From contig OZ242029.1 in NCBI GenBank assembly GCA_965205015.1, forward strand, positions 4,896,001 through 4,960,000: a stretch of DNA of 64,000 nt, in the 5' to 3' direction. This document shows positions 1-64,000 of the stretch, piece by piece. Positions within the stretch are counted from its first letter, which is position 1. The number at the start of each line of letters is the position of its first letter. The stretch is from Candidatus Poribacteria bacterium. GTDB lineage: Bacteria; Poribacteria; WGA-4E; WGA-3G. Both the position numbers and the translations under genes were made by a program. The notes beneath the pieces were generated by a model that was not told the origin of the DNA, did not search any database, and worked only from the letters and a program-made list of their open reading frames with translations.

Positions 1-1
1 C

Positions 2-391
2 CTCAATGAAGGTCAAGCTGGCGACAACCTCGGTGCGCTCTTACGGGGTGTTGAACGCGATGAAGTCGAACGCGGACAAGTTTTGGCGGTCCCTGGGACA
101 GTTACCCCACATACCGAATTTGAAGCTGAAGCCTACATCCTCACAAAAGATGAAGGCGGACGCTGGAATCCATTCTTTAGTGGATACAGACCGCAGTTCT
201 ATTTCCGTACAACCGACGTAACCGGAGAGATGAATCTCCCAGAAGGCATCGAAATGATTATGCCTGGCGACAACGCACAGATCACCGTAAAACTTTCTAA
301 ACCGATCGCAATGGAAGAACAACTTCGATTCGCAATCCGTGAAGGTGGACAGACAGTCGGTGCCGGTGTTGTTTCCAAAATTCTTGAATAA
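2..391 (+). CDS. tuf: Elongation factor Tu, C-terminal part (5' end outside window)
   Basis: Frame open from base 2: [29 protein letters not shown]...[14 protein letters not shown]...[16 protein letters not shown]. Confidence 0.97.
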
Positions 392-398
392 AACGATT

Positions 399-425
399 GG
401 GCGGTGCTGATGCACCGCCCTTTTT
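399..425 (+). terminator. Rho-independent terminator after tuf
   Basis: 9-bp stem GGGCGGTGC/GCACCGCCC followed by TTTTT. Confidence 0.8.
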
Positions 426-508
426 AAGTAATCAACACAGAGGATTCTTTACAGCAGCAAGATGTAATCTAATACGGTCGCTCTGGTTGATGAAGGCGAT
501 ACCAAAAG

Positions 509-820
509 ATGGATAATCAAAAAATTCGCATCCGGCTCAAGGCATTTGACTATCGGTTGTTAGACTTGTCGTCAAAGCAGATAGCAGACACTGCGAAACG
601 TACAGGGGCAGCTGTTTCCGGTCCAATTCCATTGCCGACGAAAAAGCATATCTATACCGTTCAACGTTCTACGTTTAAAGATAAGAAGTCGCGTGAACAA
701 TTTGAGATGCGGATTCATAAACGTCTGCTGGATATCTTAGAGACGACACCTAAAACTGTTGATGCCTTGATGCGCTTGGACCTGCCTGCAGGTGTCGATG
801 TCAAAATTACGCTTCTATAG
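509..820 (+). CDS. rpsJ: 30S ribosomal protein S10
   Basis: [10 protein letters not shown]...GPIPLPT...[14 protein letters not shown]. Confidence 0.98.
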
Positions 821-840
821 AAGCGGTCAGCAATCAGCCT

Positions 841-1027
841 GTAGGGGCAGGTCTTGTACCTGCCCAAAGGGGCAACCACCACAAGGGACGGGCAACCACA
901 AGAGACGGGCAACCACAAGGATTGCCCCTACGCGACGGGCAACCACAAGGGACGGGCAACCACAAGGGACGGGCAACCACAAGGGATTGCCCCCACACGA
1001 CGGGCAACCACAAGGGATTGCCCCTAC
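841..1027. repeat. REP-like array (GACGGGCAACCACAAGG units, ending ATTGCCCCTAC)
   Basis: Starts GTAGGGGCAGG; about 7 GGGCAACCAC(AAG) units; GCCCCTAC ends. Confidence 0.85.
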
Positions 1028-1094
1028 TGGCTGTAAGGGTTTTCGTAGAAAACCTGCCCTGACGGCTGATGGGTATTAAAAAAGGCGAAAGAAA

Positions 1095-1730
1095 ATGGTT
1101 AATGGAATTATCGGTCGCAAAGTCGGCATGACACAAGTCTTTGAGGACTCAGGTAAAGCGGTGCCTGTTACCGTCATCCAAGCAGGTCCCTGCCCCATTG
1201 TCCAACTCAAAACACAAGAAAAAGATGGATATCAGGCAGTTCAATTGGGTTTCGGAGAGCAGAAAGAGAGTCGCATAAATAGTCCTAAACGCGGGCACTT
1301 TGCCAAAGCAGGCGTTGACCCGGCATTTGTGCTTCGGGAATTTCGAGTCCAGAGCCTTGAGGACGTGTCTGTAGGAAGTATCGTCGATGCAAGCGTCTTT
1401 TCAGCGGGTGAACGCGTTGACGTGACAGGTACCTCAAAGGGACGTGGTTTCTCCGGTGTCGTGAGACGTTGGAACTTCGCTGGTGGTAAGAAAACCCACG
1501 GCGGCGAGCAAGATTTGCGTCGTCCGGGTTCCATTGGCGCAAGCGCGACGCCTTCCCGAGTCTTTAAAGGAAAACGGATGGCGGGACGCCACGGTGCTAA
1601 ACGGCATACCGTCCAGAACTTACCCGTGATTCAAGCCGATCCTGAGCGCAATTTGTTGGTGGTCAAAGGAGCCGTTCCCGGACCCCCCAACGGGTTGTTG
1701 CTGATAAGAAAAGCATCTAAAGCTGAGTAG
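1095..1730 (+). CDS. rplC: 50S ribosomal protein L3
   Basis: [37 protein letters not shown]. Confidence 0.98.
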
Positions 1731-1843
1731 TTGTCGGTTGTCGGTTCGGTTTTTTCTAACGAAAAAACCTTTCAGTTGTCAGTAAGAAAAGAGGTTTCCT
1801 GTAACGCTGGCGTCTTAACTGAAAACTATTAAAAGAGGAAAAT

Positions 1844-2482
1844 ATGTCAACTTTAGACGTACACAACATATCCGGGGCAGTTCTCCGAGAAAAGGAATTA
1901 GCCGATACATTCATAGAGGCTGAAGTGAATGGTCATGTCATTCACCAATGCGTTGTTGCCTACCTCGCGAATCAGAGGCAAGGCACTGCCTCAACGAAAA
2001 CCCGGAGTGAAGTGAAAGGTAGCGGGAGAAAACTCTACCGCCAAAAAGGAACAGGTAGAGCGCGCGTCGGACACGCCAAGGCGCCAAATCGAGTACACGG
2101 CGGTGTAGCGTTCGGGCCGAAACCGCGGAGTTACCGGCAGGCTACCCCGAAACGGGTTCGCCACCTTGGACTTCACAGTGCACTCGCAGACAGGTTTCAG
2201 AACCAACAGTGCATTCTCGTTGAAGATTTCACACTTGAAAGACCCCGTACCAAAGACATAGTTAACATGCTAAAGGCGGTAAAGGTGGAAGGGAAAGTGC
2301 TGCTTGTTCTCGATGAACACAGCCCGAATATCAACCTCTCTGTCCGGAATATTCCACAAGTTAACAGCTGCACATGGAATCACCTCAACATCTATCAGGT
2401 GATGTGGCATGATACGCTGATAATTACCGAGAACGCCGCCGAGAAGTTAGAATCCAAATTCAGTTCAGATGCTGAAGGATAA
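1844..2482 (+). CDS. rplD: 50S ribosomal protein L4
   Basis: [13 protein letters not shown]...QKGTGRAR...[10 protein letters not shown]. Confidence 0.98.
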
Positions 2483-2487
2483 AACTG

Positions 2488-2787
2488 ATGAAAGATGTAT
2501 ATCAGGTCATATTACAACCGCTGATAACGGAGAAGAGCACGATACTCCGTGAATCTAATAAGTACGCATTCGTTGTCGATCGTAACGCAACGAAACCCCA
2601 GATTCGTCGAGCCGCGGAAGAATTATTTGACATTGAAGGGGATATCCTTAAAGTTCGCACAATGCGCGTTCGTGGTAAGCCCAAAGGTAAAATGTTGCGG
2701 TATCAACGGGGCAGAAAACCACACTGGAAGAAAGCGATTATTACCCTGAGAGAAGGTGCGACGATCCAAGCGTTTGAAACCATATAG
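2488..2787 (+). CDS. rplW: 50S ribosomal protein L23
   Basis: PLITEKS, ATKPQI, WKKAIITL; operon position. Confidence 0.97.
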   Translation: MKDVYQVILQPLITEKSTILRESNKYAFVVDRNATKPQIRRAAEELFDIEGDILKVRTMRVRGKPKGKMLRYQRGRKPHWKKAIITLREGATIQAFETI

Positions 2788-2934
2788 GAATCGCATTGTC
2801 CCGCAAGCCCACACGCGGCTTGCGTCGCAATCAGCTATCAGCAAGAAGGTTTCCCGTATACCGCTGAACTTCTTGTAACTGAAGGTAGAAACCCCGTCCT
2901 GACGGCTGATAGTCACTAAAAAGAGGAAATCAGA

Positions 2935-3750
2935 GTGCCTAAAACTTACTCACCCATAACTCCAAGTCGCCGGTTCATGACTGGGTATACCTTTGAAGAG
3001 ATTACGCGGAGTAAACCAGAAAAATCTCTTGTCAAAGGCGCGAAACAGAAAGCCGGTCGAAACGCCCATGGTCGTTTAACCGTGAGACGCCGCGGTGGGG
3101 GACATAAGCGCAGATACCGGGTCATCGACTTCAAACGCGACAAGTTTGGCATTCCTGCCAAAGTTGCCGCAATTGAATATGATCCGAACCGGTCGGCGCA
3201 TATCGCCTTATTACACTACGTTGACGGCGAAAAACGTTACATTCTCGCCCCCGTCGGTGTTCAGGTTGGTGATATGCTACAGTCAGGCGAAGGTGCAGAA
3301 ATCCGTGCTGGCAACGCCTTACCTCTTGAGAAAATTCCCCTCGGCTCGTCAATCCATAATATAGAGATGCGTCCTGGGAAAGGTGGCCAACTCGTGCGGA
3401 GTGCTGGCGGTGCGGCACAGTTGGTCGACAGAGAAGGAAAGTACGCGCGTATTCGACTCCCCTCAGGTGAGATTCGTCTCGTCCCTGTGCAAGCCATGGC
3501 AACGCTCGGACAGATCGGGAACGTCAGCCAGATTGTTATCGGTAAAGCCGGACGCTCGAGATGGCTCGGAAAACGCCCGAAAGTTAGAGGCGTCGCTATG
3601 AATCCGATCGATCATCCGCATGGCGGTGGTGAAGGTAAAAGTTCCGGGGGTCGGCACCCCGTTACACCTTGGGGGGTCCCAACCAAAGGGTATAAGACCC
3701 GAAACCCGAAGAAGAAATCAAATCGGTACATCGTTGGGAAACGGAAATAG
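2935..3750 (+). CDS. rplB: 50S ribosomal protein L2
   Basis: [27 protein letters not shown]; GTG start. Confidence 0.98.
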
Positions 3751-3781
3751 TCTTTTTAATTATACCTTAAGGAGCAACACA

Positions 3782-4054
3782 ATGGCGCGTTCTCTCAAAA
3801 AGGGACCTTACATAGACCCGAAACTTGCTAAGAAGATAGCCGCTATGGAACGTTCTGGCAGTAAACGGGTGGTGCGGACCTGGTCCCGCCGTTCAATGAT
3901 TACCCCTGAGTTGGTCGGGCACACTTTGGCAATATACAACGGGAAAAAATTTTTCCCCGTGTATATAACCGAGAATATGGTAGGACACAAACTCGGAGAA
4001 TTTTCGCCGACTCGTACCTTCCGTGCACACTCAGGTGGTGGCGGTAGAAGATAA
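3782..4054 (+). CDS. rpsS: 30S ribosomal protein S19
   Basis: [10 protein letters not shown]...TWSRRS...[11 protein letters not shown]; AGGAG before ATG 3782. Confidence 0.97.
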
Positions 4055-4180
4055 CTTTGTGATAGCTTTCATCGTCCACCGAGGCTCTCCGCAACTTCAT
4101 CTTTTTATCAGATGATGCGCTTGGATGCTTGGTCGTGAATCACAATGAAACCCGAAAATTGCTTTTATTAGGAGACACTG

Positions 4181-4534
4181 ATGGAAGCCAGATCTAAGAT
4201 TAGGAACGCGTCGGTTGCGCCGCGGAAAGCACGTTTAGTAGCCGATCTCGTCCGTAATCAGTACGTTGAGGATGCGTTAAGTCAGCTGCGCTTTACGCAT
4301 AAAGCCGCGTCCCCTATAATTTACAAACTCATTCAGTCAGCAACTGCGAACGCGCAATATCAAGACCCGAACATCGATGTCACAAACTTATATGTTAAAG
4401 AGATTCGGGTTGATGAAGGGATTACGCGGAAATGGATACGTCCCCGGGCACGAGGTATGGCGAACAGAATCCTAAAACGGAGCAGCCATATCACTGTCGT
4501 CGTTGATGAGGAGAGTGGTGAGAATGGTGAGTAA
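4181..4534 (+). CDS. rplV: 50S ribosomal protein L22
   Basis: PRKARLVAD, PRARGMA, KRSSHITVVV. Confidence 0.97.
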   Translation: MEARSKIRNASVAPRKARLVADLVRNQYVEDALSQLRFTHKAASPIIYKLIQSATANAQYQDPNIDVTNLYVKEIRVDEGITRKWIRPRARGMANRILKRSSHITVVVDEESGENGE

Positions 4535-4613
4535 CGCTGCGCACTTACAAAACACCAACAGCACTGCTTGCACGCTACGTCGCGAACGGGGAAGAGCGCG
4601 ATAGGAGGTTTGC

Positions 4614-5429
4614 GTGGGACAAAAAACTCACCCGCGTGGGTTACGCTTAGGAATCATTGAGACGTGGGATTCAAAGTGGTACAGCGAGCGGAATTATGCC
4701 AAATGGCTCCATGAAGATTTTAAAATTCAGAAGTTCGTCAAAGAGGAACTTGCGCGTGCCGGTATTTCGCGTGTTGAAGTGGAACGCGTAGCAGATCGTT
4801 GCAGCATTAACATCCATACAGCACGCCCAGGTATTGTGATCGGGCGTCGCGGGGCAGAAGCTGAAAAGCTACAAGCGAAGCTCGAAAAAGAGGTCGGCTG
4901 TCCTGTACGGATTAATGTTTCAGAGATTAGAGAACCAGAACTCGATGCCCAACTCGTATCAGAAGACGTCGCGACACAAATAGAGCGTCGCGCCGGTTTT
5001 AAACAAGCGATGCGCCGGAAAATCTCTGGTTCGATACAAGCTGGGGCACTGGGGGTCAAGATCATGGTGAGTGGTAGACTGGACGGCAAGGAAATCGCCC
5101 GCGCTGAATCCAGTATTGAGGGACGAGTCCCTCTTCACACCCTCAGAGCAAACGTTGACTACGGTTTTACGGAAGCAAATACAACTTATGGTAAAATCGG
5201 GGTCAAGACATGGATCTTCAAAGGCGAAATTATCGGGGTCCCTGATAATTTGAAGGGAGCCCCCTCCGTCCGCCGTCAATCCGGACGCCGTGAGGATACA
5301 GGTTCCCAACGTCCTGAACGCCGCCGCGGCGATAGACGTTCTGGCTCCCGGCAATCCGGGGAACAGGGCAGAGGAAGAGGTCGGCGCCGACAGCGGCGAA
5401 GCGACGGCGGTTCCAGAAGGGATTCATAA
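4614..5429 (+). CDS. rpsC: 30S ribosomal protein S3 (Arg/Gly-rich C-terminal tail)
   Basis: MGQKTHPRGLRLG, ARPGIVIG, GRVPLHTLRA. Confidence 0.98.
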   Translation: MGQKTHPRGLRLGIIETWDSKWYSERNYAKWLHEDFKIQKFVKEELARAGISRVEVERVADRCSINIHTARPGIVIGRRGAEAEKLQAKLEKEVGCPVRINVSEIREPELDAQLVSEDVATQIERRAGFKQAMRRKISGSIQAGALGVKIMVSGRLDGKEIARAESSIEGRVPLHTLRANVDYGFTEANTTYGKIGVKTWIFKGEIIGVPDNLKGAPSVRRQSGRREDTGSQRPERRRGDRRSGSRQSGEQGRGRGRRRQRRSDGGSRRDS

Positions 5430-5468
5430 CCACAGGACAGAGGTCAGATTTTTAAGGAGGCATTTAAG

Positions 5469-5882
5469 ATGTTAATGCCCAAACGTGTGATGCGCCGCTA
5501 CGTGCATCGCGGAAAACGCCGGGGAAAGCCGCTTCGAGGTTCACAGATTAACTTCGGTGAATACGGCTTGCAGGCAATGGAAGCTGGTTGGATTACCAGC
5601 AATCAGATTGAATCGGCACGTATCGCTATCACGCGATATGTACGCCGTGGTGGAAAACTGTGGATTAAAATCTTTCCACATAAACCGCTCAGTAAACAAC
5701 CTGCTGAAACGCGCATGGGTAAGGGTAAGAAGGGACCCCCTGAACACTGGGTCGCCGTTGTTAAACCCGGCAGAATTCTCTATGAACTCAGCGGCGTTTC
5801 ACTTGAAGATGCAAAAGGGGCGATGGAACGAGCCGCCCACAAATTGCCAATCAAAACTAAGTTCGTTGCACGGAATGCGTAA
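5469..5882 (+). CDS. rplP: 50S ribosomal protein L16
   Basis: [31 protein letters not shown]. Confidence 0.98.
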
Positions 5883-6007
5883 TTTTGTCTGCTTCTACAG
5901 ACATTGCACCTCGCTGGGGTGCTTAAAAGGAATTCCTTTGAAACTCTCCAGCGGAGCGTCCTGTCTATAGTATCCGGTTTTGACAACGCACATGGAGGTT
6001 CGGAAAA

Positions 6008-6196
6008 ATGAAAGCGGATGAACTACGAGGAAAAACGACCGAAGAATTGGAAGGTGAACTGGAAACTCTGAAAGAGAATCTGTTTAACCAGAAATTCCGC
6101 AGTATTTTAGGGCAACAAGAGGACACGACGACTATCGGTAAGATTCGGAAGGACATCGCCCGCGTGAAAACCGTCCTACGACTTCGTTCAGAATAG
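6008..6196 (+). CDS. rpmC: 50S ribosomal protein L29
   Basis: MKADELR...IRKDIARVKTVL. Confidence 0.95.
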   Translation: MKADELRGKTTEELEGELETLKENLFNQKFRSILGQQEDTTTIGKIRKDIARVKTVLRLRSE

Positions 6197-6326
6197 TCAT
6201 CACCCCTCAGCTGTCAGCAATCAGTAAAGAGGAAACCTTTGTGAAACGATCCGCTCTTAACTGACTGCTGAAAACCGACTGCTGATTGCTATTCATCATA
6301 AGTTTTGACTGGTTTGGAGGATAAAG

Positions 6327-6602
6327 TTGAGCGAGGAAAGACGAAGACATCGCAAATTTCGGACAGGACTTGTTACCAGTAACAGTATGGATAAAACTGT
6401 CACAGTGTCGCTTGTACGGCGCTTTCAACATCCGCTTTACAAAAAGGTAGTCCGGAAAACGAAAAAGATTCTGGCTCACGATGAACAGAACAATTGTAAC
6501 GTCGGTGACGTGGTGCAGGTTGTCGAAACCCGACCGCTGAGTCGTCATAAACGGTGGCAGGTCCAAGCGATCGTAAGCACAAGGCAGGTCACCAACGATT
6601 AA
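6327..6602 (+). CDS. rpsQ: 30S ribosomal protein S17
   Basis: [24 protein letters not shown]. Confidence 0.97.
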
Positions 6603-6760
6603 GAAGTGCCACCGACAGTGCGAGTGGTTTGTACTGCCCGATTTATAGGGCGCGAGACAGCGCACTATGGTTCGCAGGGCACTTGAGAAGAAAGGGTTTC
6701 ATCTTCACTCTGACGTTTCCAAAACACGCCGTTTTGAAGACGGTAGAGGAGAATACAAAA

Positions 6761-7129
6761 ATGGTTCAATCATATACTCGATTAACCTGTGCTGATAATA
6801 CCGGCGCAAGGAAGTTAATGTGCATTAGTGTGCTTGGCGGCACCCGTCGACGTTACGCGCGCGTAGGCGACGTAATTGTAGCAAGCATCAAGGAAGCTGT
6901 ACCCAATACGCAGGTAAAAGCCGGTGAAGTCGTTCGGGCAGTCGTCGTCCGCACGACGAAAGAATATCGACGCGCAGACGGTTCTTATATTAAGTTCGAT
7001 CAGAACGCTGCAGTTCTCATTGATCCGCAGAACCAACCGCGTGGCACTCGAATCTTTGGTCCCGTTGCACGTGAACTTAGAGAAAAGGCGTTCACCCGAA
7101 TTGTCTCGCTCGCACCCGAGGTTATTTAG
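6761..7129 (+). CDS. rplN: 50S ribosomal protein L14
   Basis: [26 protein letters not shown]; GAGGAG before ATG 6761. Confidence 0.98.
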
Positions 7130-7139
7130 GAGGACAATT

Positions 7140-7373
7140 GTGGCACAGCAAAAACTACATATCAAAAAGAACGACACCGTCGTCGTCCTGAGTGGGCAAG
7201 ATCGCGGTAAAGAAGGCGTCGTTTTAGAGGTGTTCCCAAAGAAACAGCGAGCAATCGTTGAAGGTATTCATATCGTTGTCCGTCATCTCCGCCCCAACCA
7301 AGCCGGACAAGGCGGTGTCGTTGAACGCGAGGGCACCATTCACATTTCTAACCTTAAAAAGATTGATGGCTAA
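7140..7373 (+). CDS. rplX: 50S ribosomal protein L24 (short, 77 aa)
   Basis: IKKNDTVVVLSGQDRGKEG (KOW), EGTIHISN; AGGAGG then GTG 7140. Confidence 0.93.
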   Translation: MAQQKLHIKKNDTVVVLSGQDRGKEGVVLEVFPKKQRAIVEGIHIVVRHLRPNQAGQGGVVEREGTIHISNLKKIDG

Positions 7374-7430
7374 GCGTCAATAGCCACAGCCATTCTACGG
7401 AATATGCAATCTCTATAGGATACAAGGCTT

Positions 7431-8003
7431 ATGAGTCCATTTAAAGAATTTTACCAAACGGAAGTGATGCCCGCACTGCAACAACATTTTAATTATCAAA
7501 ATGTGATGCAGATTCCAAAAGTGGACAAAATTACACTGAACATCGGTGTGGGTATAGCAGTTGAGAATCCAAGTGCATTGGAAGATGCCGTGGAAGAACT
7601 GACCCTTATTGCGGGGCAACGTGCGGTGATTACCCGTGCAAAAAAATCTATCTCTGCGTTCAAAATCAGGGGTCCATCAAAGTATGGCGTTTCAGGGCGC
7701 AGTCTCGGCATGGCGATCGGATGTAAGGTTACATTGCGGCAGGAAAGAATGTATGAATTTCTCAATCGCTTAATCAACATCGTGCTCCCGCAAATTCGGG
7801 ACTTCCGCGGTATATCCCCCGACGCTTTTGACGGTCGCGGCAACTATTCCCTGGGTCTCACGGAACAGTTAATTTTCCCCGAGATTGATTACGACAAGGT
7901 TAACGATATTCGCGGACTGAATGTATCCATTGTTACGACCGCCCCAACTGACGAAGAGGGCCGCGAGTTGCTCAGACTTTTAGGTATGCCCTTCCAAAAA
8001 TAG
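7431..8003 (+). CDS. rplE: 50S ribosomal protein L5
   Basis: [32 protein letters not shown]. Confidence 0.98.
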
Positions 8004-8127
8004 GTGAGGTCTTGCGCGAAACTTGCGGAAACAGATCTCAGCGGCACCCTTTACCAGCAACTCATCTTTAACATCCGTAGGCAACACCCGTAGGTATCAC
8101 GGGTCAGCAAGAAAAGGAGTATCCAAG

Positions 8128-8313
8128 TTGGCAAGTAAATCATGGATTGCCAAACAGAAAAGAACCGCGCGGTTCCGAACCCGAGAATACAGTCGTTGTA
8201 AAAGTTGCGGGAGGTCGCGTGGGTATCTTCGCAAGTTTGAGTTGTGTCGTATCTGTTTCCGACTCTATGCGCGCGCCGGTAAAATACCGGGTGTCCGAAA
8301 GGCGAGTTGGTAA
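8128..8313 (+). CDS. rpsN: 30S ribosomal protein S14, zinc-binding type
   Basis: RCKSCGR...LCRICFR...IPGVRKASW; AAGGAG then TTG 8128. Confidence 0.95.
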
Positions 8314-8399
8314 AGGACTCGAGGCGTTGTCAGACGCTATAGAAACAGGGTAGATACAACGGCTATTCAAAATCGAGAACAAAATAAGGAGAATCTTTC

Positions 8400-8801
8400 A
8401 TGTCGATGACCGATCCGATTGCTGATATGCTAACACGTATCCGCAATGCCAATATGGCAGGACATGAACGCGTCGAAATCCCCTCTTCAAAAGTTAAATC
8501 TGAGATCGCACGCATCCTGGTAGAAGAAGGTTTCGTCAGAAATTATCGTCTAATCGAAGATGGAAAACAAGGGATTTTAAGAATTTACTTGAAATACGGA
8601 AACACGAAAAAAGAGAAGGTCATCACAAACCTAAGACGTATCAGCAAACCCGGCAGGCGGGTTTACGCCAAAGCCGATAGTTTGCCACAGGTTTACGGAG
8701 GACTTGGCGTCGCTATTTTGTCAACATCCAATGGACTTAAAACGACGCCAGAATGCCGCCAGGAGAAAATCGGTGGCGAAGTTCTTTGTTACGTCTGGTA
8801 A
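8400..8801 (+). CDS. rpsH: 30S ribosomal protein S8
   Basis: [34 protein letters not shown]. Confidence 0.98.
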
Positions 8802-8883
8802 CACCTTGTTGATGACCCTCAACGCAGGAAGAAAAGATGAAATGTTTACATTTTCATTTTTGTCTCCTGACGGGAGAAACAGA

Positions 8884-9453
8884 ATGTCACGTATTGGACT
8901 AAAACCGATTCCAGTGCCCGACAAGGTGCAAATCGCTTTAAACAACAGTGACGTGCAGGTAGACGGACCGAAAGGAAGTCTCAATTGGAAACTTCCAGAA
9001 GGCATCAATGTAACGCTTGAGGCAAACGTCCTAACCGTCAAAAGAAAGAGTGAACTCAAACATTACAAAGCGCTGCACGGCTTGGCGCGTAGCCTTATCG
9101 CTAATATGGTTACCGGTGTTTCAGAGGGCTTTGAGAAAAAACTACGCGTCGTCGGTACGGGTTATCGTGCTGAGGTCAATCGTGAGAACAATTTGGTTCT
9201 TGATGTTGGCTATTCGCATTCCGTTACCTACGCCCCACCTGACGGAATAACACTGAGCGTTGAAGCGCCTGAAACAATAGACGGACAGGCACATACACCT
9301 GTTATTGTCAGTGGCATTGACAAACAACTGGTCGGACAAGTGGCCGCTTCTATTCGTCAAATTAAGAAACCGGAGATTTATAAGCCTTGTAAAGGTATCC
9401 GGTATGAGGGCGAGCGGGTCCGAGATAAAGAAGGAAAAGCGGCTGTTGGCTAA
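8884..9453 (+). CDS. rplF: 50S ribosomal protein L6
   Basis: MSRIGLKPI, GPKGSL, GIDKQLVGQVAA, KGIRY. Confidence 0.97.
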   Translation: MSRIGLKPIPVPDKVQIALNNSDVQVDGPKGSLNWKLPEGINVTLEANVLTVKRKSELKHYKALHGLARSLIANMVTGVSEGFEKKLRVVGTGYRAEVNRENNLVLDVGYSHSVTYAPPDGITLSVEAPETIDGQAHTPVIVSGIDKQLVGQVAASIRQIKKPEIYKPCKGIRYEGERVRDKEGKAAVG

Positions 9454-9513
9454 CGTCGTTAGATTTTGCGCGTTGGCAGATAGCAAGCGTGCTTATAGTG
9501 ATAAGGAGACCCC

Positions 9514-9882
9514 TTGGTACTTACAAAAAAGAAACGGATGATCCATTTACGGCGCCGCAAGCGAGTCCGCCAAAAAATTAGCGGCACCGAGGCTAGACCG
9601 AGACTCTCCGTTTTTCGAAGTTCAAAACATATCTATGCGCAGCTCATTAATGATGAACTTGGCGTGACGGTTGCTGAAGCCTCTACTTTATCTCCCGAAC
9701 TGAGAGAAAGTCTCTCAAATAGTGGAAACGTTAAGGCAGCGGAGAGCGTTGGCGCGCTTATCGCGCAAAAAGCCAAGCAGCAGGAGATTGAGGCAGTTGT
9801 CTTTGACCGGGGCGGGCATCTCTACCATGGGCGTATAAAAGCCCTTGCCGAAGCTGCGAAAGCGGAAGGATTAAAGTTCTAA
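9514..9882 (+). CDS. rplR: 50S ribosomal protein L18
   Basis: [28 protein letters not shown]. Confidence 0.97.
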
Positions 9883-10074
9883 TCTTTTTAACGATTAAGT
9901 TTCTGCTCAGGGAAACACCCAAGCAATACGCAGAAACGCCCAAGCAAAAACACCCCTCCATTACATTTCGGGTAGGTTTTCAGGGCTTCCTGCATTTCTT
10001 TTTAGAAATGAACAGGAATTTCACCAGAAATCCTCACGAAGCGGAGGGAGGCCCAGGAGGCCACACCTCAAAAT

Positions 10075-10587
10075 ATGCTGAAAGATAAAATCAACCCTGA
10101 TGAACATGAATTTGAGGAACGCATGATTACCATTAACCGTGTGATGCGAGTTGGTAAGGGACGACGCACGCCCAGTTTTAACTCACTCACCGTTGTTGGA
10201 AATCGTGATGGTATTGTTGGTATCGGATTTGGTAGCGCGAGCGAAGTTGCTGGCGCGCTGCGAAAAAGCTTCGCAGATGCTCGAAAAAATCTGATTCGGG
10301 TTCCAATCACCAACGGTACGCTTCCACATGAGATCATCAGCGAATTTAAATCTGCCAAAGTCTTGCTAAAACCAGCAAGCCCCGGGACAGGTATTATCGC
10401 AGGACACGCAACGCGCGCCATCCTTGAATTCGCCGGCGTTCGAGACGCCCTCACAAAATGCCTTTCCTCTCGGAATGTGAAAAATATCGCTGAAGCTACC
10501 ATGCTTGGATTAAAGAACCTCAAAGACGTTAATGAAGTCGCTCGGTTACGAGATCTACCTGTCGAAAAACTGCTCAAGGAACGCTAA
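10075..10587 (+). CDS. rpsE: 30S ribosomal protein S5
   Basis: VVGNRDGIVGIGFG, LKPASPGTGIIAG. Confidence 0.96.
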   Translation: MLKDKINPDEHEFEERMITINRVMRVGKGRRTPSFNSLTVVGNRDGIVGIGFGSASEVAGALRKSFADARKNLIRVPITNGTLPHEIISEFKSAKVLLKPASPGTGIIAGHATRAILEFAGVRDALTKCLSSRNVKNIAEATMLGLKNLKDVNEVARLRDLPVEKLLKER

Positions 10588-10700
10588 ATTGGTTGTCAGT
10601 TATCAGTTAAGAGGGACGTTGGTTAAATTAGCACCCTCTTTAATGCATAACCGATAACTGAAAGCTGAAAACGATTCCATAAAAAATGGAGTAAATCCTG

Positions 10701-11177
10701 ATGAAATTGAACGAACTTAAACCGGCACCGGGCGCGAACCGCTCAAGAAAACGGGTAGGCAGAGGCAACGCTTCCGGCTGGGGCGGCACTTGTGGACGTG
10801 GACACAAAGGTCAAAAATCCCGATCTGGTGCTTCAATCCCCGCATGGTTTGAAGGTGGACAGATGCCACTCGTTCGACGGCTCCCCAAGCGAGGACCGCG
10901 GCGCACCGGACACAAACGATTGGAATACAACGTCATCAACGTCGAAACCCTCAACGCTTTTGAAGATGCCGCAGTTGTCAATCCTGAAGTCCTTCGCGAA
11001 GCAGGCATCATCAAACGGAAAAACGCTCTGATAAAGATACTCGGCGACGGTGAACTCGAAAAACAGTTGAAAGTCCAAGCACATCGCTTCTCAAAATCTG
11101 CGATCCAGAAGATTGAATCCAAAGGCGGCACAACCGAGGTCCTCGGGATGCATGCGAACACAAACGATCCTGCTTAA
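10701..11177 (+). CDS. rplO: 50S ribosomal protein L15
   Basis: RVGRG...GRGHKGQKSRSG, FEGGQMPLVRRLPKRG. Confidence 0.98.
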   Translation: MKLNELKPAPGANRSRKRVGRGNASGWGGTCGRGHKGQKSRSGASIPAWFEGGQMPLVRRLPKRGPRRTGHKRLEYNVINVETLNAFEDAAVVNPEVLREAGIIKRKNALIKILGDGELEKQLKVQAHRFSKSAIQKIESKGGTTEVLGMHANTNDPA

Positions 11178-11226
11178 GCATCGTAGGGGCTGGGGTACCC
11201 AGCCCGTACAGGAGGAAAAAAAATAA

Positions 11227-12558
11227 GTGATTAAGGCAGTTCAAAACGCTTTTAAAATACCCGAATTGCGGAAGCGCATCATTTTTACAGCGTTGCTCTT
11301 GATTGTTTACCGCCTTGGCGCGCACATCACACTTCCGGGTATTGACGACCAAGCACTCGAAGCTTTTTTCCAGCAACTCATGGAGCGTGGTGGGAATGTC
11401 ATTGGATTCATTGACCTGTTCTCCGGTGGCGCGTTTAGTCAGATGACTATTTTCGCGCTCGGCATACAACCGTATATTAGTGCCTCAATCATTATGCAGC
11501 TCCTCGCCGTCATTGTGCCTTCATTGGAGAAACTCTCCAAAGAACCTGACGGGCGGAAGAAAATTACACAGTATACCCGATACGGAACGGTTGTCCTGAG
11601 TATCATTCAGGGGATAACAATTAGCATCGTCCTGCGGAACCCAGAAAACATAACCGGACAAGCAGGCGAAATCGTGAGAAACCCGAACCTCTGGTGGCAT
11701 TTCCTTGTCGTTATCACACTCACCGCCGGTACCTCTTTTGTGATGTGGTTGGGTGAACAAATCACGGAGCGCGGTATTGGACAAGGTATCTCATTAATTA
11801 TTACAGTCGGTATCATTGCGGGATTGCCCGGTGGTGTCACAACCGTTTTCAACAACCTTGTGACGAGACCAGAATTCGGAATTTTGCAACTTGCGCTTTT
11901 AGTCGCTCTTGTGGTTGTAGCGGTTATGGGGACTGTGTTTATCACGCTTTCTGTTCGGAAGATCCCGGTGCAATACGGTAGGCAGATTCGCGGACGAAGA
12001 GTCATTGGTGGGCAATCCACACATCTGCCGCTCCGTGTTAATGCCGCTGGCATGATTCCGATCATCTTCGCCGTGACGCTGATCCAGTTCCCACCGACTG
12101 TGCTCGGCTTTCTCCCACGCGACTGGGGATGGGTAATGGGTGTAGAAACACTGATCGCTCCGGGAACACCGTTGTATCTCACCGTTTACGGCTTATTAAT
12201 TATTGGTTTCACCTATTTCTACACAGCTGTGCAAATCAATCCAATCCAGATGGCAGAGGACTTACAGAAATATGGCGGTTTTATTCCGGGTATACGCGCA
12301 GGTAAACAGACCGCAGATTATATCAACACTACGCTTACACGCATCACACTGCCAGGGGCAGTATTCCTCGCTGCTATTGCTGTGATTCCGATTATTATTA
12401 CAAGCCAACTTCAGGTTGGAAACATGGTCGAAGGTGCTTCTATCTTGATCGTTGTTGGTGTCGTATTAGACACAATGTCACAAATCGAATCCTATTTAAC
12501 GGTCCGCCATTACGAAGGATTCTTGAAAGATCGAAAACTCAAAGGCAGACGGCGTTAA
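11227..12558 (+). CDS. secY: Preprotein translocase subunit SecY
   Basis: [39 protein letters not shown]; multiple TM segments. Confidence 0.98.
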
Positions 12559-12583
12559 GCACTTTTACCTGAAAGAGGACATT

Positions 12584-12700
12584 ATGAAAGTCAGACCTTC
12601 TGTTAAAAAGATGTGTAACCAGTGTAAAATTATTAAACGAAAAGGGATAATCCGCGTCATTTGTCCTTCAAACCCGAAGCACAAACAACGCCAAGGCTAA
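12584..12700 (+). CDS. rpmJ: 50S ribosomal protein L36 (below ORF-track cutoff)
   Basis: Manual translation [38 protein letters not shown]. Confidence 0.97.
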
Positions 12701-12715
12701 AAGAGGAGAAAACCC

Positions 12716-13108
12716 ATGGCAAGGATCGCAGGGGTTGACTTACCCCGGAACAAACGGGTGGATATTGCCTTAACGGCAATCTATGGCATCGGTCGTTACA
12801 CCGCAGTGCAAATTGTCACCGATCTGGATATTGATCCCGGAACAAAAGTTGACAACCTCGCCGAAAATGAGGTCGGTCAACTCCGAGACAAGGTTCAAGA
12901 ATATAAAATTGAAGGGGATTTGCGCCGTGAAGTCGATCAGAATATTAAACGGCTGATGGACATTAACAGTTATCGTGGTCTGCGACACCGTCGGCAGTTG
13001 CCTGTCCGTGGTCAGCGCACGAATACGAACGCGCGCACCCGTAAAGGCAAGGCACGCACCATCTCCGTCGGTAGAAAAGCCAAAGAGGCAGCACGTAAGG
13101 GCGGTTAG
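12716..13108 (+). CDS. rpsM: 30S ribosomal protein S13
   Basis: [32 protein letters not shown]. Confidence 0.98.
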
Positions 13109-13140
13109 GGTTAAGAGCCAATAAAGAAAGGAGAACCATT

Positions 13141-13512
13141 TTGCGTGGAAGAAGACGAGAACGCAAGAACGTTCCTGAAGGTATCGCACATATACAAGCG
13201 ACCTTCAACAACACAATCATTACGATCACAGACTTAAACGGAAACACTGTTGCGTGGGCGAACGCTGGAATGACCTTCACAGGTTCCCGGAAGTCAACCC
13301 CTTTTGCTGCACAACAAACAGCGGAAGCCTGCGCCCGCAGAGCAATGGATCACGGCATGAAACGCGTGGAGGTGAGAGTCAAGGGACCTGGATCCGGAAG
13401 AGAGTCTTCTATACGAGCACTCGCTGCAGCCGGACTCGAAATTACCTTAATGAAGGATGTGACGCCTATCCCCCACAATGGATGTCGTCCGCCGAAGAGG
13501 CGACGGGTTTAA
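13141..13512 (+). CDS. rpsK: 30S ribosomal protein S11
   Basis: [34 protein letters not shown]. Confidence 0.98.
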
Positions 13513-13588
13513 GTTGACCCGCCACTCGACTCCGATACAAGCCTTAAAAGCGCGAGTTGAGGACCCAATTCACACACAAGGAGAGGGA

Positions 13589-14224
13589 ATGAGTAGATAC
13601 TTAGATTCAGTCTGTAAATTATGCCGACGGGAAGGTGAAAAACTCTTTCTGAAAGGGCGTCGATGCAACGGACCGAAATGTTCTTTTGAGCGCCGCAGTT
13701 ACCCACCTGGCGAACACGGTCAGACCCCGCCACGCAGAAGTCGCGCGGACAATTTCCGACGACAGTTGCGCGCAAAACAGAAAGTCAAACGCACGTACGG
13801 TGTTTTTGAGAAACAATTCCGGAACTATTACTTCAAAGCAGCGCGTCAAACAGGGATCGCTGGTGAGAATCTAATTAGTTTCCTTGAACGCAGGTTAGAC
13901 AATGTCGTTTATCGACTCGGGTTCGCAACTTCCCGAAATCAGGCGCGTCAACTCGTGAAGCACAACCACTTCACAGTCAATGGCAAACGGGTTAATATCC
14001 CCTCATATATCGTGAAAGTTGGCGATGTCATCACGCCTCGCGAGCGGAGCCGGAACCTTGCGACCATCCAAGAGGCATTAGAGTACTCACAGCATCGCGG
14101 CGCACCTGAATGGCTGGAAATTGATACGGACAGAGTAGAAGGGCGTGTTCAAGGAGCTCCTATAGTAGAGCAAATCGCCATCGATCTTGAAACACAACTC
14201 ATCATTGAACTTTACTCCCGATAG
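13589..14224 (+). CDS. rpsD: 30S ribosomal protein S4
   Basis: CKLCRREGEKLFLKG, LERRLDNVVYRLGFA, IIELYSR. Confidence 0.98.
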   Translation: MSRYLDSVCKLCRREGEKLFLKGRRCNGPKCSFERRSYPPGEHGQTPPRRSRADNFRRQLRAKQKVKRTYGVFEKQFRNYYFKAARQTGIAGENLISFLERRLDNVVYRLGFATSRNQARQLVKHNHFTVNGKRVNIPSYIVKVGDVITPRERSRNLATIQEALEYSQHRGAPEWLEIDTDRVEGRVQGAPIVEQIAIDLETQLIIELYSR

Positions 14225-14436
14225 ACACATCCATATACCTGTGGGGTATCGCATACCGAGTGTCTTATTAACATACACACGATGCTATAGCAGACCTACA
14301 TAATAACTATCGGCTATCGGTCTTCGACTTTCGGCTGTTAGTCAAGCATTGTGGCGGTGGAAACGATTTAAGCACTCCACACCCTACTAATGACTGATCG
14401 CTGACGGCTGACCGCTATCCCAATAGGAGGAAATCG

Positions 14437-15456
14437 ATGATAAGGTCCGAGCTGGAAAGACCTGATCGGTTGAAAACTGACACAGCCACCTTACGGCCCA
14501 ATTACGCAAAGTATACCGCTGAACCCCTTGAGCCCGGATTCGGAACAACCCTCGGCATTTCGCTCCGCCGAGTCCTCCTTTCCTCAATTAAAGGTGCGGC
14601 GATTACAGCCGTTCAAATTGAGCAAGTAAAGCATGAATACGCTACGATTCCGGGAGTCGTGGAAGATGTCGTACAGATTATTCTCAACCTCAAAGAGATC
14701 CGGCTAAATATCGCAACCGACAAAGAGATCCGACTCACATTGAAAGCGGAAGGATCCGGCGAAGTTACAGCCGCCGACATTCGTTCCAACTCGCTCGTTG
14801 AGATTATAAACCCTGACCGGCATATCGCGACGCTTTATGAATGCGAAGGATTAGACATAGAAATTCGTGCACAAACAGGCAGAGGCTATTCCCTCGCCGA
14901 AGACCACAGAGAGGTAGGACACGACATCGGATTGATTCCAGTTGACGCGAAATTCTCACCCGTTGAGAAAGTGAACTTCTGGATAGAAGAAACACGCGTC
15001 GAGGATATGACTAATTTTGATAAACTTAACCTCGAAGTCTGGACGGATGCGACCATCACGGCAAAGGAAGCTGTCACACGCGCTGCCAACATTCTGCTGG
15101 AACAGCTTGAAATCTTCACAGAATTCGATGAAACTTACGTTGAACCGGAACCTGAGATTGATGAGGCAAAACTCCGGCGTAAGCGATACCTCGCCAAGCC
15201 TGTCTCTGAACTTGAGCTCTCGGTCCGAGCCAGTAACTGTCTCGAAACGGCAAACATCAAAACCATACGAGAACTCGTCACAAAAGAGGAAAAGGACATG
15301 TTGGAATATAAGAACTTTGGGCGGACATCGCTCAATGAAATTAAGGAGCAACTCGCCAACATGGGACTTTCTCTGGGAATGAAATTGGACGATTTAGACG
15401 ACGCGGATATCAGCGAAGAAGATATGGCGCAAGTACCTTTGCAACCCCCTGTGTAA
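14437..15456 (+). CDS. rpoA: RNA polymerase alpha subunit
   Basis: EPLEPGFGTTLG..LRRVLLSS, ELELSVRASNCL, NFGRTSLNEIK. Confidence 0.98.
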   Translation: MIRSELERPDRLKTDTATLRPNYAKYTAEPLEPGFGTTLGISLRRVLLSSIKGAAITAVQIEQVKHEYATIPGVVEDVVQIILNLKEIRLNIATDKEIRLTLKAEGSGEVTAADIRSNSLVEIINPDRHIATLYECEGLDIEIRAQTGRGYSLAEDHREVGHDIGLIPVDAKFSPVEKVNFWIEETRVEDMTNFDKLNLEVWTDATITAKEAVTRAANILLEQLEIFTEFDETYVEPEPEIDEAKLRRKRYLAKPVSELELSVRASNCLETANIKTIRELVTKEEKDMLEYKNFGRTSLNEIKEQLANMGLSLGMKLDDLDDADISEEDMAQVPLQPPV

Positions 15457-15489
15457 TTCTTCACGACAACGCGTAAATGGAGGAAGACG

Positions 15490-15894
15490 ATGCGTCACAG
15501 AAAACGCGGACGGAAATTGGGACGAACGACAAGCCATCGAAAAGCCCTTTTCCGCAACCAAGCCACGGCGCTATTTGAACACGAACAAATTCGGACGACA
15601 CTCCCAAAGTGTAAAGAACTTCGGCGTGTCGCTGAAAAGTTGATTACGCTCGCCAAACGCGGCGGCTTACCCGCACGCCGACAAGCCGCAAAAATGCTCT
15701 ATGGGACGAATCTGCATTACACACCCAGAAGAGGAGAAGAGATGGGAGACCTCGACAAACACGCTATTCTACGCAAACTGTTCGATGACATCGGACCCCG
15801 GTATCAAGATCGAAGCGGTGGATATACACGCGTCATACGAGGTGAACGCCGAAAAGGTGACGGCGCACAGATGGGGTACATTCAACTGGTTTAA
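15490..15894 (+). CDS. rplQ: 50S ribosomal protein L17
   Basis: MRHRKRGRKLGR, EKLITLAK, RSGGYTRV. Confidence 0.97.
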   Translation: MRHRKRGRKLGRTTSHRKALFRNQATALFEHEQIRTTLPKCKELRRVAEKLITLAKRGGLPARRQAAKMLYGTNLHYTPRRGEEMGDLDKHAILRKLFDDIGPRYQDRSGGYTRVIRGERRKGDGAQMGYIQLV

Positions 15895-16036
15895 TGGTTG
15901 TCAGTTGTCAGTTGTCAGTTGTCAGTTAAGACCTTGTGGTTATTATAGTTCGCTTTGCTGCTACAAGCAACCGCTTTAACCGAAAACTGAAAGGATTTTG
16001 GACGAAGTCCAAAATCCGACTGATCGCTGACAACTC

Positions 16037-17317
16037 TTAGAACCGATATGCAGCTGATACAAACACTCGATGTGTATGCCTCTCTGTGGTCAATTCATTC
16101 CTGCTCCGCTGCCACGTTCCCAACATATATCCCACATCAAATTTCAGCGAATCTCCAAAGATTTTCCCTATACCGCCCGTTAAGAAATCGCGTGCGTTGT
16201 TAACCTCAGCATCGGTGAACGGAATTGTATCCCGAAAATAACCGAAACGGACATAGGTATCGATAGTGGATAGCCTATATTCCAGACCAAGCCGTGCCTG
16301 AAGCGTTATGGCGTAGAACTCCTCAAAATTATCCTGTGAAATGTCCTCCGCTGGCGCCGGATCATAGCGAGTTTGCCTCCAATCCGTGAGTTGGACATCA
16401 CCTGCCAAGACCAAATCATCGTTAAATAATTTGACAGCAATTCCCGTTCCAATTTCAAAGGGTCTGTCAATATCAAACGCTTGCATCCCGCTTTCAGAAT
16501 CCGACAGTTCTTCTCCGTCATCATAAACCGCCTGAGTCGATTGATACCAGCGTTCATCAACCCCCAATTCAACGGGTGTGACCAGGGTTAATCCGACGCT
16601 GACAGCATCCGTCAGATGCGCCAGAAGCCCTATCCGAGCACCCAAACCTGAGTACTCCCTGTCAATTTCGTCATCGTATCTGAAGCGCGACAACTCACTA
16701 TCCACCTTCAACAGATCTGTCGCTGTGGTATCCAACTCATTGAGACTGTTCCCTTGCCAGAAGTCCAACGCCCCCCCAAGAAGCACGCGTTTTGAAATGT
16801 ACACGCTCGTACCGAAACTCCAAATTCCAATGCCACCACTGTTGACATCCGTCTCATCAACAGCCAATCCACTGAATTCAGTGCCTGAACTCGGATCAAC
16901 CCCCTGAATCGCAGTCTGATAGTCGAAATTCTGTGGACGGTTGTAGCCGAAAGCGATTGCCCAACCGCCTCGCCGCGCATGGAATGGATAAACAAACCCG
17001 AGCGAATTCGGACGCATCTGTGAGCGGGTCGTCCCCGTAATCTCATCACCGGAGAAATACGCCTCCGTACTCGCCGTGTTATGGGAAAAACTACTAAACA
17101 GTTCAAACTTTTGGATCTGCGCCATTCCTGCCGGATTCCAATAGAGCGCGGTGAAATCATCCGCAAGTGCAAGCGAGGCACCGCCCATTCCCATCGTCCG
17201 AGCCCCAATACCGAACGTATTTCCGATCGCCATCTCTTCTACTTGCGCTGTGCTGACAGTCGCAAAAACAGTCATACTCAATAAACCGATAAATGTTATA
17301 TACATTGCTGGTTTCAT
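16037..17317 (-). CDS. Outer-membrane beta-barrel, FadL/OmpP1(PorV)-like
   Basis: Signal peptide; GARTMGMGGA...ALYWNPAG hatch motif; C-terminal aromatic YRF. Confidence 0.75.
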   Translation of the reverse strand: MKPAMYITFIGLLSMTVFATVSTAQVEEMAIGNTFGIGARTMGMGGASLALADDFTALYWNPAGMAQIQKFELFSSFSHNTASTEAYFSGDEITGTTRSQMRPNSLGFVYPFHARRGGWAIAFGYNRPQNFDYQTAIQGVDPSSGTEFSGLAVDETDVNSGGIGIWSFGTSVYISKRVLLGGALDFWQGNSLNELDTTATDLLKVDSELSRFRYDDEIDREYSGLGARIGLLAHLTDAVSVGLTLVTPVELGVDERWYQSTQAVYDDGEELSDSESGMQAFDIDRPFEIGTGIAVKLFNDDLVLAGDVQLTDWRQTRYDPAPAEDISQDNFEEFYAITLQARLGLEYRLSTIDTYVRFGYFRDTIPFTDAEVNNARDFLTGGIGKIFGDSLKFDVGYMLGTWQRSRNELTTERHTHRVFVSAAYRF

Positions 17318-17412
17318 CGTTCCATTTCCTCCGTTCTATTTGTAGGAAGGGTTGTAACCCCGGCTTTACCGTTCTTATGGGAAGGGGTTTCTAACCCCGA
17401 CTGACCCCATTT

Positions 17413-18039
17413 CTAATTCTCATTTCTGTTCCTTATGCGTCGCTGCGGTCGTTCCGATCTCGACTTTGGCGATGTCACACTGCGTGAACTCCGAGAACGC
17501 CGATTTTCAAGCCGCAAATCCCTTTTATTGTACGCCCGCCGTGAAAGTGGCACATACCGGCTCCGACCATAATACCGCCGATAGACATTCGTATATGGAT
17601 AGTATCCCCTATAGTAGCGAGAGTAGGGAGAGTAGCCATAAGAATACCCATACCCGTAAAACCAAGGATGTGAATAATACGGAAACCTAACGGGCAAGTA
17701 AAAGCGATATGGATACGGTGCGTAAGGTCCCCAATAGGTATTATAGGACCTGTGTGGATAAACGTACGTTTCACGACGGGTATACTTCCGTCGTCCGTAA
17801 TAGCCTTCCGACTCTTCAGTATCGGTATGCTCTGACGCCAACTCTTCAGCATCGGTATGTTCTGGTTCCAATGCTTCTGATTCTGTTTCAGCGTGCTCTC
17901 CCGGTTCCTCTTTTTCCAAACCCCTATGGTGTTTCCGATCAAAATCCGAAGACGCATAATAACCGAGTTGCGTATAACACCCGGCAAATGCCACCAGTGC
18001 CAAAAGCAACGACAATAAGAAAGTTACCTGCAACTTCAT
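17413..18039 (-). CDS. Lipoprotein with Tyr/Arg-rich low-complexity region
   Basis: Lipobox FAGC then YTQL; AAGGAG upstream of ATG 18039. Confidence 0.7.
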   Translation of the reverse strand: MKLQVTFLLSLLLALVAFAGCYTQLGYYASSDFDRKHHRGLEKEEPGEHAETESEALEPEHTDAEELASEHTDTEESEGYYGRRKYTRRETYVYPHRSYNTYWGPYAPYPYRFYLPVRFPYYSHPWFYGYGYSYGYSPYSRYYRGYYPYTNVYRRYYGRSRYVPLSRRAYNKRDLRLENRRSRSSRSVTSPKSRSERPQRRIRNRNEN

Positions 18040-18220
18040 GTCTCTTTCTCCTTTAGATTTATGCCCAAATTTCGACTTCTGTCGTGTATTAACGAGGAAT
18101 CCTGATGGAAAGTTTACATCTACTGTCGCCGCATGAAACGCCACTCACAGATTTTAAGAAAGTGCTGAATGTGAGGCTTTCCGTAATTGTCTTGAAACCA
18201 CTAAACACCCTCCTGCTTCA

Positions 18221-18249
18221 ATTATACTTCTATCCATAGCGTATGTCAA
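18221..18249 (-). promoter_or_regulatory. Sigma70 promoter for lipoprotein/barrel genes
   Basis: TTGACA-17bp-TATAAT on minus strand. Confidence 0.75.
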
Positions 18250-18344
18250 ACCCGGGTTATCTAATTATCTAATTTTTAGAAACGTCTCTTACATACCAGC
18301 GATTTTTCCTTGCCTCCGTTCGTCCCTCATGCTAAACTAACACT

Positions 18345-19250
18345 ATGAGGGTTTTCATTCAAATCGGACACGGCATCGTCGGTGCTGCTGTTATTTCAGG
18401 TTTATGTATCTGGCAAGCAGGCAGTTTCGGTGAAGCGAGACACACCATCAGCATCATCGGTGCGATCGCCATCGTGATTGCCAGTCTCTACCTCCTGCGA
18501 AGTCGCTGGATTCGATGGGGCAGCCGACAAACGTGGCTCAAATACCATCAACGGCTCGCCGCCTTAGGTTTGTCCCTGGTTCTGCTGCATTCTGCGTTCC
18601 AACCGCTCGTATGGCACTCATGGCTGACGTTCCTACTGGCGTTGTCGAACTTAGGCACGGGTATCGCTGTGAGTCTGACATCTCGCGGGGCGCGCCGAAT
18701 TTTGCTCCGATGCCATCTCATCCTTGCACCCATCCTACTCGTCAGTATCGTGTTCCACGGGCAAAAGAAACTGGAGCACGACGAATTCTTCCCACTTACG
18801 GATGTCCATGATGTGCCTTGCGCAAGATGCCATACTCCCGAACGGCTTTTGTTCCATGTCAGTACAACTTTTCCCCAAGATTTGGACACGTCGGAGACTG
18901 TTCCTGAAGACTTGCACTTTTGGTTCCTACAAAATGACCGCAGGGTCCCCGAAACCTCTCCTGTTGCTATCAAAGAAACAGGAAACGCATGGACAATCAC
19001 AGATAGTAAAAACAATCGTACCTATTACGCGTTGAAGGCAGCAGATCAGATCGCCATTTATGCCGATACCGATTACGGGAGTTACACCTGTCTCAAATGC
19101 CACGTGCATAACACAGAAGAAATTCAGTTAGTGCATGAGCTGCACGGCGTTACCGAAGCCCATAGGTGTCTCGTCTGCCACCAGACTGAAATTGACGGCA
19201 CGCGTTATGGACGACAACGCTTCGATTGGGAATACGCGCCGCACCGGTAA
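18345..19250 (+). CDS. Membrane protein with three CxxCH heme-binding motifs
   Basis: About 5 N-terminal TM helices with His residues; CARCH, CLKCH, CLVCH. Confidence 0.7.
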   Translation: MRVFIQIGHGIVGAAVISGLCIWQAGSFGEARHTISIIGAIAIVIASLYLLRSRWIRWGSRQTWLKYHQRLAALGLSLVLLHSAFQPLVWHSWLTFLLALSNLGTGIAVSLTSRGARRILLRCHLILAPILLVSIVFHGQKKLEHDEFFPLTDVHDVPCARCHTPERLLFHVSTTFPQDLDTSETVPEDLHFWFLQNDRRVPETSPVAIKETGNAWTITDSKNNRTYYALKAADQIAIYADTDYGSYTCLKCHVHNTEEIQLVHELHGVTEAHRCLVCHQTEIDGTRYGRQRFDWEYAPHR

Positions 19251-19278
19251 ATCCACGCAAAAAAACGGCTATCTCTCG

Positions 19279-19307
19279 TTGACATTTTCCCAACTTCCCT
19301 ATATAAT
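19279..19307 (+). promoter_or_regulatory. Sigma70 promoter
   Basis: Perfect TTGACA-17bp-TATAAT upstream of 19328. Confidence 0.75.
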
Positions 19308-19327
19308 GGCAACCGGGAAGTAAAAAT

Positions 19328-21250
19328 ATGCCAAACAGAAACGTCAGTTTTCGAGCTGTCCTACTCGCACTCCTCATCACTATCCCGAACTCCTACTGGC
19401 TCATGATAAACTGGGGTCCCAGCGGTTATGGCACAGGTCAGAGTTTCCCCACCGTCTCCACCGTTTACTTCAACGTCATTTTTGTTGTGCTCATCTTGAT
19501 GGCGGTAAACCCTTTGCTCCGAGCCATCGGGAAAAATGCAAGCCTCACCGATGCCGAGCTGATGGTGGTCTATCTCCTCGTATCCATCGCCTCCTCCATC
19601 GCAGGACACGATACACTCCAGATATTGTGGCCCCTGCTCACCTATCCGATCTGGTTCGCCAGTCCTGAGAATGAATGGGGTGAACTGTTCCATCGGCACA
19701 TGCCCGATTGGCTGACCATCAAAGAACGGAATGTGCTGGCAACCTTCTATCAAGGGGACGACTCACTCCACACCGTCCAACACTTAGAACTCTGGATGCC
19801 CCTCGTGCTCTGGTGGTCTGCCCTTATCATTGTGCTGACGTGTATGATGCTCTGCATCACAATCCTCGTCCGACACCAATGGGTGAATCACGAAAAACTC
19901 AGCTATCCCGTCATTCAGATACCGCTTCACCTGACAGAAAACGGGGGACGTGTTCTCCTGAGCAATCGGCTATTTCTGTTAGGGGCTGTCCTCGCTGGTG
20001 GGATAAACCTCCTTAACGGTCTCCACTTTCTATTCCCCGTCGTGCCGGGATTAGGAGGCAGTCTCTACAATTTAGGACAGTATTTCCAGACGAAACCCCT
20101 GAACGCCATCGGTAGACTGCCGATTGCCGTCTATCCATTCGCTATCGGGATGAGCTTCTTCATTCCGTTGGAGCTCTCGTTCTCTATCTGGTTTTTCTAT
20201 CTGTTCCACAAAATGACGCGTGTCTGGGGTACAATGGCAGGTATCGGACATCTACCGGGATTCCCATTTCTCGATGCACAATCGTTTGGGGCATGGTTCT
20301 GCTTAGGAATCTCCGCGATATGGCTCACCCGAAAGTTTATCGTGCGACAGGTGACAAACGCCTTCCGAGTCGGTAATGGAGAACCAGACACAATGGATAC
20401 ACCTTCAGCACACATCCGATACGCAATCATTGGGTTGATACTCGGCGGTATCTTTATCCTTGTGTTCTTCAAAAGTACAGGTACACCGATTTTCAGCATT
20501 CTCGGCTACTTTACACTCTTCTTCGCGTTAGCCATTGCCATTACCCGTATTCGTGCTGAAGTGGGTCCCCCCGCACACGATGTGCCGTGGAGACCGGATA
20601 AAGTTCTCGTCTCCTTTCTCGGGACGCGTCGGATTGGGGCAGAGGGATTAACCACGTTTAGTATGTTTCACGGCTTTAACCGATCCTATCGCTCCCATCC
20701 GATGCCGATTATGTTGGAAGGATTCAAAGTCGCACAGGTCCGTGGATTGTCGCACAATCGCTTTATTATCGCCATCATCTTGGTAACTATCGTCGGAACG
20801 ATTTCATCGGCGTGGGCATACTATGCACAAGGGTATCACTACGGGGCAGCAGTCTATGGTGAGCAGGCACAATGTCGCTGGACCTATGAGCAGTTGAAGC
20901 AGTGGCTCATCAACCCACAATCCATAGATGTCGGTGCGGTTTCCGCTTCCGGCGGCGCGATTACCTTGACAACGCTCTTAATGATACTACGCCGCCGTTT
21001 TATCTGGTGGCCCTTCCATCCTGCGGGATATGCCTTGTCACTCAGCTTTTGGAATACAAGTTGGTATTGGTTCTCGATCTTTCTGTCGTGGGGGATAAAA
21101 GCGATTCTCTTTCAAACGGGAGGACTCCGCACCTATCGTCGTGCAATGCCGTTTTTTATAGGTTTAGTCATTGGCGAGTTTCTCCTCGGAGCCATCTGGA
21201 CCTTAATCGGTATCGCCTTAGAACGCCCCATGTACCGGTTCATGTTCTGA
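19328..21250 (+). CDS. Large polytopic membrane protein (DUF6785/DUF6784-like, possible OPT-related transporter)
   Basis: 640 aa, many TM segments; W...EKLSYP, RIRAEVG, WWPFHPAGY motifs. Confidence 0.6.
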   Translation: MPNRNVSFRAVLLALLITIPNSYWLMINWGPSGYGTGQSFPTVSTVYFNVIFVVLILMAVNPLLRAIGKNASLTDAELMVVYLLVSIASSIAGHDTLQILWPLLTYPIWFASPENEWGELFHRHMPDWLTIKERNVLATFYQGDDSLHTVQHLELWMPLVLWWSALIIVLTCMMLCITILVRHQWVNHEKLSYPVIQIPLHLTENGGRVLLSNRLFLLGAVLAGGINLLNGLHFLFPVVPGLGGSLYNLGQYFQTKPLNAIGRLPIAVYPFAIGMSFFIPLELSFSIWFFYLFHKMTRVWGTMAGIGHLPGFPFLDAQSFGAWFCLGISAIWLTRKFIVRQVTNAFRVGNGEPDTMDTPSAHIRYAIIGLILGGIFILVFFKSTGTPIFSILGYFTLFFALAIAITRIRAEVGPPAHDVPWRPDKVLVSFLGTRRIGAEGLTTFSMFHGFNRSYRSHPMPIMLEGFKVAQVRGLSHNRFIIAIILVTIVGTISSAWAYYAQGYHYGAAVYGEQAQCRWTYEQLKQWLINPQSIDVGAVSASGGAITLTTLLMILRRRFIWWPFHPAGYALSLSFWNTSWYWFSIFLSWGIKAILFQTGGLRTYRRAMPFFIGLVIGEFLLGAIWTLIGIALERPMYRFMF

Positions 21251-21365
21251 ATAGCAGTCAGCAGTCGGAAACCGTCGGCAGGAAGAATGGTAGGATGGAA
21301 AAGGCTGGAATAGACCGATGTTTTCTGTGATTTCCAATAAGCCGATCACTATTAGAGGATACACA

Positions 21366-22196
21366 ATGAAACTTAGTTGCCTTCCCGTCTCTCTTTACGA
21401 TAACATCTTCACAGAAAAAAGCACCGTCACTGATTGGATTCAGCTCGGTGCAGAATTAGGGCTGGACGCAGTCGATTTCAGTATCAAATTTTTCCCAAAG
21501 CGCGACGCGGAAACGATAAACAACACACGTACCGCCCTCGAAAGGTTCCATATAGAGCCGTGTATGCTCGCCTGTTACTGCGACTTCACACATCCCGATG
21601 CAGCACAACGCTCCCAAGAATTAACCGACCTGAAGGCAGATATCGGACTGGCAAAAGCGTTGGGGGCAAAGTTCATTCGGGTAACAGCCGGACAAAACCA
21701 CCCCGGCACTGAACGCGAAGCAGGCGTACGTTGGGTAACAGACGGATTCCGACGCGCCCTTGACGAAGCGGAAAAGCACGGTATCACGCTCGCTTATGAG
21801 AATCACACCAAAGGCGCGCCTTGGGATTACTGGGACTTCTCACAACCCACAGAGATTTTCTTGGAAATTTTAGACGCGCTTTCGGATACGCCCCTCGGTG
21901 TCTGCTTCGACACCGCAAACCCGCTCGTACTCGGCGAAGATGTCCTCGCACTTCTGGAGAAAGTTATGCAACGGATCGTCGTGCTGCATATCTTCGACCT
22001 GCGGGCAGTTCGGGTGTTTGAACCTGTCCGTGTCGGTACTGGTGCCTCACCAATCCCGCAAATTTTTTCGCGTCTCAGGCAAACAGATTATGACGGTTGG
22101 TTTAGCATCGAGGAAGCCAGTCGTTCAGGGCATGAAGGCTTCACGCGCTCCATCGCGTATGTTCGAGAAACGTGGGAACACGCATTATCCGCGTGA
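21366..22196 (+). CDS. Sugar phosphate isomerase/epimerase (xylose-isomerase-like TIM barrel)
   Basis: LAYENH, CFDTAN, YDGWFSIE motifs. Confidence 0.8.
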   Translation: MKLSCLPVSLYDNIFTEKSTVTDWIQLGAELGLDAVDFSIKFFPKRDAETINNTRTALERFHIEPCMLACYCDFTHPDAAQRSQELTDLKADIGLAKALGAKFIRVTAGQNHPGTEREAGVRWVTDGFRRALDEAEKHGITLAYENHTKGAPWDYWDFSQPTEIFLEILDALSDTPLGVCFDTANPLVLGEDVLALLEKVMQRIVVLHIFDLRAVRVFEPVRVGTGASPIPQIFSRLRQTDYDGWFSIEEASRSGHEGFTRSIAYVRETWEHALSA

Positions 22197-23036
22197 AGGC
22201 TCACTCATCCGCTCTTGCGCTTGACGCGAGAGTTCAGCGAGATGCCCATCGTTTGCTCGCACCTGTTCGAGATGTACCCACCGTTTAGGTGTCGCTGTCC
22301 GCATCATCTTCTCGCCATACTTCCGATCGATCCAGAAGCGCGAAGATCCAGCGATATAGGCTTGTAGCGCATCCAACTTCTCATCAGGATAGCGTTGACA
22401 GAGGTTCATCGTAAACATACGGCGCCGCGTGCCACCGCCGAATGCTGCGTGCTTGGTATTATGGTTAAACAGTACCAGATCGCCGGGGGTCGTCTCAAAG
22501 ACCGTTGCCGGGACATCCTTACCGTGTATTTCCCAGAAGTCCTGGCTCTTTCCAGCCTGTTTAGAAAGTGTATCTGCATACTTATCACCGAAGAGATGAC
22601 TTCCCGGAATAACGCGAAGTGCGCCGGTATCGCGAGTCAGCGGATCAAGATAGAACGCGATCTTGATGTGCATCGGATCTTCCAGCTTATGCCCCCCATC
22701 TGAGTGCCATCCTGTATCGCCGACGTAGAAATTCCCGTCGCTGCCCATGTAGTTGAAATCATCACCGAGCAACGCGTTCGCGATCCCTAAAATCCGGGGG
22801 TCATCCAACAGTGATGACAACTCCTCACTCTGGTCGATGAACGGCACAATACAGGAACGTGCAGTGCCTTCATGCGGTCTGCCGTTATGTCCACCGCCTC
22901 TCTCTTCCCAGACCGCTTCAAAAGCGTCCTGAATTGCGGTAATCCGATCCGCCATCAATTGTGGGAAACTGAGATAACCGAACGTCTTAAAAAAATTAAT
23001 CTCCGTCTCGGTGATGTTGAAATCGTGCTGATTCAT
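22185..23036 (-). CDS. Phytanoyl-CoA dioxygenase (PhyH) family protein
   Basis: WHSD, GALRVIPGSH, GDLVLFNHNTKHAA (HxD...H triad). Confidence 0.85.
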   Translation of the reverse strand: MNQHDFNITETEINFFKTFGYLSFPQLMADRITAIQDAFEAVWEERGGGHNGRPHEGTARSCIVPFIDQSEELSSLLDDPRILGIANALLGDDFNYMGSDGNFYVGDTGWHSDGGHKLEDPMHIKIAFYLDPLTRDTGALRVIPGSHLFGDKYADTLSKQAGKSQDFWEIHGKDVPATVFETTPGDLVLFNHNTKHAAFGGGTRRRMFTMNLCQRYPDEKLDALQAYIAGSSRFWIDRKYGEKMMRTATPKRWVHLEQVRANDGHLAELSRQAQERMSEPSRG

Positions 23037-23126
23037 TTTTTTAATTTTCCTTGCGGTTCGTTAAAGTGGGTGTGGAATTGACGTACCTCTCCGTAGAAAC
23101 GCCTTTCATTTCATTACAGGCTTGCG
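23037..23126. repeat. Dispersed ~100-bp element (TTTTTTAATTTTCCTTGCG ... CATTAC end)
   Basis: Similar to 29997-30105, 40523-40638 (inverted) and 9932-9975 (partial). Confidence 0.6.
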
Positions 23127-23310
23127 ATCTTAGACTCAGAAGAGGATAGGAAACCTCGGAAACGTATATTGGATTCCCTTAACGCCAGAAAACTTGGCGC
23201 AAGCCTCTATAGGAGACCTGCGGGACAATATTACTACGTTATGATAGCATGTTTTTCCATAATTTTGCAATCCGATTGCAAACAACACAGGCACATTTCT
23301 GGTAGATTTT

Positions 23311-23423
23311 AGGGGGCAGACACAAGACTACAAGGGGACAGGCACACGCTACAAGTGGGCAGGCACACGCTACAAGGGGACAGGCACACGCTACAAGTGG
23401 GCAGGCACAAGACCTGCCCCTAC
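23311..23423. repeat. 21-bp tandem REP-derived array
   Basis: Alternating CAAGGGGACAGGCACACGCTA / CAAGTGGGCAGGCACACGCTA, ending GACCTGCCCCTAC. Confidence 0.85.
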
Positions 23424-23546
23424 AAGATGTCCATGTATTTTGATAATTCACCATAAATAGCCCTGCTATACCTCCAAAGAAAACTTGCGAAACCTATGAA
23501 TTAATGTTAATATTATTTAAGATTCTTATCCACTGAAAGGTTCTAA

Positions 23547-24341
23547 ATGGCTCTTAACACAAAATCGTTCCCTGCCTATTTCTCACTCTTTAAAGTGACA
23601 CTCCGTCAAATGTTTTGGAGTAAACGAACCGTCCTCATTCTGCTCGGATGTCTGCTATCCCTTGTCATAGCACTCGGATTTCGGTTCATGGCACGAGGAA
23701 GTGGAAGCATCAACCGGTTCATCCCACAGATCACGTTGGCACTTTATGGACTCTTGGTGAACCTATCTGCAATTTTCTACGGCACCGCGATCATCTCCGA
23801 TGAAATCGACGGAAAAGGTTTGACGTATCTTCAGATGCGCCCGCTCCACAAATCGACGATTCTCCTTAGCAAATTCGCTGCATACCTCGTCGGGACGGTT
23901 ACGCTTATCGCAACATCGCATCTGATTCTGACCGGGATTATGCTAACACACCCAAAACTACAGAACGGTGTGTTTTTCCAGTTGGGTATGAGCCTACGCT
24001 ACACCGCCTCAATGGCATTAGCACTGTTAGTTTACGGGGCACTCGCTGCGACGCTGGCAGTCAAATTCAAAAATCCAGTCCTGTGGGGGCTGCTCTATTT
24101 GATGGGGTGGGAAAGTATCACCACAGCTCCAATTATGGCAACGGGAATCAAGCGGCTCTCTATATCACACTATCTTTTCACACTATTTCCGCGTTATAAA
24201 CTGCCTCGAAGCGATTTTAATGCGGTGTTAGGGACATCACCACCACCAGCGTGGGTAGCCCTTCTGATAATCTTCATATTGACAGCCGTGCTGCTATGGC
24301 TCGCCATCCGAATTTTCCGGGAACGAGAATACTTGATTTAG
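23547..24341 (+). CDS. ABC-2 type transporter permease
   Basis: About 6 TM segments; ISDEIDGKGLTYLQMRP...LLSKF motif. Confidence 0.75.
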   Translation: MALNTKSFPAYFSLFKVTLRQMFWSKRTVLILLGCLLSLVIALGFRFMARGSGSINRFIPQITLALYGLLVNLSAIFYGTAIISDEIDGKGLTYLQMRPLHKSTILLSKFAAYLVGTVTLIATSHLILTGIMLTHPKLQNGVFFQLGMSLRYTASMALALLVYGALAATLAVKFKNPVLWGLLYLMGWESITTAPIMATGIKRLSISHYLFTLFPRYKLPRSDFNAVLGTSPPPAWVALLIIFILTAVLLWLAIRIFREREYLI

Positions 24342-24348
24342 GCACGCT

Positions 24349-25551
24349 TCAATCGCATTCCTTGAGAACCCGCGCCGTTTCACGTGAGACGATCAACTCC
24401 TCATTCGTCGCAACAACCAGAATTTTGGCACGGCTGTTAGCCGCCGAGAGGTCTACTTCGCCCGTCAGTTGCTCATTCTTCACGGCATCTAAGTGAATAC
24501 CGCACCATTCAAGCCCCTCACAGATCTTCGCTCGCGTGATGGGACTTTTCTCGCCGATCCCCCCCGCAAAAGCGATCACATCCACCCCGCCAAGCGCGGC
24601 GATATACGCACCAATATATTTTTTCACACCGTAAACGTAAGTCTCCAGAGCCAATCGGGCATCATCATCGCCTGCATCGATCGCCGCCTCTATATCACGC
24701 ATATCACCGCTCGTGCCCGAGATCCCTTTCAAGCCGGAATCCTCAACCAACTGACGACGAATCTCATCTGTAGAGAATCCCTCTTTGTCGATCATATACA
24801 GCACCGCAAACGCGTCCAACTCACCGCAACGGGTAGACTGAATCATCCCGTATTGCGTAGATGTGCCCATGGACGTATCCATAGATTCGCCGTCTTTGAT
24901 GGCGCAGAGAGAGGAACTGCCCCCGAGATGGCAAGAGATAATGCGCAATCCGTCCCCTGTTTCCCGTTCGAGGAGCTGCGGCACGCGTTCAGAAATGTAC
25001 CGGTGCGAAGCCCCGTGGTAGCCGTAACGACGGATATCGTGTTGTTCCACCCAAAAGCGAGGCACCCCGAATTCGGCGGCGTAATCCGGAATCGTCTGAT
25101 GGAACCACGTTTCAAAGACTGCAACGAGTGGTGTCGTAGGGAGCAACTCCTGAAAGGCACGGATAGAAGCGATATAGGCGGGGTTATGCATCGGTGCGAG
25201 CGGTGTCGAGGTCTCCAACGCCGTTATCACATCTTCGGTAATCCGGGCGGAACGCCAGTACCCTCGGGCAAGAATCGTTTTGAACCCGACACCGTCCAAT
25301 TGCCCCAAGTCCTCCAAGCATCCAACTTCGGCATCGGTGATTAGATCCATGGCGTGCGCAATCGCTGCAGTATGTGTGGGTGCATCAATTTCGCCTTCAT
25401 GGGACGGCTTCCCCGGCACCGCATGTGTGAAAGCAGATGGTGAATTGCCGATACGCTCCACCCCTCCCTTGACGAGAGAGGTCGTGGTTTCCATATCAAT
25501 GATTTGGTATTTGAACGAGGTACTCCCTACGTTCGCACAAAGTATACGCAT
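24349..25551 (-). CDS. ackA: Acetate/propionate kinase
   Basis: NVGSTSFKY, APMHNP, RRYGYHGASH, CHLGGSSS, GGIGE, TNEEL. Confidence 0.9.
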   Translation of the reverse strand: MRILCANVGSTSFKYQIIDMETTTSLVKGGVERIGNSPSAFTHAVPGKPSHEGEIDAPTHTAAIAHAMDLITDAEVGCLEDLGQLDGVGFKTILARGYWRSARITEDVITALETSTPLAPMHNPAYIASIRAFQELLPTTPLVAVFETWFHQTIPDYAAEFGVPRFWVEQHDIRRYGYHGASHRYISERVPQLLERETGDGLRIISCHLGGSSSLCAIKDGESMDTSMGTSTQYGMIQSTRCGELDAFAVLYMIDKEGFSTDEIRRQLVEDSGLKGISGTSGDMRDIEAAIDAGDDDARLALETYVYGVKKYIGAYIAALGGVDVIAFAGGIGEKSPITRAKICEGLEWCGIHLDAVKNEQLTGEVDLSAANSRAKILVVATNEELIVSRETARVLKECD

Positions 25552-25579
25552 AGTGGCTTTTGATCTCTTTATTATTTAT

Positions 25580-25876
25580 TCAGTTGGTGTCCTTGCCATT
25601 CAAAACCTTCAGGGCAGTTTCTACTTCAGCATCAAGATCTTCAGCACTGAGTTCAGCAAAGGGGGAAATTCCAGCCGCAGACATCAAGTCTGACAGATCC
25701 CACCGGGAAATGTTAAGGAGTTTCGCAGCTCTACCGGCACTAATATCCCCGTGCCGAAGAAGTTCAAGTACAAAAGCCTCTTTCGCCTTACGTTCCGCAT
25801 CGGTTTTGTGTTGTAAAAAACTCTCGTCAATAGGAAGTGTAAACGTGAATTGGACTTCAACTTCCGCTTTTGCCAT
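25580..25876 (-). CDS. UPF0175-family HTH protein (putative antitoxin)
   Basis: ISAGRAAKLLNISRWDLSDLM motif. Confidence 0.7.
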   Translation of the reverse strand: MAKAEVEVQFTFTLPIDESFLQHKTDAERKAKEAFVLELLRHGDISAGRAAKLLNISRWDLSDLMSAAGISPFAELSAEDLDAEVETALKVLNGKDTN

Positions 25877-25962
25877 AAGATTACCTCACTTACCTGTTTG
25901 CTTTTACAAACAACTGCATTCGCATCTAAGAAGGAAGAATTTATCTGAACTATCGGCTTATA

Positions 25963-26370
25963 TCAAGATAGGTGCGGTTCAACGACTTGTTCTACACCTT
26001 TCTCCACGGTCGTGTTTACGTTTGTTCCTTCTTCGCGATCGGGTTTAAAACCGTGATCTGTGTCTGCTATTGGTTCAATCAAGAGTCGACATCCCAGCGC
26101 GTTGAGGATGGCACTGAACGTATCAATCCGCAGTGCTTCGTCGCTGGACAGAATATCGGAGAGGGATTCTGGAGCGATTCCAGTTTTCTTGGCGAGTACG
26201 GAAATCCCCCCCTGCGATTCTACGACGGTCCGCAATGCCAACAGCAGTAAAGGTGTATCACCGTCAACTTGGTATTCTTCAAGCGAGAATTTGAGATACC
26301 GAATTGCCTCTTCTGGATTAGCAGTAAACCGTTCAGTTAGATATGCACGCCATGTTCTCAATTTTCTCAT
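25963..26370 (-). CDS. Addiction-module antidote (HTH antitoxin)
   Basis: YL...LLLALRTVVESQGGISVLAKKTG; ATGA overlap with toxin stop. Confidence 0.8.
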   Translation of the reverse strand: MRKLRTWRAYLTERFTANPEEAIRYLKFSLEEYQVDGDTPLLLLALRTVVESQGGISVLAKKTGIAPESLSDILSSDEALRIDTFSAILNALGCRLLIEPIADTDHGFKPDREEGTNVNTTVEKGVEQVVEPHLS

Positions 26371-26705
26371 TGTTGTGTCTCCCTGTATTCTCGCCAATAG
26401 TTTTTTGCGCGTTCAATATCCCGTGTCTGCGATGATTTATCACCGCCACAAAGCAAAAGTACAATTGTGTTATCCACTTCTCCAAAATAAACACGGTAAC
26501 CTGCTCCAAAATGAATACGGAGTTCAAAAACTCCACCACCAACAGTTCTACAATCGCCAAAATTGCCAAGGGACAGTCGGTCAAGCCGCTTTTGAATTCT
26601 GTCGTGCGTCTCCTGATTCTGAATTGATTCAAACCATTCGGTAAAAGGTTCCCGCCCGTTTGGTGTTTGGTAGAATTGTAGTTCTCTTGGATGTATCTGT
26701 CGCAT
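26367..26705 (-). CDS. RelE/ParE-family addiction-module killer toxin
   Basis: GNFGD...GVFELRIHFGAGYRVYF...LLCGGDKSSQ. Confidence 0.88.
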   Translation of the reverse strand: MRQIHPRELQFYQTPNGREPFTEWFESIQNQETHDRIQKRLDRLSLGNFGDCRTVGGGVFELRIHFGAGYRVYFGEVDNTIVLLLCGGDKSSQTRDIERAKNYWREYRETQQ

Positions 26706-26732
26706 TGTTGATTATCGTTTACACATATCATA

Positions 26733-29700
26733 TCACGCTTTCGGTAGTGTAGGCAATGTCAAACGCGGACGCTCACCGAAATCGGGGACTTCGGGGGGAT
26801 TCTCCTCCATCTGTCGGAGGAGTTCTTCTATTGCGCGATCCAGCTGCGGGTCGCCGTCTGTGGCATAATCCTGTGGACGATAATCCACTTCTATATCCGG
26901 ATCGGTGCCGTAGTTCTCAACACGCCAGCCAACATCAACGAACCAGAACGAATACTCCGGCTGCGTCGTGCCGCCTCTATCCACAAACGCCTGATGCGGT
27001 GAGATACCGATAACGCCGCCCCACGTCCGCTTGCCGATGAGCAACCCCAGCTCCATCAACTTGAAACAGTGCGAGAAAATATCGCCATCGGAACCCGCAT
27101 TCTCGTTCGTGACAGCCACCATGGGTCCCAAAACGGAAGCATCTGGATACGGATGCGGTGTCCCCCACCGTGGAACGTCATACCCAATGCGCCGACGGGA
27201 TAACTTCTCTAAGAGCAGTTGCGAGACGTGTCCACCTCCGTTGTAGCGCACATCGACCAACAACCCCGGATAACTCACCTCAGCGAGGAAACCGCGGTGA
27301 AACTCTGCGTATCCGCGCCGCCCCATGTCAGGAATATGCACATACCCGACCTTACCATCGGTTTTTTCATGGACATACCGCCGATTTTTGGAGACCCATT
27401 CTCGATATCGAAGTTCTCTTTCGCTCTCCAGCACCTTGAGCGTGACGACGCGTTCCTTATTATCATCCGCGCCTCGGAATGTCGCTTGAACCTCTTGATT
27501 TGCGAGACTCACAAGAAGTTCACCCGGTGAAACAGTTTCGCTGACCTGCTGTCCAGCGATCGCAAGTAAAATATCGCCTTCACGGATATTAATTCCAGGG
27601 GCATTGAGCGGTGAATCTTTTGTCGCCTCCCACCCATCGCCGTGTGGGACGTGTGTGAGACGATACCCATTATTCTCCGCATCGTAAGCAAAATCCGCCC
27701 CGAGAAACCCTTGTGCGTAATTCGGTGAACTCCGATAATCTCCACCCATTTCATACGCATGTGAGGTACCGAGTTCTCCCTGCATCTCCCACATCAAGTC
27801 CGAAAACTCACCGCGCGTCGCGATCCGTTCAAGGAGTGGCAGATACCGTTGATAGACATGCTCCCAATCCACACCAGACATATCCGCCGTCCAGAAGTAA
27901 TCCCGTTGCAGCCGCCACGCCTCCCGATACATCTGATGCCACTCAGCCGTAGGAACGACAGAGGCTTTGACACGCCCCAGGTCAATCCAACCGGTCTGTC
28001 GGCTCGGTCCCCCTCTGCTCCCGGATTTGGAATCGCTTTCAACCTTTTTACCCGCCTTGATAACGCGCAACCGATTTCCAGTAGAATATACAAGCGTTTT
28101 CGCATCACGCGAAAGCTGAAAATCACTAATACCGGAAACAAGCGTCTCCTTCTTCTGATCCTTGAAATCGTAGGCATGGAGTACACCCCTCGGTCTGCTA
28201 TCCTCATCGTCTGAGGGTGTATCCTGTACCGGAAACGCCGTAAACATCGCTTTGCCTTCAATACCGGCGATCTGCCCGTAATGTCCGTGCGGATACGGGA
28301 ATGCGACGACACGCTGTGTAATACCTTCCAGATCTATCGTGATCGGTTTCTCCGTCTTCTGCTCAGATTTTTCATCAAATGCCTTATCCTCGCCATTCTG
28401 TTCCTTCTCTCCTTCATCCTTATCTTCCTTCTCCTCCTCAAGCGGACGGGGTTCAGGAATGAACGGATTGCCCAAGGTCTTTTGCAAGGTCACCAACAAC
28501 GGACGCATCGCCGTAGGAAACCCAAGATCAAAGTGGAGTGCATCGTAGACGGGATTGAACTCGCGGTAAGAGAGAAAATAGAGATACTTCCCCTCCGGAT
28601 CCCACGCCGGACCGAAATCGTTGAATTCTGGATCTGTGACGAACCACGTCTTACCCGTCTCAATCTCACAGAGTTTTATGGAGCGGGTGGTTTCCGTAGA
28701 CGCAAAACTATAGGCACACCATTTACCATCAGGCGACCAGGCGACATCTCGGATATTCTGATAATGCCCTTTGTCAAGGACCCGCGTCTCTTGTGTCTCT
28801 AAATCGACGTGCAAAAGTTCAAGACGATTATTGATAAGAAGTAACCGATCTTTCTCGTCGCCTTCGGTTTGTGGAGCAACCGCAAGTTGCCGAACATGTC
28901 CAATGTCAAGCGTGTCAAGTCGAACAACCTCAGCATTACCATCACGTGTATGGATTTCCAGTGCCTCTTCACCCTCAGCATCGGAGAGCGTGACGAGTCG
29001 CTTACCATCGTTGAGCCACTCTGTAAAGCGATAGCGTGTTCCGTTGCGCGCACCGTGCTGGAGAACTGCGCCTTCCCAATTCGCCATTGTAAAAGGTTTC
29101 CCACGGACCGTCACTGCCAATGCGTGACCGTCTGGCGTCGGGGCATACTCCTGTAGATAGCGCGATGGACTGACGAACTTTCGCTGTCGCTGGGTACATG
29201 GGCTGCGGAATTCGACATCAACACGGGTTTCAGTACCGTTCTCGATTTCATAAACAAATAGGTCAGCACCGGCGTGGTAGACAATATGCGTGCCATCTGT
29301 CTGAGCGGAACGGCAGTAGTAGGTTTCCTGATGGGTGTGGCGTTGAATGTCTTCACCCGTAGGAAGGCAGGAATAGATATTGCCAACACCTTCATGGTCA
29401 GAGATAAAATAGATACGTTCACCGATCCACATGGGTGTCGTGAAGTTACTATCTACCGGTGCCAGCGGTTGAAATTGCCCATTTCCTTCCGGGTCCACCC
29501 AGATTTGTCCTGCAGTGCCGCCGCGGTAGCGTTTCCAGCGTGCGGGTTCACGGGTCAATCTACCGAGAACAACACCGCCATCACGGCTGAAATCAATATG
29601 GTTCGCAGGCCCGTAAGATAGACGTTGCGGTTCGCCTCCCTCCGCACAGATCTTCCATATCCATGGATCGAATGCCAACCCCGCATTACTGGAATAGAGG

Positions 29701-29996
29701 ATCGTCTTGCTATCGGCATCCCAATCGACAATCGTCGCGTTGCTCCCTTGATAGGTGAGCCGCTTCGCTTCGCCGCCGAGCGCAGGCATCACATAAACCT
29801 CTGACGGTCCCTCTTCACGTCCGGCGAATGCAAGCAGTTCACCATCCGGCGACAAACGTGGCGCACTCGCTGCGCCGAGATTCGACGTAAGCCGTCTCGC
29901 AAACCCGCCTCCGATCGGAACTGTCCATAAATCATCTTCACATACAAAAACAATGGTATCCTGACAAATTGTTGGAAATCTATAATATCCTGACAT
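26733..29996 (-). CDS. Tricorn protease (S41 family)
   Basis: WKRYRGGTAG, beta-propeller repeats, PDZ region, DVRYNGGG, AGSDGD, GKRTWGGV. Confidence 0.92.
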   Translation of the reverse strand: MSGYYRFPTICQDTIVFVCEDDLWTVPIGGGFARRLTSNLGAASAPRLSPDGELLAFAGREEGPSEVYVMPALGGEAKRLTYQGSNATIVDWDADSKTILYSSNAGLAFDPWIWKICAEGGEPQRLSYGPANHIDFSRDGGVVLGRLTREPARWKRYRGGTAGQIWVDPEGNGQFQPLAPVDSNFTTPMWIGERIYFISDHEGVGNIYSCLPTGEDIQRHTHQETYYCRSAQTDGTHIVYHAGADLFVYEIENGTETRVDVEFRSPCTQRQRKFVSPSRYLQEYAPTPDGHALAVTVRGKPFTMANWEGAVLQHGARNGTRYRFTEWLNDGKRLVTLSDAEGEEALEIHTRDGNAEVVRLDTLDIGHVRQLAVAPQTEGDEKDRLLLINNRLELLHVDLETQETRVLDKGHYQNIRDVAWSPDGKWCAYSFASTETTRSIKLCEIETGKTWFVTDPEFNDFGPAWDPEGKYLYFLSYREFNPVYDALHFDLGFPTAMRPLLVTLQKTLGNPFIPEPRPLEEEKEDKDEGEKEQNGEDKAFDEKSEQKTEKPITIDLEGITQRVVAFPYPHGHYGQIAGIEGKAMFTAFPVQDTPSDDEDSRPRGVLHAYDFKDQKKETLVSGISDFQLSRDAKTLVYSTGNRLRVIKAGKKVESDSKSGSRGGPSRQTGWIDLGRVKASVVPTAEWHQMYREAWRLQRDYFWTADMSGVDWEHVYQRYLPLLERIATRGEFSDLMWEMQGELGTSHAYEMGGDYRSSPNYAQGFLGADFAYDAENNGYRLTHVPHGDGWEATKDSPLNAPGINIREGDILLAIAGQQVSETVSPGELLVSLANQEVQATFRGADDNKERVVTLKVLESERELRYREWVSKNRRYVHEKTDGKVGYVHIPDMGRRGYAEFHRGFLAEVSYPGLLVDVRYNGGGHVSQLLLEKLSRRRIGYDVPRWGTPHPYPDASVLGPMVAVTNENAGSDGDIFSHCFKLMELGLLIGKRTWGGVIGISPHQAFVDRGGTTQPEYSFWFVDVGWRVENYGTDPDIEVDYRPQDYATDGDPQLDRAIEELLRQMEENPPEVPDFGERPRLTLPTLPKA

Positions 29997-30105
29997 TTTT
30001 TAATTATTCCTTGCGGTGAAACGGCGTGCGTCCCACCTATCTCGTGTGTTCCTTAAACCTGAAGAAACACCCATGCAAAAACCCCTCCATTACATTACGG
30101 GCTAC
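29997..30105. repeat. Dispersed ~110-bp element abutting tricorn start codon
   Basis: TTTTTAATTATTCCTTGCG...GCAAAAACCCCTCCATTACATTACGGGCTAC. Confidence 0.65.
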
Positions 30106-30144
30106 CGGATTTGATACTATGAAGTGAATGAACTCGACTCAGCA

Positions 30145-30972
30145 CTAACCACTTCTTTTAAGTCTACCGACGCGTTTGGCGTATTTTTCACCCAAATGGA
30201 AAACCCAAAATCCAAGCGGAATGAGGAGAACACCAATAATGAGCAGCAAAAACAGATTGCCCAGTTGACTCTCAACGGATGCGTTCTCCAGCATCGCCGC
30301 ACGAATCGATTTGAGTGTATACGTCGCAGGCGAAATTTTAGAAATCGGTTGAAGCCACGTCGGTAACACCTCAATTTCATAGTAGATACCGGAGACTAAA
30401 AGCAGCATCGACTGAATAATACCCGTTGCGGCTTGTCCCTTCTCCGGTGAGAGCAACGGAAAGATCGCCGCCATCAGACCGATCCCGATGAAAGAAAGAC
30501 TGGAGATAAGAACAGTGACCACTAACGTTAACCAATTCGCATTGCCTAAGTCGATGTGTTCCCCAAAAAAGAACGGTATTATCGCCAAAACCAAAGCCGT
30601 CCGCAGCAACCCGTACAGAACCGCAAACAGACACGAACCGACAAGGTGTGTGATGCGATAAATCGGTGCCATAAAGGTATATTCAATCGTCCCTTCCCAT
30701 CGCTCCCATGTAATTGCATCGCTCACCTCGCGCATCATAACCGAAAGAAACCCCCAGATGAGGGCACCAATGACCAGATAAAGCACATCTTCACTACTGC
30801 CACGCCCGACCATAATCAAGCCGATTGTTAGCGCATTGACGATGGAATAACTGAAAAAGAGGATTTCCCAGCTCAGATACCGCTTCAGCAGATTGAAGTT
30901 CCGTTCAATGAACGCATAAGAGACAATCGTTTCCCGGACAAGATTCAGCATGATGCTACTCTTCCTCCTCAA
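30145..30972 (-). CDS. ABC-2 transporter permease
   Basis: WERWEGTIEY, SGIYY...LPTWLQ, multiple TM; overlaps ATPase gene. Confidence 0.85.
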   Translation of the reverse strand: MRRKSSIMLNLVRETIVSYAFIERNFNLLKRYLSWEILFFSYSIVNALTIGLIMVGRGSSEDVLYLVIGALIWGFLSVMMREVSDAITWERWEGTIEYTFMAPIYRITHLVGSCLFAVLYGLLRTALVLAIIPFFFGEHIDLGNANWLTLVVTVLISSLSFIGIGLMAAIFPLLSPEKGQAATGIIQSMLLLVSGIYYEIEVLPTWLQPISKISPATYTLKSIRAAMLENASVESQLGNLFLLLIIGVLLIPLGFWVFHLGEKYAKRVGRLKRSG

Positions 30973-31816
30973 TCCCTTTACCCGTTAGCGCGATAAACGC
31001 GTCCTCCAATGTCGCTGGCACCCCGTTCTGCGATGGCGCATTCGCGATGAGTTCTTCTACCGTTCCTTCTGCGATAAACCGTCCTTTATCAATAATGGCG
31101 ATCTTGTCGCATAACCGCTCTGCCTCCGCCATATCGTGCGTCGTTAGCACAATAACAGCATTCCGTTCTTGACGGATCTCCTCAATAAAGGCTTGCACAT
31201 CACGCTTAGATTTCGGATCGAGGCCTGTCGTGGGTTCATCGAGCAGGAGTAGCATAGGAGTGGTGAGTAAGGCACGCGCGATAGCGACTTTCTGTTGCAT
31301 TCCGCGCGAGAGATGCTCCATCTCCTCGTTCATCCGATCTGCATCAAAACCGAGTCTTTCCAAAATCTGCTTCGATTTTCGCTCGGCTTCGGGAGCCGGG
31401 ATCCCGTAGAGACGGGCGGCATAAATCAGGTTCTCTTGTGAAGAGAGACGTTTAAAGAAGGAGGCTTCAACAGAAACACGGTTCATCACCCGTCTCACCT
31501 TCAGGCTATTTGTCACGACATCGTCCCCGAAGACATGAATACTCCCAGCATCGGGCAGGAGTAGCGTCGAAATGAGACGAATCAGCGTCGATTTTCCCGA
31601 ACCATTCGCGCCGAGAATACCGTAGATTTCCCCGATGTTCACCTCTAAGGAGATGTCATCAACGGCGCGGATGACTTCTTTCTCTCGTCTGAATATATGC
31701 TGGAACTTCTGATGAAAACGCAGCTTACCGTTCGTTCGCTTGGGCCAATGAAAATGTTTCGTTACCCCGCGAACCGTTAATCCATAGATAGGTTGTTCCA
31801 CTCTTTTTCCTTCCAC
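30956..31816 (-). CDS. ABC transporter ATP-binding protein
   Basis: GANGSGKS, LSRGMQQK, LLLDEPTTGLD. Confidence 0.92.
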   Translation of the reverse strand: MEGKRVEQPIYGLTVRGVTKHFHWPKRTNGKLRFHQKFQHIFRREKEVIRAVDDISLEVNIGEIYGILGANGSGKSTLIRLISTLLLPDAGSIHVFGDDVVTNSLKVRRVMNRVSVEASFFKRLSSQENLIYAARLYGIPAPEAERKSKQILERLGFDADRMNEEMEHLSRGMQQKVAIARALLTTPMLLLLDEPTTGLDPKSKRDVQAFIEEIRQERNAVIVLTTHDMAEAERLCDKIAIIDKGRFIAEGTVEELIANAPSQNGVPATLEDAFIALTGKGIEEEE

Positions 31817-31960
31817 AAAACTGAATGTCGTCTAAAACTATTGACATCCTGTGCACTCTTTTATATATTTATAACCCAAGTTGTCACTAACAAATCCTAG
31901 ATGAAAAATATAAGCCTTGTTTGATAGAGAGTAGAAAAACAAATATAATGGGAGCACACA

Positions 31961-33130
31961 ATGAATTCAGAAACCAAAATTTCGTTAATCCAAAGGGCAG
32001 AAGTTCAATTGCAGCCCCAAAACTTCTTAATCTTTTGCCCTCCAGACCAAGAGAACCTATTCACAAAGGACGAGATAATTGAACTCACTACCCCAATTTT
32101 AAACCAAGTAATTCCTCACGATCTTTCAAATGTAAAAAAATCGCAGTGGGTTAAGTTAGAAATTATTGAACTTTTAGGATATCAAAGACCTTCGGGGCTC
32201 AGAACAAAACAAGCAAAACAGTCTAAACCCAAGTTTATACATCAGTTACTCGATATTTTCGTTCAATCAAGCCGTAATTTACAAGTTTGGAATTATGTAC
32301 CGTACGCAGATACCATTATACCGGGCGAATGGAACGCAGAGAGCGAATCTCCCTACCGCTACAAAGATTGCCGTTATCTTCTCGTGTTCCACAACCCTGA
32401 AGGCGTTATCCTGAAAACCACTCTTGTGGATGGAAATAAACTTGCCGAATGGGATACTACTGGAACTCAGACCATTAAATGGCAAGCTAGTGCTAGACGT
32501 AGTTATCGAAATGAAATATCTTCCCAAATCATCGTTAATCCTATCGAAACCCTTCACAACAAAATCAGTACATATATGCAACACCCCTTAGAGGAGAAGT
32601 CAAGATTTATCATTCAAGAGTCCCAAAACCCGGAGTCCCCTTTGATTAAGCAACCACCAACTCCGACATCCTTTTTAACGCATGATGAAATCGCACAAGC
32701 CCTTAGAACTTTGATAGGAAAAGAATTTGACAATCTGGGAACCGGGCAAGAAAGAGGCATGGGTCAAACTCTTGAGAAAGAAGTTATCAAAGCCCTTGGT
32801 TATCAGTCTTACCAACAGACTGACACAGGCGATTATCCTGACTTACTTCACCAATTGATTGAAGTTAAATTCCAGTTCCGAGGCACAATAGATCTCGGTA
32901 AACATCTACCAACCGATCCCTTGCGAATAGAAGCTCCCTGGAATAAATGGGAGATTACTCCCCGAGAAATCCGGTACATTGTTGCCCTGATGGAGCAAGA
33001 TGTCCACGGTAACTTTATTGTTGATTCTATCGTTATCACTTCTGGGGAAAAGTTCAATGAGTATTTCTCAATTTCCGAGGGAACTAACTTCAAAATTCAA
33101 ATCCCTATTCCATTGTCAATTATGCCTTAA
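31961..33130 (+). CDS. Putative type II restriction endonuclease
   Basis: PD-(D/E)xK-like YPDLLHQLIEVK; convergent with and overlapping a methyltransferase gene. Confidence 0.6.
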   Translation: MNSETKISLIQRAEVQLQPQNFLIFCPPDQENLFTKDEIIELTTPILNQVIPHDLSNVKKSQWVKLEIIELLGYQRPSGLRTKQAKQSKPKFIHQLLDIFVQSSRNLQVWNYVPYADTIIPGEWNAESESPYRYKDCRYLLVFHNPEGVILKTTLVDGNKLAEWDTTGTQTIKWQASARRSYRNEISSQIIVNPIETLHNKISTYMQHPLEEKSRFIIQESQNPESPLIKQPPTPTSFLTHDEIAQALRTLIGKEFDNLGTGQERGMGQTLEKEVIKALGYQSYQQTDTGDYPDLLHQLIEVKFQFRGTIDLGKHLPTDPLRIEAPWNKWEITPREIRYIVALMEQDVHGNFIVDSIVITSGEKFNEYFSISEGTNFKIQIPIPLSIMP

Positions 33131-35647
33131 ACTTTCCTCAACAACAAACCGGAGAGAATCATTAAACCTATAGAGATGATATACCAGATCATTGAGCCGG
33201 GCTTCTAATTTCGGCAATCCCTCTACATCCGAAGATAAAATTCTTTTAACCTGAGAGACAATCTCCTTCTGCAACGCAAAGCGAAAAATCGACATTGCAC
33301 AAGTTCCATTAGGAATTGGTACAGGAATAATACCACAAGCCAAAATGTCATTTTGAATTCTTAAATCACATACATCAGAAATTTGAGGTCTCACTTCCCG
33401 CCAAACCACTTCAAGTTCTGACTCACCCAAATGGCAATTAATGATTGGATAATTTTCGAGATAACTTTTCCAATAACGATATCGCCCGGCATAAATAAAG
33501 GTACTCGCTTTCACCTTATGATAAAAATCCAATAATTCAGAATTTAGAAGTCCAAGCAAGTAATAACTTTCTTGTCTCGTCTGATTTTTTGGGAAAATCG
33601 CAAAGCAAGAAGCACCTGACATATAACTTTGTGTGTCTAAAGCAAATGTATTTCGAGCTTTAATATCAGGTGTCACAATTTTAAACGGCCTTTGAAAAAT
33701 CTCAGGTTTCTGATGAACCCATATCTCATACCACTTTCTACCAGCCTCTATAAGATATTGTCTTTTGGAAAGTTTCTCATAATGGGATTTTAAGTAACTA
33801 CCAACATAAGGATAATCATCAAGATTAGCTGCGACAACCCTGTCCTTCTTCATCAAGTGAGGATAGAGCACATAGGTATCGGATTTATCCTTGGTGCCAG
33901 TCCACCGTACCCTCCACCTCTCAATGTTGCTTGCCTGAATGAAAGGATAAATTAAGTTCTTTTCAAGTTTGTAATTTTCAATGAAGGCCTCTGTCATTGG
34001 GTGAATGAATACGCTATCAGCCGTTGTTTTCAAGCCCGATGTTATATCTGTGATTTTCCCCAGTAGAACAGGTCGATTCGCTTCTATTCTAGCAATTACA
34101 CTCCGTTCTGCGGGGGATAAGAAGTGCCAAAAGTCATCATTTTTTGTCGGTTGAACAGATTGAATTACGCGCATCGCAAAACTTGTCTTACGCGCTGGTT
34201 TTGACGGCAGATTTATCCGCTCCTGACAAAAATCTTTGGAAGCATAAGAATGGAAATGGGTAAAAATATTTTCGATATCTTGATAGTTTTTATCATAGTT
34301 AATTTCGCGGAGTAGCCCGAACGGAAATGTTGCGTTTTCGCTTTTGCAATTTTCAAGAACAATAACACAAGGGAGCACAGCGGCTCCAAAAACTTTTGTA
34401 TCAGAAAGATCGAAAAGATGGTTTATGGTAGCCCTTTCAGCAATTACTTTCCTAATACCACTCCCTGCATTCGTCGTCATAAATTTGTTAGAAGTAATAT
34501 AGCCTAGTTTTCCATTTGGCTTTAGCAGTTGAAGCCCCCGTTCAATAAAAAGAGAATAAAGGTCAAACCTTCCTACTGCCGAGTCGAACGATTTTAGATA
34601 AGATTGTTTGGCTCCATTCGTATTCAACCTCTGAATTCTGACATAGGGAGGATTACCAACAACGCAGTCATAGGATCTATCTTTGGTTGCCGCGTGGACA
34701 TCAATAAGCGAATCAGCTTGAACGATTGGGAGACATTTGATTAATGGTAACCGTCCTTGCTCCAATCTCGCCCGCGCTATATATGGAATCAAGAAAGTAA
34801 GGTATCCTAATCGAGATAGCACACAAGCAAAAGGGTTGACATCTATACCAACGATTCTATTATGTTCCACTAAGTCTAAAATTCCATCATTGACCCACTT
34901 ATTGTGAACCAGAAAGTCCTGAAAATAACGTTCTAAGGCAGATATGAGGAATGTCCCTGCTCCGCACGCGGGATCAATGAGTCTCTGAAGAAAGAAGGGA
35001 TTTTCCACATTGTCGTTTCGTTGGGGGGTATACCCAACCCAATCTAGAATATATTCCACGATTCTCTGATCTGTGTAAAATTCTCCTAATGCTTTCCTTA
35101 GTTCCGGCGGGAAATAGGTCATATAAAGGTTAGACACTAAATTTCCATTGAGGTTCTCAACCTGAGAAAATAGAAGTGGTGTTTTAACTAAATTCCAAAC
35201 ATCAGACGTAACACAACTATCCTCTTTCCACCACCAAGAATACAAACCTCCATCAAACGAGCCTTCGGGAAAAATATCAGCCAAGCGAGCGAATTCCGCG
35301 CTAACTTCTCGTCCCGGAATATATTGTTGTTCAAACAAGGAAGTTTCAATCAACCCTATATCAACCGCATATTTTAACAATAGTGCTTGAATCCATATGA
35401 AAATGCTTGTCTCCACACAAAAAATTAGTCGTCCCGGTTCAATTTCCTTATACTGTTCCCATTGAGATGGAAGTTCTATTGTTTTATCACCAAACCTGCC
35501 TTTGGTATTTCGGTGATTCTCTGGCTGAAATGCTTGAATAAGGTGAAATATCAGACTATCAAACACTTCTCTGTTTATCAGTGATAGATCGTAATTTTGA
35601 TCCAAAAATGTTTCTTCTGCTTTTCTATTCTCTTTTCTTAGAGGCAT
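33116..35647 (-). CDS. N6-adenine DNA methyltransferase (gamma class, TaqI/Eco57I-like)
   Basis: LGEFYT, DPACGAGTFL (motif I), VGNPPY (motif IV), DLYSLFIERG, C-terminal TRD-like region. Confidence 0.9.
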   Translation of the reverse strand: MPLRKENRKAEETFLDQNYDLSLINREVFDSLIFHLIQAFQPENHRNTKGRFGDKTIELPSQWEQYKEIEPGRLIFCVETSIFIWIQALLLKYAVDIGLIETSLFEQQYIPGREVSAEFARLADIFPEGSFDGGLYSWWWKEDSCVTSDVWNLVKTPLLFSQVENLNGNLVSNLYMTYFPPELRKALGEFYTDQRIVEYILDWVGYTPQRNDNVENPFFLQRLIDPACGAGTFLISALERYFQDFLVHNKWVNDGILDLVEHNRIVGIDVNPFACVLSRLGYLTFLIPYIARARLEQGRLPLIKCLPIVQADSLIDVHAATKDRSYDCVVGNPPYVRIQRLNTNGAKQSYLKSFDSAVGRFDLYSLFIERGLQLLKPNGKLGYITSNKFMTTNAGSGIRKVIAERATINHLFDLSDTKVFGAAVLPCVIVLENCKSENATFPFGLLREINYDKNYQDIENIFTHFHSYASKDFCQERINLPSKPARKTSFAMRVIQSVQPTKNDDFWHFLSPAERSVIARIEANRPVLLGKITDITSGLKTTADSVFIHPMTEAFIENYKLEKNLIYPFIQASNIERWRVRWTGTKDKSDTYVLYPHLMKKDRVVAANLDDYPYVGSYLKSHYEKLSKRQYLIEAGRKWYEIWVHQKPEIFQRPFKIVTPDIKARNTFALDTQSYMSGASCFAIFPKNQTRQESYYLLGLLNSELLDFYHKVKASTFIYAGRYRYWKSYLENYPIINCHLGESELEVVWREVRPQISDVCDLRIQNDILACGIIPVPIPNGTCAMSIFRFALQKEIVSQVKRILSSDVEGLPKLEARLNDLVYHLYRFNDSLRFVVEESLRHN

Positions 35648-35928
35648 TTAATATTCCTCTCATCAAGTGACAACCACGCGTGCGCAAACTAACAGTTTAC
35701 GCTACAAAATCACGCGGATCATGAAGCATCTTGAATTAAAAATGGTGTCTGTATACTCAAAATCTTGTAAGTAGCAACTTGGGTTATGTTATATAATGTG
35801 ATACCATATTCTAGGGGAGAAGTCAACCCTTTATTTTTCGATTAGTGATTAAAATGGAAATGTTGAGATAAGGTAAATTAACTTTGATTTTCAGAACGTA
35901 AGCCGAATCATTCTGTCGTTCAAAATCC

Positions 35929-35957
35929 TTGACATTACACGTCGAGTTTTATATATT
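35929..35957 (+). promoter_or_regulatory. Sigma70 promoter for epimerase/oxidoreductase genes
   Basis: TTGACA-17bp-TATATT. Confidence 0.6.
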
Positions 35958-36086
35958 ATACCCAAAGTTCACGAACTTTTGGTAATTATTTTTCGTCGAT
36001 TTGAAACCGAGTGGCGTGCTTAATAACAACACTCACACCTCTTATATCGTTAGGATTTATACACAAAATATAGGAGCACAGGAAAT

Positions 36087-37136
36087 ATGCCGAAAATCAA
36101 GGGTCCAGCTATCTTCCTCGCCCAATTTATGCGGGACGAGGCACCATACGACACAATGGAAAATATCGGAAAATGGGTTGCAGGCTTGGGCTACAAAGGT
36201 GTCCAAATCCCCGGTTGGGACGATCGCGTCATTGACATTGGAAAAGCCGCTGAATCCAAAACCTATTGCGATGAATTTAAAGGAACGCTTGACGAGATGG
36301 GGCTTGCAGCGACAGAGGTCGCCGGTTATCTTGCTGGACAGGTCCTGGCTGTGCATCCGGCGTATGAAGTTATGTTTGAGGCGTTCCATCCGCCGGACCT
36401 GCGAGGAGACGAAAGGACTGCGTGGGCAACAGGCGAGCTAACGAAATGTATCCACGCCTCGGTGAACATGGGACTGGATGTTATCCCCGTGCTTTCAGGC
36501 GGCTTCGCGTGGCACACCATCTACCCATGGCCCCAACGTCCCGACGGAATTATTGAGGAGGCATTCAAAGAACTCGCTGCTCGATGGCTTCCACTGCTGG
36601 ACCTGGCACACGATAACGGTCAAGTCTTTGCCTACGAACTTCATCCGGGTTCGGACATCTACGACGGGGCGACCTATGAAATGTTCTTAGATTATACGGA
36701 CAACCATCCCGCTGCCTGCCTCAACTACGACCCAAGTCATTTTCTCCTGCAACAGCTCGACTATATCGACTTCATCCGACTTTACAGCGAACGCATCAAG
36801 GGATTTCACGTTAAGGATGCCGAATTCCGTCCGACAGGTCGGGTTGGCGTTTATGGGGGTTATCAATCCTGGGCTGGACGTGCAGGTAGATTCCGTTCAC
36901 TCGGCGATGGGCAAGTGGATTTCACACAGGTGTTCACACTGCTGACAGAAGCGGGGTACGACAGTTGGGCAGTGCTGGAATGGGAATGCTGCGTCAAAAG
37001 TCCAGAGCAAGGCGCGGCTGAAGGTGCGCCGTTTATCGCTAAACATATCATCGAAACGACGGATGTCGCCTTTGATGACTTCGCAGGTGGAGAAACCGAC
37101 ACGGCACGGAATCGGGATATCCTCGGCTTGAATTGA
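36087..37136 (+). CDS. Sugar phosphate isomerase/epimerase (TIM barrel)
   Basis: AYELHPG, NYDPSH, FHVKDAE, VLEWEC. Confidence 0.85.
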   Translation: MPKIKGPAIFLAQFMRDEAPYDTMENIGKWVAGLGYKGVQIPGWDDRVIDIGKAAESKTYCDEFKGTLDEMGLAATEVAGYLAGQVLAVHPAYEVMFEAFHPPDLRGDERTAWATGELTKCIHASVNMGLDVIPVLSGGFAWHTIYPWPQRPDGIIEEAFKELAARWLPLLDLAHDNGQVFAYELHPGSDIYDGATYEMFLDYTDNHPAACLNYDPSHFLLQQLDYIDFIRLYSERIKGFHVKDAEFRPTGRVGVYGGYQSWAGRAGRFRSLGDGQVDFTQVFTLLTEAGYDSWAVLEWECCVKSPEQGAAEGAPFIAKHIIETTDVAFDDFAGGETDTARNRDILGLN

Positions 37137-37213
37137 AGCGGGCACCCACAAGGAGTGCCCCTACAAACTGTCTACATATCTTGATAATGCACTATAAATT
37201 GGAGTAAGACACT

Positions 37214-38374
37214 ATGGAATCTTGGAATCGGAAATTACGAATGGGTATGGTCGGTGGCGGACAGGGCGCGTTTATTGGCGGTGTCCACCGCATCGCTGCC
37301 ACGCTCGATCAGCAAATTGAAGTCGTCGCTGGGTGTTTCTCACGCGACCCAGACAATACACGAACTACCGGTGCCGAGCTGTATCTCGATCCAAATCGCT
37401 GCTACAACAGTTACACAGAGATGGCGGCAGCCGAAGCCGCGCGTCCCGAAAATGAACGCATCGACTTTGTCAGCATCGTCACACCGAACATCTCCCACTT
37501 TGAGATCGCAAAGACATTTTTGGATGCCGGTTTCCACGTTGTCTGTGATAAACCGATGACTTACAGTCTCGAGGAAGCCGAAGCCCTTGTAAAACTCGTC
37601 GAGGATTCGGGGCTTGTCTTCGCATTGACGCACAATTACACGGGGCATCCACTCGTGCGGCATGCGCGAGCGTTGTTCGCTGACGGTTCCATGGGACAAA
37701 TCCGTAAGGTCATCGTCGAATACCTCCAAGATTTCCTGATGGTCCCGCACGAGAAACTCGGTCAGAAACAAGCCGCGTGGCGTGTTGATCCAGCGCAATC
37801 TGGTATCGGCGGCACGATGGGTGATGTCGGCACACACTGCGTGAACCTACTTGAATACGTCACTGGCGATCCGATCGTTGAACTCTGTGCTGATAAGAGT
37901 ACTTTCCTTCCTGATAGAGTTCTGGATGAGGATGTCAACGCCTTGCTCCGTTTCAAAGGTGGTGGTAAAGGCGTCTTAAGCATCAGTCAGGTCGCCACCG
38001 GCGAAGAAAATGGACTTACGCTCCGCGTCTACGCCGAACAGGGCGCAGTGAAATGGGCGCAAGAGAATCCGAACTATCTCGAACTCTATCGTTACGGTGA
38101 ACCGAGACAGACGCTTACGCGTGGTCAAGGCTACCTCTCTGAAGCAGCAGCAGCAGGCGCACGTATCCCCACTGGACATCCTGAAGGGTATCTGGAAGCC
38201 TTTGCAACGATTTACGTTGGCGTTGTCGAAGCCATTCGCCAACACATTGACGGCGATCCCATGGAAACCGAGGCGTATGATTTTCCGACAGTCTATGACG
38301 GATTGCGCGGTATGCAGTTCATTTACAAAGCGGTTGAATCTTGTGAAAACGGTTCAACGTGGGTTTCAATGTAA
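37214..38374 (+). CDS. Gfo/Idh/MocA oxidoreductase
   Basis: GMVGGGQGAFIG, IVTPN, HVVCDKP, GDVGTH. Confidence 0.9.
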   Translation: MESWNRKLRMGMVGGGQGAFIGGVHRIAATLDQQIEVVAGCFSRDPDNTRTTGAELYLDPNRCYNSYTEMAAAEAARPENERIDFVSIVTPNISHFEIAKTFLDAGFHVVCDKPMTYSLEEAEALVKLVEDSGLVFALTHNYTGHPLVRHARALFADGSMGQIRKVIVEYLQDFLMVPHEKLGQKQAAWRVDPAQSGIGGTMGDVGTHCVNLLEYVTGDPIVELCADKSTFLPDRVLDEDVNALLRFKGGGKGVLSISQVATGEENGLTLRVYAEQGAVKWAQENPNYLELYRYGEPRQTLTRGQGYLSEAAAAGARIPTGHPEGYLEAFATIYVGVVEAIRQHIDGDPMETEAYDFPTVYDGLRGMQFIYKAVESCENGSTWVSM

Positions 38375-38549
38375 ATAGTTATCAGCCATCAGCAGTCAGC
38401 GTAAATAGCCATCAGCCATCAGCAGTCAGCAAGCAGGGTAGACGGGTAGACGGGAAGAAAAGACTGGAAGGATGGATGCCCTCCAATCTTCCAACCTTCC
38501 AACCAAATGCCGATAGCCGACTACCGACAGCCATTAAAAGGAGATAGTC

Positions 38550-39578
38550 ATGAAAACCTCTAACGCAGAACCTTTCCGTGTCGGATTTCTGAACGTAGAC
38601 TCCTATTCACACATGCCGTTGTGGGCACCTCATATCAACCCGCGCCCCGGTGAGAAGGATACACCGTTTACCGGAATGCGGATCACCCACTGTTGGGATA
38701 TTGAATACGAAAAGGCGAAAGCGGTTGCTGAACCTTACGGTTGCGAAGTCGTCAAGAATTTTGACGATATGTTGGGGAAGGTAGACGGCGTGATCTCCGG
38801 TGGCTACTATAACCACCCATGGAACCACATTCTCCATGAACCGTATCTCGAAGCGGGTTTGCCGAACCTGATCAACCGGCCGTTCGCAAACTCCCTGGCG
38901 AAGGCGCGACAGATGATTGAACTGGCGCAGAAGCACGGCGCGACTATCCTTGCGCCATCGAGCCATGAGCACAACGATGCCATCTCACGCGCCAAGGCGT
39001 GGGCAAGCGATAAACAGATCATCTGCTACACGGCGACCAACTCGTTCGATGACTATCCCACGCACGGAATTCATGGGCTTTACATGGTCTGCAGAGCGGT
39101 TGCGGAGGCGGGAAACCCGGTTGTGTCCGTCGCATATCAGGCGGAGAGTTGGCACAGCCCGCCCGGTGTCCTCACCTTCGAGCATGTCGACAGCGACGGT
39201 CGCCAATTCTATGGGACGCTCCATCAAGTGGGCGGTTCGTGGGGAACAGTTCAGATTCACACGCAGGAAGCCTACGGCGGCGAGAATTTCAAAATATACA
39301 CCGGCACCGGCTATCCGTTCGACAAAACAGAGATCTGGGTACCGACGATTTGGGCGTTCCAGAACATGGCACTCCACAATGAGATGCCACAGACGTTTGA
39401 CGAGATTTTACACAAGACGAACGTCTTCCTCGCGGGTTGGAAATCGGTTCTGGAGAATGATGGCAAACCCGTGAAATTAACGGATGTCGCCGAAGGATGG
39501 GAGGCACCCGCTGAACTGCCGAATCATCCCGACCACGATACGGTTTCTCTGTTCCGAAAAAAGTTCGGAGATGTTTAA
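38550..39578 (+). CDS. Divergent Gfo/Idh/MocA-like protein
   Basis: N-terminal Rossmann-like region, EPYLEAGLPNLINRPFA (variant of the EKP motif). Confidence 0.55.
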   Translation: MKTSNAEPFRVGFLNVDSYSHMPLWAPHINPRPGEKDTPFTGMRITHCWDIEYEKAKAVAEPYGCEVVKNFDDMLGKVDGVISGGYYNHPWNHILHEPYLEAGLPNLINRPFANSLAKARQMIELAQKHGATILAPSSHEHNDAISRAKAWASDKQIICYTATNSFDDYPTHGIHGLYMVCRAVAEAGNPVVSVAYQAESWHSPPGVLTFEHVDSDGRQFYGTLHQVGGSWGTVQIHTQEAYGGENFKIYTGTGYPFDKTEIWVPTIWAFQNMALHNEMPQTFDEILHKTNVFLAGWKSVLENDGKPVKLTDVAEGWEAPAELPNHPDHDTVSLFRKKFGDV

Positions 39579-40477
39579 ATCGACTCGAATTGCTGATTCC
39601 AGTCGTGATGGGACTTGGCGATACTTTCGGGATTTAAACGACTCCGAGCGATGAAACCGGGAACATTTTCGCGCCCCGTTGGCAATCCGATTTGGCTATA
39701 GCGCGTATCGACACTCCAACGGACTGTATCGGAACGGTTCGGAAGTCCACGGTGAACAACCCGCTCACTCGTCAGCAAAACATCCCCCGCCGCAAGTTCA
39801 GCCGTAACGACATCACCGGGTGGCAATTCTTCATCGCTGATGCCTCTACCTCCCGTATGCCCAGGGGTCTGATCTTGGTAGTTATGCGCAATCAGATCGT
39901 AACGGTGTGAACCTCGGATGACTTGCATGCACCCGTTTTCCTCGGTCGCCCGAATGAGCGGAAGCCAGACATTCACAACCAACGTTTCACCCGCCTCTTC
40001 AGGGATGAGATACGCCAAATCTTGATGCCACGGAATGACGGTAATTGCTTGCTCCGGCAATTTGGCACGGTAATTAAATTGCGGATGTGCAAAGATCTCG
40101 TCACCGATGAGAGCCCCAACGACATCAAGGAGCGCGGGTGCCGTTCTGAGCGTGAACATCCCCGCGGTTCGGATTTTCTGATCTCGGAAATAGTTACTCC
40201 AAATCCAGTTTGGATCGGAGCAGGCATTTGAGACGCGTGCCAATCTCATTTCAAACGGCGCGTCGTCATACGTATCCGACGGATCAAGGATTCCATGTTT
40301 GATTGCCGCTTGCGTGCCTTCATCAACCAACTGCGCTAACTCATCAATCAACGGCTGAAGTGCCTGGTTCGGCAGCACGTTTCGGACGAACAGAAAACCG
40401 TCGTCGTGAAATTGCTGCTTCTGCTGAGGTGTGAGTCCGTTCTGCTGAGGTAATTCCGAATTGTATTGTGTAGTCAT
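39575..40477 (-). CDS. Phytanoyl-CoA dioxygenase (PhyH) family protein
   Basis: PWHQD, ENGCMQVIRGSH, VHRGLPN, RWSVDTRY. Confidence 0.87.
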   Translation of the reverse strand: MTTQYNSELPQQNGLTPQQKQQFHDDGFLFVRNVLPNQALQPLIDELAQLVDEGTQAAIKHGILDPSDTYDDAPFEMRLARVSNACSDPNWIWSNYFRDQKIRTAGMFTLRTAPALLDVVGALIGDEIFAHPQFNYRAKLPEQAITVIPWHQDLAYLIPEEAGETLVVNVWLPLIRATEENGCMQVIRGSHRYDLIAHNYQDQTPGHTGGRGISDEELPPGDVVTAELAAGDVLLTSERVVHRGLPNRSDTVRWSVDTRYSQIGLPTGRENVPGFIARSRLNPESIAKSHHDWNQQFESI

Positions 40478-40522
40478 TTTTTTAATTATGTACTCCTGAG
40501 CCTGCGACAAGCATAACAAAAA

Positions 40523-40638
40523 GCGCGCAGCCCGTAAGCGTAGCGGAGGGGTTTTTGCTTGGGCATTTTTTCAGATGTACGGAAAGGAACACGCATGTCC
40601 CAACCCACCTCACCGAAACGCAAGGAAAAATTAAAAAA
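40523..40638. repeat. Dispersed ~110-bp element (inverted copy)
   Basis: GCAGCCCGTAAGCGTAGCGGAGGGGTTTTTGC...CGCAAGGAAAAATTAAAAAA. Confidence 0.65.
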
Positions 40639-41686
40639 TTGCAACAGCCCTGCCAATTTCACTGGATTCCATCGCTGCATCGAGCATTTGCATTAGCATC
40701 ACCGCCTGCGAACCGGGATTCAGGGATTCATCGCCCTCTCGAATTGCCCGAATGAATTCCCGCGCCTGAAGCGTTATATCGTCCGCCTTTTGTGGTGGTG
40801 CTTTTATAGGTTTGACTTTAACGCCGTCCGGTGTCCCAACCAGCAGCTTTCCACTTTCGAGCCCTGCCTTCGTGCCGTACAGTTGAAACTCCTGCGTCTC
40901 GCTTTTGACCAGATCGCTTCCGGCTGCTGGCGTCTGTCGATTTGTCGTATTCATCGAAAACGCGACGGCAAAATGTAAGGTACAGCCGTTCTCAAACCGC
41001 ACAAACCCGCACGCAGCGTCATCGGCGGTGTAGATTTGTTCAGGAGGCGCGAGATCGGAAAATGTACAATACATCCCAGCCATCACCTCTGTAGGGCGCG
41101 GATTGCCCATCATAAACCAGACGTTATCAATGGCGTGAATACCGAGATCCAAGAGGACCCCGCCCCCCTTCGCTTTATCGTGCCGCCAGCCCCTCGCAGA
41201 ACACCACCGCGTGCGTATCCACCGGGTTTCCGCGTAGTACACGTCCCCGAGTTCTCCAGCCTGCACGAGCCTGCGCCCCTCCATCAACTGGGACGTGAAT
41301 CTCGATTGGCGGACAAACATATACACAAGCCCTTTGGTCGCCGCGAGTTGTGTGACCGGTATTAACTCCGCTGCATTGTTTGAAGGTGGTTTTTCGCAGA
41401 GCACATGTAATCCCAGCTGCACCGCTTCCTGTGAAACAGGGGCGTGCATCCACGTGGGAAGCCCAATGCAGACCGCGTCTAAATCGCAGGCGTCGAACAT
41501 CTGCCGATAATCGTCGAAAACGCGGACGCCCTTAATCCCATCCAAGACCCTTTTTCTACGGGTGGCATCTGGGTCCGCCAAAGCGACGAGTTCTACATTC
41601 GGCTCTCCGGCGAGAATAACGGTTGTACTACTCATCGTCCCACCCACACCAATGATCCCAACCCTGATTGTATCTTTCATCCACAC
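40631..41686 (-). CDS. Gfo/Idh/MocA oxidoreductase
   Basis: VGIIGVG, HVLCEKP, GGGVLLDLGIH. Confidence 0.9.
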   Translation of the reverse strand: MWMKDTIRVGIIGVGGTMSSTTVILAGEPNVELVALADPDATRRKRVLDGIKGVRVFDDYRQMFDACDLDAVCIGLPTWMHAPVSQEAVQLGLHVLCEKPPSNNAAELIPVTQLAATKGLVYMFVRQSRFTSQLMEGRRLVQAGELGDVYYAETRWIRTRWCSARGWRHDKAKGGGVLLDLGIHAIDNVWFMMGNPRPTEVMAGMYCTFSDLAPPEQIYTADDAACGFVRFENGCTLHFAVAFSMNTTNRQTPAAGSDLVKSETQEFQLYGTKAGLESGKLLVGTPDGVKVKPIKAPPQKADDITLQAREFIRAIREGDESLNPGSQAVMLMQMLDAAMESSEIGRAVAIF

Positions 41687-41763
41687 CCTCCATTTCTATC
41701 AACTCAGTTTGAAACACTACAGGTGCGATCTCCGAATCACGAGACACCCCGCAATCAAAACGC

Positions 41764-41792
41764 TTGACATTTCTTGTATGTTCCCATAGAAT
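41764..41792 (+). promoter_or_regulatory. Sigma70 promoter
   Basis: TTGACA-17bp-TAGAAT, about 130 nt upstream of 41923. Confidence 0.65.
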
Positions 41793-41922
41793 ATATCCGA
41801 ATCCGATCTGGCATCCAATCAAATTCCTTGGAAGGACCTGCCACACACTGAGGAGTTGTCAGCAATTGTCTGCAGGTGCCTCCATACCCTAAAACCGATT
41901 CAAAAGGAGGAAAATTCTTCTC

Positions 41923-42651
41923 ATGTATCGCCACTTTTTCCTACCGATTCTCGTACTACTTTTTGCTGTAAGTCCCGTTATCGCTGAGGGTGAAAAACTT
42001 GTCCTCGTTGGCTCTGGTGAACCCGACCCGAAGGACATTCCTCTGATAGAACATCTCGAAGAGTGGGGCTACGTTGTTGAACCGCATCAGCATTTGGCAA
42101 AACACCCTGTTGATCTGGCAGGTATAGATTTTGTCTTCATTTCAGAATCAACCTCCAGTGCCAACATTCTGGATGCTTACAAAGACTCAACCGTCCCAGT
42201 CGTCAATGCAGAGACGTGGACGTACGATGATATGGGATTTGCGGCAGACGGCACATTCAACTCCGATCCAGGTGATGAACTCACTGTCGTTGATACCGAG
42301 CATCCAATAATGGAAGGTTTTAAGGGCGACATCACCGTTAGCAAACCCGCTGCGCCCTTAATGACCTGTAATGGTTTTGAAGGCGATATCGAAATATTAG
42401 CCGTGCGAGCCGACAACGATGATTTCGTCGCCATCTCTGTCTACGAAGAAGGGGCAAAACTACTGAAAGGCACAACGAAAGCACGCCACGTTAACATCTG
42501 GCCCCACTCGACCGGATGGGAACAGGTAACGGACGATGGATGGGAACTCATACATCGCTCAATCCTCTATGCCCTCGGTCAAATTCCATTCGATGTCGCG
42601 CCACAAGACAAACTCGCTATCACCTGGGGACAGATTAAAGCGGTGCGCTAG
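41923..42651 (+). CDS. Secreted protein of unknown function with C-terminal KLAITWGQIK tail
   Basis: Signal peptide; AAGGAGG SD; acidic globular domain. Confidence 0.7.
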   Translation: MYRHFFLPILVLLFAVSPVIAEGEKLVLVGSGEPDPKDIPLIEHLEEWGYVVEPHQHLAKHPVDLAGIDFVFISESTSSANILDAYKDSTVPVVNAETWTYDDMGFAADGTFNSDPGDELTVVDTEHPIMEGFKGDITVSKPAAPLMTCNGFEGDIEILAVRADNDDFVAISVYEEGAKLLKGTTKARHVNIWPHSTGWEQVTDDGWELIHRSILYALGQIPFDVAPQDKLAITWGQIKAVR

Positions 42652-42677
42652 CTGCCAACGACCGGTCTTACCACTTT

Positions 42678-43409
42678 CTATAATAAAGATGCCGATCCAG
42701 CATCCAGAAATACCGCGCAATCTGGGTGCGTCTGTAAAATCGAAGCCGGGTGCATCGGCGTTATCTCGCCGTGTAAGCAATTCCGGACTGCCTCCGCTTT
42801 TCGTTCATCCGGCACGGTGCACACAACGGCTTTCGCCTTCATGATCTGGCGAATAGACATTGAAATCGCCTGGGTCGGCACGTCATCAATTCCCGCAAAC
42901 CAGCCCTCTCCGACCTGTTGAAGGCGGCACGCCTCATCCAATTCGACCAAGATATACGGATCTTCTGTCTCAAAGTCCGCCGGTGGATCGTTGAAGGCGA
43001 GGTGTCCGTTCTCACCGATCCCTACGAACGCCACATCAATCTGATGTTGCGAAATAATCCGATTCAGTCGATCACACTCGGCTTGCGATTCGTCCGCTTC
43101 GCCGTCCAAGAAATGGACCGTTCCGGGACGAACGATGTCCACGAGGCGTTCTCGTAGATACTTGCGAAAACTGGCGGGATGCGTCTCAGGAATGCCGATG
43201 TACTCGTCCAGATGGAACATCGTTGTGTTGTCCCAATCAATCGTTTTATCTGCAGTGAGCGCGGCAAGGAAATCAAATTGAGACGCGCCTGTTGCAACGA
43301 TGAAACTGGCGTGTCCATTTGCCTCCAATGCCTCGCGAAGTTTTTTACTTGCGAGGTGTGCCGCTGCTTCACTCGTTTCCCGTTTGGTTGTTGCTTTAAA
43401 GATATTCAT
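42678..43409 (-). CDS. nagB: Glucosamine-6-phosphate deaminase family
   Basis: [31 protein letters not shown]; ATGA-coupled to MOSC gene. Confidence 0.82.
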
Positions 43410-44047
43410 TTTGTTAAAATTCTTGTGAAATCCCGTTTCCAACTCGGCGAGAGAGCAGGCAGTTTTCTGGCGCGTGCGATTTTCTCGTGATTGTCCGTAT
43501 CGAAATAGCGTAGGTTGAGTATCTCCGTAACACTCATCGGTTCCGATGCAACTTCAATACGCGTAATCGTATCGCCAGCCGTGATTTCGCCTTCTTCAAG
43601 CACCCGAAAATAGAAGCCGACGCGCCGACTCTCTAAAAACTGTTTAGGGAACTCCGGGAGTCCCATCTTGTATGCAAGCTTGAAACACGGCACGCGCGGC
43701 TGTGTAATCTGTAATTTTACCGTTGAACCTACCTGAAAGACATCCCCAATATGAACCGCCTCTTCCAGGAGCGCCTCCACCGTGAGATTTTCGCCGAATT
43801 GCCCATAGGTGAAGTCGTCTCTTTGCAATTCCAGTTGCCAGTGCGCGTAATGTTCAAACGGATAGCCGTAGATGGCTTTATAGGTGCCGCCGTGTACCCG
43901 TAGATCGCCCTGCCCATCACCGTCAATGTTCTTTTCTCTGAGCATGACGGTGCCGGACACCGGTTCCTTGAAAATTCCGGTGCGGATGGTCTTGCCGCCG
44001 TATTGAATAGGCTTCGGTTTTGAGACGTTTATAGATAAGAGTTTCAT
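43406..44047 (-). CDS. MOSC-domain protein (YiiM-like)
   Basis: [39 protein letters not shown]. Confidence 0.88.
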
Positions 44048-44113
44048 AATATGCTTTAATATACTGATTCTTCTAAGTTATGTCAAGCGAAACATTTTTT
44101 ACATTTTTTCCCC

Positions 44114-44150
44114 TTATGCAACCTTTGCTTCTTTAAATCGCGTCATTAAT
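44114..44150 (+). promoter_or_regulatory. Putative ECF-type promoter, copy 1
   Basis: TTATGCAAC-N17-GCGTCATTAAT; 4 copies with equal spacing. Confidence 0.6.
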
Positions 44151-44215
44151 AGTAACAGCAGTCTGAGAGTCGCGCGTTAAAAACGCGCATGCTTAACTCA
44201 CTTTGGAGAGACTTG

Positions 44216-47122
44216 ATGAAAAACGAAGATGCACAACTGGTTAACCGCTTCTTGACAGGTGACGAAAGTGCCTTTACCACGCTGGTAAAAAAATACCAGA
44301 AGCGCGTCCATGCACTCACATGGCGGAAGGTCGGCGATTTCCATACTGCCGAGGAACTCACACAAGACACCTTCCTCAAGGCATACCAGAAACTTGGGAC
44401 GCTGAAGAATCCGAGTCAGTTCGCTGGATGGCTCTATGTCATCGCTGATCGGCTCTGTATCGCGTGGCACCGAAGGCAGAAACCACCAATGGAATCTTTG
44501 GAAACAACGAGTGGAGAGGAGGTCGAGGCATCGTCTTACCGGCACTACGAAGATGAACAACGTGAAGCAGCTTCTGTTGAACATCGTTATGGACGCATTA
44601 GAGACCTCTTAGAAAAACTCCCCGAGAGCGAACGGACAGTTGTGACACTCCACTACCTCGGAGAAATGACGTGTAAAGCGATTGGTGAGTTTTTAGGTGT
44701 CTCTCCGAACACAGTTAAGAGTCGTCTCCAGCGTGCACGAAACCGTTTAAAGGAGCAAGAAACCATGATTCAGGAAACGCTTGGGGGTGTACATTTACCT
44801 ACCTCCTTCACCGATCACATTATGAAGCAAGTCGGTAACATAAAACCGGCATCTCCGACGCACAGCAAACCGTTTCTGCCGTGGGCAATCTCTGCCGCAA
44901 CAACCGTCTTTATCTTTCTAATAATGGGTGCGGGATCTCAATACCTTTCTCACTTCCAGAAGCCGTATAACCTGAACGCCCCATCGGAAACCACCGTTGA
45001 AATTATTGATGCCCCTATTGTCTTGGATACACAAGCAAAACCGGATTTACGGAACCAATCTGGACGTTTCGATACCACCGGTAAGAGCAGCAGTGCCGGT
45101 CCACAAGTCTCGGAACCTGTTATGCTTGCCGCTGCACAGGTAGAAAAGGAGCCGCGCCCGTCAACAAAACAGCAATGGATACAGGTAAGCGGTCCAAAAG
45201 AAGAAGCCTCCGTATCCGACTTATTGGTCAGTTCTTGGGGAGATGTCTATGCGGTTTCAAAAATTGGTATCTACAGATTAGCATCAGATGCCCCCACATG
45301 GACGCTCGTCAGTCCACTGCCACCAGAGACTTCTGTAGACAATCACGGTATACGGATGGCAGAACGAAAGGACACCCTCTATCTCGTCTTTCCTAACGGT
45401 GTGTTCGCTTCAAAAGACAGAGGTGAAACATGGACAAAACTGGGTGGGCGCCCAGAGGGACGCGCCATTGGATTGGTGATAACGGATGAAGCCTGGTATC
45501 TCACGCTTCGAGACGATGAAGGTATCTTCCGATCTACAGATGAAGGGAAGCAGTGGACCTCACTCGACAATGAAATAGCAGACAGCGGTGTTAATGCAAT
45601 AGCTGCCGTTGAAAACACAGTGTTTGTTGGGACAAATCAGGGGCTCTACCGCTTGCGTCCAGAGATGTCGGAGAAACTGACAATAGATACCACGAAAGCC
45701 ATCCGCTCTTTGTCAGTCTCCGGAAATAATCTCTATGTCGGGACAGGACTCGATCTAACGCAATTGGAAACCGAGGAAGGAAGGAAGGCACACTTTGAGA
45801 AACTTATAGAGGAATTTACGAGTAACGCCAATGCCCGGCAATGGGAGATTTTCCGCTCAACCGATTTGGGCGAGTCGTGGACAGATATAACACCGACCAG
45901 CACATCTCACATGATGAGAGCTGCATCGAGTACTAAAGTCGTGTCAACCGGAAATGCTGTTCTGGCATTAGGTATGATAAACTTCCACTCAACCGATAGG
46001 GGAAAAACATGGACAGAATTTGGCTTCAATAGCGACGAAATGATGTTGGATATATTTCCTGCTGTCGCAGTGGACGAAAATACCATCTTCAAAACCGGAC
46101 CCTCTGAACTTAAACGCTCAACCGATGGCGGCGAATCGTGGCATCTGTTTACAGATGGAATCGTAGGCACCAACGTATTCAACTTAGTTGGATTCAAAAA
46201 TGAACTTTATACGCCTGCCTCCAAAGGTGTTGCCAAATCCAGCGATGGCGGCGAGTCGTGGAACAAACTCACCGTGAGTTCTGGTGATCTCACACTAAAA
46301 CCAGTAGAGAAAGACACCTCTCTGATTTCCCCAAAATTCACAATTGCTGACGGTGTGCTTTATGTAGTCTCATTCTCTTTAGTCCCCGAGCATCAAATGC
46401 GTATTTTCCGTCTCTCTGCGAACGGAAACGTGTTAGTCCCTATCCAAGGAATACCTGCCCTTGAAGGTGCTCCTTCCACCAAGGATATAAAAGATTGGGC
46501 AGATAAATTGTTCCGATTCGATATATTTCCCGGAGCGTTCGCAGTCAGCGGTGAGACCTTCTATGCGGAATACACGCGGCAGCTGCTCCGGTGGAAACGT
46601 GGTGAATCAAAATGGTTTAATACCGGATTGGTAGATACAGACAGCGCAGATAAAAGCGATGATTCTATGAGGGGTTTCAAACTTGCTGTTTCAGAAGAGA
46701 CCGTCTATGTTGGAAAACGCGATGGACATCTCTTTCAATCGCTTGATAGTGGCAACACATGGAAAGATTTAACCCCAAACCTCCCACTCCGTTTTGAGCG
46801 TTTCAATGGGATAACCTTCGCGGGTTCAACGGTCTATGTTGCGACTGACGCAGGTGTCTTGACCTCAGAAGACGGTGAACATTGGCGCGCACTCACCGAT
46901 ACGGCAGGAACGCATCCCCTCATTGATCGAATGGCAGTGGATATCACAACAGTTTACGGTGTTGGGGATGAAGGTATCTATCGACTGAACAATCGCGATG
47001 AATGGGAAAAGATCTCTCCAGAAGTGCCCGATAGCGTCACCGCTTTCGTGATCAATAATGATCAATTCTATATCGTAACCGAACATCGCGGGATGTTCCA
47101 CGTCTCTCTCGAAAAAGAATAA
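44216..47122 (+). CDS. ECF sigma factor fused to TM helix and BNR/Asp-box beta-propeller (paralog 1)
   Basis: Sigma2 AEELTQDTFLKAY/FAGWLYVIA; sigma4 LGVSPNTVKSRLQRAR; TM WAISAATTVFIFLIMG; about 8 SxDxGxxW-type boxes. Confidence 0.88.
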   Translation: MKNEDAQLVNRFLTGDESAFTTLVKKYQKRVHALTWRKVGDFHTAEELTQDTFLKAYQKLGTLKNPSQFAGWLYVIADRLCIAWHRRQKPPMESLETTSGEEVEASSYRHYEDEQREAASVEHRYGRIRDLLEKLPESERTVVTLHYLGEMTCKAIGEFLGVSPNTVKSRLQRARNRLKEQETMIQETLGGVHLPTSFTDHIMKQVGNIKPASPTHSKPFLPWAISAATTVFIFLIMGAGSQYLSHFQKPYNLNAPSETTVEIIDAPIVLDTQAKPDLRNQSGRFDTTGKSSSAGPQVSEPVMLAAAQVEKEPRPSTKQQWIQVSGPKEEASVSDLLVSSWGDVYAVSKIGIYRLASDAPTWTLVSPLPPETSVDNHGIRMAERKDTLYLVFPNGVFASKDRGETWTKLGGRPEGRAIGLVITDEAWYLTLRDDEGIFRSTDEGKQWTSLDNEIADSGVNAIAAVENTVFVGTNQGLYRLRPEMSEKLTIDTTKAIRSLSVSGNNLYVGTGLDLTQLETEEGRKAHFEKLIEEFTSNANARQWEIFRSTDLGESWTDITPTSTSHMMRAASSTKVVSTGNAVLALGMINFHSTDRGKTWTEFGFNSDEMMLDIFPAVAVDENTIFKTGPSELKRSTDGGESWHLFTDGIVGTNVFNLVGFKNELYTPASKGVAKSSDGGESWNKLTVSSGDLTLKPVEKDTSLISPKFTIADGVLYVVSFSLVPEHQMRIFRLSANGNVLVPIQGIPALEGAPSTKDIKDWADKLFRFDIFPGAFAVSGETFYAEYTRQLLRWKRGESKWFNTGLVDTDSADKSDDSMRGFKLAVSEETVYVGKRDGHLFQSLDSGNTWKDLTPNLPLRFERFNGITFAGSTVYVATDAGVLTSEDGEHWRALTDTAGTHPLIDRMAVDITTVYGVGDEGIYRLNNRDEWEKISPEVPDSVTAFVINNDQFYIVTEHRGMFHVSLEKE

Positions 47123-47158
47123 TAGACATTTGCGCAACGATTCTCTCTACGTGTCTCC

Positions 47159-47201
47159 AATAGAGTGGTGATTTTACCCATAGCATCACCACTCTATTTT
47201 T
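47159..47201. terminator. Hairpin terminator after sigma fusion 1
   Basis: AATAGAGTGGTGAT/ATCACCACTCTATT stem followed by T run. Confidence 0.7.
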
Positions 47202-47348
47202 ATTCTAAAGGAACTTATCGCTAAACCCAACCTAAAAAGGGAGTTGATAACCCGCACGATTCTGTAGCGTATCTTGTTAGGGTGCGCACAATCTTTTGAA
47301 CAGACTCACAAACTATACTACAAAAATGGCAACTTGTGTTATATTATA

Positions 47349-48757
47349 CTAAAGTTTGGACAATATTGTAAGTTTCAAGCTGCTTTGTCGAAAGGTAGCG
47401 TGGTATCGTGTTCAGATATGGGATGAATATTCTGTGAGTTGGTCTCTTCTTGGGAACTCGCAGAATATTCCAACGCTCTGAGGTGCGACTGTAAATAAGC
47501 GACCCGTAACCCTTGGGTCAAGTGCTTCGGATGATACCAATGAATCCCGAGATGCTCGCAGACCTCTTTGACGCTCACGCGATCCGAGGGATACCGAGAC
47601 CCAAACTTCAAGAAGACCAACTTCGTCAGAGACGCTGCGACGAAACTCAGCTGCACGAAGCGATTGATGCTTTTGCGAGACTTGACCCGATAGGCATCAA
47701 ATCCGAAATGCTGCTTGACATCTCGAAACGCTGTTTCTATCTGCCACCTCTGCCGGTAGTATTCAACGATCTTCGGGAGCTCCAAGGTCATATCTGTTGT
47801 AAAGACACAGAAATACCGATACGGTTTTGAGGGTTTGACTCGGGTGCGTATCACGACGAGTCGGACGTCTGTCGGACACATTTTCGTCCGAACGACCTCT
47901 GAGGCGACCTGATACGTTTTTTCCAGGATGCAAACGTCTTGATACCGTAAGCGTTGGATGTTCAAACGGTCTCCATATTTCTTCGGACGCCCGCGCTGGG
48001 GGCGCTTCGGACGTTTCGGTAAACGATAAAACACCGCATTTGACTTCGCACGACACAACAGATGATGTCCGAGTTCCAAGAGCATTTCAAAGACTTTTCG
48101 GCGGCAGAACCCTCTATCAAAGAGGATCAACCCCCGGGGGAGCTTTGAACAGATACGTTTCAACACCGCATCACCTTTGTCCCGGAGCGTCTGAGGTGCA
48201 ATGAGTTTCACCCAGACCGGAAACAGCAACCAATCTGCCGCTGTCTCGCAGAGTAAACCTAATGCCCCAAACTCGTGTCCGAAGTGAAACTTTGATTGAT
48301 TCACGCGATGTTTACCGTGATAACTGAAGTTGCGGAAAAAATGTAAACCCCATTGGGTTTTACCCGTCTTCAAGGCTTTGGTGGCATCATAGACGTAAAC
48401 CCAGTCGGCAAACACGCCCTGGAGCCTTTTCATCAGGCACGCAGCAACCGCATCGGTATCCCATTTGCCCCGGGAAAGAAACTTCGGAAACGACCAATAG
48501 CGTGTCGCGGATCCACTCGACTGATACAGGTGCGTCAGGCTGCCTCCAGGCGGTTGAGTCATAAACCCAAAAATAAATGCTTGAAAAAGCGCAAAGTTTT
48601 GGGAGTTGAACAAATGACGAAAATCCGATACAATACTTTCTAAGTGGAGAAGCAGGGGCATTTTTGCCTTCCTTTCAAAACAGTGGTATGTTTATGAAAG
48701 GATACCTGCTTTTCTGCTTTCAAACATCTTAATTCTTTAAAATTGTCCAAACTTTAG
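47349..48757 (-). mobile_element. Intact insertion sequence (IS4/IS701-like DDE)
   Basis: 16-bp perfect TIR CTAAAGTTTGGACAAT; 9-bp TSD TATATTATA at 47340-47348 and 48758-48766. Confidence 0.92.
47375..48661 (-). CDS. DDE transposase
   Basis: YDAT, LFDRGF, YRQRWQIETAFRDVKQHFG. Confidence 0.92.
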   Translation of the reverse strand: MPLLLHLESIVSDFRHLFNSQNFALFQAFIFGFMTQPPGGSLTHLYQSSGSATRYWSFPKFLSRGKWDTDAVAACLMKRLQGVFADWVYVYDATKALKTGKTQWGLHFFRNFSYHGKHRVNQSKFHFGHEFGALGLLCETAADWLLFPVWVKLIAPQTLRDKGDAVLKRICSKLPRGLILFDRGFCRRKVFEMLLELGHHLLCRAKSNAVFYRLPKRPKRPQRGRPKKYGDRLNIQRLRYQDVCILEKTYQVASEVVRTKMCPTDVRLVVIRTRVKPSKPYRYFCVFTTDMTLELPKIVEYYRQRWQIETAFRDVKQHFGFDAYRVKSRKSINRFVQLSFVAASLTKLVFLKFGSRYPSDRVSVKEVCEHLGIHWYHPKHLTQGLRVAYLQSHLRALEYSASSQEETNSQNIHPISEHDTTLPFDKAA

Positions 48758-48762
48758 TATAT

Positions 48763-48881
48763 TATAGTAAAACCCGTAATTACTTATACACTAACACAAG
48801 GGCGAGGATGCAATCCTCGCCAGCGGTGGCGGGGTGTTTGTTCCCTGACGAACTGTAAACATATTTTTGGATTTTACTATA
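48763..48881. mobile_element. MITE-like element with 28-bp imperfect TIRs
   Basis: TATAGTAAAA...TTTTACTATA ends; internal palindrome GGCGAGGATGCAATCCTCGCC. Confidence 0.65.
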
Positions 48882-48931
48882 AAAAAATACTTCAGCGTAG
48901 CCGTGATATAATTTCTCCAATTTTTTTCTCG

Positions 48932-48968
48932 TTATGCACCATTCTGTTCTTTAAATCTCGTCATTAAT
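48932..48968 (+). promoter_or_regulatory. Putative ECF-type promoter, copy 2
   Basis: TTATGCACC-N17-TCGTCATTAAT. Confidence 0.6.
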
Positions 48969-49029
48969 TAGTGACAGCAGTCGGATAGTCGCGCGTTAAA
49001 AACGCGCACTCTTAAGTTACTGGAGAGAC

Positions 49030-51978
49030 TTGATGAAAAACGAAGATGCACAATTGGTCAACCAATTTCTGACAGGCGACGAGAACGCCTTCACCGCACT
49101 CGTAAAAAAATATCAGAAAAGCGTCCACGCCCTCACATGGCGGAAGGTTGGCGATTTTCATACCGCTGAGGAACTCACACAGGACACCTTCCTGAAAGCA
49201 TATCAGAAACTCGCGACGTTAAAGAATCCGAATCAGTTCGCGGGATGGCTCTATGTGATCGCCGATCGGCTCTGTATCGACTGGCATCGAAAGCAGAAAC
49301 CACCCATGGGATCCTTGGAAACCACCAGCGGAGAGGAGATTGAAGAATCTTCCTACCGTCACTACGAAGACGAACAACGTGAGGCAGCCTCCGTCGAACA
49401 TCTTCAAGAACACGTCAAAAGTCTTTTAGAGAAACTGCCGGAGAGCGAACGCACAGTTGTGACACTTCACTATCTTGGAGAAATGACCTATAAAGCGATC
49501 AGTGAATTTTTAGGCGTATCCCCAAACACGGTTAAAAGCCGCCTCCAACGCGCACGGAACCGTTTAAGACAGGAAGATGATAGGGTGCGCGACACCCTTA
49601 GTAGTGTAGATCTGCCCATAACTTTCACCGAAAATATTGTAAAACAAATCGCTGACATAAAACCTGTAGCCCCTACGAACAGTAAACCCTTAATACCTTG
49701 GGCGATCTCTACCGCAACAGCCATCTTTATTTTTTTAATAATGGGTGTAGGGTCGCAATATCTCTCCCGTTTCCAGAAACCGTATAACCTGAACGCTCGA
49801 TCGGAAACCATCGTTGAAATCATCGACACCCCCATTGTCCTTGACAGAGAAGAAAAACCGGACTTGCGGAACCAAGCCGGTCACCTCGATACCACCGGTA
49901 AAAGTAAAGGTGCCGGTCCACAAATTTCAGAACCTGTTGTGCTTGCCGCTGCTCAAGTAGAAAAGGAGACGCACCCGTCAACAAAACAGCAGTGGACACA
50001 AGCAAACGGTCCCGAAGGCGGAACAGTATCAGGATTACTTCTCAGCTCGACAGGTGATATCTACACCGTTTCCGCGAGCGGTATCTATAGATTCACACCA
50101 AATGCGTCTGTATGGGCACTTGTGAGTCCATTGCCGCCAGAGGCTTCCGAAGACTACAGCTGGAAACCGATGGCAGAACGAAACGGCACCCTCTACCTTG
50201 TATCGACTGATAAAGTGTGGGTCTCAACCGATAGCGGCGAAACATGGGAGTCGCTGGGTCCGCGTCCAAAAGGAAACCCTATCGGACTCGCCATCACGGC
50301 TCAAGGCTTATATCTCGCCCTTGAAAATCAGATTTTCCGATCCGAAAACGCAGGTAAACAGTGGATTCCGATGGACGATGGGATAATCAACGAAAACACT
50401 CACATTCTCACACTGACTGCTATCGAAAACACCGTGTTTGTAGGCATGAACCATGGACTCTACCGTTCGCGATCAGGGATGTGGGAAAAATTGCCGGTGG
50501 ATACCACCAAAGCCATCCATTCCTTGGCGGTTTATGAAAACGACCTCTATGTCGGGACAGGTCCCGATATTTCTCAATTAAACACTCCCGAAGGTGCTGG
50601 GGCGTTCATCGGTCAAGTTATGAGCAGTGACACCCGAAGTTCATGGGAGCTCTTCCACTCGGTCGACTTGGGCGATACGTGGACGGAACTAACACCGAAA
50701 ATCACTTCGTTCACAATGAAAATATCACCGGGTGCTAAAGTCCTGGTGAGTGGAGAGACAGTGTTAGTCTTAGGCGTCACGACGTTCCGCTCAACGGATG
50801 GTGGAAAAACATGGACGGACTTTGGATTTGACACATCCGATATGAATACGGCACTGAATTCAGTGACACTCAGTATGTTTCCAGCAGCGACAGTGGGCAA
50901 AAATACATTTCTCAAAGTTGGAATGCACGACGGACTCATCCGTTCAACCGATGGGGGTCAGTCGTGGTACCCATTCACGAAAGGGATGGTAGGTACCAAA
51001 GTGTTTGACCTGGTAGCATTCAAAAATGCGCTCTACGCAAATACCGGCTCAGGTATCGCCAAATCCGCTGATAACGGGAAGTCCTGGAAAACTCTTGCTG
51101 TGAATTCCGCAGAACTTGTGTTAGAACCGTCAGACCTAACTATACCTACGGATATCCTGATTTCCGCAAAATTAGCGATCTCTGACGGTGTGCTTTACGG
51201 CATCTCAGCAGCCTTCGACACACAAAACGAAGTTCGCCTTTTTCGTCTCTCCGCGAGCGGCGACGTGTTAGTACCTATCCAGGGACCTGCTACCTTCGGT
51301 GGAAATCTCTCCATAATAGCCATGATGGGTCTGGCAGATGCCACTCGGCAACTCGAAAGGTTCTCTGCAGAGTTCGCAGTGAGCGGCGAGACATTTTATA
51401 CAGAATATAAGAGACGGCTTTTCCGCTGGAAACGCGGTGAACCAGAATGGTTCAACACCGGATTGATAGATAAAACCCCGCTCTCTGATAATTATAACGA
51501 TGCTGTGAAAGAGCGTCAGAAAAGTATCGCACTTGCTGTTTCAACGGAAACCGTCTATGTCGGAAAACGTGATGGACATCTCTTTCAATCGTTTGATAGT
51601 GGCAACACATGGAAGGACCTGACTTCAAATCTGCCGCTGCGCTTCACGTACTTTAAAGAGATCGTCTTTGCGGGTCCAACAGTGTATGTCGCTACAGACA
51701 CGGGTGTCTTGACTTCAGAAACAGGTGAACACTGGCGAGCGATCACCGATAAAACCGGGAGCCATACCGTTATAGATCGAATTGCTGTGTCCGGTACCTC
51801 GGTTTACGGTGCTGGGAATGAAGGTGCCTATCAATTGAACCGTCGCGGTGAATGGAAAAAAATCTCGCCAGAAGTGCCAGGTCGGGTTATTTCTCTCGTT
51901 ATTAACGACGATACACTTTACGCTGTGACGGAAAAACGCGGGATGTTTCAGGTCTCGCTTGAAGAAGAAAACTATTGA
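49030..51978 (+). CDS. ECF sigma-TM-BNR beta-propeller fusion (paralog 2)
   Basis: Same architecture as 44216 with a near-identical sigma domain. Confidence 0.88.
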   Translation: MMKNEDAQLVNQFLTGDENAFTALVKKYQKSVHALTWRKVGDFHTAEELTQDTFLKAYQKLATLKNPNQFAGWLYVIADRLCIDWHRKQKPPMGSLETTSGEEIEESSYRHYEDEQREAASVEHLQEHVKSLLEKLPESERTVVTLHYLGEMTYKAISEFLGVSPNTVKSRLQRARNRLRQEDDRVRDTLSSVDLPITFTENIVKQIADIKPVAPTNSKPLIPWAISTATAIFIFLIMGVGSQYLSRFQKPYNLNARSETIVEIIDTPIVLDREEKPDLRNQAGHLDTTGKSKGAGPQISEPVVLAAAQVEKETHPSTKQQWTQANGPEGGTVSGLLLSSTGDIYTVSASGIYRFTPNASVWALVSPLPPEASEDYSWKPMAERNGTLYLVSTDKVWVSTDSGETWESLGPRPKGNPIGLAITAQGLYLALENQIFRSENAGKQWIPMDDGIINENTHILTLTAIENTVFVGMNHGLYRSRSGMWEKLPVDTTKAIHSLAVYENDLYVGTGPDISQLNTPEGAGAFIGQVMSSDTRSSWELFHSVDLGDTWTELTPKITSFTMKISPGAKVLVSGETVLVLGVTTFRSTDGGKTWTDFGFDTSDMNTALNSVTLSMFPAATVGKNTFLKVGMHDGLIRSTDGGQSWYPFTKGMVGTKVFDLVAFKNALYANTGSGIAKSADNGKSWKTLAVNSAELVLEPSDLTIPTDILISAKLAISDGVLYGISAAFDTQNEVRLFRLSASGDVLVPIQGPATFGGNLSIIAMMGLADATRQLERFSAEFAVSGETFYTEYKRRLFRWKRGEPEWFNTGLIDKTPLSDNYNDAVKERQKSIALAVSTETVYVGKRDGHLFQSFDSGNTWKDLTSNLPLRFTYFKEIVFAGPTVYVATDTGVLTSETGEHWRAITDKTGSHTVIDRIAVSGTSVYGAGNEGAYQLNRRGEWKKISPEVPGRVISLVINDDTLYAVTEKRGMFQVSLEEENY

Positions 51979-51990
51979 TGTTATAGATTT

Positions 51991-52265
51991 AAGGCTACGG
52001 GCACCCACAAGGGGTGCCCCTACGGCTGGTGTCGGTTCAGGATATGGGCACCTACAAGGCTACGGGCACCCACAAGGGGTGCCCCTACGGCTGGTGTCGG
52101 TTTAGGATACGGGCACCTACAAGGCTACGGGCACCCACAAGGGGTGCCCCTACGGCTGGTGTCGGTTCAGGATATGGGCACCTACAAGGCTACGGGCACC
52201 CACAAGGGGTGCCCCTACGGTTGGTGTCGGTTTAGGATACGGGCACCCACAAGGGGTGCCCCTAC
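51991..52265. repeat. 65-bp tandem array of REP-like palindromes
   Basis: Units start 51991, 52056, 52121, 52186; core GGGCACCCACAAGGGGTGCCCCTAC x5. Confidence 0.9.
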
Positions 52266-52314
52266 GGGATGTAAACTTATTTTTGTAATTCATCATATTT
52301 TTGGAGGAATCAAA

Positions 52315-54309
52315 GTGAAACGTGTTCTTGTCTTTGTAGGTATCACCATCGCAATGCTATGTCAATTCAGCTGTTCGCCTGATGAACAGCAAATACAATC
52401 TGAAAACCCCATAACGAACGACGCAACAGGAGTTCTTAACGCCCCACGCTTTGTCGGCGACGTTGTTCTGGAAAATATGTACGAGGCGGAAGCTCGGACC
52501 CTGAGGAGTAAAACCCCCTTGGAAATCATTACCGTGCTTGAAGGCACCAGTAAAGTCATCCTTCAGGCGCGATTTCGATCCGTTCGGGACGGTCCCCTTG
52601 GAACCCCTGTCTATGAGTGCGAGCTGACAGATGAATCCGCAGAGGCGTTAGGGGGTGTTGCGGCAGGAATGTCGGGCAGTCCTGTCGGTCCCCCGGGACG
52701 TGTTATGGGTGCTCTCGCCTTCGCGTATTCGTATAGTAAGCCGCCGTATCGGTTCTTGGTCACCCCTATTGATTATATGGAAGCCGCAATAAACCACCCA
52801 ACGTTGGGTGAGTTTCTGGAAGAAGAAGCGGCGCCCGCGGCACCCGCACTGGCGATTAATTCCTTGTATAGTCCCGTTAAAACACCTATGATAATTACTG
52901 GGATTCAACCCCACAGGATTCAAGAACTTTCTCCACATTTCTCCGGCTCAAGATTCAATTTCGTTGAATTGCTTGGCGATATTGGGGGTGCCCCTGCAGC
53001 ACCGCCGGCGGGTGCCACAACACAACTCTCTGCGGGAGATATGATCGGTGCCGCCGTCGTCACAGGGGATATCATAAATCTCATTGGCTTTGGGACAGTG
53101 ACACAGGTTTACGACAATACATTTGTGGCGTTCGGTCATCCTTTGTTGGCTGATGGGAAGTCTGCCTTACCGATATACCGAGCCGTAACACACGGAATCG
53201 TGCCCCGTTTGGTACTATCAGCGAAATCTGTCTCGGCGTATGGAAACCCGATCGGGACGATAAGCAAAGACCTACACCCCGCGATTGTAGGGGAACTCGG
53301 TCGGGGACCGTCAATGATTCCGGTAAAGTTTTCTTATCGTCCTGCTAATAACACCGCAATAGAGAAACATCACGTTGTGGCGCATGGGCAAGAGTGGGCG
53401 ATTCCGGCTGTTGCGGCAGTAACGATGGATGCCATTCGGATGGAGCGGACTGCTGCAACAGTCGAAGGAACTGCGACGCTTCACTTTCAAGAAACCGAAA
53501 CCGTCTATACAGAAAAGTTCCGGGCTGCCTCTTCAAATCCGTTTTTAGATGTGTTCATAGGAACGGGTTCAATTATTAGTTCGTTTACGGATACGCTTAA
53601 AAACAGTGCCGGCAAAGCGACTTTGAAAGCAGTGTTGATTGACATCGTGGATAAACCTCAAATTGCCAAAGCCGAGATTGATGAAATTAGTGTACCCACT
53701 GAAGTGATGCCCGGGGAGAGCCTCACGGTTTCGATTGTACTACTCCCGCACTGGAGTACTGCCGGTGCAGAGCGGACGATTCAAAGAGACGTTATACTCG
53801 ACATCCCTGCCGACTTCCCCACAGGTGAAGCGACCCTCACGGTTTCCGCCGATGCATCGACTGCCAACACAGAATTTGAACGGCTCTTCAGGGACATTCT
53901 GGATGACATCTTGGATCGGGAAGAAGATGAGGAAAAACCGTTGCCCAGAAATCTGGACGAACTCATCCAGCAGAAAGAAGAGGATCAGGTGGATGCGGGG
54001 TTAATCACAATAACCCTTGAACCCTCGGGCTTTGGTGGATTACCCCTACCGGAAGGTTTCCCGTTGAACATCCCCGAAGATGGTGAGGCAGATGAAATTC
54101 CAGAGGGTTTCCCATTCCCAGACGGTTTCCCATTGCCAGAAGCCCTCCCAGTTCCAGATGATTCTGAGGAGGAAAACGTAGTGGAAACTGAACTCATCAT
54201 TGAAGACTTTATCGTGACCGGGTCTAAAGAAGCACAGATCACGATTAAAGTGGGAGATATAGGAGACGGTGTACTGCCAATAGAAGGTTTAGAAGGCGCA
54301 CAACAGTAA
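52315..54309 (+). CDS. SpoIVB-like (peptidase S55) lipoprotein
   Basis: Lipobox QFSC; GVAAGMSGSPV catalytic-Ser motif; AFGHP; GGAGG then GTG 52315. Confidence 0.75.
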   Translation: MKRVLVFVGITIAMLCQFSCSPDEQQIQSENPITNDATGVLNAPRFVGDVVLENMYEAEARTLRSKTPLEIITVLEGTSKVILQARFRSVRDGPLGTPVYECELTDESAEALGGVAAGMSGSPVGPPGRVMGALAFAYSYSKPPYRFLVTPIDYMEAAINHPTLGEFLEEEAAPAAPALAINSLYSPVKTPMIITGIQPHRIQELSPHFSGSRFNFVELLGDIGGAPAAPPAGATTQLSAGDMIGAAVVTGDIINLIGFGTVTQVYDNTFVAFGHPLLADGKSALPIYRAVTHGIVPRLVLSAKSVSAYGNPIGTISKDLHPAIVGELGRGPSMIPVKFSYRPANNTAIEKHHVVAHGQEWAIPAVAAVTMDAIRMERTAATVEGTATLHFQETETVYTEKFRAASSNPFLDVFIGTGSIISSFTDTLKNSAGKATLKAVLIDIVDKPQIAKAEIDEISVPTEVMPGESLTVSIVLLPHWSTAGAERTIQRDVILDIPADFPTGEATLTVSADASTANTEFERLFRDILDDILDREEDEEKPLPRNLDELIQQKEEDQVDAGLITITLEPSGFGGLPLPEGFPLNIPEDGEADEIPEGFPFPDGFPLPEALPVPDDSEEENVVETELIIEDFIVTGSKEAQITIKVGDIGDGVLPIEGLEGAQQ

Positions 54310-54396
54310 TTTCAGAATCCTATTGTATGGACAGGTATCCGTGCCTGTCCATACGGCATCAAACGTCTATCACCGATAACACGAAAAGGACAAACA

Positions 54397-55188
54397 ATGC
54401 AGCATTCTCTACGTTTCACAGTTTTTATACTTTTCGCGATTGCTGTTCAATTGTTGGGCTGCTCAGAAGACCCCGACACTGACACGACGCCTGTCGAAAA
54501 ACTTGTTGCCGAACCTATACCCCCTAAACCTACACCCGAAGACACGTTCACGAAACTAAAGATGTTGTTTCCAAAACCCATTTTTGATGGAGATTTCACA
54601 AGACTCGATGAGGTGACAACTTCTAAAACCTATTTGGACTTTGTTACCCAAGAATATAGAACAAAGAAACCATTTAAAACGTTGGCAGAGTACCTCGAGG
54701 TAGCCAAACCTGACCCGGAAAGATATAAACCCTTTTTGAAGGAATCTATCGGGAAATCCAAGGAAGAAGACATAGCCATTATTCATCAGCTAACTTTAGA
54801 TTACCGCTGTGCAAACGTAATACTGTATCAGATGATACACGGCGGTGAAGACAATATCAAAGATGGCCTCAATGCGATATTTGCTGTGCTGGAAAAAAAA
54901 TTATCAATCCTTGATGAAGCACCTGTAAAGGCTTGGATAGAAATACATCTACCAAATCCAGACCAAGCAAAAGAATTCTTCACTGCCCTTGAACATTTCG
55001 TAACTGAAACCGAAAGGAAGGACGCGCTTTTCATACAGGAACAGTTTGAGCAACACGGCAAAGATGATGGGCTTTTATGGCTCGCCGTGCACAACCCTGC
55101 GCTAACCGCAGAAATTCTCAATAATTTCACGAATACTAATGTGTTTCTGAGATGGACTGAAGGCATTTTTTTTCAACAAAATCCATAG
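54397..55188 (+). CDS. Hypothetical lipoprotein
   Basis: Lipobox LLGC; shares motifs with the 58145 protein. Confidence 0.65.
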   Translation: MQHSLRFTVFILFAIAVQLLGCSEDPDTDTTPVEKLVAEPIPPKPTPEDTFTKLKMLFPKPIFDGDFTRLDEVTTSKTYLDFVTQEYRTKKPFKTLAEYLEVAKPDPERYKPFLKESIGKSKEEDIAIIHQLTLDYRCANVILYQMIHGGEDNIKDGLNAIFAVLEKKLSILDEAPVKAWIEIHLPNPDQAKEFFTALEHFVTETERKDALFIQEQFEQHGKDDGLLWLAVHNPALTAEILNNFTNTNVFLRWTEGIFFQQNP

Positions 55189-55361
55189 GAAAAACATATT
55201 CCGTTTCACTATTGCAGCCGAGCCGTTGTTGGAATTAAAGATTCCTCACAGGTTTGGCTGTTCTTGTTTTGCTGATAAACTGGATTTCTGGGTCAACTGG
55301 AACATCTAATTGAGCGTTACAGTCTGCAATTCAAGTTCCAAGTAGAGGGAAAAAATTTTTC

Positions 55362-58061
55362 ATGAAATTTTGCTTATATTTTACGCTGTGTGTTACGCTC
55401 ATGATGCCGTTCTCTGTTTCCGCGGAAACGGACAATTCTGAAGAAAACTTGACGCCGAAAAGGAAAAGAAGCATCTGGCAGCGCGTCTTTCCCCGCACAG
55501 GTGATATAGAAGGCACTGTCTACCAACGCGATACCGATGCCCGATTGGTTGAAGCAGAGGTGTATATCGTTGAAACCGATCAGCAGCGAAAAACAGGTAA
55601 AGACGGAACGTTCCACTTTACCGAAATCCCCGTCGGAACATATACGCTGTCCATATCCCATCCAACTCACAATACCTCCACAGAAATTCCGATTAAGATT
55701 CGCGCAGGTGAGACGCTCCGCGGGAGATTTTACCTTGGCGCAGCGGTTCCATTTATCAACACTACCGATAGCGGAGATATAGACGGGTATGTTTACAGCC
55801 AAATAACAGGAAAACCGCTTGCTGAGGCAGAGGTCCGTTTCATCGAAATTGACGTCTCTGGCAGAACGGATGCCGCTGGAAACTTTCGGTTTATCGCTAT
55901 CGTTCCTGGGACTTATACTTTGTCGATTACACACGCGACACACAAGATACCGACGACTACCACAGTAGCGGTAACAGCAGGGGATACCACGCAGGTAAAG
56001 ATATACCTCGGCACAGGGATAAGACTTGAAACGGTTGTTGTAGAGGGGCAACGTCTCCCCCCAACGATAAGCCGCAAAGAGATCCGCGGCAGCGAACTGA
56101 TCCGGATTCCCGGCACCGGCCGTGATGCGCTCAAAGGACTCACGACGCTGCCGAGCATCGGTATCCCCAACGATCTTTTTGGTATTCTCTATATCCGCGG
56201 GAGTGCACCTGGGGAGACGCTTCTCTATTTCGACAGAACGCCACTCGGTTATCCGTTTCACTATGCCGGACTTTTCTCAACAATTAACTCCGATAGTATT
56301 GAGGACATCCGTATCTATGCCGGTGGGTACGGTGCTGAATTTGGGTTGGATTCACAATCGGTTATAGACATCCGTTCGCGCGAAGCGTTAGAAAAGAGAT
56401 GGGCGGGTGTGCTTAATCTGGACATTATATCGCCCTCTGGGTTTCTTGAAGCCAAAATTGGGGACAAAGGCTACGCGTCTGTCGCTGGACGATTCACCAT
56501 CTATAATCTCATACTGGGACTTTTCTTTGACTGGACATTTCCGACCTGGTCAGACTATCAACTTAAATTTGCTTATCAACTCACGGAAAAGCATCACCTC
56601 ACGCTCAACGGTTTAGGCGCGACAGATCATTTTGACTTCTCTAACTTTGGATCGGAAGAATCAGAAGAAATAGATGATGTTTCCGCCTATTTTAAAAACG
56701 GATTTGAAGCGGAAGGCATTCACCTCCGTTCTGATTTCACTGACAAACTCACGTCTCATCTCTCTCTGACGCGTTCCCACAACTTTCTCAATATCCACTT
56801 CGGCGACACCTCACGTCAAGAGGACAAGCCTGAAAGTGAAAGTTTCATCTACAGTGTGAAGGTTAACGTCCCGACCTATACCCTTCGCGAAGACGTGTCC
56901 TACACATTAACGCCAACGCTTCAATTAGAGCCTGGATTTCTCCTTGCCTTTAGTCCAGCCAAGAGTCTCACATGGACCTCGTCTGCAGGAAACATAGATT
57001 TTGAGGCTGACGAGGAACCTTCATGGACACAGAAATCTGACGAATTTAATTACACGTTTCGACGTGCTGAGGGCTACTTACAAGCGCGCTACGATCCGTT
57101 ATCGTTTTTGTCAGTCGCCCTTGGAACGCGATTCGATTACCTCAATCTGACGGAAGAGCTCTCAATCCAGCCGCGCGGGAGTCTTAGCCTCACACTGCCA
57201 TCAACTTCCACGCTTCGGTTCGCTTACGGCAGATATGAACAGAGTCCGTTAGCATATCAGGTGCTAAAGGCAGATGGAAACCGATCCCTAAAATCGAGCC
57301 TGACCGAACATTATATCATGGCGTTAGAACACCAACTATCCCCACAAACGGAACTCAAGTTCGCGCTTTATTACAAAGACATGGAAAAATTAGTTACGCG
57401 GTCTGTCAATATTGAAACACTCTTTGAGGATTCGGATGCCGCGGTTACAACAGGTTATTTCAATCAGGGTGTCGGGTTTGTGAGTGGGGCGGAGATATTC
57501 CTGCGGCATCGTGTCAGCGAAAAATTCTTTGGATGGGTATCTTATGCCTATACCCATGTCGAGCGACGTGAGACCCCGGACGCCGCTTACAAACCGTTTC
57601 TCTTCAATAATACACACATTGTCAGCATCGTTGCCAACTACAGTCCAACGACGAAAACAGAGATCGGCGCGAAGTGGCAATATTCCAGCGGCACCACCGC
57701 AGTTCCCTTAAGCAATCTCATCACGGTTCAAGACCCTGTGACGGCGGGAATGCATCCACTCATCTCTGATGTTGCCGGCGCGATTTTTCCGACAGAATTC
57801 CCGTCTTATCACCGCTTGGATCTCCGTTTTAGCGAGAAAAGAAAGTGGTGGGGACTCCCTTTGACAGCATATACCGAGATTTTGAATGTCTACAATAAAA
57901 AAAATAAAATAAGATTCCGTTTGGCTGATAGTCTTCTGGAGGAACTTGAAACCTTGGAACTTGAGGCGGACACGGATGAACTGGGTTTTGAAATCAGTGA
58001 GTATTTTGAAATCCCTCAACTTCGCTTTACCTTTTCTGCCGGACTCATCTATGAATTTTGA
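55362..58061 (+). CDS. TonB-dependent receptor with two carboxypeptidase-regulatory-like domains
   Basis: Two GDIxG.V...GTYTLSI repeats, plug (LPSI...IRGS, GGYGAEFG), YHRLDLR, C-terminal YEF. Confidence 0.85.
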   Translation: MKFCLYFTLCVTLMMPFSVSAETDNSEENLTPKRKRSIWQRVFPRTGDIEGTVYQRDTDARLVEAEVYIVETDQQRKTGKDGTFHFTEIPVGTYTLSISHPTHNTSTEIPIKIRAGETLRGRFYLGAAVPFINTTDSGDIDGYVYSQITGKPLAEAEVRFIEIDVSGRTDAAGNFRFIAIVPGTYTLSITHATHKIPTTTTVAVTAGDTTQVKIYLGTGIRLETVVVEGQRLPPTISRKEIRGSELIRIPGTGRDALKGLTTLPSIGIPNDLFGILYIRGSAPGETLLYFDRTPLGYPFHYAGLFSTINSDSIEDIRIYAGGYGAEFGLDSQSVIDIRSREALEKRWAGVLNLDIISPSGFLEAKIGDKGYASVAGRFTIYNLILGLFFDWTFPTWSDYQLKFAYQLTEKHHLTLNGLGATDHFDFSNFGSEESEEIDDVSAYFKNGFEAEGIHLRSDFTDKLTSHLSLTRSHNFLNIHFGDTSRQEDKPESESFIYSVKVNVPTYTLREDVSYTLTPTLQLEPGFLLAFSPAKSLTWTSSAGNIDFEADEEPSWTQKSDEFNYTFRRAEGYLQARYDPLSFLSVALGTRFDYLNLTEELSIQPRGSLSLTLPSTSTLRFAYGRYEQSPLAYQVLKADGNRSLKSSLTEHYIMALEHQLSPQTELKFALYYKDMEKLVTRSVNIETLFEDSDAAVTTGYFNQGVGFVSGAEIFLRHRVSEKFFGWVSYAYTHVERRETPDAAYKPFLFNNTHIVSIVANYSPTTKTEIGAKWQYSSGTTAVPLSNLITVQDPVTAGMHPLISDVAGAIFPTEFPSYHRLDLRFSEKRKWWGLPLTAYTEILNVYNKKNKIRFRLADSLLEELETLELEADTDELGFEISEYFEIPQLRFTFSAGLIYEF

Positions 58062-58144
58062 TATGCTTACTTAAAAGGTGGCAATCCATCCCCAAAGATG
58101 CTATGATGCCGTTATAATATTCAAGAATAAAGGGGAGACCCCAG

Positions 58145-58951
58145 ATGAAAAAACCGGTCGTTCTGATTCTTATCGGTATCGGCGTTGCACTTCTCGTTGT
58201 CGGGATCGTCTTTGTCGTTCCGTGGTTCGGTAAAATGATGGACGAAATGGAACAGTTAGCCGATAAGCACGTGCAACACAGGCAGGCTTTAAGAATGTCT
58301 GCACGCGAACCGTTGACGGATGAACAGGAAAACCTTTTGTCCCAACTTCTCAAAATCACACAGGCACCAGATGCGGGGCAAAAAAACGATTTTGACGGTA
58401 TCCTGTCAAGCGAACCCTATCTAACATATCTAAAGGCGCGGGAAGGGGAAGACTACGCAGATTTTCGAGCATACGTCGAGGCAATGCCGACAGAAAACAT
58501 GAAAACCATTGCGCTCTCCCGAATCAAAGCCACACTCGGAACGGATAAAAGCGATGAAGAATTAGACGTATGGACGGATTACTATTTCATCGTCCGAGCG
58601 TGGGGAATCACCGTTGAAGATCCGCGGGACAATCTGAAAGAACTCAATGAACTCCATCAAACATACCTCATAGAGCCGCTAATGAACAGCGGTTCAGACA
58701 TATCCGACCTGCATACCCAAATCGTCCAAATCGGTATGTCCTCTATATTCATGACAGAGGAAAATAACGTGTTCAAAGAGGCGTGGCGTGAACGCTTAGA
58801 AAGATATGGCGAACAAGAAGGACTCCTCCGATGCGCGATTGCGGCTCCAGGTGAATTCGCGCTCATGTGCTCGTTTTTTCCAGACTTCGCAACCTTCCAC
58901 GAATGGATACTCACACGTCCAGAACCTGAATCCGAAGAATCAGAACAATAG
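58145..58951 (+). CDS. Hypothetical membrane-anchored protein
   Basis: N-terminal TM; apparent paralog of the 54397 protein. Confidence 0.65.
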   Translation: MKKPVVLILIGIGVALLVVGIVFVVPWFGKMMDEMEQLADKHVQHRQALRMSAREPLTDEQENLLSQLLKITQAPDAGQKNDFDGILSSEPYLTYLKAREGEDYADFRAYVEAMPTENMKTIALSRIKATLGTDKSDEELDVWTDYYFIVRAWGITVEDPRDNLKELNELHQTYLIEPLMNSGSDISDLHTQIVQIGMSSIFMTEENNVFKEAWRERLERYGEQEGLLRCAIAAPGEFALMCSFFPDFATFHEWILTRPEPESEESEQ

Positions 58952-59046
58952 TATCCACCACAACACCGGCACCCGAGATGTGAGGGTTCTTTCCAATTTC
59001 AAACAATTTTGCCATCTTTTCGATAAAAATCCAGATTTTTTTCGCT

Positions 59047-59083
59047 TTATGCACCCTTTTCGGCGCGAACCTGTATCATTAAT
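59047..59083 (+). promoter_or_regulatory. Putative ECF-type promoter, copy 3
   Basis: TTATGCACC-N17-GTATCATTAAT. Confidence 0.55.
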
Positions 59084-59276
59084 TATAAAAGGGGCATATA
59101 TCACCTCACGGAAAAATGAACGGTAGCGTTTCTGAAATTTTTCCGCCCCGATATTTGATGTCAATGATAGCCGAATTGTCGGCAACGTTTAAAACGCGTC
59201 ATTAGGATATAGACGCAGATTATCAAAGGTTAAACTTTAAACACGAGGCGACATAACGTCTCTGGGGGAAAAAAAA

Positions 59277-60299
59277 ATGAAAAGCATTTTTCACGGTAGA
59301 AAAACTCTCGCAAGGCTTTCACTCTTCGCAACTTTAGGACTCGCCATTCTTTGGGGTGTCTCTCTCTATTTATCTGCACACGGTCATGAAATTGGAGCGT
59401 CGAATATGCAGTTACGTGAACACATTGAACTCGACTCCAACGCACCGTTCGCGAATAAAAAGTATACCGGTCCCCAAAACGCGCAGGAATTGATGAAAGC
59501 GTTAGATGCAGATTACGATAAGAGCCTGGCAAAGACCAGTGTGAGTGTATCCGGTAAGTTCACAGGGGCAAAAACTGTGACTTATAGTAGTGATCTCACA
59601 ATACGTGAGATAGATGCAAGGTATCCACGGGCGGAATGGCTTCAGCTCCTTTTGGAGAAGGGCATCACTATAGATGATTCCCTCGAGTATGCGTCCTTGT
59701 TGTCAAAGCGTTACACTCTGGCACTCTTGGAAGACAATCCAGATTTGCGGCAGTCAGGATTCCTCGGTATTCCAGCAACGGATGATTGGGAAACCTATAA
59801 AGTCGCTTACATCGATAAGTTGGTAAACGATCACACCAAGATCCAAGAAGCCGTAGAACAGGTTGAACGCAGTAAGAAGGTAATTGAGGGTGCGAAAACG
59901 CAGATTCAACAGATTCAAGCGCACACTAAACTCGCCATTGGATGTGGCACAGCACACCTTGAACGTGCCATGACTCAACTCGAGCGTAGCACAGCACACC
60001 TTGAACATGCGAAACCACAGATTGAACAGAGTCAAGCGCATGCTAAACTCGCCATCGAATGCAGTAAGGCGGTAGTTGAAGATGCCAAGACACAGATTCA
60101 ACATAGCAAAGCGCAAATTGAACGCGCTATGACTCAACTCGAACATAGCATAACTCAACTTGAACGTGCAAAAAAAGAGTTGAGTTCACAACAACTCGGA
60201 CACATCCAGAAGCAGATTGAGCATATACAACGGACTTTAGTCCCACCCAAAAAACCGGCACCTGCGCAGGAATCGATTCCTCCGCAGGGGTCAAACTAA
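59277..60299 (+). CDS. Hypothetical exported/anchored protein with heptad coiled-coil C-terminus
   Basis: N-terminal hydrophobic segment; repeats RAMTQLE/TAHLE/KxQIE. Confidence 0.65.
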   Translation: MKSIFHGRKTLARLSLFATLGLAILWGVSLYLSAHGHEIGASNMQLREHIELDSNAPFANKKYTGPQNAQELMKALDADYDKSLAKTSVSVSGKFTGAKTVTYSSDLTIREIDARYPRAEWLQLLLEKGITIDDSLEYASLLSKRYTLALLEDNPDLRQSGFLGIPATDDWETYKVAYIDKLVNDHTKIQEAVEQVERSKKVIEGAKTQIQQIQAHTKLAIGCGTAHLERAMTQLERSTAHLEHAKPQIEQSQAHAKLAIECSKAVVEDAKTQIQHSKAQIERAMTQLEHSITQLERAKKELSSQQLGHIQKQIEHIQRTLVPPKKPAPAQESIPPQGSN

Positions 60300-60465
60300 A
60301 ATTTCTGTTCTGTGGATATTGCGAGGCTTACGCACTGTCCGTTTCTCTGGATGCCGTCTAAGCAAACAACAGAGGCACGGTATTCGCGTAAGCTTTGCTT
60401 AAAAACGCCTTAGATTTCTGGTAGCATAGATGTGGCGTCGATCAATTTTCTATTATTTTTTAAGG

Positions 60466-60502
60466 TTATGCACCCTTTCCGTTTGAAAAAAGTATCTTTA
60501 AT
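60466..60502 (+). promoter_or_regulatory. Putative ECF-type promoter, copy 4
   Basis: TTATGCACC-N17-GTATCTTTAAT. Confidence 0.55.
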
Positions 60503-60579
60503 TATAAAATAGCTTGAGCAACGTAGAACGGTATTTCAAATCGGCGTGTTATCAATAACACGAAAAAAGGAACGACATC

Positions 60580-61302
60580 ATGAAAATTTTAAGCATTGGA
60601 TTGGGCGTATTTATCCTAACTTGTTCTGCTTGGGCAGGAACATTTGTGGAGACCTTCAATGACAACGGAAATCTCGAAAAGTGGCAGGAGCTGATCAGAT
60701 TCGGTTTAGATGCGCCCGGTCCTTGGCATATTGTTGATGGCGAACTTCAGTATATCCTGGACTTTGATGATGGCGGCTTGACTCGTTTACTTACGACTGG
60801 GGATGAAATGTGGCAAGATTACAGCATCGAATTTGATGTTAAACCCCTTAGAAAACACGGGGAGGGAAACATTGCGATTGCCGCGCGAATTAATCAGACA
60901 TGGGGAGTCGTATGCACGATTGGCGACCTACCCTTCCCCGAACCTGAATCAATGGCGACCTGTTATGGCGGCAATTTGCAAGGGCATGCTTTTCTAAACT
61001 TTGCACAGGAACGTCATCGCTCGTTGAAACCGTCGAGATGGCATCATCTGAAGTTGAGCGTTAAGGGAAATCTCTTGACTTTCTGGATTAATGAAAAGCA
61101 AGTTCTCGGACCGATAGTTTTGAAAGCTATAGGCAATTTTCCTGACTACCCTAATGGTAAAGTCGGTTTCGGGGTCTCGAATTATTCGGTACTCTTTGAT
61201 AATATTACCATTACTGGTGCCGATATTCCACATCAGCGTGGGTTATCCGTAACACCGAGCGCAAAACTTGCGACCACCTGGGGACACTTGAAGCAGCTTT
61301 AG
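60580..61302 (+). CDS. Secreted DUF1080/concanavalin-fold-like protein with KLATTWGHLK tail
   Basis: Signal peptide; WHIVDGEL, WQDYSIEFDV, WHHLKL, GKVGF, FDNITI. Confidence 0.65.
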   Translation: MKILSIGLGVFILTCSAWAGTFVETFNDNGNLEKWQELIRFGLDAPGPWHIVDGELQYILDFDDGGLTRLLTTGDEMWQDYSIEFDVKPLRKHGEGNIAIAARINQTWGVVCTIGDLPFPEPESMATCYGGNLQGHAFLNFAQERHRSLKPSRWHHLKLSVKGNLLTFWINEKQVLGPIVLKAIGNFPDYPNGKVGFGVSNYSVLFDNITITGADIPHQRGLSVTPSAKLATTWGHLKQL

Positions 61303-61334
61303 AGCAGTGGAAATACATTGAATGGAGGATTCTG

Positions 61335-64000
61335 ATGGAAAGAGAAAACGATGTTCAATTGATTCGTAGAATCTTGTCCGGTGACGACGCGGCATTTAAT
61401 ACCTTAGTCCGAAAGCACCAAAAGGGTATTCACGCGCTTGCATGGCGAAAAGTTGGCGATTTTCACATCGCCGAAGAGATTGTACAAGACACGTTCCTCC
61501 AGGTATACAAGCACCTCGCGCAACTCAAGAATCCGAATCAGTTTTCCGGATGGATGTATGTCATCGCCAGTCGACTTTGCCTGAAATGGCTTCAAAAGCA
61601 GAAGAAAAAATCTGCGATGCAATCGTTGGAGGACACACCTGTGGAAGAAATCGAAGAATCCTCTTACACACATTATGTATCGGAACAACGGCTAACAGAG
61701 AGCACCGAGCGTCGTCAGGAACTCGTCAAAAAACTTCTGGCACAGCTACCCGAGAGTGAGCGCACAGTCGTAACACTTCACTTCCTCGGAGAGATGACGG
61801 CAAAGGAAATTGGAAAACTCTTAGGTGTGTCGGTGAATACGATTAAGAGTCGCCTTCGCCGGGGACGGAAACGTTTACAGGAACAACGAGAGGAACTCCT
61901 GGTGAGCGAAACACTCGGGAGCATCCCATTCCCTGCCCACGTGACCGAGCGTATCATGGAACAGGTGGCTAACATGCAGCCGACACCGGCTCCGGTTGGA
62001 AAGCCATTGGTCCCGTGGATGGCTTTCGGGACGGCTGTGGCTTTCGTTATTTTCATGCTCGGCATGAGTAATCAGTATCTTGCCAGATTTCAGAAACCGT
62101 ACAGTTTTGAGGCGGAATCCGAACCCACGATTGAAATTGTCGATGCTCCTATTGTCCTTGATATCGTATCAAAGCCATCTATACGCAACCAGTTTGGACA
62201 GGCTACCACTCCGGGTAAACGCAGCAGTGCTGGTATCCAGGTTTCTGAAGCAGTTTTGAGATCCAGTGCGTTGGAGGATTCTCTTGTGTTTGGGACTTCC
62301 TCGCAATGGACACAGGGAAATGCCCCGTCAGGGGGGCGTATACAGGATATGTTCGCGACCTCTGACGGAACTGTCTATGCTGTTGCACCCACAGGAATAT
62401 ACAGATCAGAGACAGACGCAACTGCATGGACGCGGGTCAACGCAAGCGTTCCTATTGGCAACGCTCGAATGCCGATGGCAGCGCATAATGGAAACCTTTA
62501 TATCGCCTCTGTGGATGAAATACTTACTTCAGTTGATCGTGGTGAGACATGGCATACGCTGGGTCCCCGACCAAAGGGACCCACAGTTGGACTCATCATT
62601 ACAGACGCCCCCCAAGATGCCGATTCACAAGTAGATATCACGATGTATCTGGCACTTAGAGATGAAGGGGTTTTCCGATCCACAAATGGGGGAATACAAT
62701 GGCATCCGTTTAACGATGGATTGACGGGCGAAATAATATCCACAATGGCTGCTGTTGGAGAGACGATATTTATCGGGACAGGGCGCGGTCTCTATCGTCT
62801 CGATTCAGGTATGTGGAAAAAGTTGCCCGTGGAAACATCAAGAGCCGTCTATTCCTTGACAGTATCCGAGAATAATCTCTATGTTGGAACCGGTCCCGAT
62901 CTGTTGGGATTCACGCCAATAAAAACAGGACAAGTGGTGCCAAAAGCCGAGTCGCATGTACTTAAGCTTTTCCATTCGGCTGACCTGGGAGCGTCGTGGA
63001 CTGACATAACACCGAGTTATAAATCTGATAATCACGGGATACCCTCTGGCATAACAGTTTTGGCTGCCGGTGAAACGCTTTTCGCGTCAAGTGTCAAGCA
63101 CGAATACCGTTCAACAGATGGTGGACACACCTGGACAGAACTGTCAGGAGACACGAATATGGTCATGATCAATAGTCTTCCAGCTGTGGCGGCGAACGAG
63201 AGGACATTTTACAAAACGGGTCCATACGGCATTTTTCGGACCACGGATGGCGGTAAGTCATGGGGTCTATTTGTAGATGGGATGGCAGGTACACGCCTAA
63301 AGGATATGGTTGTCCTCAACGACAGATTCTACGCGCATACAGGTTATGAGGTTTATCAATCAACCGACGAAGGAGTGTCTTGGAAAAAACTTGTGATTGA
63401 CGGGAGCTTTTCGGCGGAGTCTACTGCGTTTGAATGGTCAGAAAAAGATAAGAACAAGGCGCGCGTCCATATCTTTTTTTATTCAAAACTGATAGTGGAT
63501 GGCAACCGTCTTTATTTTCTTACACGTGAAGATAGCAAATTGAAAATTTTCCGCTTATCTACAGATGGCAATACACTCAGTCCGGTTCAAGGCATACCTG
63601 ACTTCAATGATAAAGAATTAGCCCCCGAATTGTGGATAAGTGGCAAGATGATAAAGCCAACGAACGCACCCGATAGCTCCAAAAAAGACAATGCGTCACT
63701 CACCACACGTTTTGTTCCTGGAGGTGTGGCAGTCAAAACGGTTGCAGTCAGTAATGATGTGTTCTACGTGGAATACAAAGGCAGTCTTTTCAAATGGAGA
63801 CTTGGAGATCCAGAGTGGATAAATACGGGATTGATAGATACGGATCACATGTCCGATGGTGATTCCAGAAAGGGACTTCAGATAGCGGTTTCGGGAGAAA
63901 CTGTCTATGTAGGTAAGCGAGATGGTAAGTTGTTTCAGTCCCTTGATGGCGGGAACAGTTGGAGAGAAATCACACCAAACCTGCCGCTTGGCTTTACCTG
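61335..64000 (+). CDS. ECF sigma-TM-BNR beta-propeller fusion (paralog 3, runs off window; absent from ORF track)
   Basis: Manual translation MERENDVQLIRRILSGDDAAFNTLVRKHQKGIHALAWRKVGDFHIAEEIVQDTF...; ends ...YVGKRDGKLFQSLDGGNSW like paralogs. Confidence 0.85.
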   Translation, partial: MERENDVQLIRRILSGDDAAFNTLVRKHQKGIHALAWRKVGDFHIAEEIVQDTFLQVYKHLAQLKNPNQFSGWMYVIASRLCLKWLQKQKKKSAMQSLEDTPVEEIEESSYTHYVSEQRLTESTERRQELVKKLLAQLPESERTVVTLHFLGEMTAKEIGKLLGVSVNTIKSRLRRGRKRLQEQREELLVSETLGSIPFPAHVTERIMEQVANMQPTPAPVGKPLVPWMAFGTAVAFVIFMLGMSNQYLARFQKPYSFEAESEPTIEIVDAPIVLDIVSKPSIRNQFGQATTPGKRSSAGIQVSEAVLRSSALEDSLVFGTSSQWTQGNAPSGGRIQDMFATSDGTVYAVAPTGIYRSETDATAWTRVNASVPIGNARMPMAAHNGNLYIASVDEILTSVDRGETWHTLGPRPKGPTVGLIITDAPQDADSQVDITMYLALRDEGVFRSTNGGIQWHPFNDGLTGEIISTMAAVGETIFIGTGRGLYRLDSGMWKKLPVETSRAVYSLTVSENNLYVGTGPDLLGFTPIKTGQVVPKAESHVLKLFHSADLGASWTDITPSYKSDNHGIPSGITVLAAGETLFASSVKHEYRSTDGGHTWTELSGDTNMVMINSLPAVAANERTFYKTGPYGIFRTTDGGKSWGLFVDGMAGTRLKDMVVLNDRFYAHTGYEVYQSTDEGVSWKKLVIDGSFSAESTAFEWSEKDKNKARVHIFFYSKLIVDGNRLYFLTREDSKLKIFRLSTDGNTLSPVQGIPDFNDKELAPELWISGKMIKPTNAPDSSKKDNASLTTRFVPGGVAVKTVAVSNDVFYVEYKGSLFKWRLGDPEWINTGLIDTDHMSDGDSRKGLQIAVSGETVYVGKRDGKLFQSLDGGNSWREITPNLPLGFT

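Follow-up and report, generated by a model that had tools for sequence, protein, structure and literature searches.

This locus of a Candidatus Poribacteria bacterium raises the question of how a sigma factor can be kept inactive and then set to work when the sigma domain, the membrane anchor and the sensor are parts of one polypeptide. To our knowledge, no mode of ECF regulation has been studied less than the fusion of the sigma factor to a transmembrane sensor of its own, and we know of only one such hybrid, IutY, with a worked-out mechanism. Here, we analysed a window of 64 kb (the whole stretch of DNA under study), which carries three fusion genes of this kind:

sigA, 44216..47122, + strand: 968 aa from an ATG after GGAGAG; sigma-2/sigma-4 at aa 1-183, TM helix at 221-243, linker at 244-319, predicted GH74-like double Asp-box propeller at 320-968
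sigB, 49033..51978, + strand: 981 aa, a sigA paralog of the same architecture
sigC, 61335..64000, + strand: third paralog, 888 aa seen, 3' end open at the window end

Architecture of the three fusion proteins

The initial annotation described three paralogs with sigma-2 and sigma-4 regions, one TM helix, a conserved linker and an Asp-box propeller, and Pfam, NCBIfam, Kyte-Doolittle and AF2 analyses all bore this out. For sigA, the ORF finder had set the start at 44189, upstream of the ATG at 44216. Sigma70_r2 (E 1.8e-13, 1.4e-14 and 7.9e-13 in sigA, sigB and sigC, respectively) and Sigma70_r4_2 (E 2.7e-16, 8e-18 and 5.9e-17) were the only sigma regions found with Pfam, and the NCBIfam model TIGR02937 (sigma70-ECF) scored 101.8 bits against a cutoff of 42.9. 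By region content, the three proteins are ECF (group 4) sigma-70 factors. The sigma domain is intact, and no other part of the fusion protein is as well conserved: whole-protein identity is 64% between sigA and sigB and 47% between sigA and sigC, and the sigA-sigB value reaches 86% in the sigma domain compared with 54-56% in the ectodomain. The solved structures nearest to this domain are SigW (E 5.6e-23), sigma-H/AlgU-type factors, RpoE and SigE; SigW, the sigma-H/AlgU-type factors and RpoE are released via regulated intramembrane proteolysis of a single-pass anti-sigma factor.

No such partner is recognisable nearby, as the initial annotation had noted. None of the ORFs in the region contains an anti-sigma domain (Pfam, E<=0.01), and the intergenic gaps are too short to hide a separate anti-sigma gene. 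Moreover, aa 184-330 of the fusion proteins gave no Pfam match at E<=0.01, so that a FecR-type or zinc-finger anti-sigma domain is absent from this part too. A single stretch of each fusion protein, aa 220-243, is hydrophobic (Kyte-Doolittle 1.9-2.0), and the AF2 model places a helix there at 221-243; the positive-inside signal flanking it in the sequence is weak, and we infer a single-pass topology with a cytoplasmic sigma domain and a periplasmic propeller. In sigA, a short cytoplasmic linker joins the sigma part to the TM helix; the distance from sigma-4 to the helix is only ~36 residues, and P219 and P222 of this tether are invariant in a 39-sequence family alignment. On the other side of the membrane, the motif FQKPY...IEIIDAPIVLD is present in sigA, sigB and sigC. 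In the same alignment, E262 of this linker never varies, while Q248, P250 and Y251 reach 90% conservation or more, and despite these conserved residues the AF2 model shows aa 238-318 as disordered (pLDDT 25-40). The linker has no recognisable autoproteolysis motif.

The ectodomain, modelled with confidence (pLDDT 80-94), is an Asp-box propeller of ~650 aa instead of the ~700 aa first proposed, and the C-terminal part of the fusion proteins matches Sortilin-Vps10, BNR and PSII_BNR in Pfam. GH74 xyloglucanases were the best Foldseek matches (2cn2_A, E 5e-21, TM by target 0.59-0.61, identity 14-16%), with many further GH74 entries behind them, and a sequence profile searched against the PDB found 2cn3_A at E 7.4e-21, with profile alignments to GH74 that are out of register and repeat-driven. 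The predicted fold is the tandem seven-bladed beta-propeller of GH74. It thus resembles the Asp-box-bearing tandem propellers of these enzymes (2cn2, 6p2l, 5fkq), its best structural and a profile match, but differs in the low identity and in being anchored in the membrane behind a sigma factor. Weaker Foldseek matches (E ~1e-15 to 1e-18, TM 0.22-0.31) were the periplasmic double propellers of the Bacteroides HTCS BT4663 (heparin/heparan sulphate, 4a2l) and BT4673 (3ott). These are likewise periplasmic glycan sensors in single-polypeptide transmembrane regulators, although their TM-scores are low and their output is a histidine kinase, a receiver and an AraC domain, not a sigma factor.

The invariant ectodomain residues in the 39-sequence alignment are G, W, S and Y; D637, at least 90% conserved and located inside an STDGG Asp-box, is the only acidic residue listed. 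No conserved acidic pair, such as the catalytic Asp residues that GH74 enzymes have in the cleft between their propellers, was noticed among the invariant and at least 90% conserved residues, viewed as a set and not singly, which suggests that the ectodomain is probably a non-catalytic binding module and not an enzyme. A glycan is a plausible ligand, judged by the GH74-like fold and the likeness to the Bacteroides sensors; to this extent the glycan proposed in the initial annotation holds up. The domain, TM, AF2 and Foldseek results together support its reading of the predicted anatomy, namely a one-component membrane-tethered sensor without a separate anti-sigma gene.

A promoter motif upstream of the fusion genes

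An ECF-type promoter motif, ATGCAMC-N18-YRTC-WTTAAT, was found in exactly 4 copies in the 64 kb, compared with 0.26 expected, and 0/100 shuffles of the window reached this number. All 4 copies are intergenic, on the + strand, and upstream of sigA, sigB, p340 and p240-sigC:

44116..44150, + strand: before sigA, ATGCAAC-N18-CGTC-ATTAAT with a T-tract in front; exact pattern match, also upstream of orthologs
48934..48968, + strand: before sigB, ATGCACC-N18-CGTC-ATTAAT
59049..59083, + strand: before p340, ATGCACC-N18-TATC-ATTAAT
60468..60502, + strand: before p240-sigC, ATGCACC-N18-TATC-TTTAAT

In relatives, the counterpart of the p340 motif precedes an ABC-2 permease gene, which the window lacks. 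We then searched a synteny sample of 79 related loci, each with a gene like the S55-like gene described below (1.53 Mb in total), and obtained 47 matches compared with 2.35 in shuffles. The downstream gene was a fusion gene in 18 cases, an ABC-2 permease in 7, WD40 in 3, S55-like in 3, p240 in 2 and p263 in 2; of the remaining matches, 4 precede genes of other kinds and 8 fall inside genes or at a long distance from one. The motif stands within 400 nt upstream of 21 of the 27 fusion genes. The -10 position reads CGTC in 10/10 A/B-like genes and TATC in 9/9 C-like genes, so the -10 type covaries with the sigma subtype. The presence of the motif before the fusion genes, here and in relatives, together with this covariation, indicates that sigA, sigB and sigC are most likely autoregulated sigma factors, as far as can be read from the DNA. 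A group-specific promoter of the -35 (..AAC) / -10 (CGT.) kind before the gene itself is a further trait that they share with ECF (group 4) factors. Both the motif and its recurrence before fusion genes are new.

Neighbouring genes and their linkage to the fusion family

The fusion genes are accompanied by the following features:

47159..47198, + strand: likely terminator, 37 nt beyond the sigA stop, with a hairpin (perfect 14-bp stem) and a T-run behind it
47340..48766, - strand: IS701-family element with transposase at 47375-48661 and 28-nt terminal inverted repeats (93% complementary)
51991..52254, no strand: tandem repeat, 65-bp unit, 4.1 copies, 95% matches, with GGGCACCC/GGGTGCCC palindromes
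52315..54309, + strand: S55-like gene, exported, 664 aa, probable lipoprotein, invariant GMSGSP motif
54397..55188, + strand: p263, lipoprotein with LLGC lipobox, of a helical family of unknown function that includes p268
55362..58061, + strand: TBDR-like gene, outer-membrane protein with two N-terminal CarboxypepD_reg domains
58145..58951, + strand: p268, belongs to the p263 family and has an N-terminal anchor
59277..60299, + strand: p340, coiled-coil protein, anchored, its gene containing a 117-bp repeat
60580..61302, + strand: p240, exported, DUF1080/3-keto-disaccharide-hydrolase-like, lectin-fold (PF06439, E 1.7e-11), 33 nt upstream of sigC

The genes of the system are indeed interleaved on the + strand, as annotated, but the element on the minus strand between sigA and sigB had gone unmentioned. 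Its transposase belongs to the IS701 family (NF049999, E 1.5e-59, with a DDE_Tnp_1 match as well), and it lies outside the system. The tandem repeat separates sigB from the S55-like gene, while in relatives the two genes adjoin directly. The real start of the S55-like gene is the GTG at 52315, not 52144, the 5' part of the longer ORF being located within the repeat. The genes sigB, S55-like, p263, TBDR-like and p268 probably form one operon.

The initial annotation called one gene product of this region an S55 protease lipoprotein and another a TonB-dependent receptor (TBDR). The S55-like protein has a sub-threshold match to PF05580 (E 0.0041, 17.6 bits against a cutoff of 25, 28 residues), and SpoIVB (9lnf_A) aligned with it at E 0.031 over the motif (~45 residues). 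An S55 active site calls for a Ser in a GxSGSP context, a His and an Asp; GMSGSP and D106 are invariant in the family alignment, where no invariant His was found upstream of the Ser motif. PF05580 occurs in 37%, 86% and 87% of the members of its language-model look-alike clusters, and some homologs bear it in precomputed annotation. For the TBDR-like protein, the language-model look-alikes are all TBDR clusters (0.98-0.99) and the C-terminal residue is F, but the Plug match is sub-threshold (21.4 bits against 23.9); Pfam gave neither a barrel model match nor an STN signalling domain match, and no TBDR was matched among PDB sequences.

The linkage of these genes to the fusion family bears on a dedicated three-part system, in which the S55-like lipoprotein would act as the site-1 protease on the linker and the TBDR-like protein would import the sensed glycan. 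SpoIVB (peptidase S55) triggers pro-sigma-K processing via SpoIVFB in Bacillus, a precedent for an S55-type serine protease that works outside the membrane and is linked to the release of a membrane-associated sigma precursor; GMSGSP aligns with the SpoIVB active-site region, although the S55-like protein has double the length. In 17 of the 79 loci, no more than 4.5 kb separates the S55-like gene from a fusion gene, and these loci span two separate S55-like clades (one of 17 rows, with 100% support, and the other of 6 rows, 3 of which are involved). The S55-like gene directly adjoins sigB orthologs in L001, L003, L004 and L061, with the ortholog ~390 nt upstream in L032, and in L019, L065 and L079 a fusion-type promoter is the element immediately upstream of an S55-like gene. 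The two clades and the direct abutment indicate a real but partial link. However, the majority of the S55-like genes (42) follow folD and an SDR gene and have no fusion gene closer than 10 kb, which indicates that the core role of this family is something else, and a TBDR-like homolog is present in only 6/79 loci and absent from the type 2 arrangement and from divergent loci. The proposed co-occurrence of sigma fusion, S55 and TBDR therefore holds for fusion and S55-like genes in part of the loci and not for a conserved trio. Further points against this system are the missing STN match, the sub-threshold S55 match, the lack of an invariant His and the pLDDT of 39 for the AF2 model of the S55-like protein, and being a sigma target does not imply that the S55-like protein is the activating protease. 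We thus regard the three-part system as unlikely. More consistent co-occurrence was found for the exported p263/p268 family than for the S55-like or TBDR-like genes.

Mode of control and relation to known systems

With moderate confidence, we propose that sigA, sigB and sigC are autoregulated, single-pass tethered ECF sigma factors with periplasmic propeller sensing, proteolytic release and promoter feedback, a model that starts from the observed architecture, fold, promoter motif with its subtype covariation, and partial synteny. At rest, the sigma domain would be held at the inner membrane facing the cytoplasm, and the non-catalytic GH74-like double propeller would serve as the periplasmic ligand sensor, most likely for a glycan. 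By analogy with IutY and SigW/RsiW, a signal would lead to a cut in the ~75-residue conserved, disordered juxtamembrane linker, after which a site-2 intramembrane protease would cut the TM helix and free the sigma domain (~200 aa). No site-2 protease gene was found within the 64-kb window, and the proteases, like the ligand, are putative. The freed sigma with core RNA polymerase would use TGCAMC-N18-CGTC (sigA/sigB type) or TGCACC-N18-TATC (sigC type) promoters, driving its own gene in positive feedback and neighbouring genes for exported proteins; the driven units would be sigB-S55-like-p263-TBDR-like-p268, p340 and p240-sigC.

A different signal would be sensed if the propellers monitored glycans from the cell's own envelope, or what is left when these are degraded, in line with the proposal for ECF128s2 anti-sigmas, with the S55-like protein, p263/p268 and the outer-membrane protein as stress-induced maintenance factors in the manner of DegP under RpoE. 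This fits the nearness of the sigma domain to the envelope-stress sigmas SigW, RpoE and AlgU-type, the exported or envelope nature of every predicted target, and a related ECF-like motif, GTAATC-N16-19-CGTT, before 7/42 folD-linked S55-like genes compared with 56/5000 random windows. Cell-wall sensing is also what the PMC7826278 supplement proposes, in its family description, for ECF128s2 anti-sigmas with the same Pfam domains. However, diverged paralogs with fast ectodomains (54-56% compared with 86% in the sigma domain) fit varied external ligands better, and the neighbours are lectin-like or glycan-related (DUF1080, Laminin_G_3, PD40, WD40), making an envelope-surveillance role doubtful. 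Given the missing anti-sigma domain and the ~36-residue tether, the sigma factor might instead work while tethered: ToxR/CadC-like recruitment of RNA polymerase at the membrane, with the ligand altering oligomeric state or conformation, would suit the lack of an autoproteolysis motif, the conserved short tether with its invariant prolines and targets that would be inserted co-translationally, but it is quite improbable, as so short a tether leaves little space for holoenzyme and DNA, the long, disordered yet conserved linker resembles a processing or recognition segment, the hybrid IutY requires proteolysis (PMC8999054), and the sections of the ECF literature consulted describe no active membrane-tethered sigma.

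The fusion family adds a variant not described so far to a known type of signalling protein and does not amount to a new kind of system. The initial annotation, which knew of no such combination, was thus right about this variant, but membrane-anchored sigma/anti-sigma hybrids and anti-sigmas with these ectodomains are on record. In the closest described case, ECF128s2, ectodomains of these types belong to an anti-sigma factor encoded separately: according to its supplement entry (Casas-Pastor et al. 2021, PMC7826278), the extracytoplasmic part bears BNR/Asp-box, sortilin and YCF48 domains, the predicted promoter is CCAACC / GGCGTC, and glycan-related signals are proposed for the sensing domain. 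This promoter resembles TGCAACC ... CGCGTC here. Compared by description only, that system differs in having a separate transmembrane anti-sigma at +1 in Actinobacteria instead of one polypeptide in Poribacteria. IutY (ECF243, Pseudomonas putida), as described in the relevant section of PMC8999054, likewise joins an ECF sigma at its N-terminus to one TM helix and, in the periplasm, a C-terminal part; this hybrid is released by Prc and then RseP, and its truncated sigma is constitutively active. Unlike the proteins here, IutY has a FecR-type anti-sigma plus periplasmic domain and responds to a siderophore TBDR that carries a signalling domain, whereas the sensor here is a GH74-like double propeller and the TBDR-like neighbour is not conserved. 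C-terminal extensions with TM helices and extracytoplasmic binding domains are also described for ECF52 (SCO4117), ECF48 and ECF53 of Actinobacteria and ECF57 of Planctomycetes (PMC8999054, PMC7826278), including a carbohydrate-binding ectodomain in SCO4117 (PMC8999054) and WD40-like propeller repeats in some ECF57 (PMC7826278 supplement). However, ECF52 differs by its zinc-finger anti-sigma domain and its proline-rich stretch, ECF57 by having ~2 TM helices together with a conserved pair of Cys residues, and the entries for these four groups describe none with an Asp-box double propeller.

The fusion family is a clean case for this mode of regulation: an anti-sigma domain is lacking, the well-folded sensor can be recognised as descended from glycan enzymes, and the conserved disordered linker is a candidate cleavage site. 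With a promoter so sharply defined, regulons can be predicted in a symbiont phylum that has no cultivated members, and the family offers testable handles on how the sponge-associated Poribacteria sense their surroundings, and the compact sensor-promoter pair may serve as an orthogonal switch. A bolder and rather unlikely extension would make these proteins a Poribacteria-specific, expanded class of 'sigma receptors', kept inactive by the membrane tether alone, with diverging GH74-derived propellers that each read a different sponge-matrix or environmental glycan, and with the S55-like protein and p263/p268 recruited as a new periplasmic processing module parallel to SpoIVB. If true, the symbiont would hold an array of direct glycan-to-transcription switches with a readable -10 code (CGTC vs TATC).

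The fusion family is large and, as far as the matches bear names, confined to Candidatus Poribacteria. Rare relatives count against the tethered model: among the best 150 representatives, 4 match sigma and propeller without a linker/TM match, and in P0259 and P0388 the sigma domain is fused directly to the propeller, suggesting that the propeller can be used in the cytoplasm too.

Architecture of the predicted membrane-anchored sigma–propeller proteins

The window is chromosomal: a stretch at 1–15.5 kb with secY, rpoA and an operon of ribosomal proteins gives way to mixed metabolic genes. The window also encodes three paralogs in which an ECF sigma factor is joined to an Asp-box double propeller (genes of this type are called fusion genes here):

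44216–47122, plus strand: sigA, 968 aa
49033–51978, plus strand: sigB, 981 aa
61335 to window end, plus strand: sigC, 888 aa visible

Pfam searches identified Sigma70_r2 (E 1e-13 to 1e-14) and Sigma70_r4_2 (E 1e-16 to 1e-18) in all three, the C-terminal parts matched Sortilin-Vps10/BNR/PSII_BNR, and the fusion proteins passed the generic ECF model TIGR02937. Each paralog carries a single hydrophobic segment at aa 220–243. Overall identity was 64% between sigA and sigB and 47% between sigA and sigC, with a common linker, FQKPY...IEIIDAPIVLD; by domain, the sigma part was the most conserved (86% between sigA and sigB) and the ectodomain the least (54–56%). An AF2 model of the fusion protein, generated from a 39-sequence alignment (mean pLDDT 74.8), showed sigma helices up to residue 177, short helices at 182–190 and 198–207, a TM helix at 221–243, disorder at 238–318 (pLDDT 25–40) despite the presence of the conserved linker motif, and a confident, beta-rich ectodomain at 320–968 (pLDDT 80–94). 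The solved structures nearest to the sigma domain were SigW, a sigma-H/AlgU-type factor and RpoE. The initial annotation, which had described three paralogs with both a sigma-2 and a sigma-4 domain, one TM helix, a shared linker and a propeller, was thus borne out by Pfam, hydrophobicity, alignment and AF2.

When the ectodomain was compared with the PDB by Foldseek, GH74 xyloglucanases ranked first (2cn2_A, E 5e-21, TM-score by target 0.59–0.61, 14–16% identity), followed at low TM-scores by the sensors of Bacteroides hybrid two-component systems, which share a periplasmic double propeller. GH74 was also the top match of the sequence profile (E 7.4e-21), with alignments that were repeat-driven and out of register and did not map the catalytic residues. 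No conserved acidic pair was seen in the ectodomain in the 39-sequence family alignment, where the single listed acidic residue sits in an Asp-box. On family conservation, we therefore read the ectodomain as a putative binding module whose ancestry lies in a GH74-like fold.

A family search limited to proteins of 532–1694 aa gave 6290 matches among 8000 scored, and the best 120 had the same domain set at 67–99% identity. With the ectodomain alone as query, 179 representatives (50% clusters) were obtained at E<=1e-30. Among the best 150 representatives, 41 combined sigma, linker/TM and propeller (31 of them at least 900 aa long), 4 had sigma and propeller without a linker/TM match, 10 had linker/TM and propeller without a sigma match, 18 were giant multi-propeller proteins, and 77 were propeller-only, many of them fragments. 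Divergent family members retained at least a weak sigma-2 match, and PF25852.1 is listed on nearly all members in precomputed annotation. All named homologs, as well as 78 of the 79 related loci considered below, are titled Candidatus or uncultured Poribacteria, and when the divergent fusion P0346 served as query, the named matches came from Poribacteria only. The spread of the sigma–propeller architecture across these family members indicates that the fusion is real and old, and not an assembly artefact. Unfused or split forms were considered and rejected: among the 10 representatives without a sigma match are calls cut short at the N-terminus and sigma-2 matches that are degenerate, and they offered no clear separate anti-sigma genes. 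In two relatives, P0259 and P0388, sigma is joined straight to the propeller without TM helix or linker; these are possibly cytoplasmic variants.

Paralog-specific promoter motifs

Ahead of sigA and sigB, we found a T-tract followed by ATGCAMC-N18-CGTC-ATTAAT. The pattern ATGCAMC-N18-YRTC-NTTAAT, searched with up to two mismatches tolerated, had exactly four matches in 64 kb, none with a mismatch (expected 0.26; 0 of 100 shuffles reached four), and all were intergenic:

44116, plus strand: promoter motif before sigA
48934, plus strand: promoter motif before sigB
59049, plus strand: promoter motif before p340
60468, plus strand: promoter motif before p240, itself 33 nt from sigC

A slightly looser pattern gave 47 matches in the 79 related loci compared with 2.35 in shuffles. 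These were upstream of fusion genes (18), ABC-2 permease genes (7), WD40 genes (3), S55-like genes (3), p240 (2), p263 (2) and other genes (4), with the remaining 8 intragenic or distant from genes. The motif occurred within 400 nt of 21 of the 27 fusion genes, and its -10 element tracked the sigma subtype, being CGTC in 10/10 sigA/sigB-like genes and TATC in 9/9 sigC-like genes. At the sequence level, a pattern of this kind is characteristic of ECF sigmas that regulate their own genes through paralog-specific promoters. General scans of 44–64 kb did not rise above shuffles for sigma-70 promoters (31 vs 24.1) or terminators (27 vs 21.1).

Between promoter and start codon lies a leader segment, the imperfect palindrome AGTCGCGCGTTAAAAACGCGC, at 44160–44190 and 48978–49008, which is kept in sigA, sigB and their orthologs. 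For the conserved leader stretch AGTCGCGCGTTAAAA, the consensus fold amounted to only 5 pairs (-2.4 kcal/mol), and a structured 5′ leader is not claimed; an Rfam scan of the window returned 0 families. In six relatives (L001, L003, L004, L005, L032 and L061), the counterpart of the 59049 motif precedes an ABC-2 family permease gene (~470 aa), which is absent from the window (58952–59276 compared), where the motif leads straight to p340.

Gene neighbourhood and proposed release of the sigma domain

Downstream of sigB lies an S55-like gene (52315–54309) whose real start is GTG 52315; the longer ORF runs into a tandem repeat (65 bp × 4.1). The encoded protein has relatives in Acidobacteriota and Bipolaricaulota. 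Its Pfam S55 match was sub-threshold, its invariant GMSGSP aligns to SpoIVB, and PF05580 is carried by 37–87% of the members of its look-alike clusters; the AF2 model (26-sequence alignment; pLDDT 39.4, pTM 0.26) was unusable. The putative TonB-dependent receptor (TBDR; 55362–58061) carries a pair of CarboxypepD_reg domains and a Plug match that is sub-threshold, and it has TBDR look-alikes at 0.98–0.99; no receptor was matched in the PDB by phmmer. The lipoprotein p263 and the anchored protein p268 belong to one uncharacterised family, and p240 is DUF1080-like. Complex prediction of the periplasmic part of sigB (aa 244–981) with mature p263 gave a score of 0.23 (mark 0.32), which is evidence neither way.

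Gene order was compared in 79 loci with 10-kb flanks, fetched with an alignment of S55-like proteins, after clustering of their ORFs. A fusion gene was located within 4.5 kb of the S55-like gene in 17 loci. The window order sigB, S55-like, p263, TBDR, p268 was repeated in five (L001, L003, L004, L032 and L061); in a sixth, L005, it was kept from the S55-like gene on, with no fusion gene upstream. Each of p340, p240 and sigC was absent from some of these six. A second order appeared in nine loci, consisting of PD40 genes, a p240-like gene, a fusion gene, two p263-like genes (8/9), sometimes a WD40 gene, and the S55-like gene; a tenth, L009, is a 2.4-kb contig with p263-like and S55-like genes only. 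Fusion and S55-like genes were also paired in three divergent loci (L071, L073 and L079), and in the S55-like tree the fusion-linked genes split between two separate clades. Taken together, these comparisons show that the link between fusion, p263 family and S55-like genes is recurrent and that the TBDR is lineage-specific. The co-occurrence of sigma fusion, S55 and TBDR proposed in the initial annotation therefore held in part: the fusion–S55 pairing recurs, but a TBDR homolog was present in only 6/79 loci, and 42 S55-like genes came after folD plus an SDR gene and lacked a nearby fusion gene.

A second, related ECF-like motif, GTAATC-N16-19-CGTT, preceded 7 of these 42 folD-linked S55-like genes (L021, L026, L029, L030, L034, L074 and L019, upstream of the S55-like genes at ~10001), compared with 56 of 5000 random windows. 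This hints that the S55-like protease family may generally be ECF-controlled, which would fit a role as target at least as well as one as activator.

By analogy with described systems, the fusion proteins are most likely membrane-tethered, autoregulated ECF sigmas with a ligand-sensing periplasmic propeller, which would be freed by cleavage. Ligand would be sensed by the propeller, the disordered conserved linker would be cut first, and intramembrane cleavage would then release sigma. The model is patterned on the sigma/anti-sigma hybrid IutY of Pseudomonas putida, whose release involves Prc and RseP, and on the expectation for ECF52, according to the account in PMC8999054. Alternatively, the genes may form an envelope-surveillance regulon, or sigma may be active while still tethered. 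A third alternative is the dedicated S55/TBDR system initially suggested, which draws on the fusion–S55 pairing; the rarity of the TBDR speaks against it.

Casas-Pastor et al. 2021 (PMC7826278) report 19 ECF groups with C-terminal extensions. In the supplement's account of ECF128s2 of Actinobacteria, separate +1 anti-sigma factors bear BNR/Asp-box, sortilin and/or YCF48, and the predicted promoter is CCAACC / GGCGTC. By that description, ECF128s2 comes nearest in kind among described systems; its anti-sigma is separate, whereas the poribacterial proteins are one polypeptide and look like a fused counterpart in another phylum. We found nothing relevant in the literature linking Poribacteria with sigma/ECF factors or BNR/sortilin/Asp-box, nor sigma/anti-sigma with BNR/sortilin; one metaproteomics paper names an unrelated sigma-factor antagonist.

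Other features of the window

Intergenic tandem arrays were found at 51991–52254, 870–1024 and 23311–23413 (periods 65, 64/31/17 and 42/21 bp). Their building blocks are GC-rich palindromes (GGGCACCC...GGGTGCCC type), and they have the appearance of REP-like elements belonging to this genome. The array at 51991 parts sigB from the S55-like gene; the two genes abut in relatives. Between sigA and sigB lies an IS701-family insertion sequence (47340–48766) with 28-nt terminal inverted repeats; relatives carry in this gap a small exported-protein gene (145 aa), of which the window has no trace. Within p340, a coding tandem repeat of 117 bp (59891–60123, 2 copies, 73% matches) yields a repeated coiled-coil segment. 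A low-GC island at 31961–35647 (GC 0.39 vs ~0.50), probably acquired horizontally, contains an Eco57I/MmeI-type fused restriction-modification methylase (33116–35647, minus strand) together with a 389-aa ORF that lacks annotation. Unrelated to the fusion genes are a Tricorn-type protease homolog of 1087 aa (26733–29996; PD40, PDZ_Tricorn and S41) and a DUF6785/DUF6784 protein of 640 aa (19328–21250; E 6e-139).
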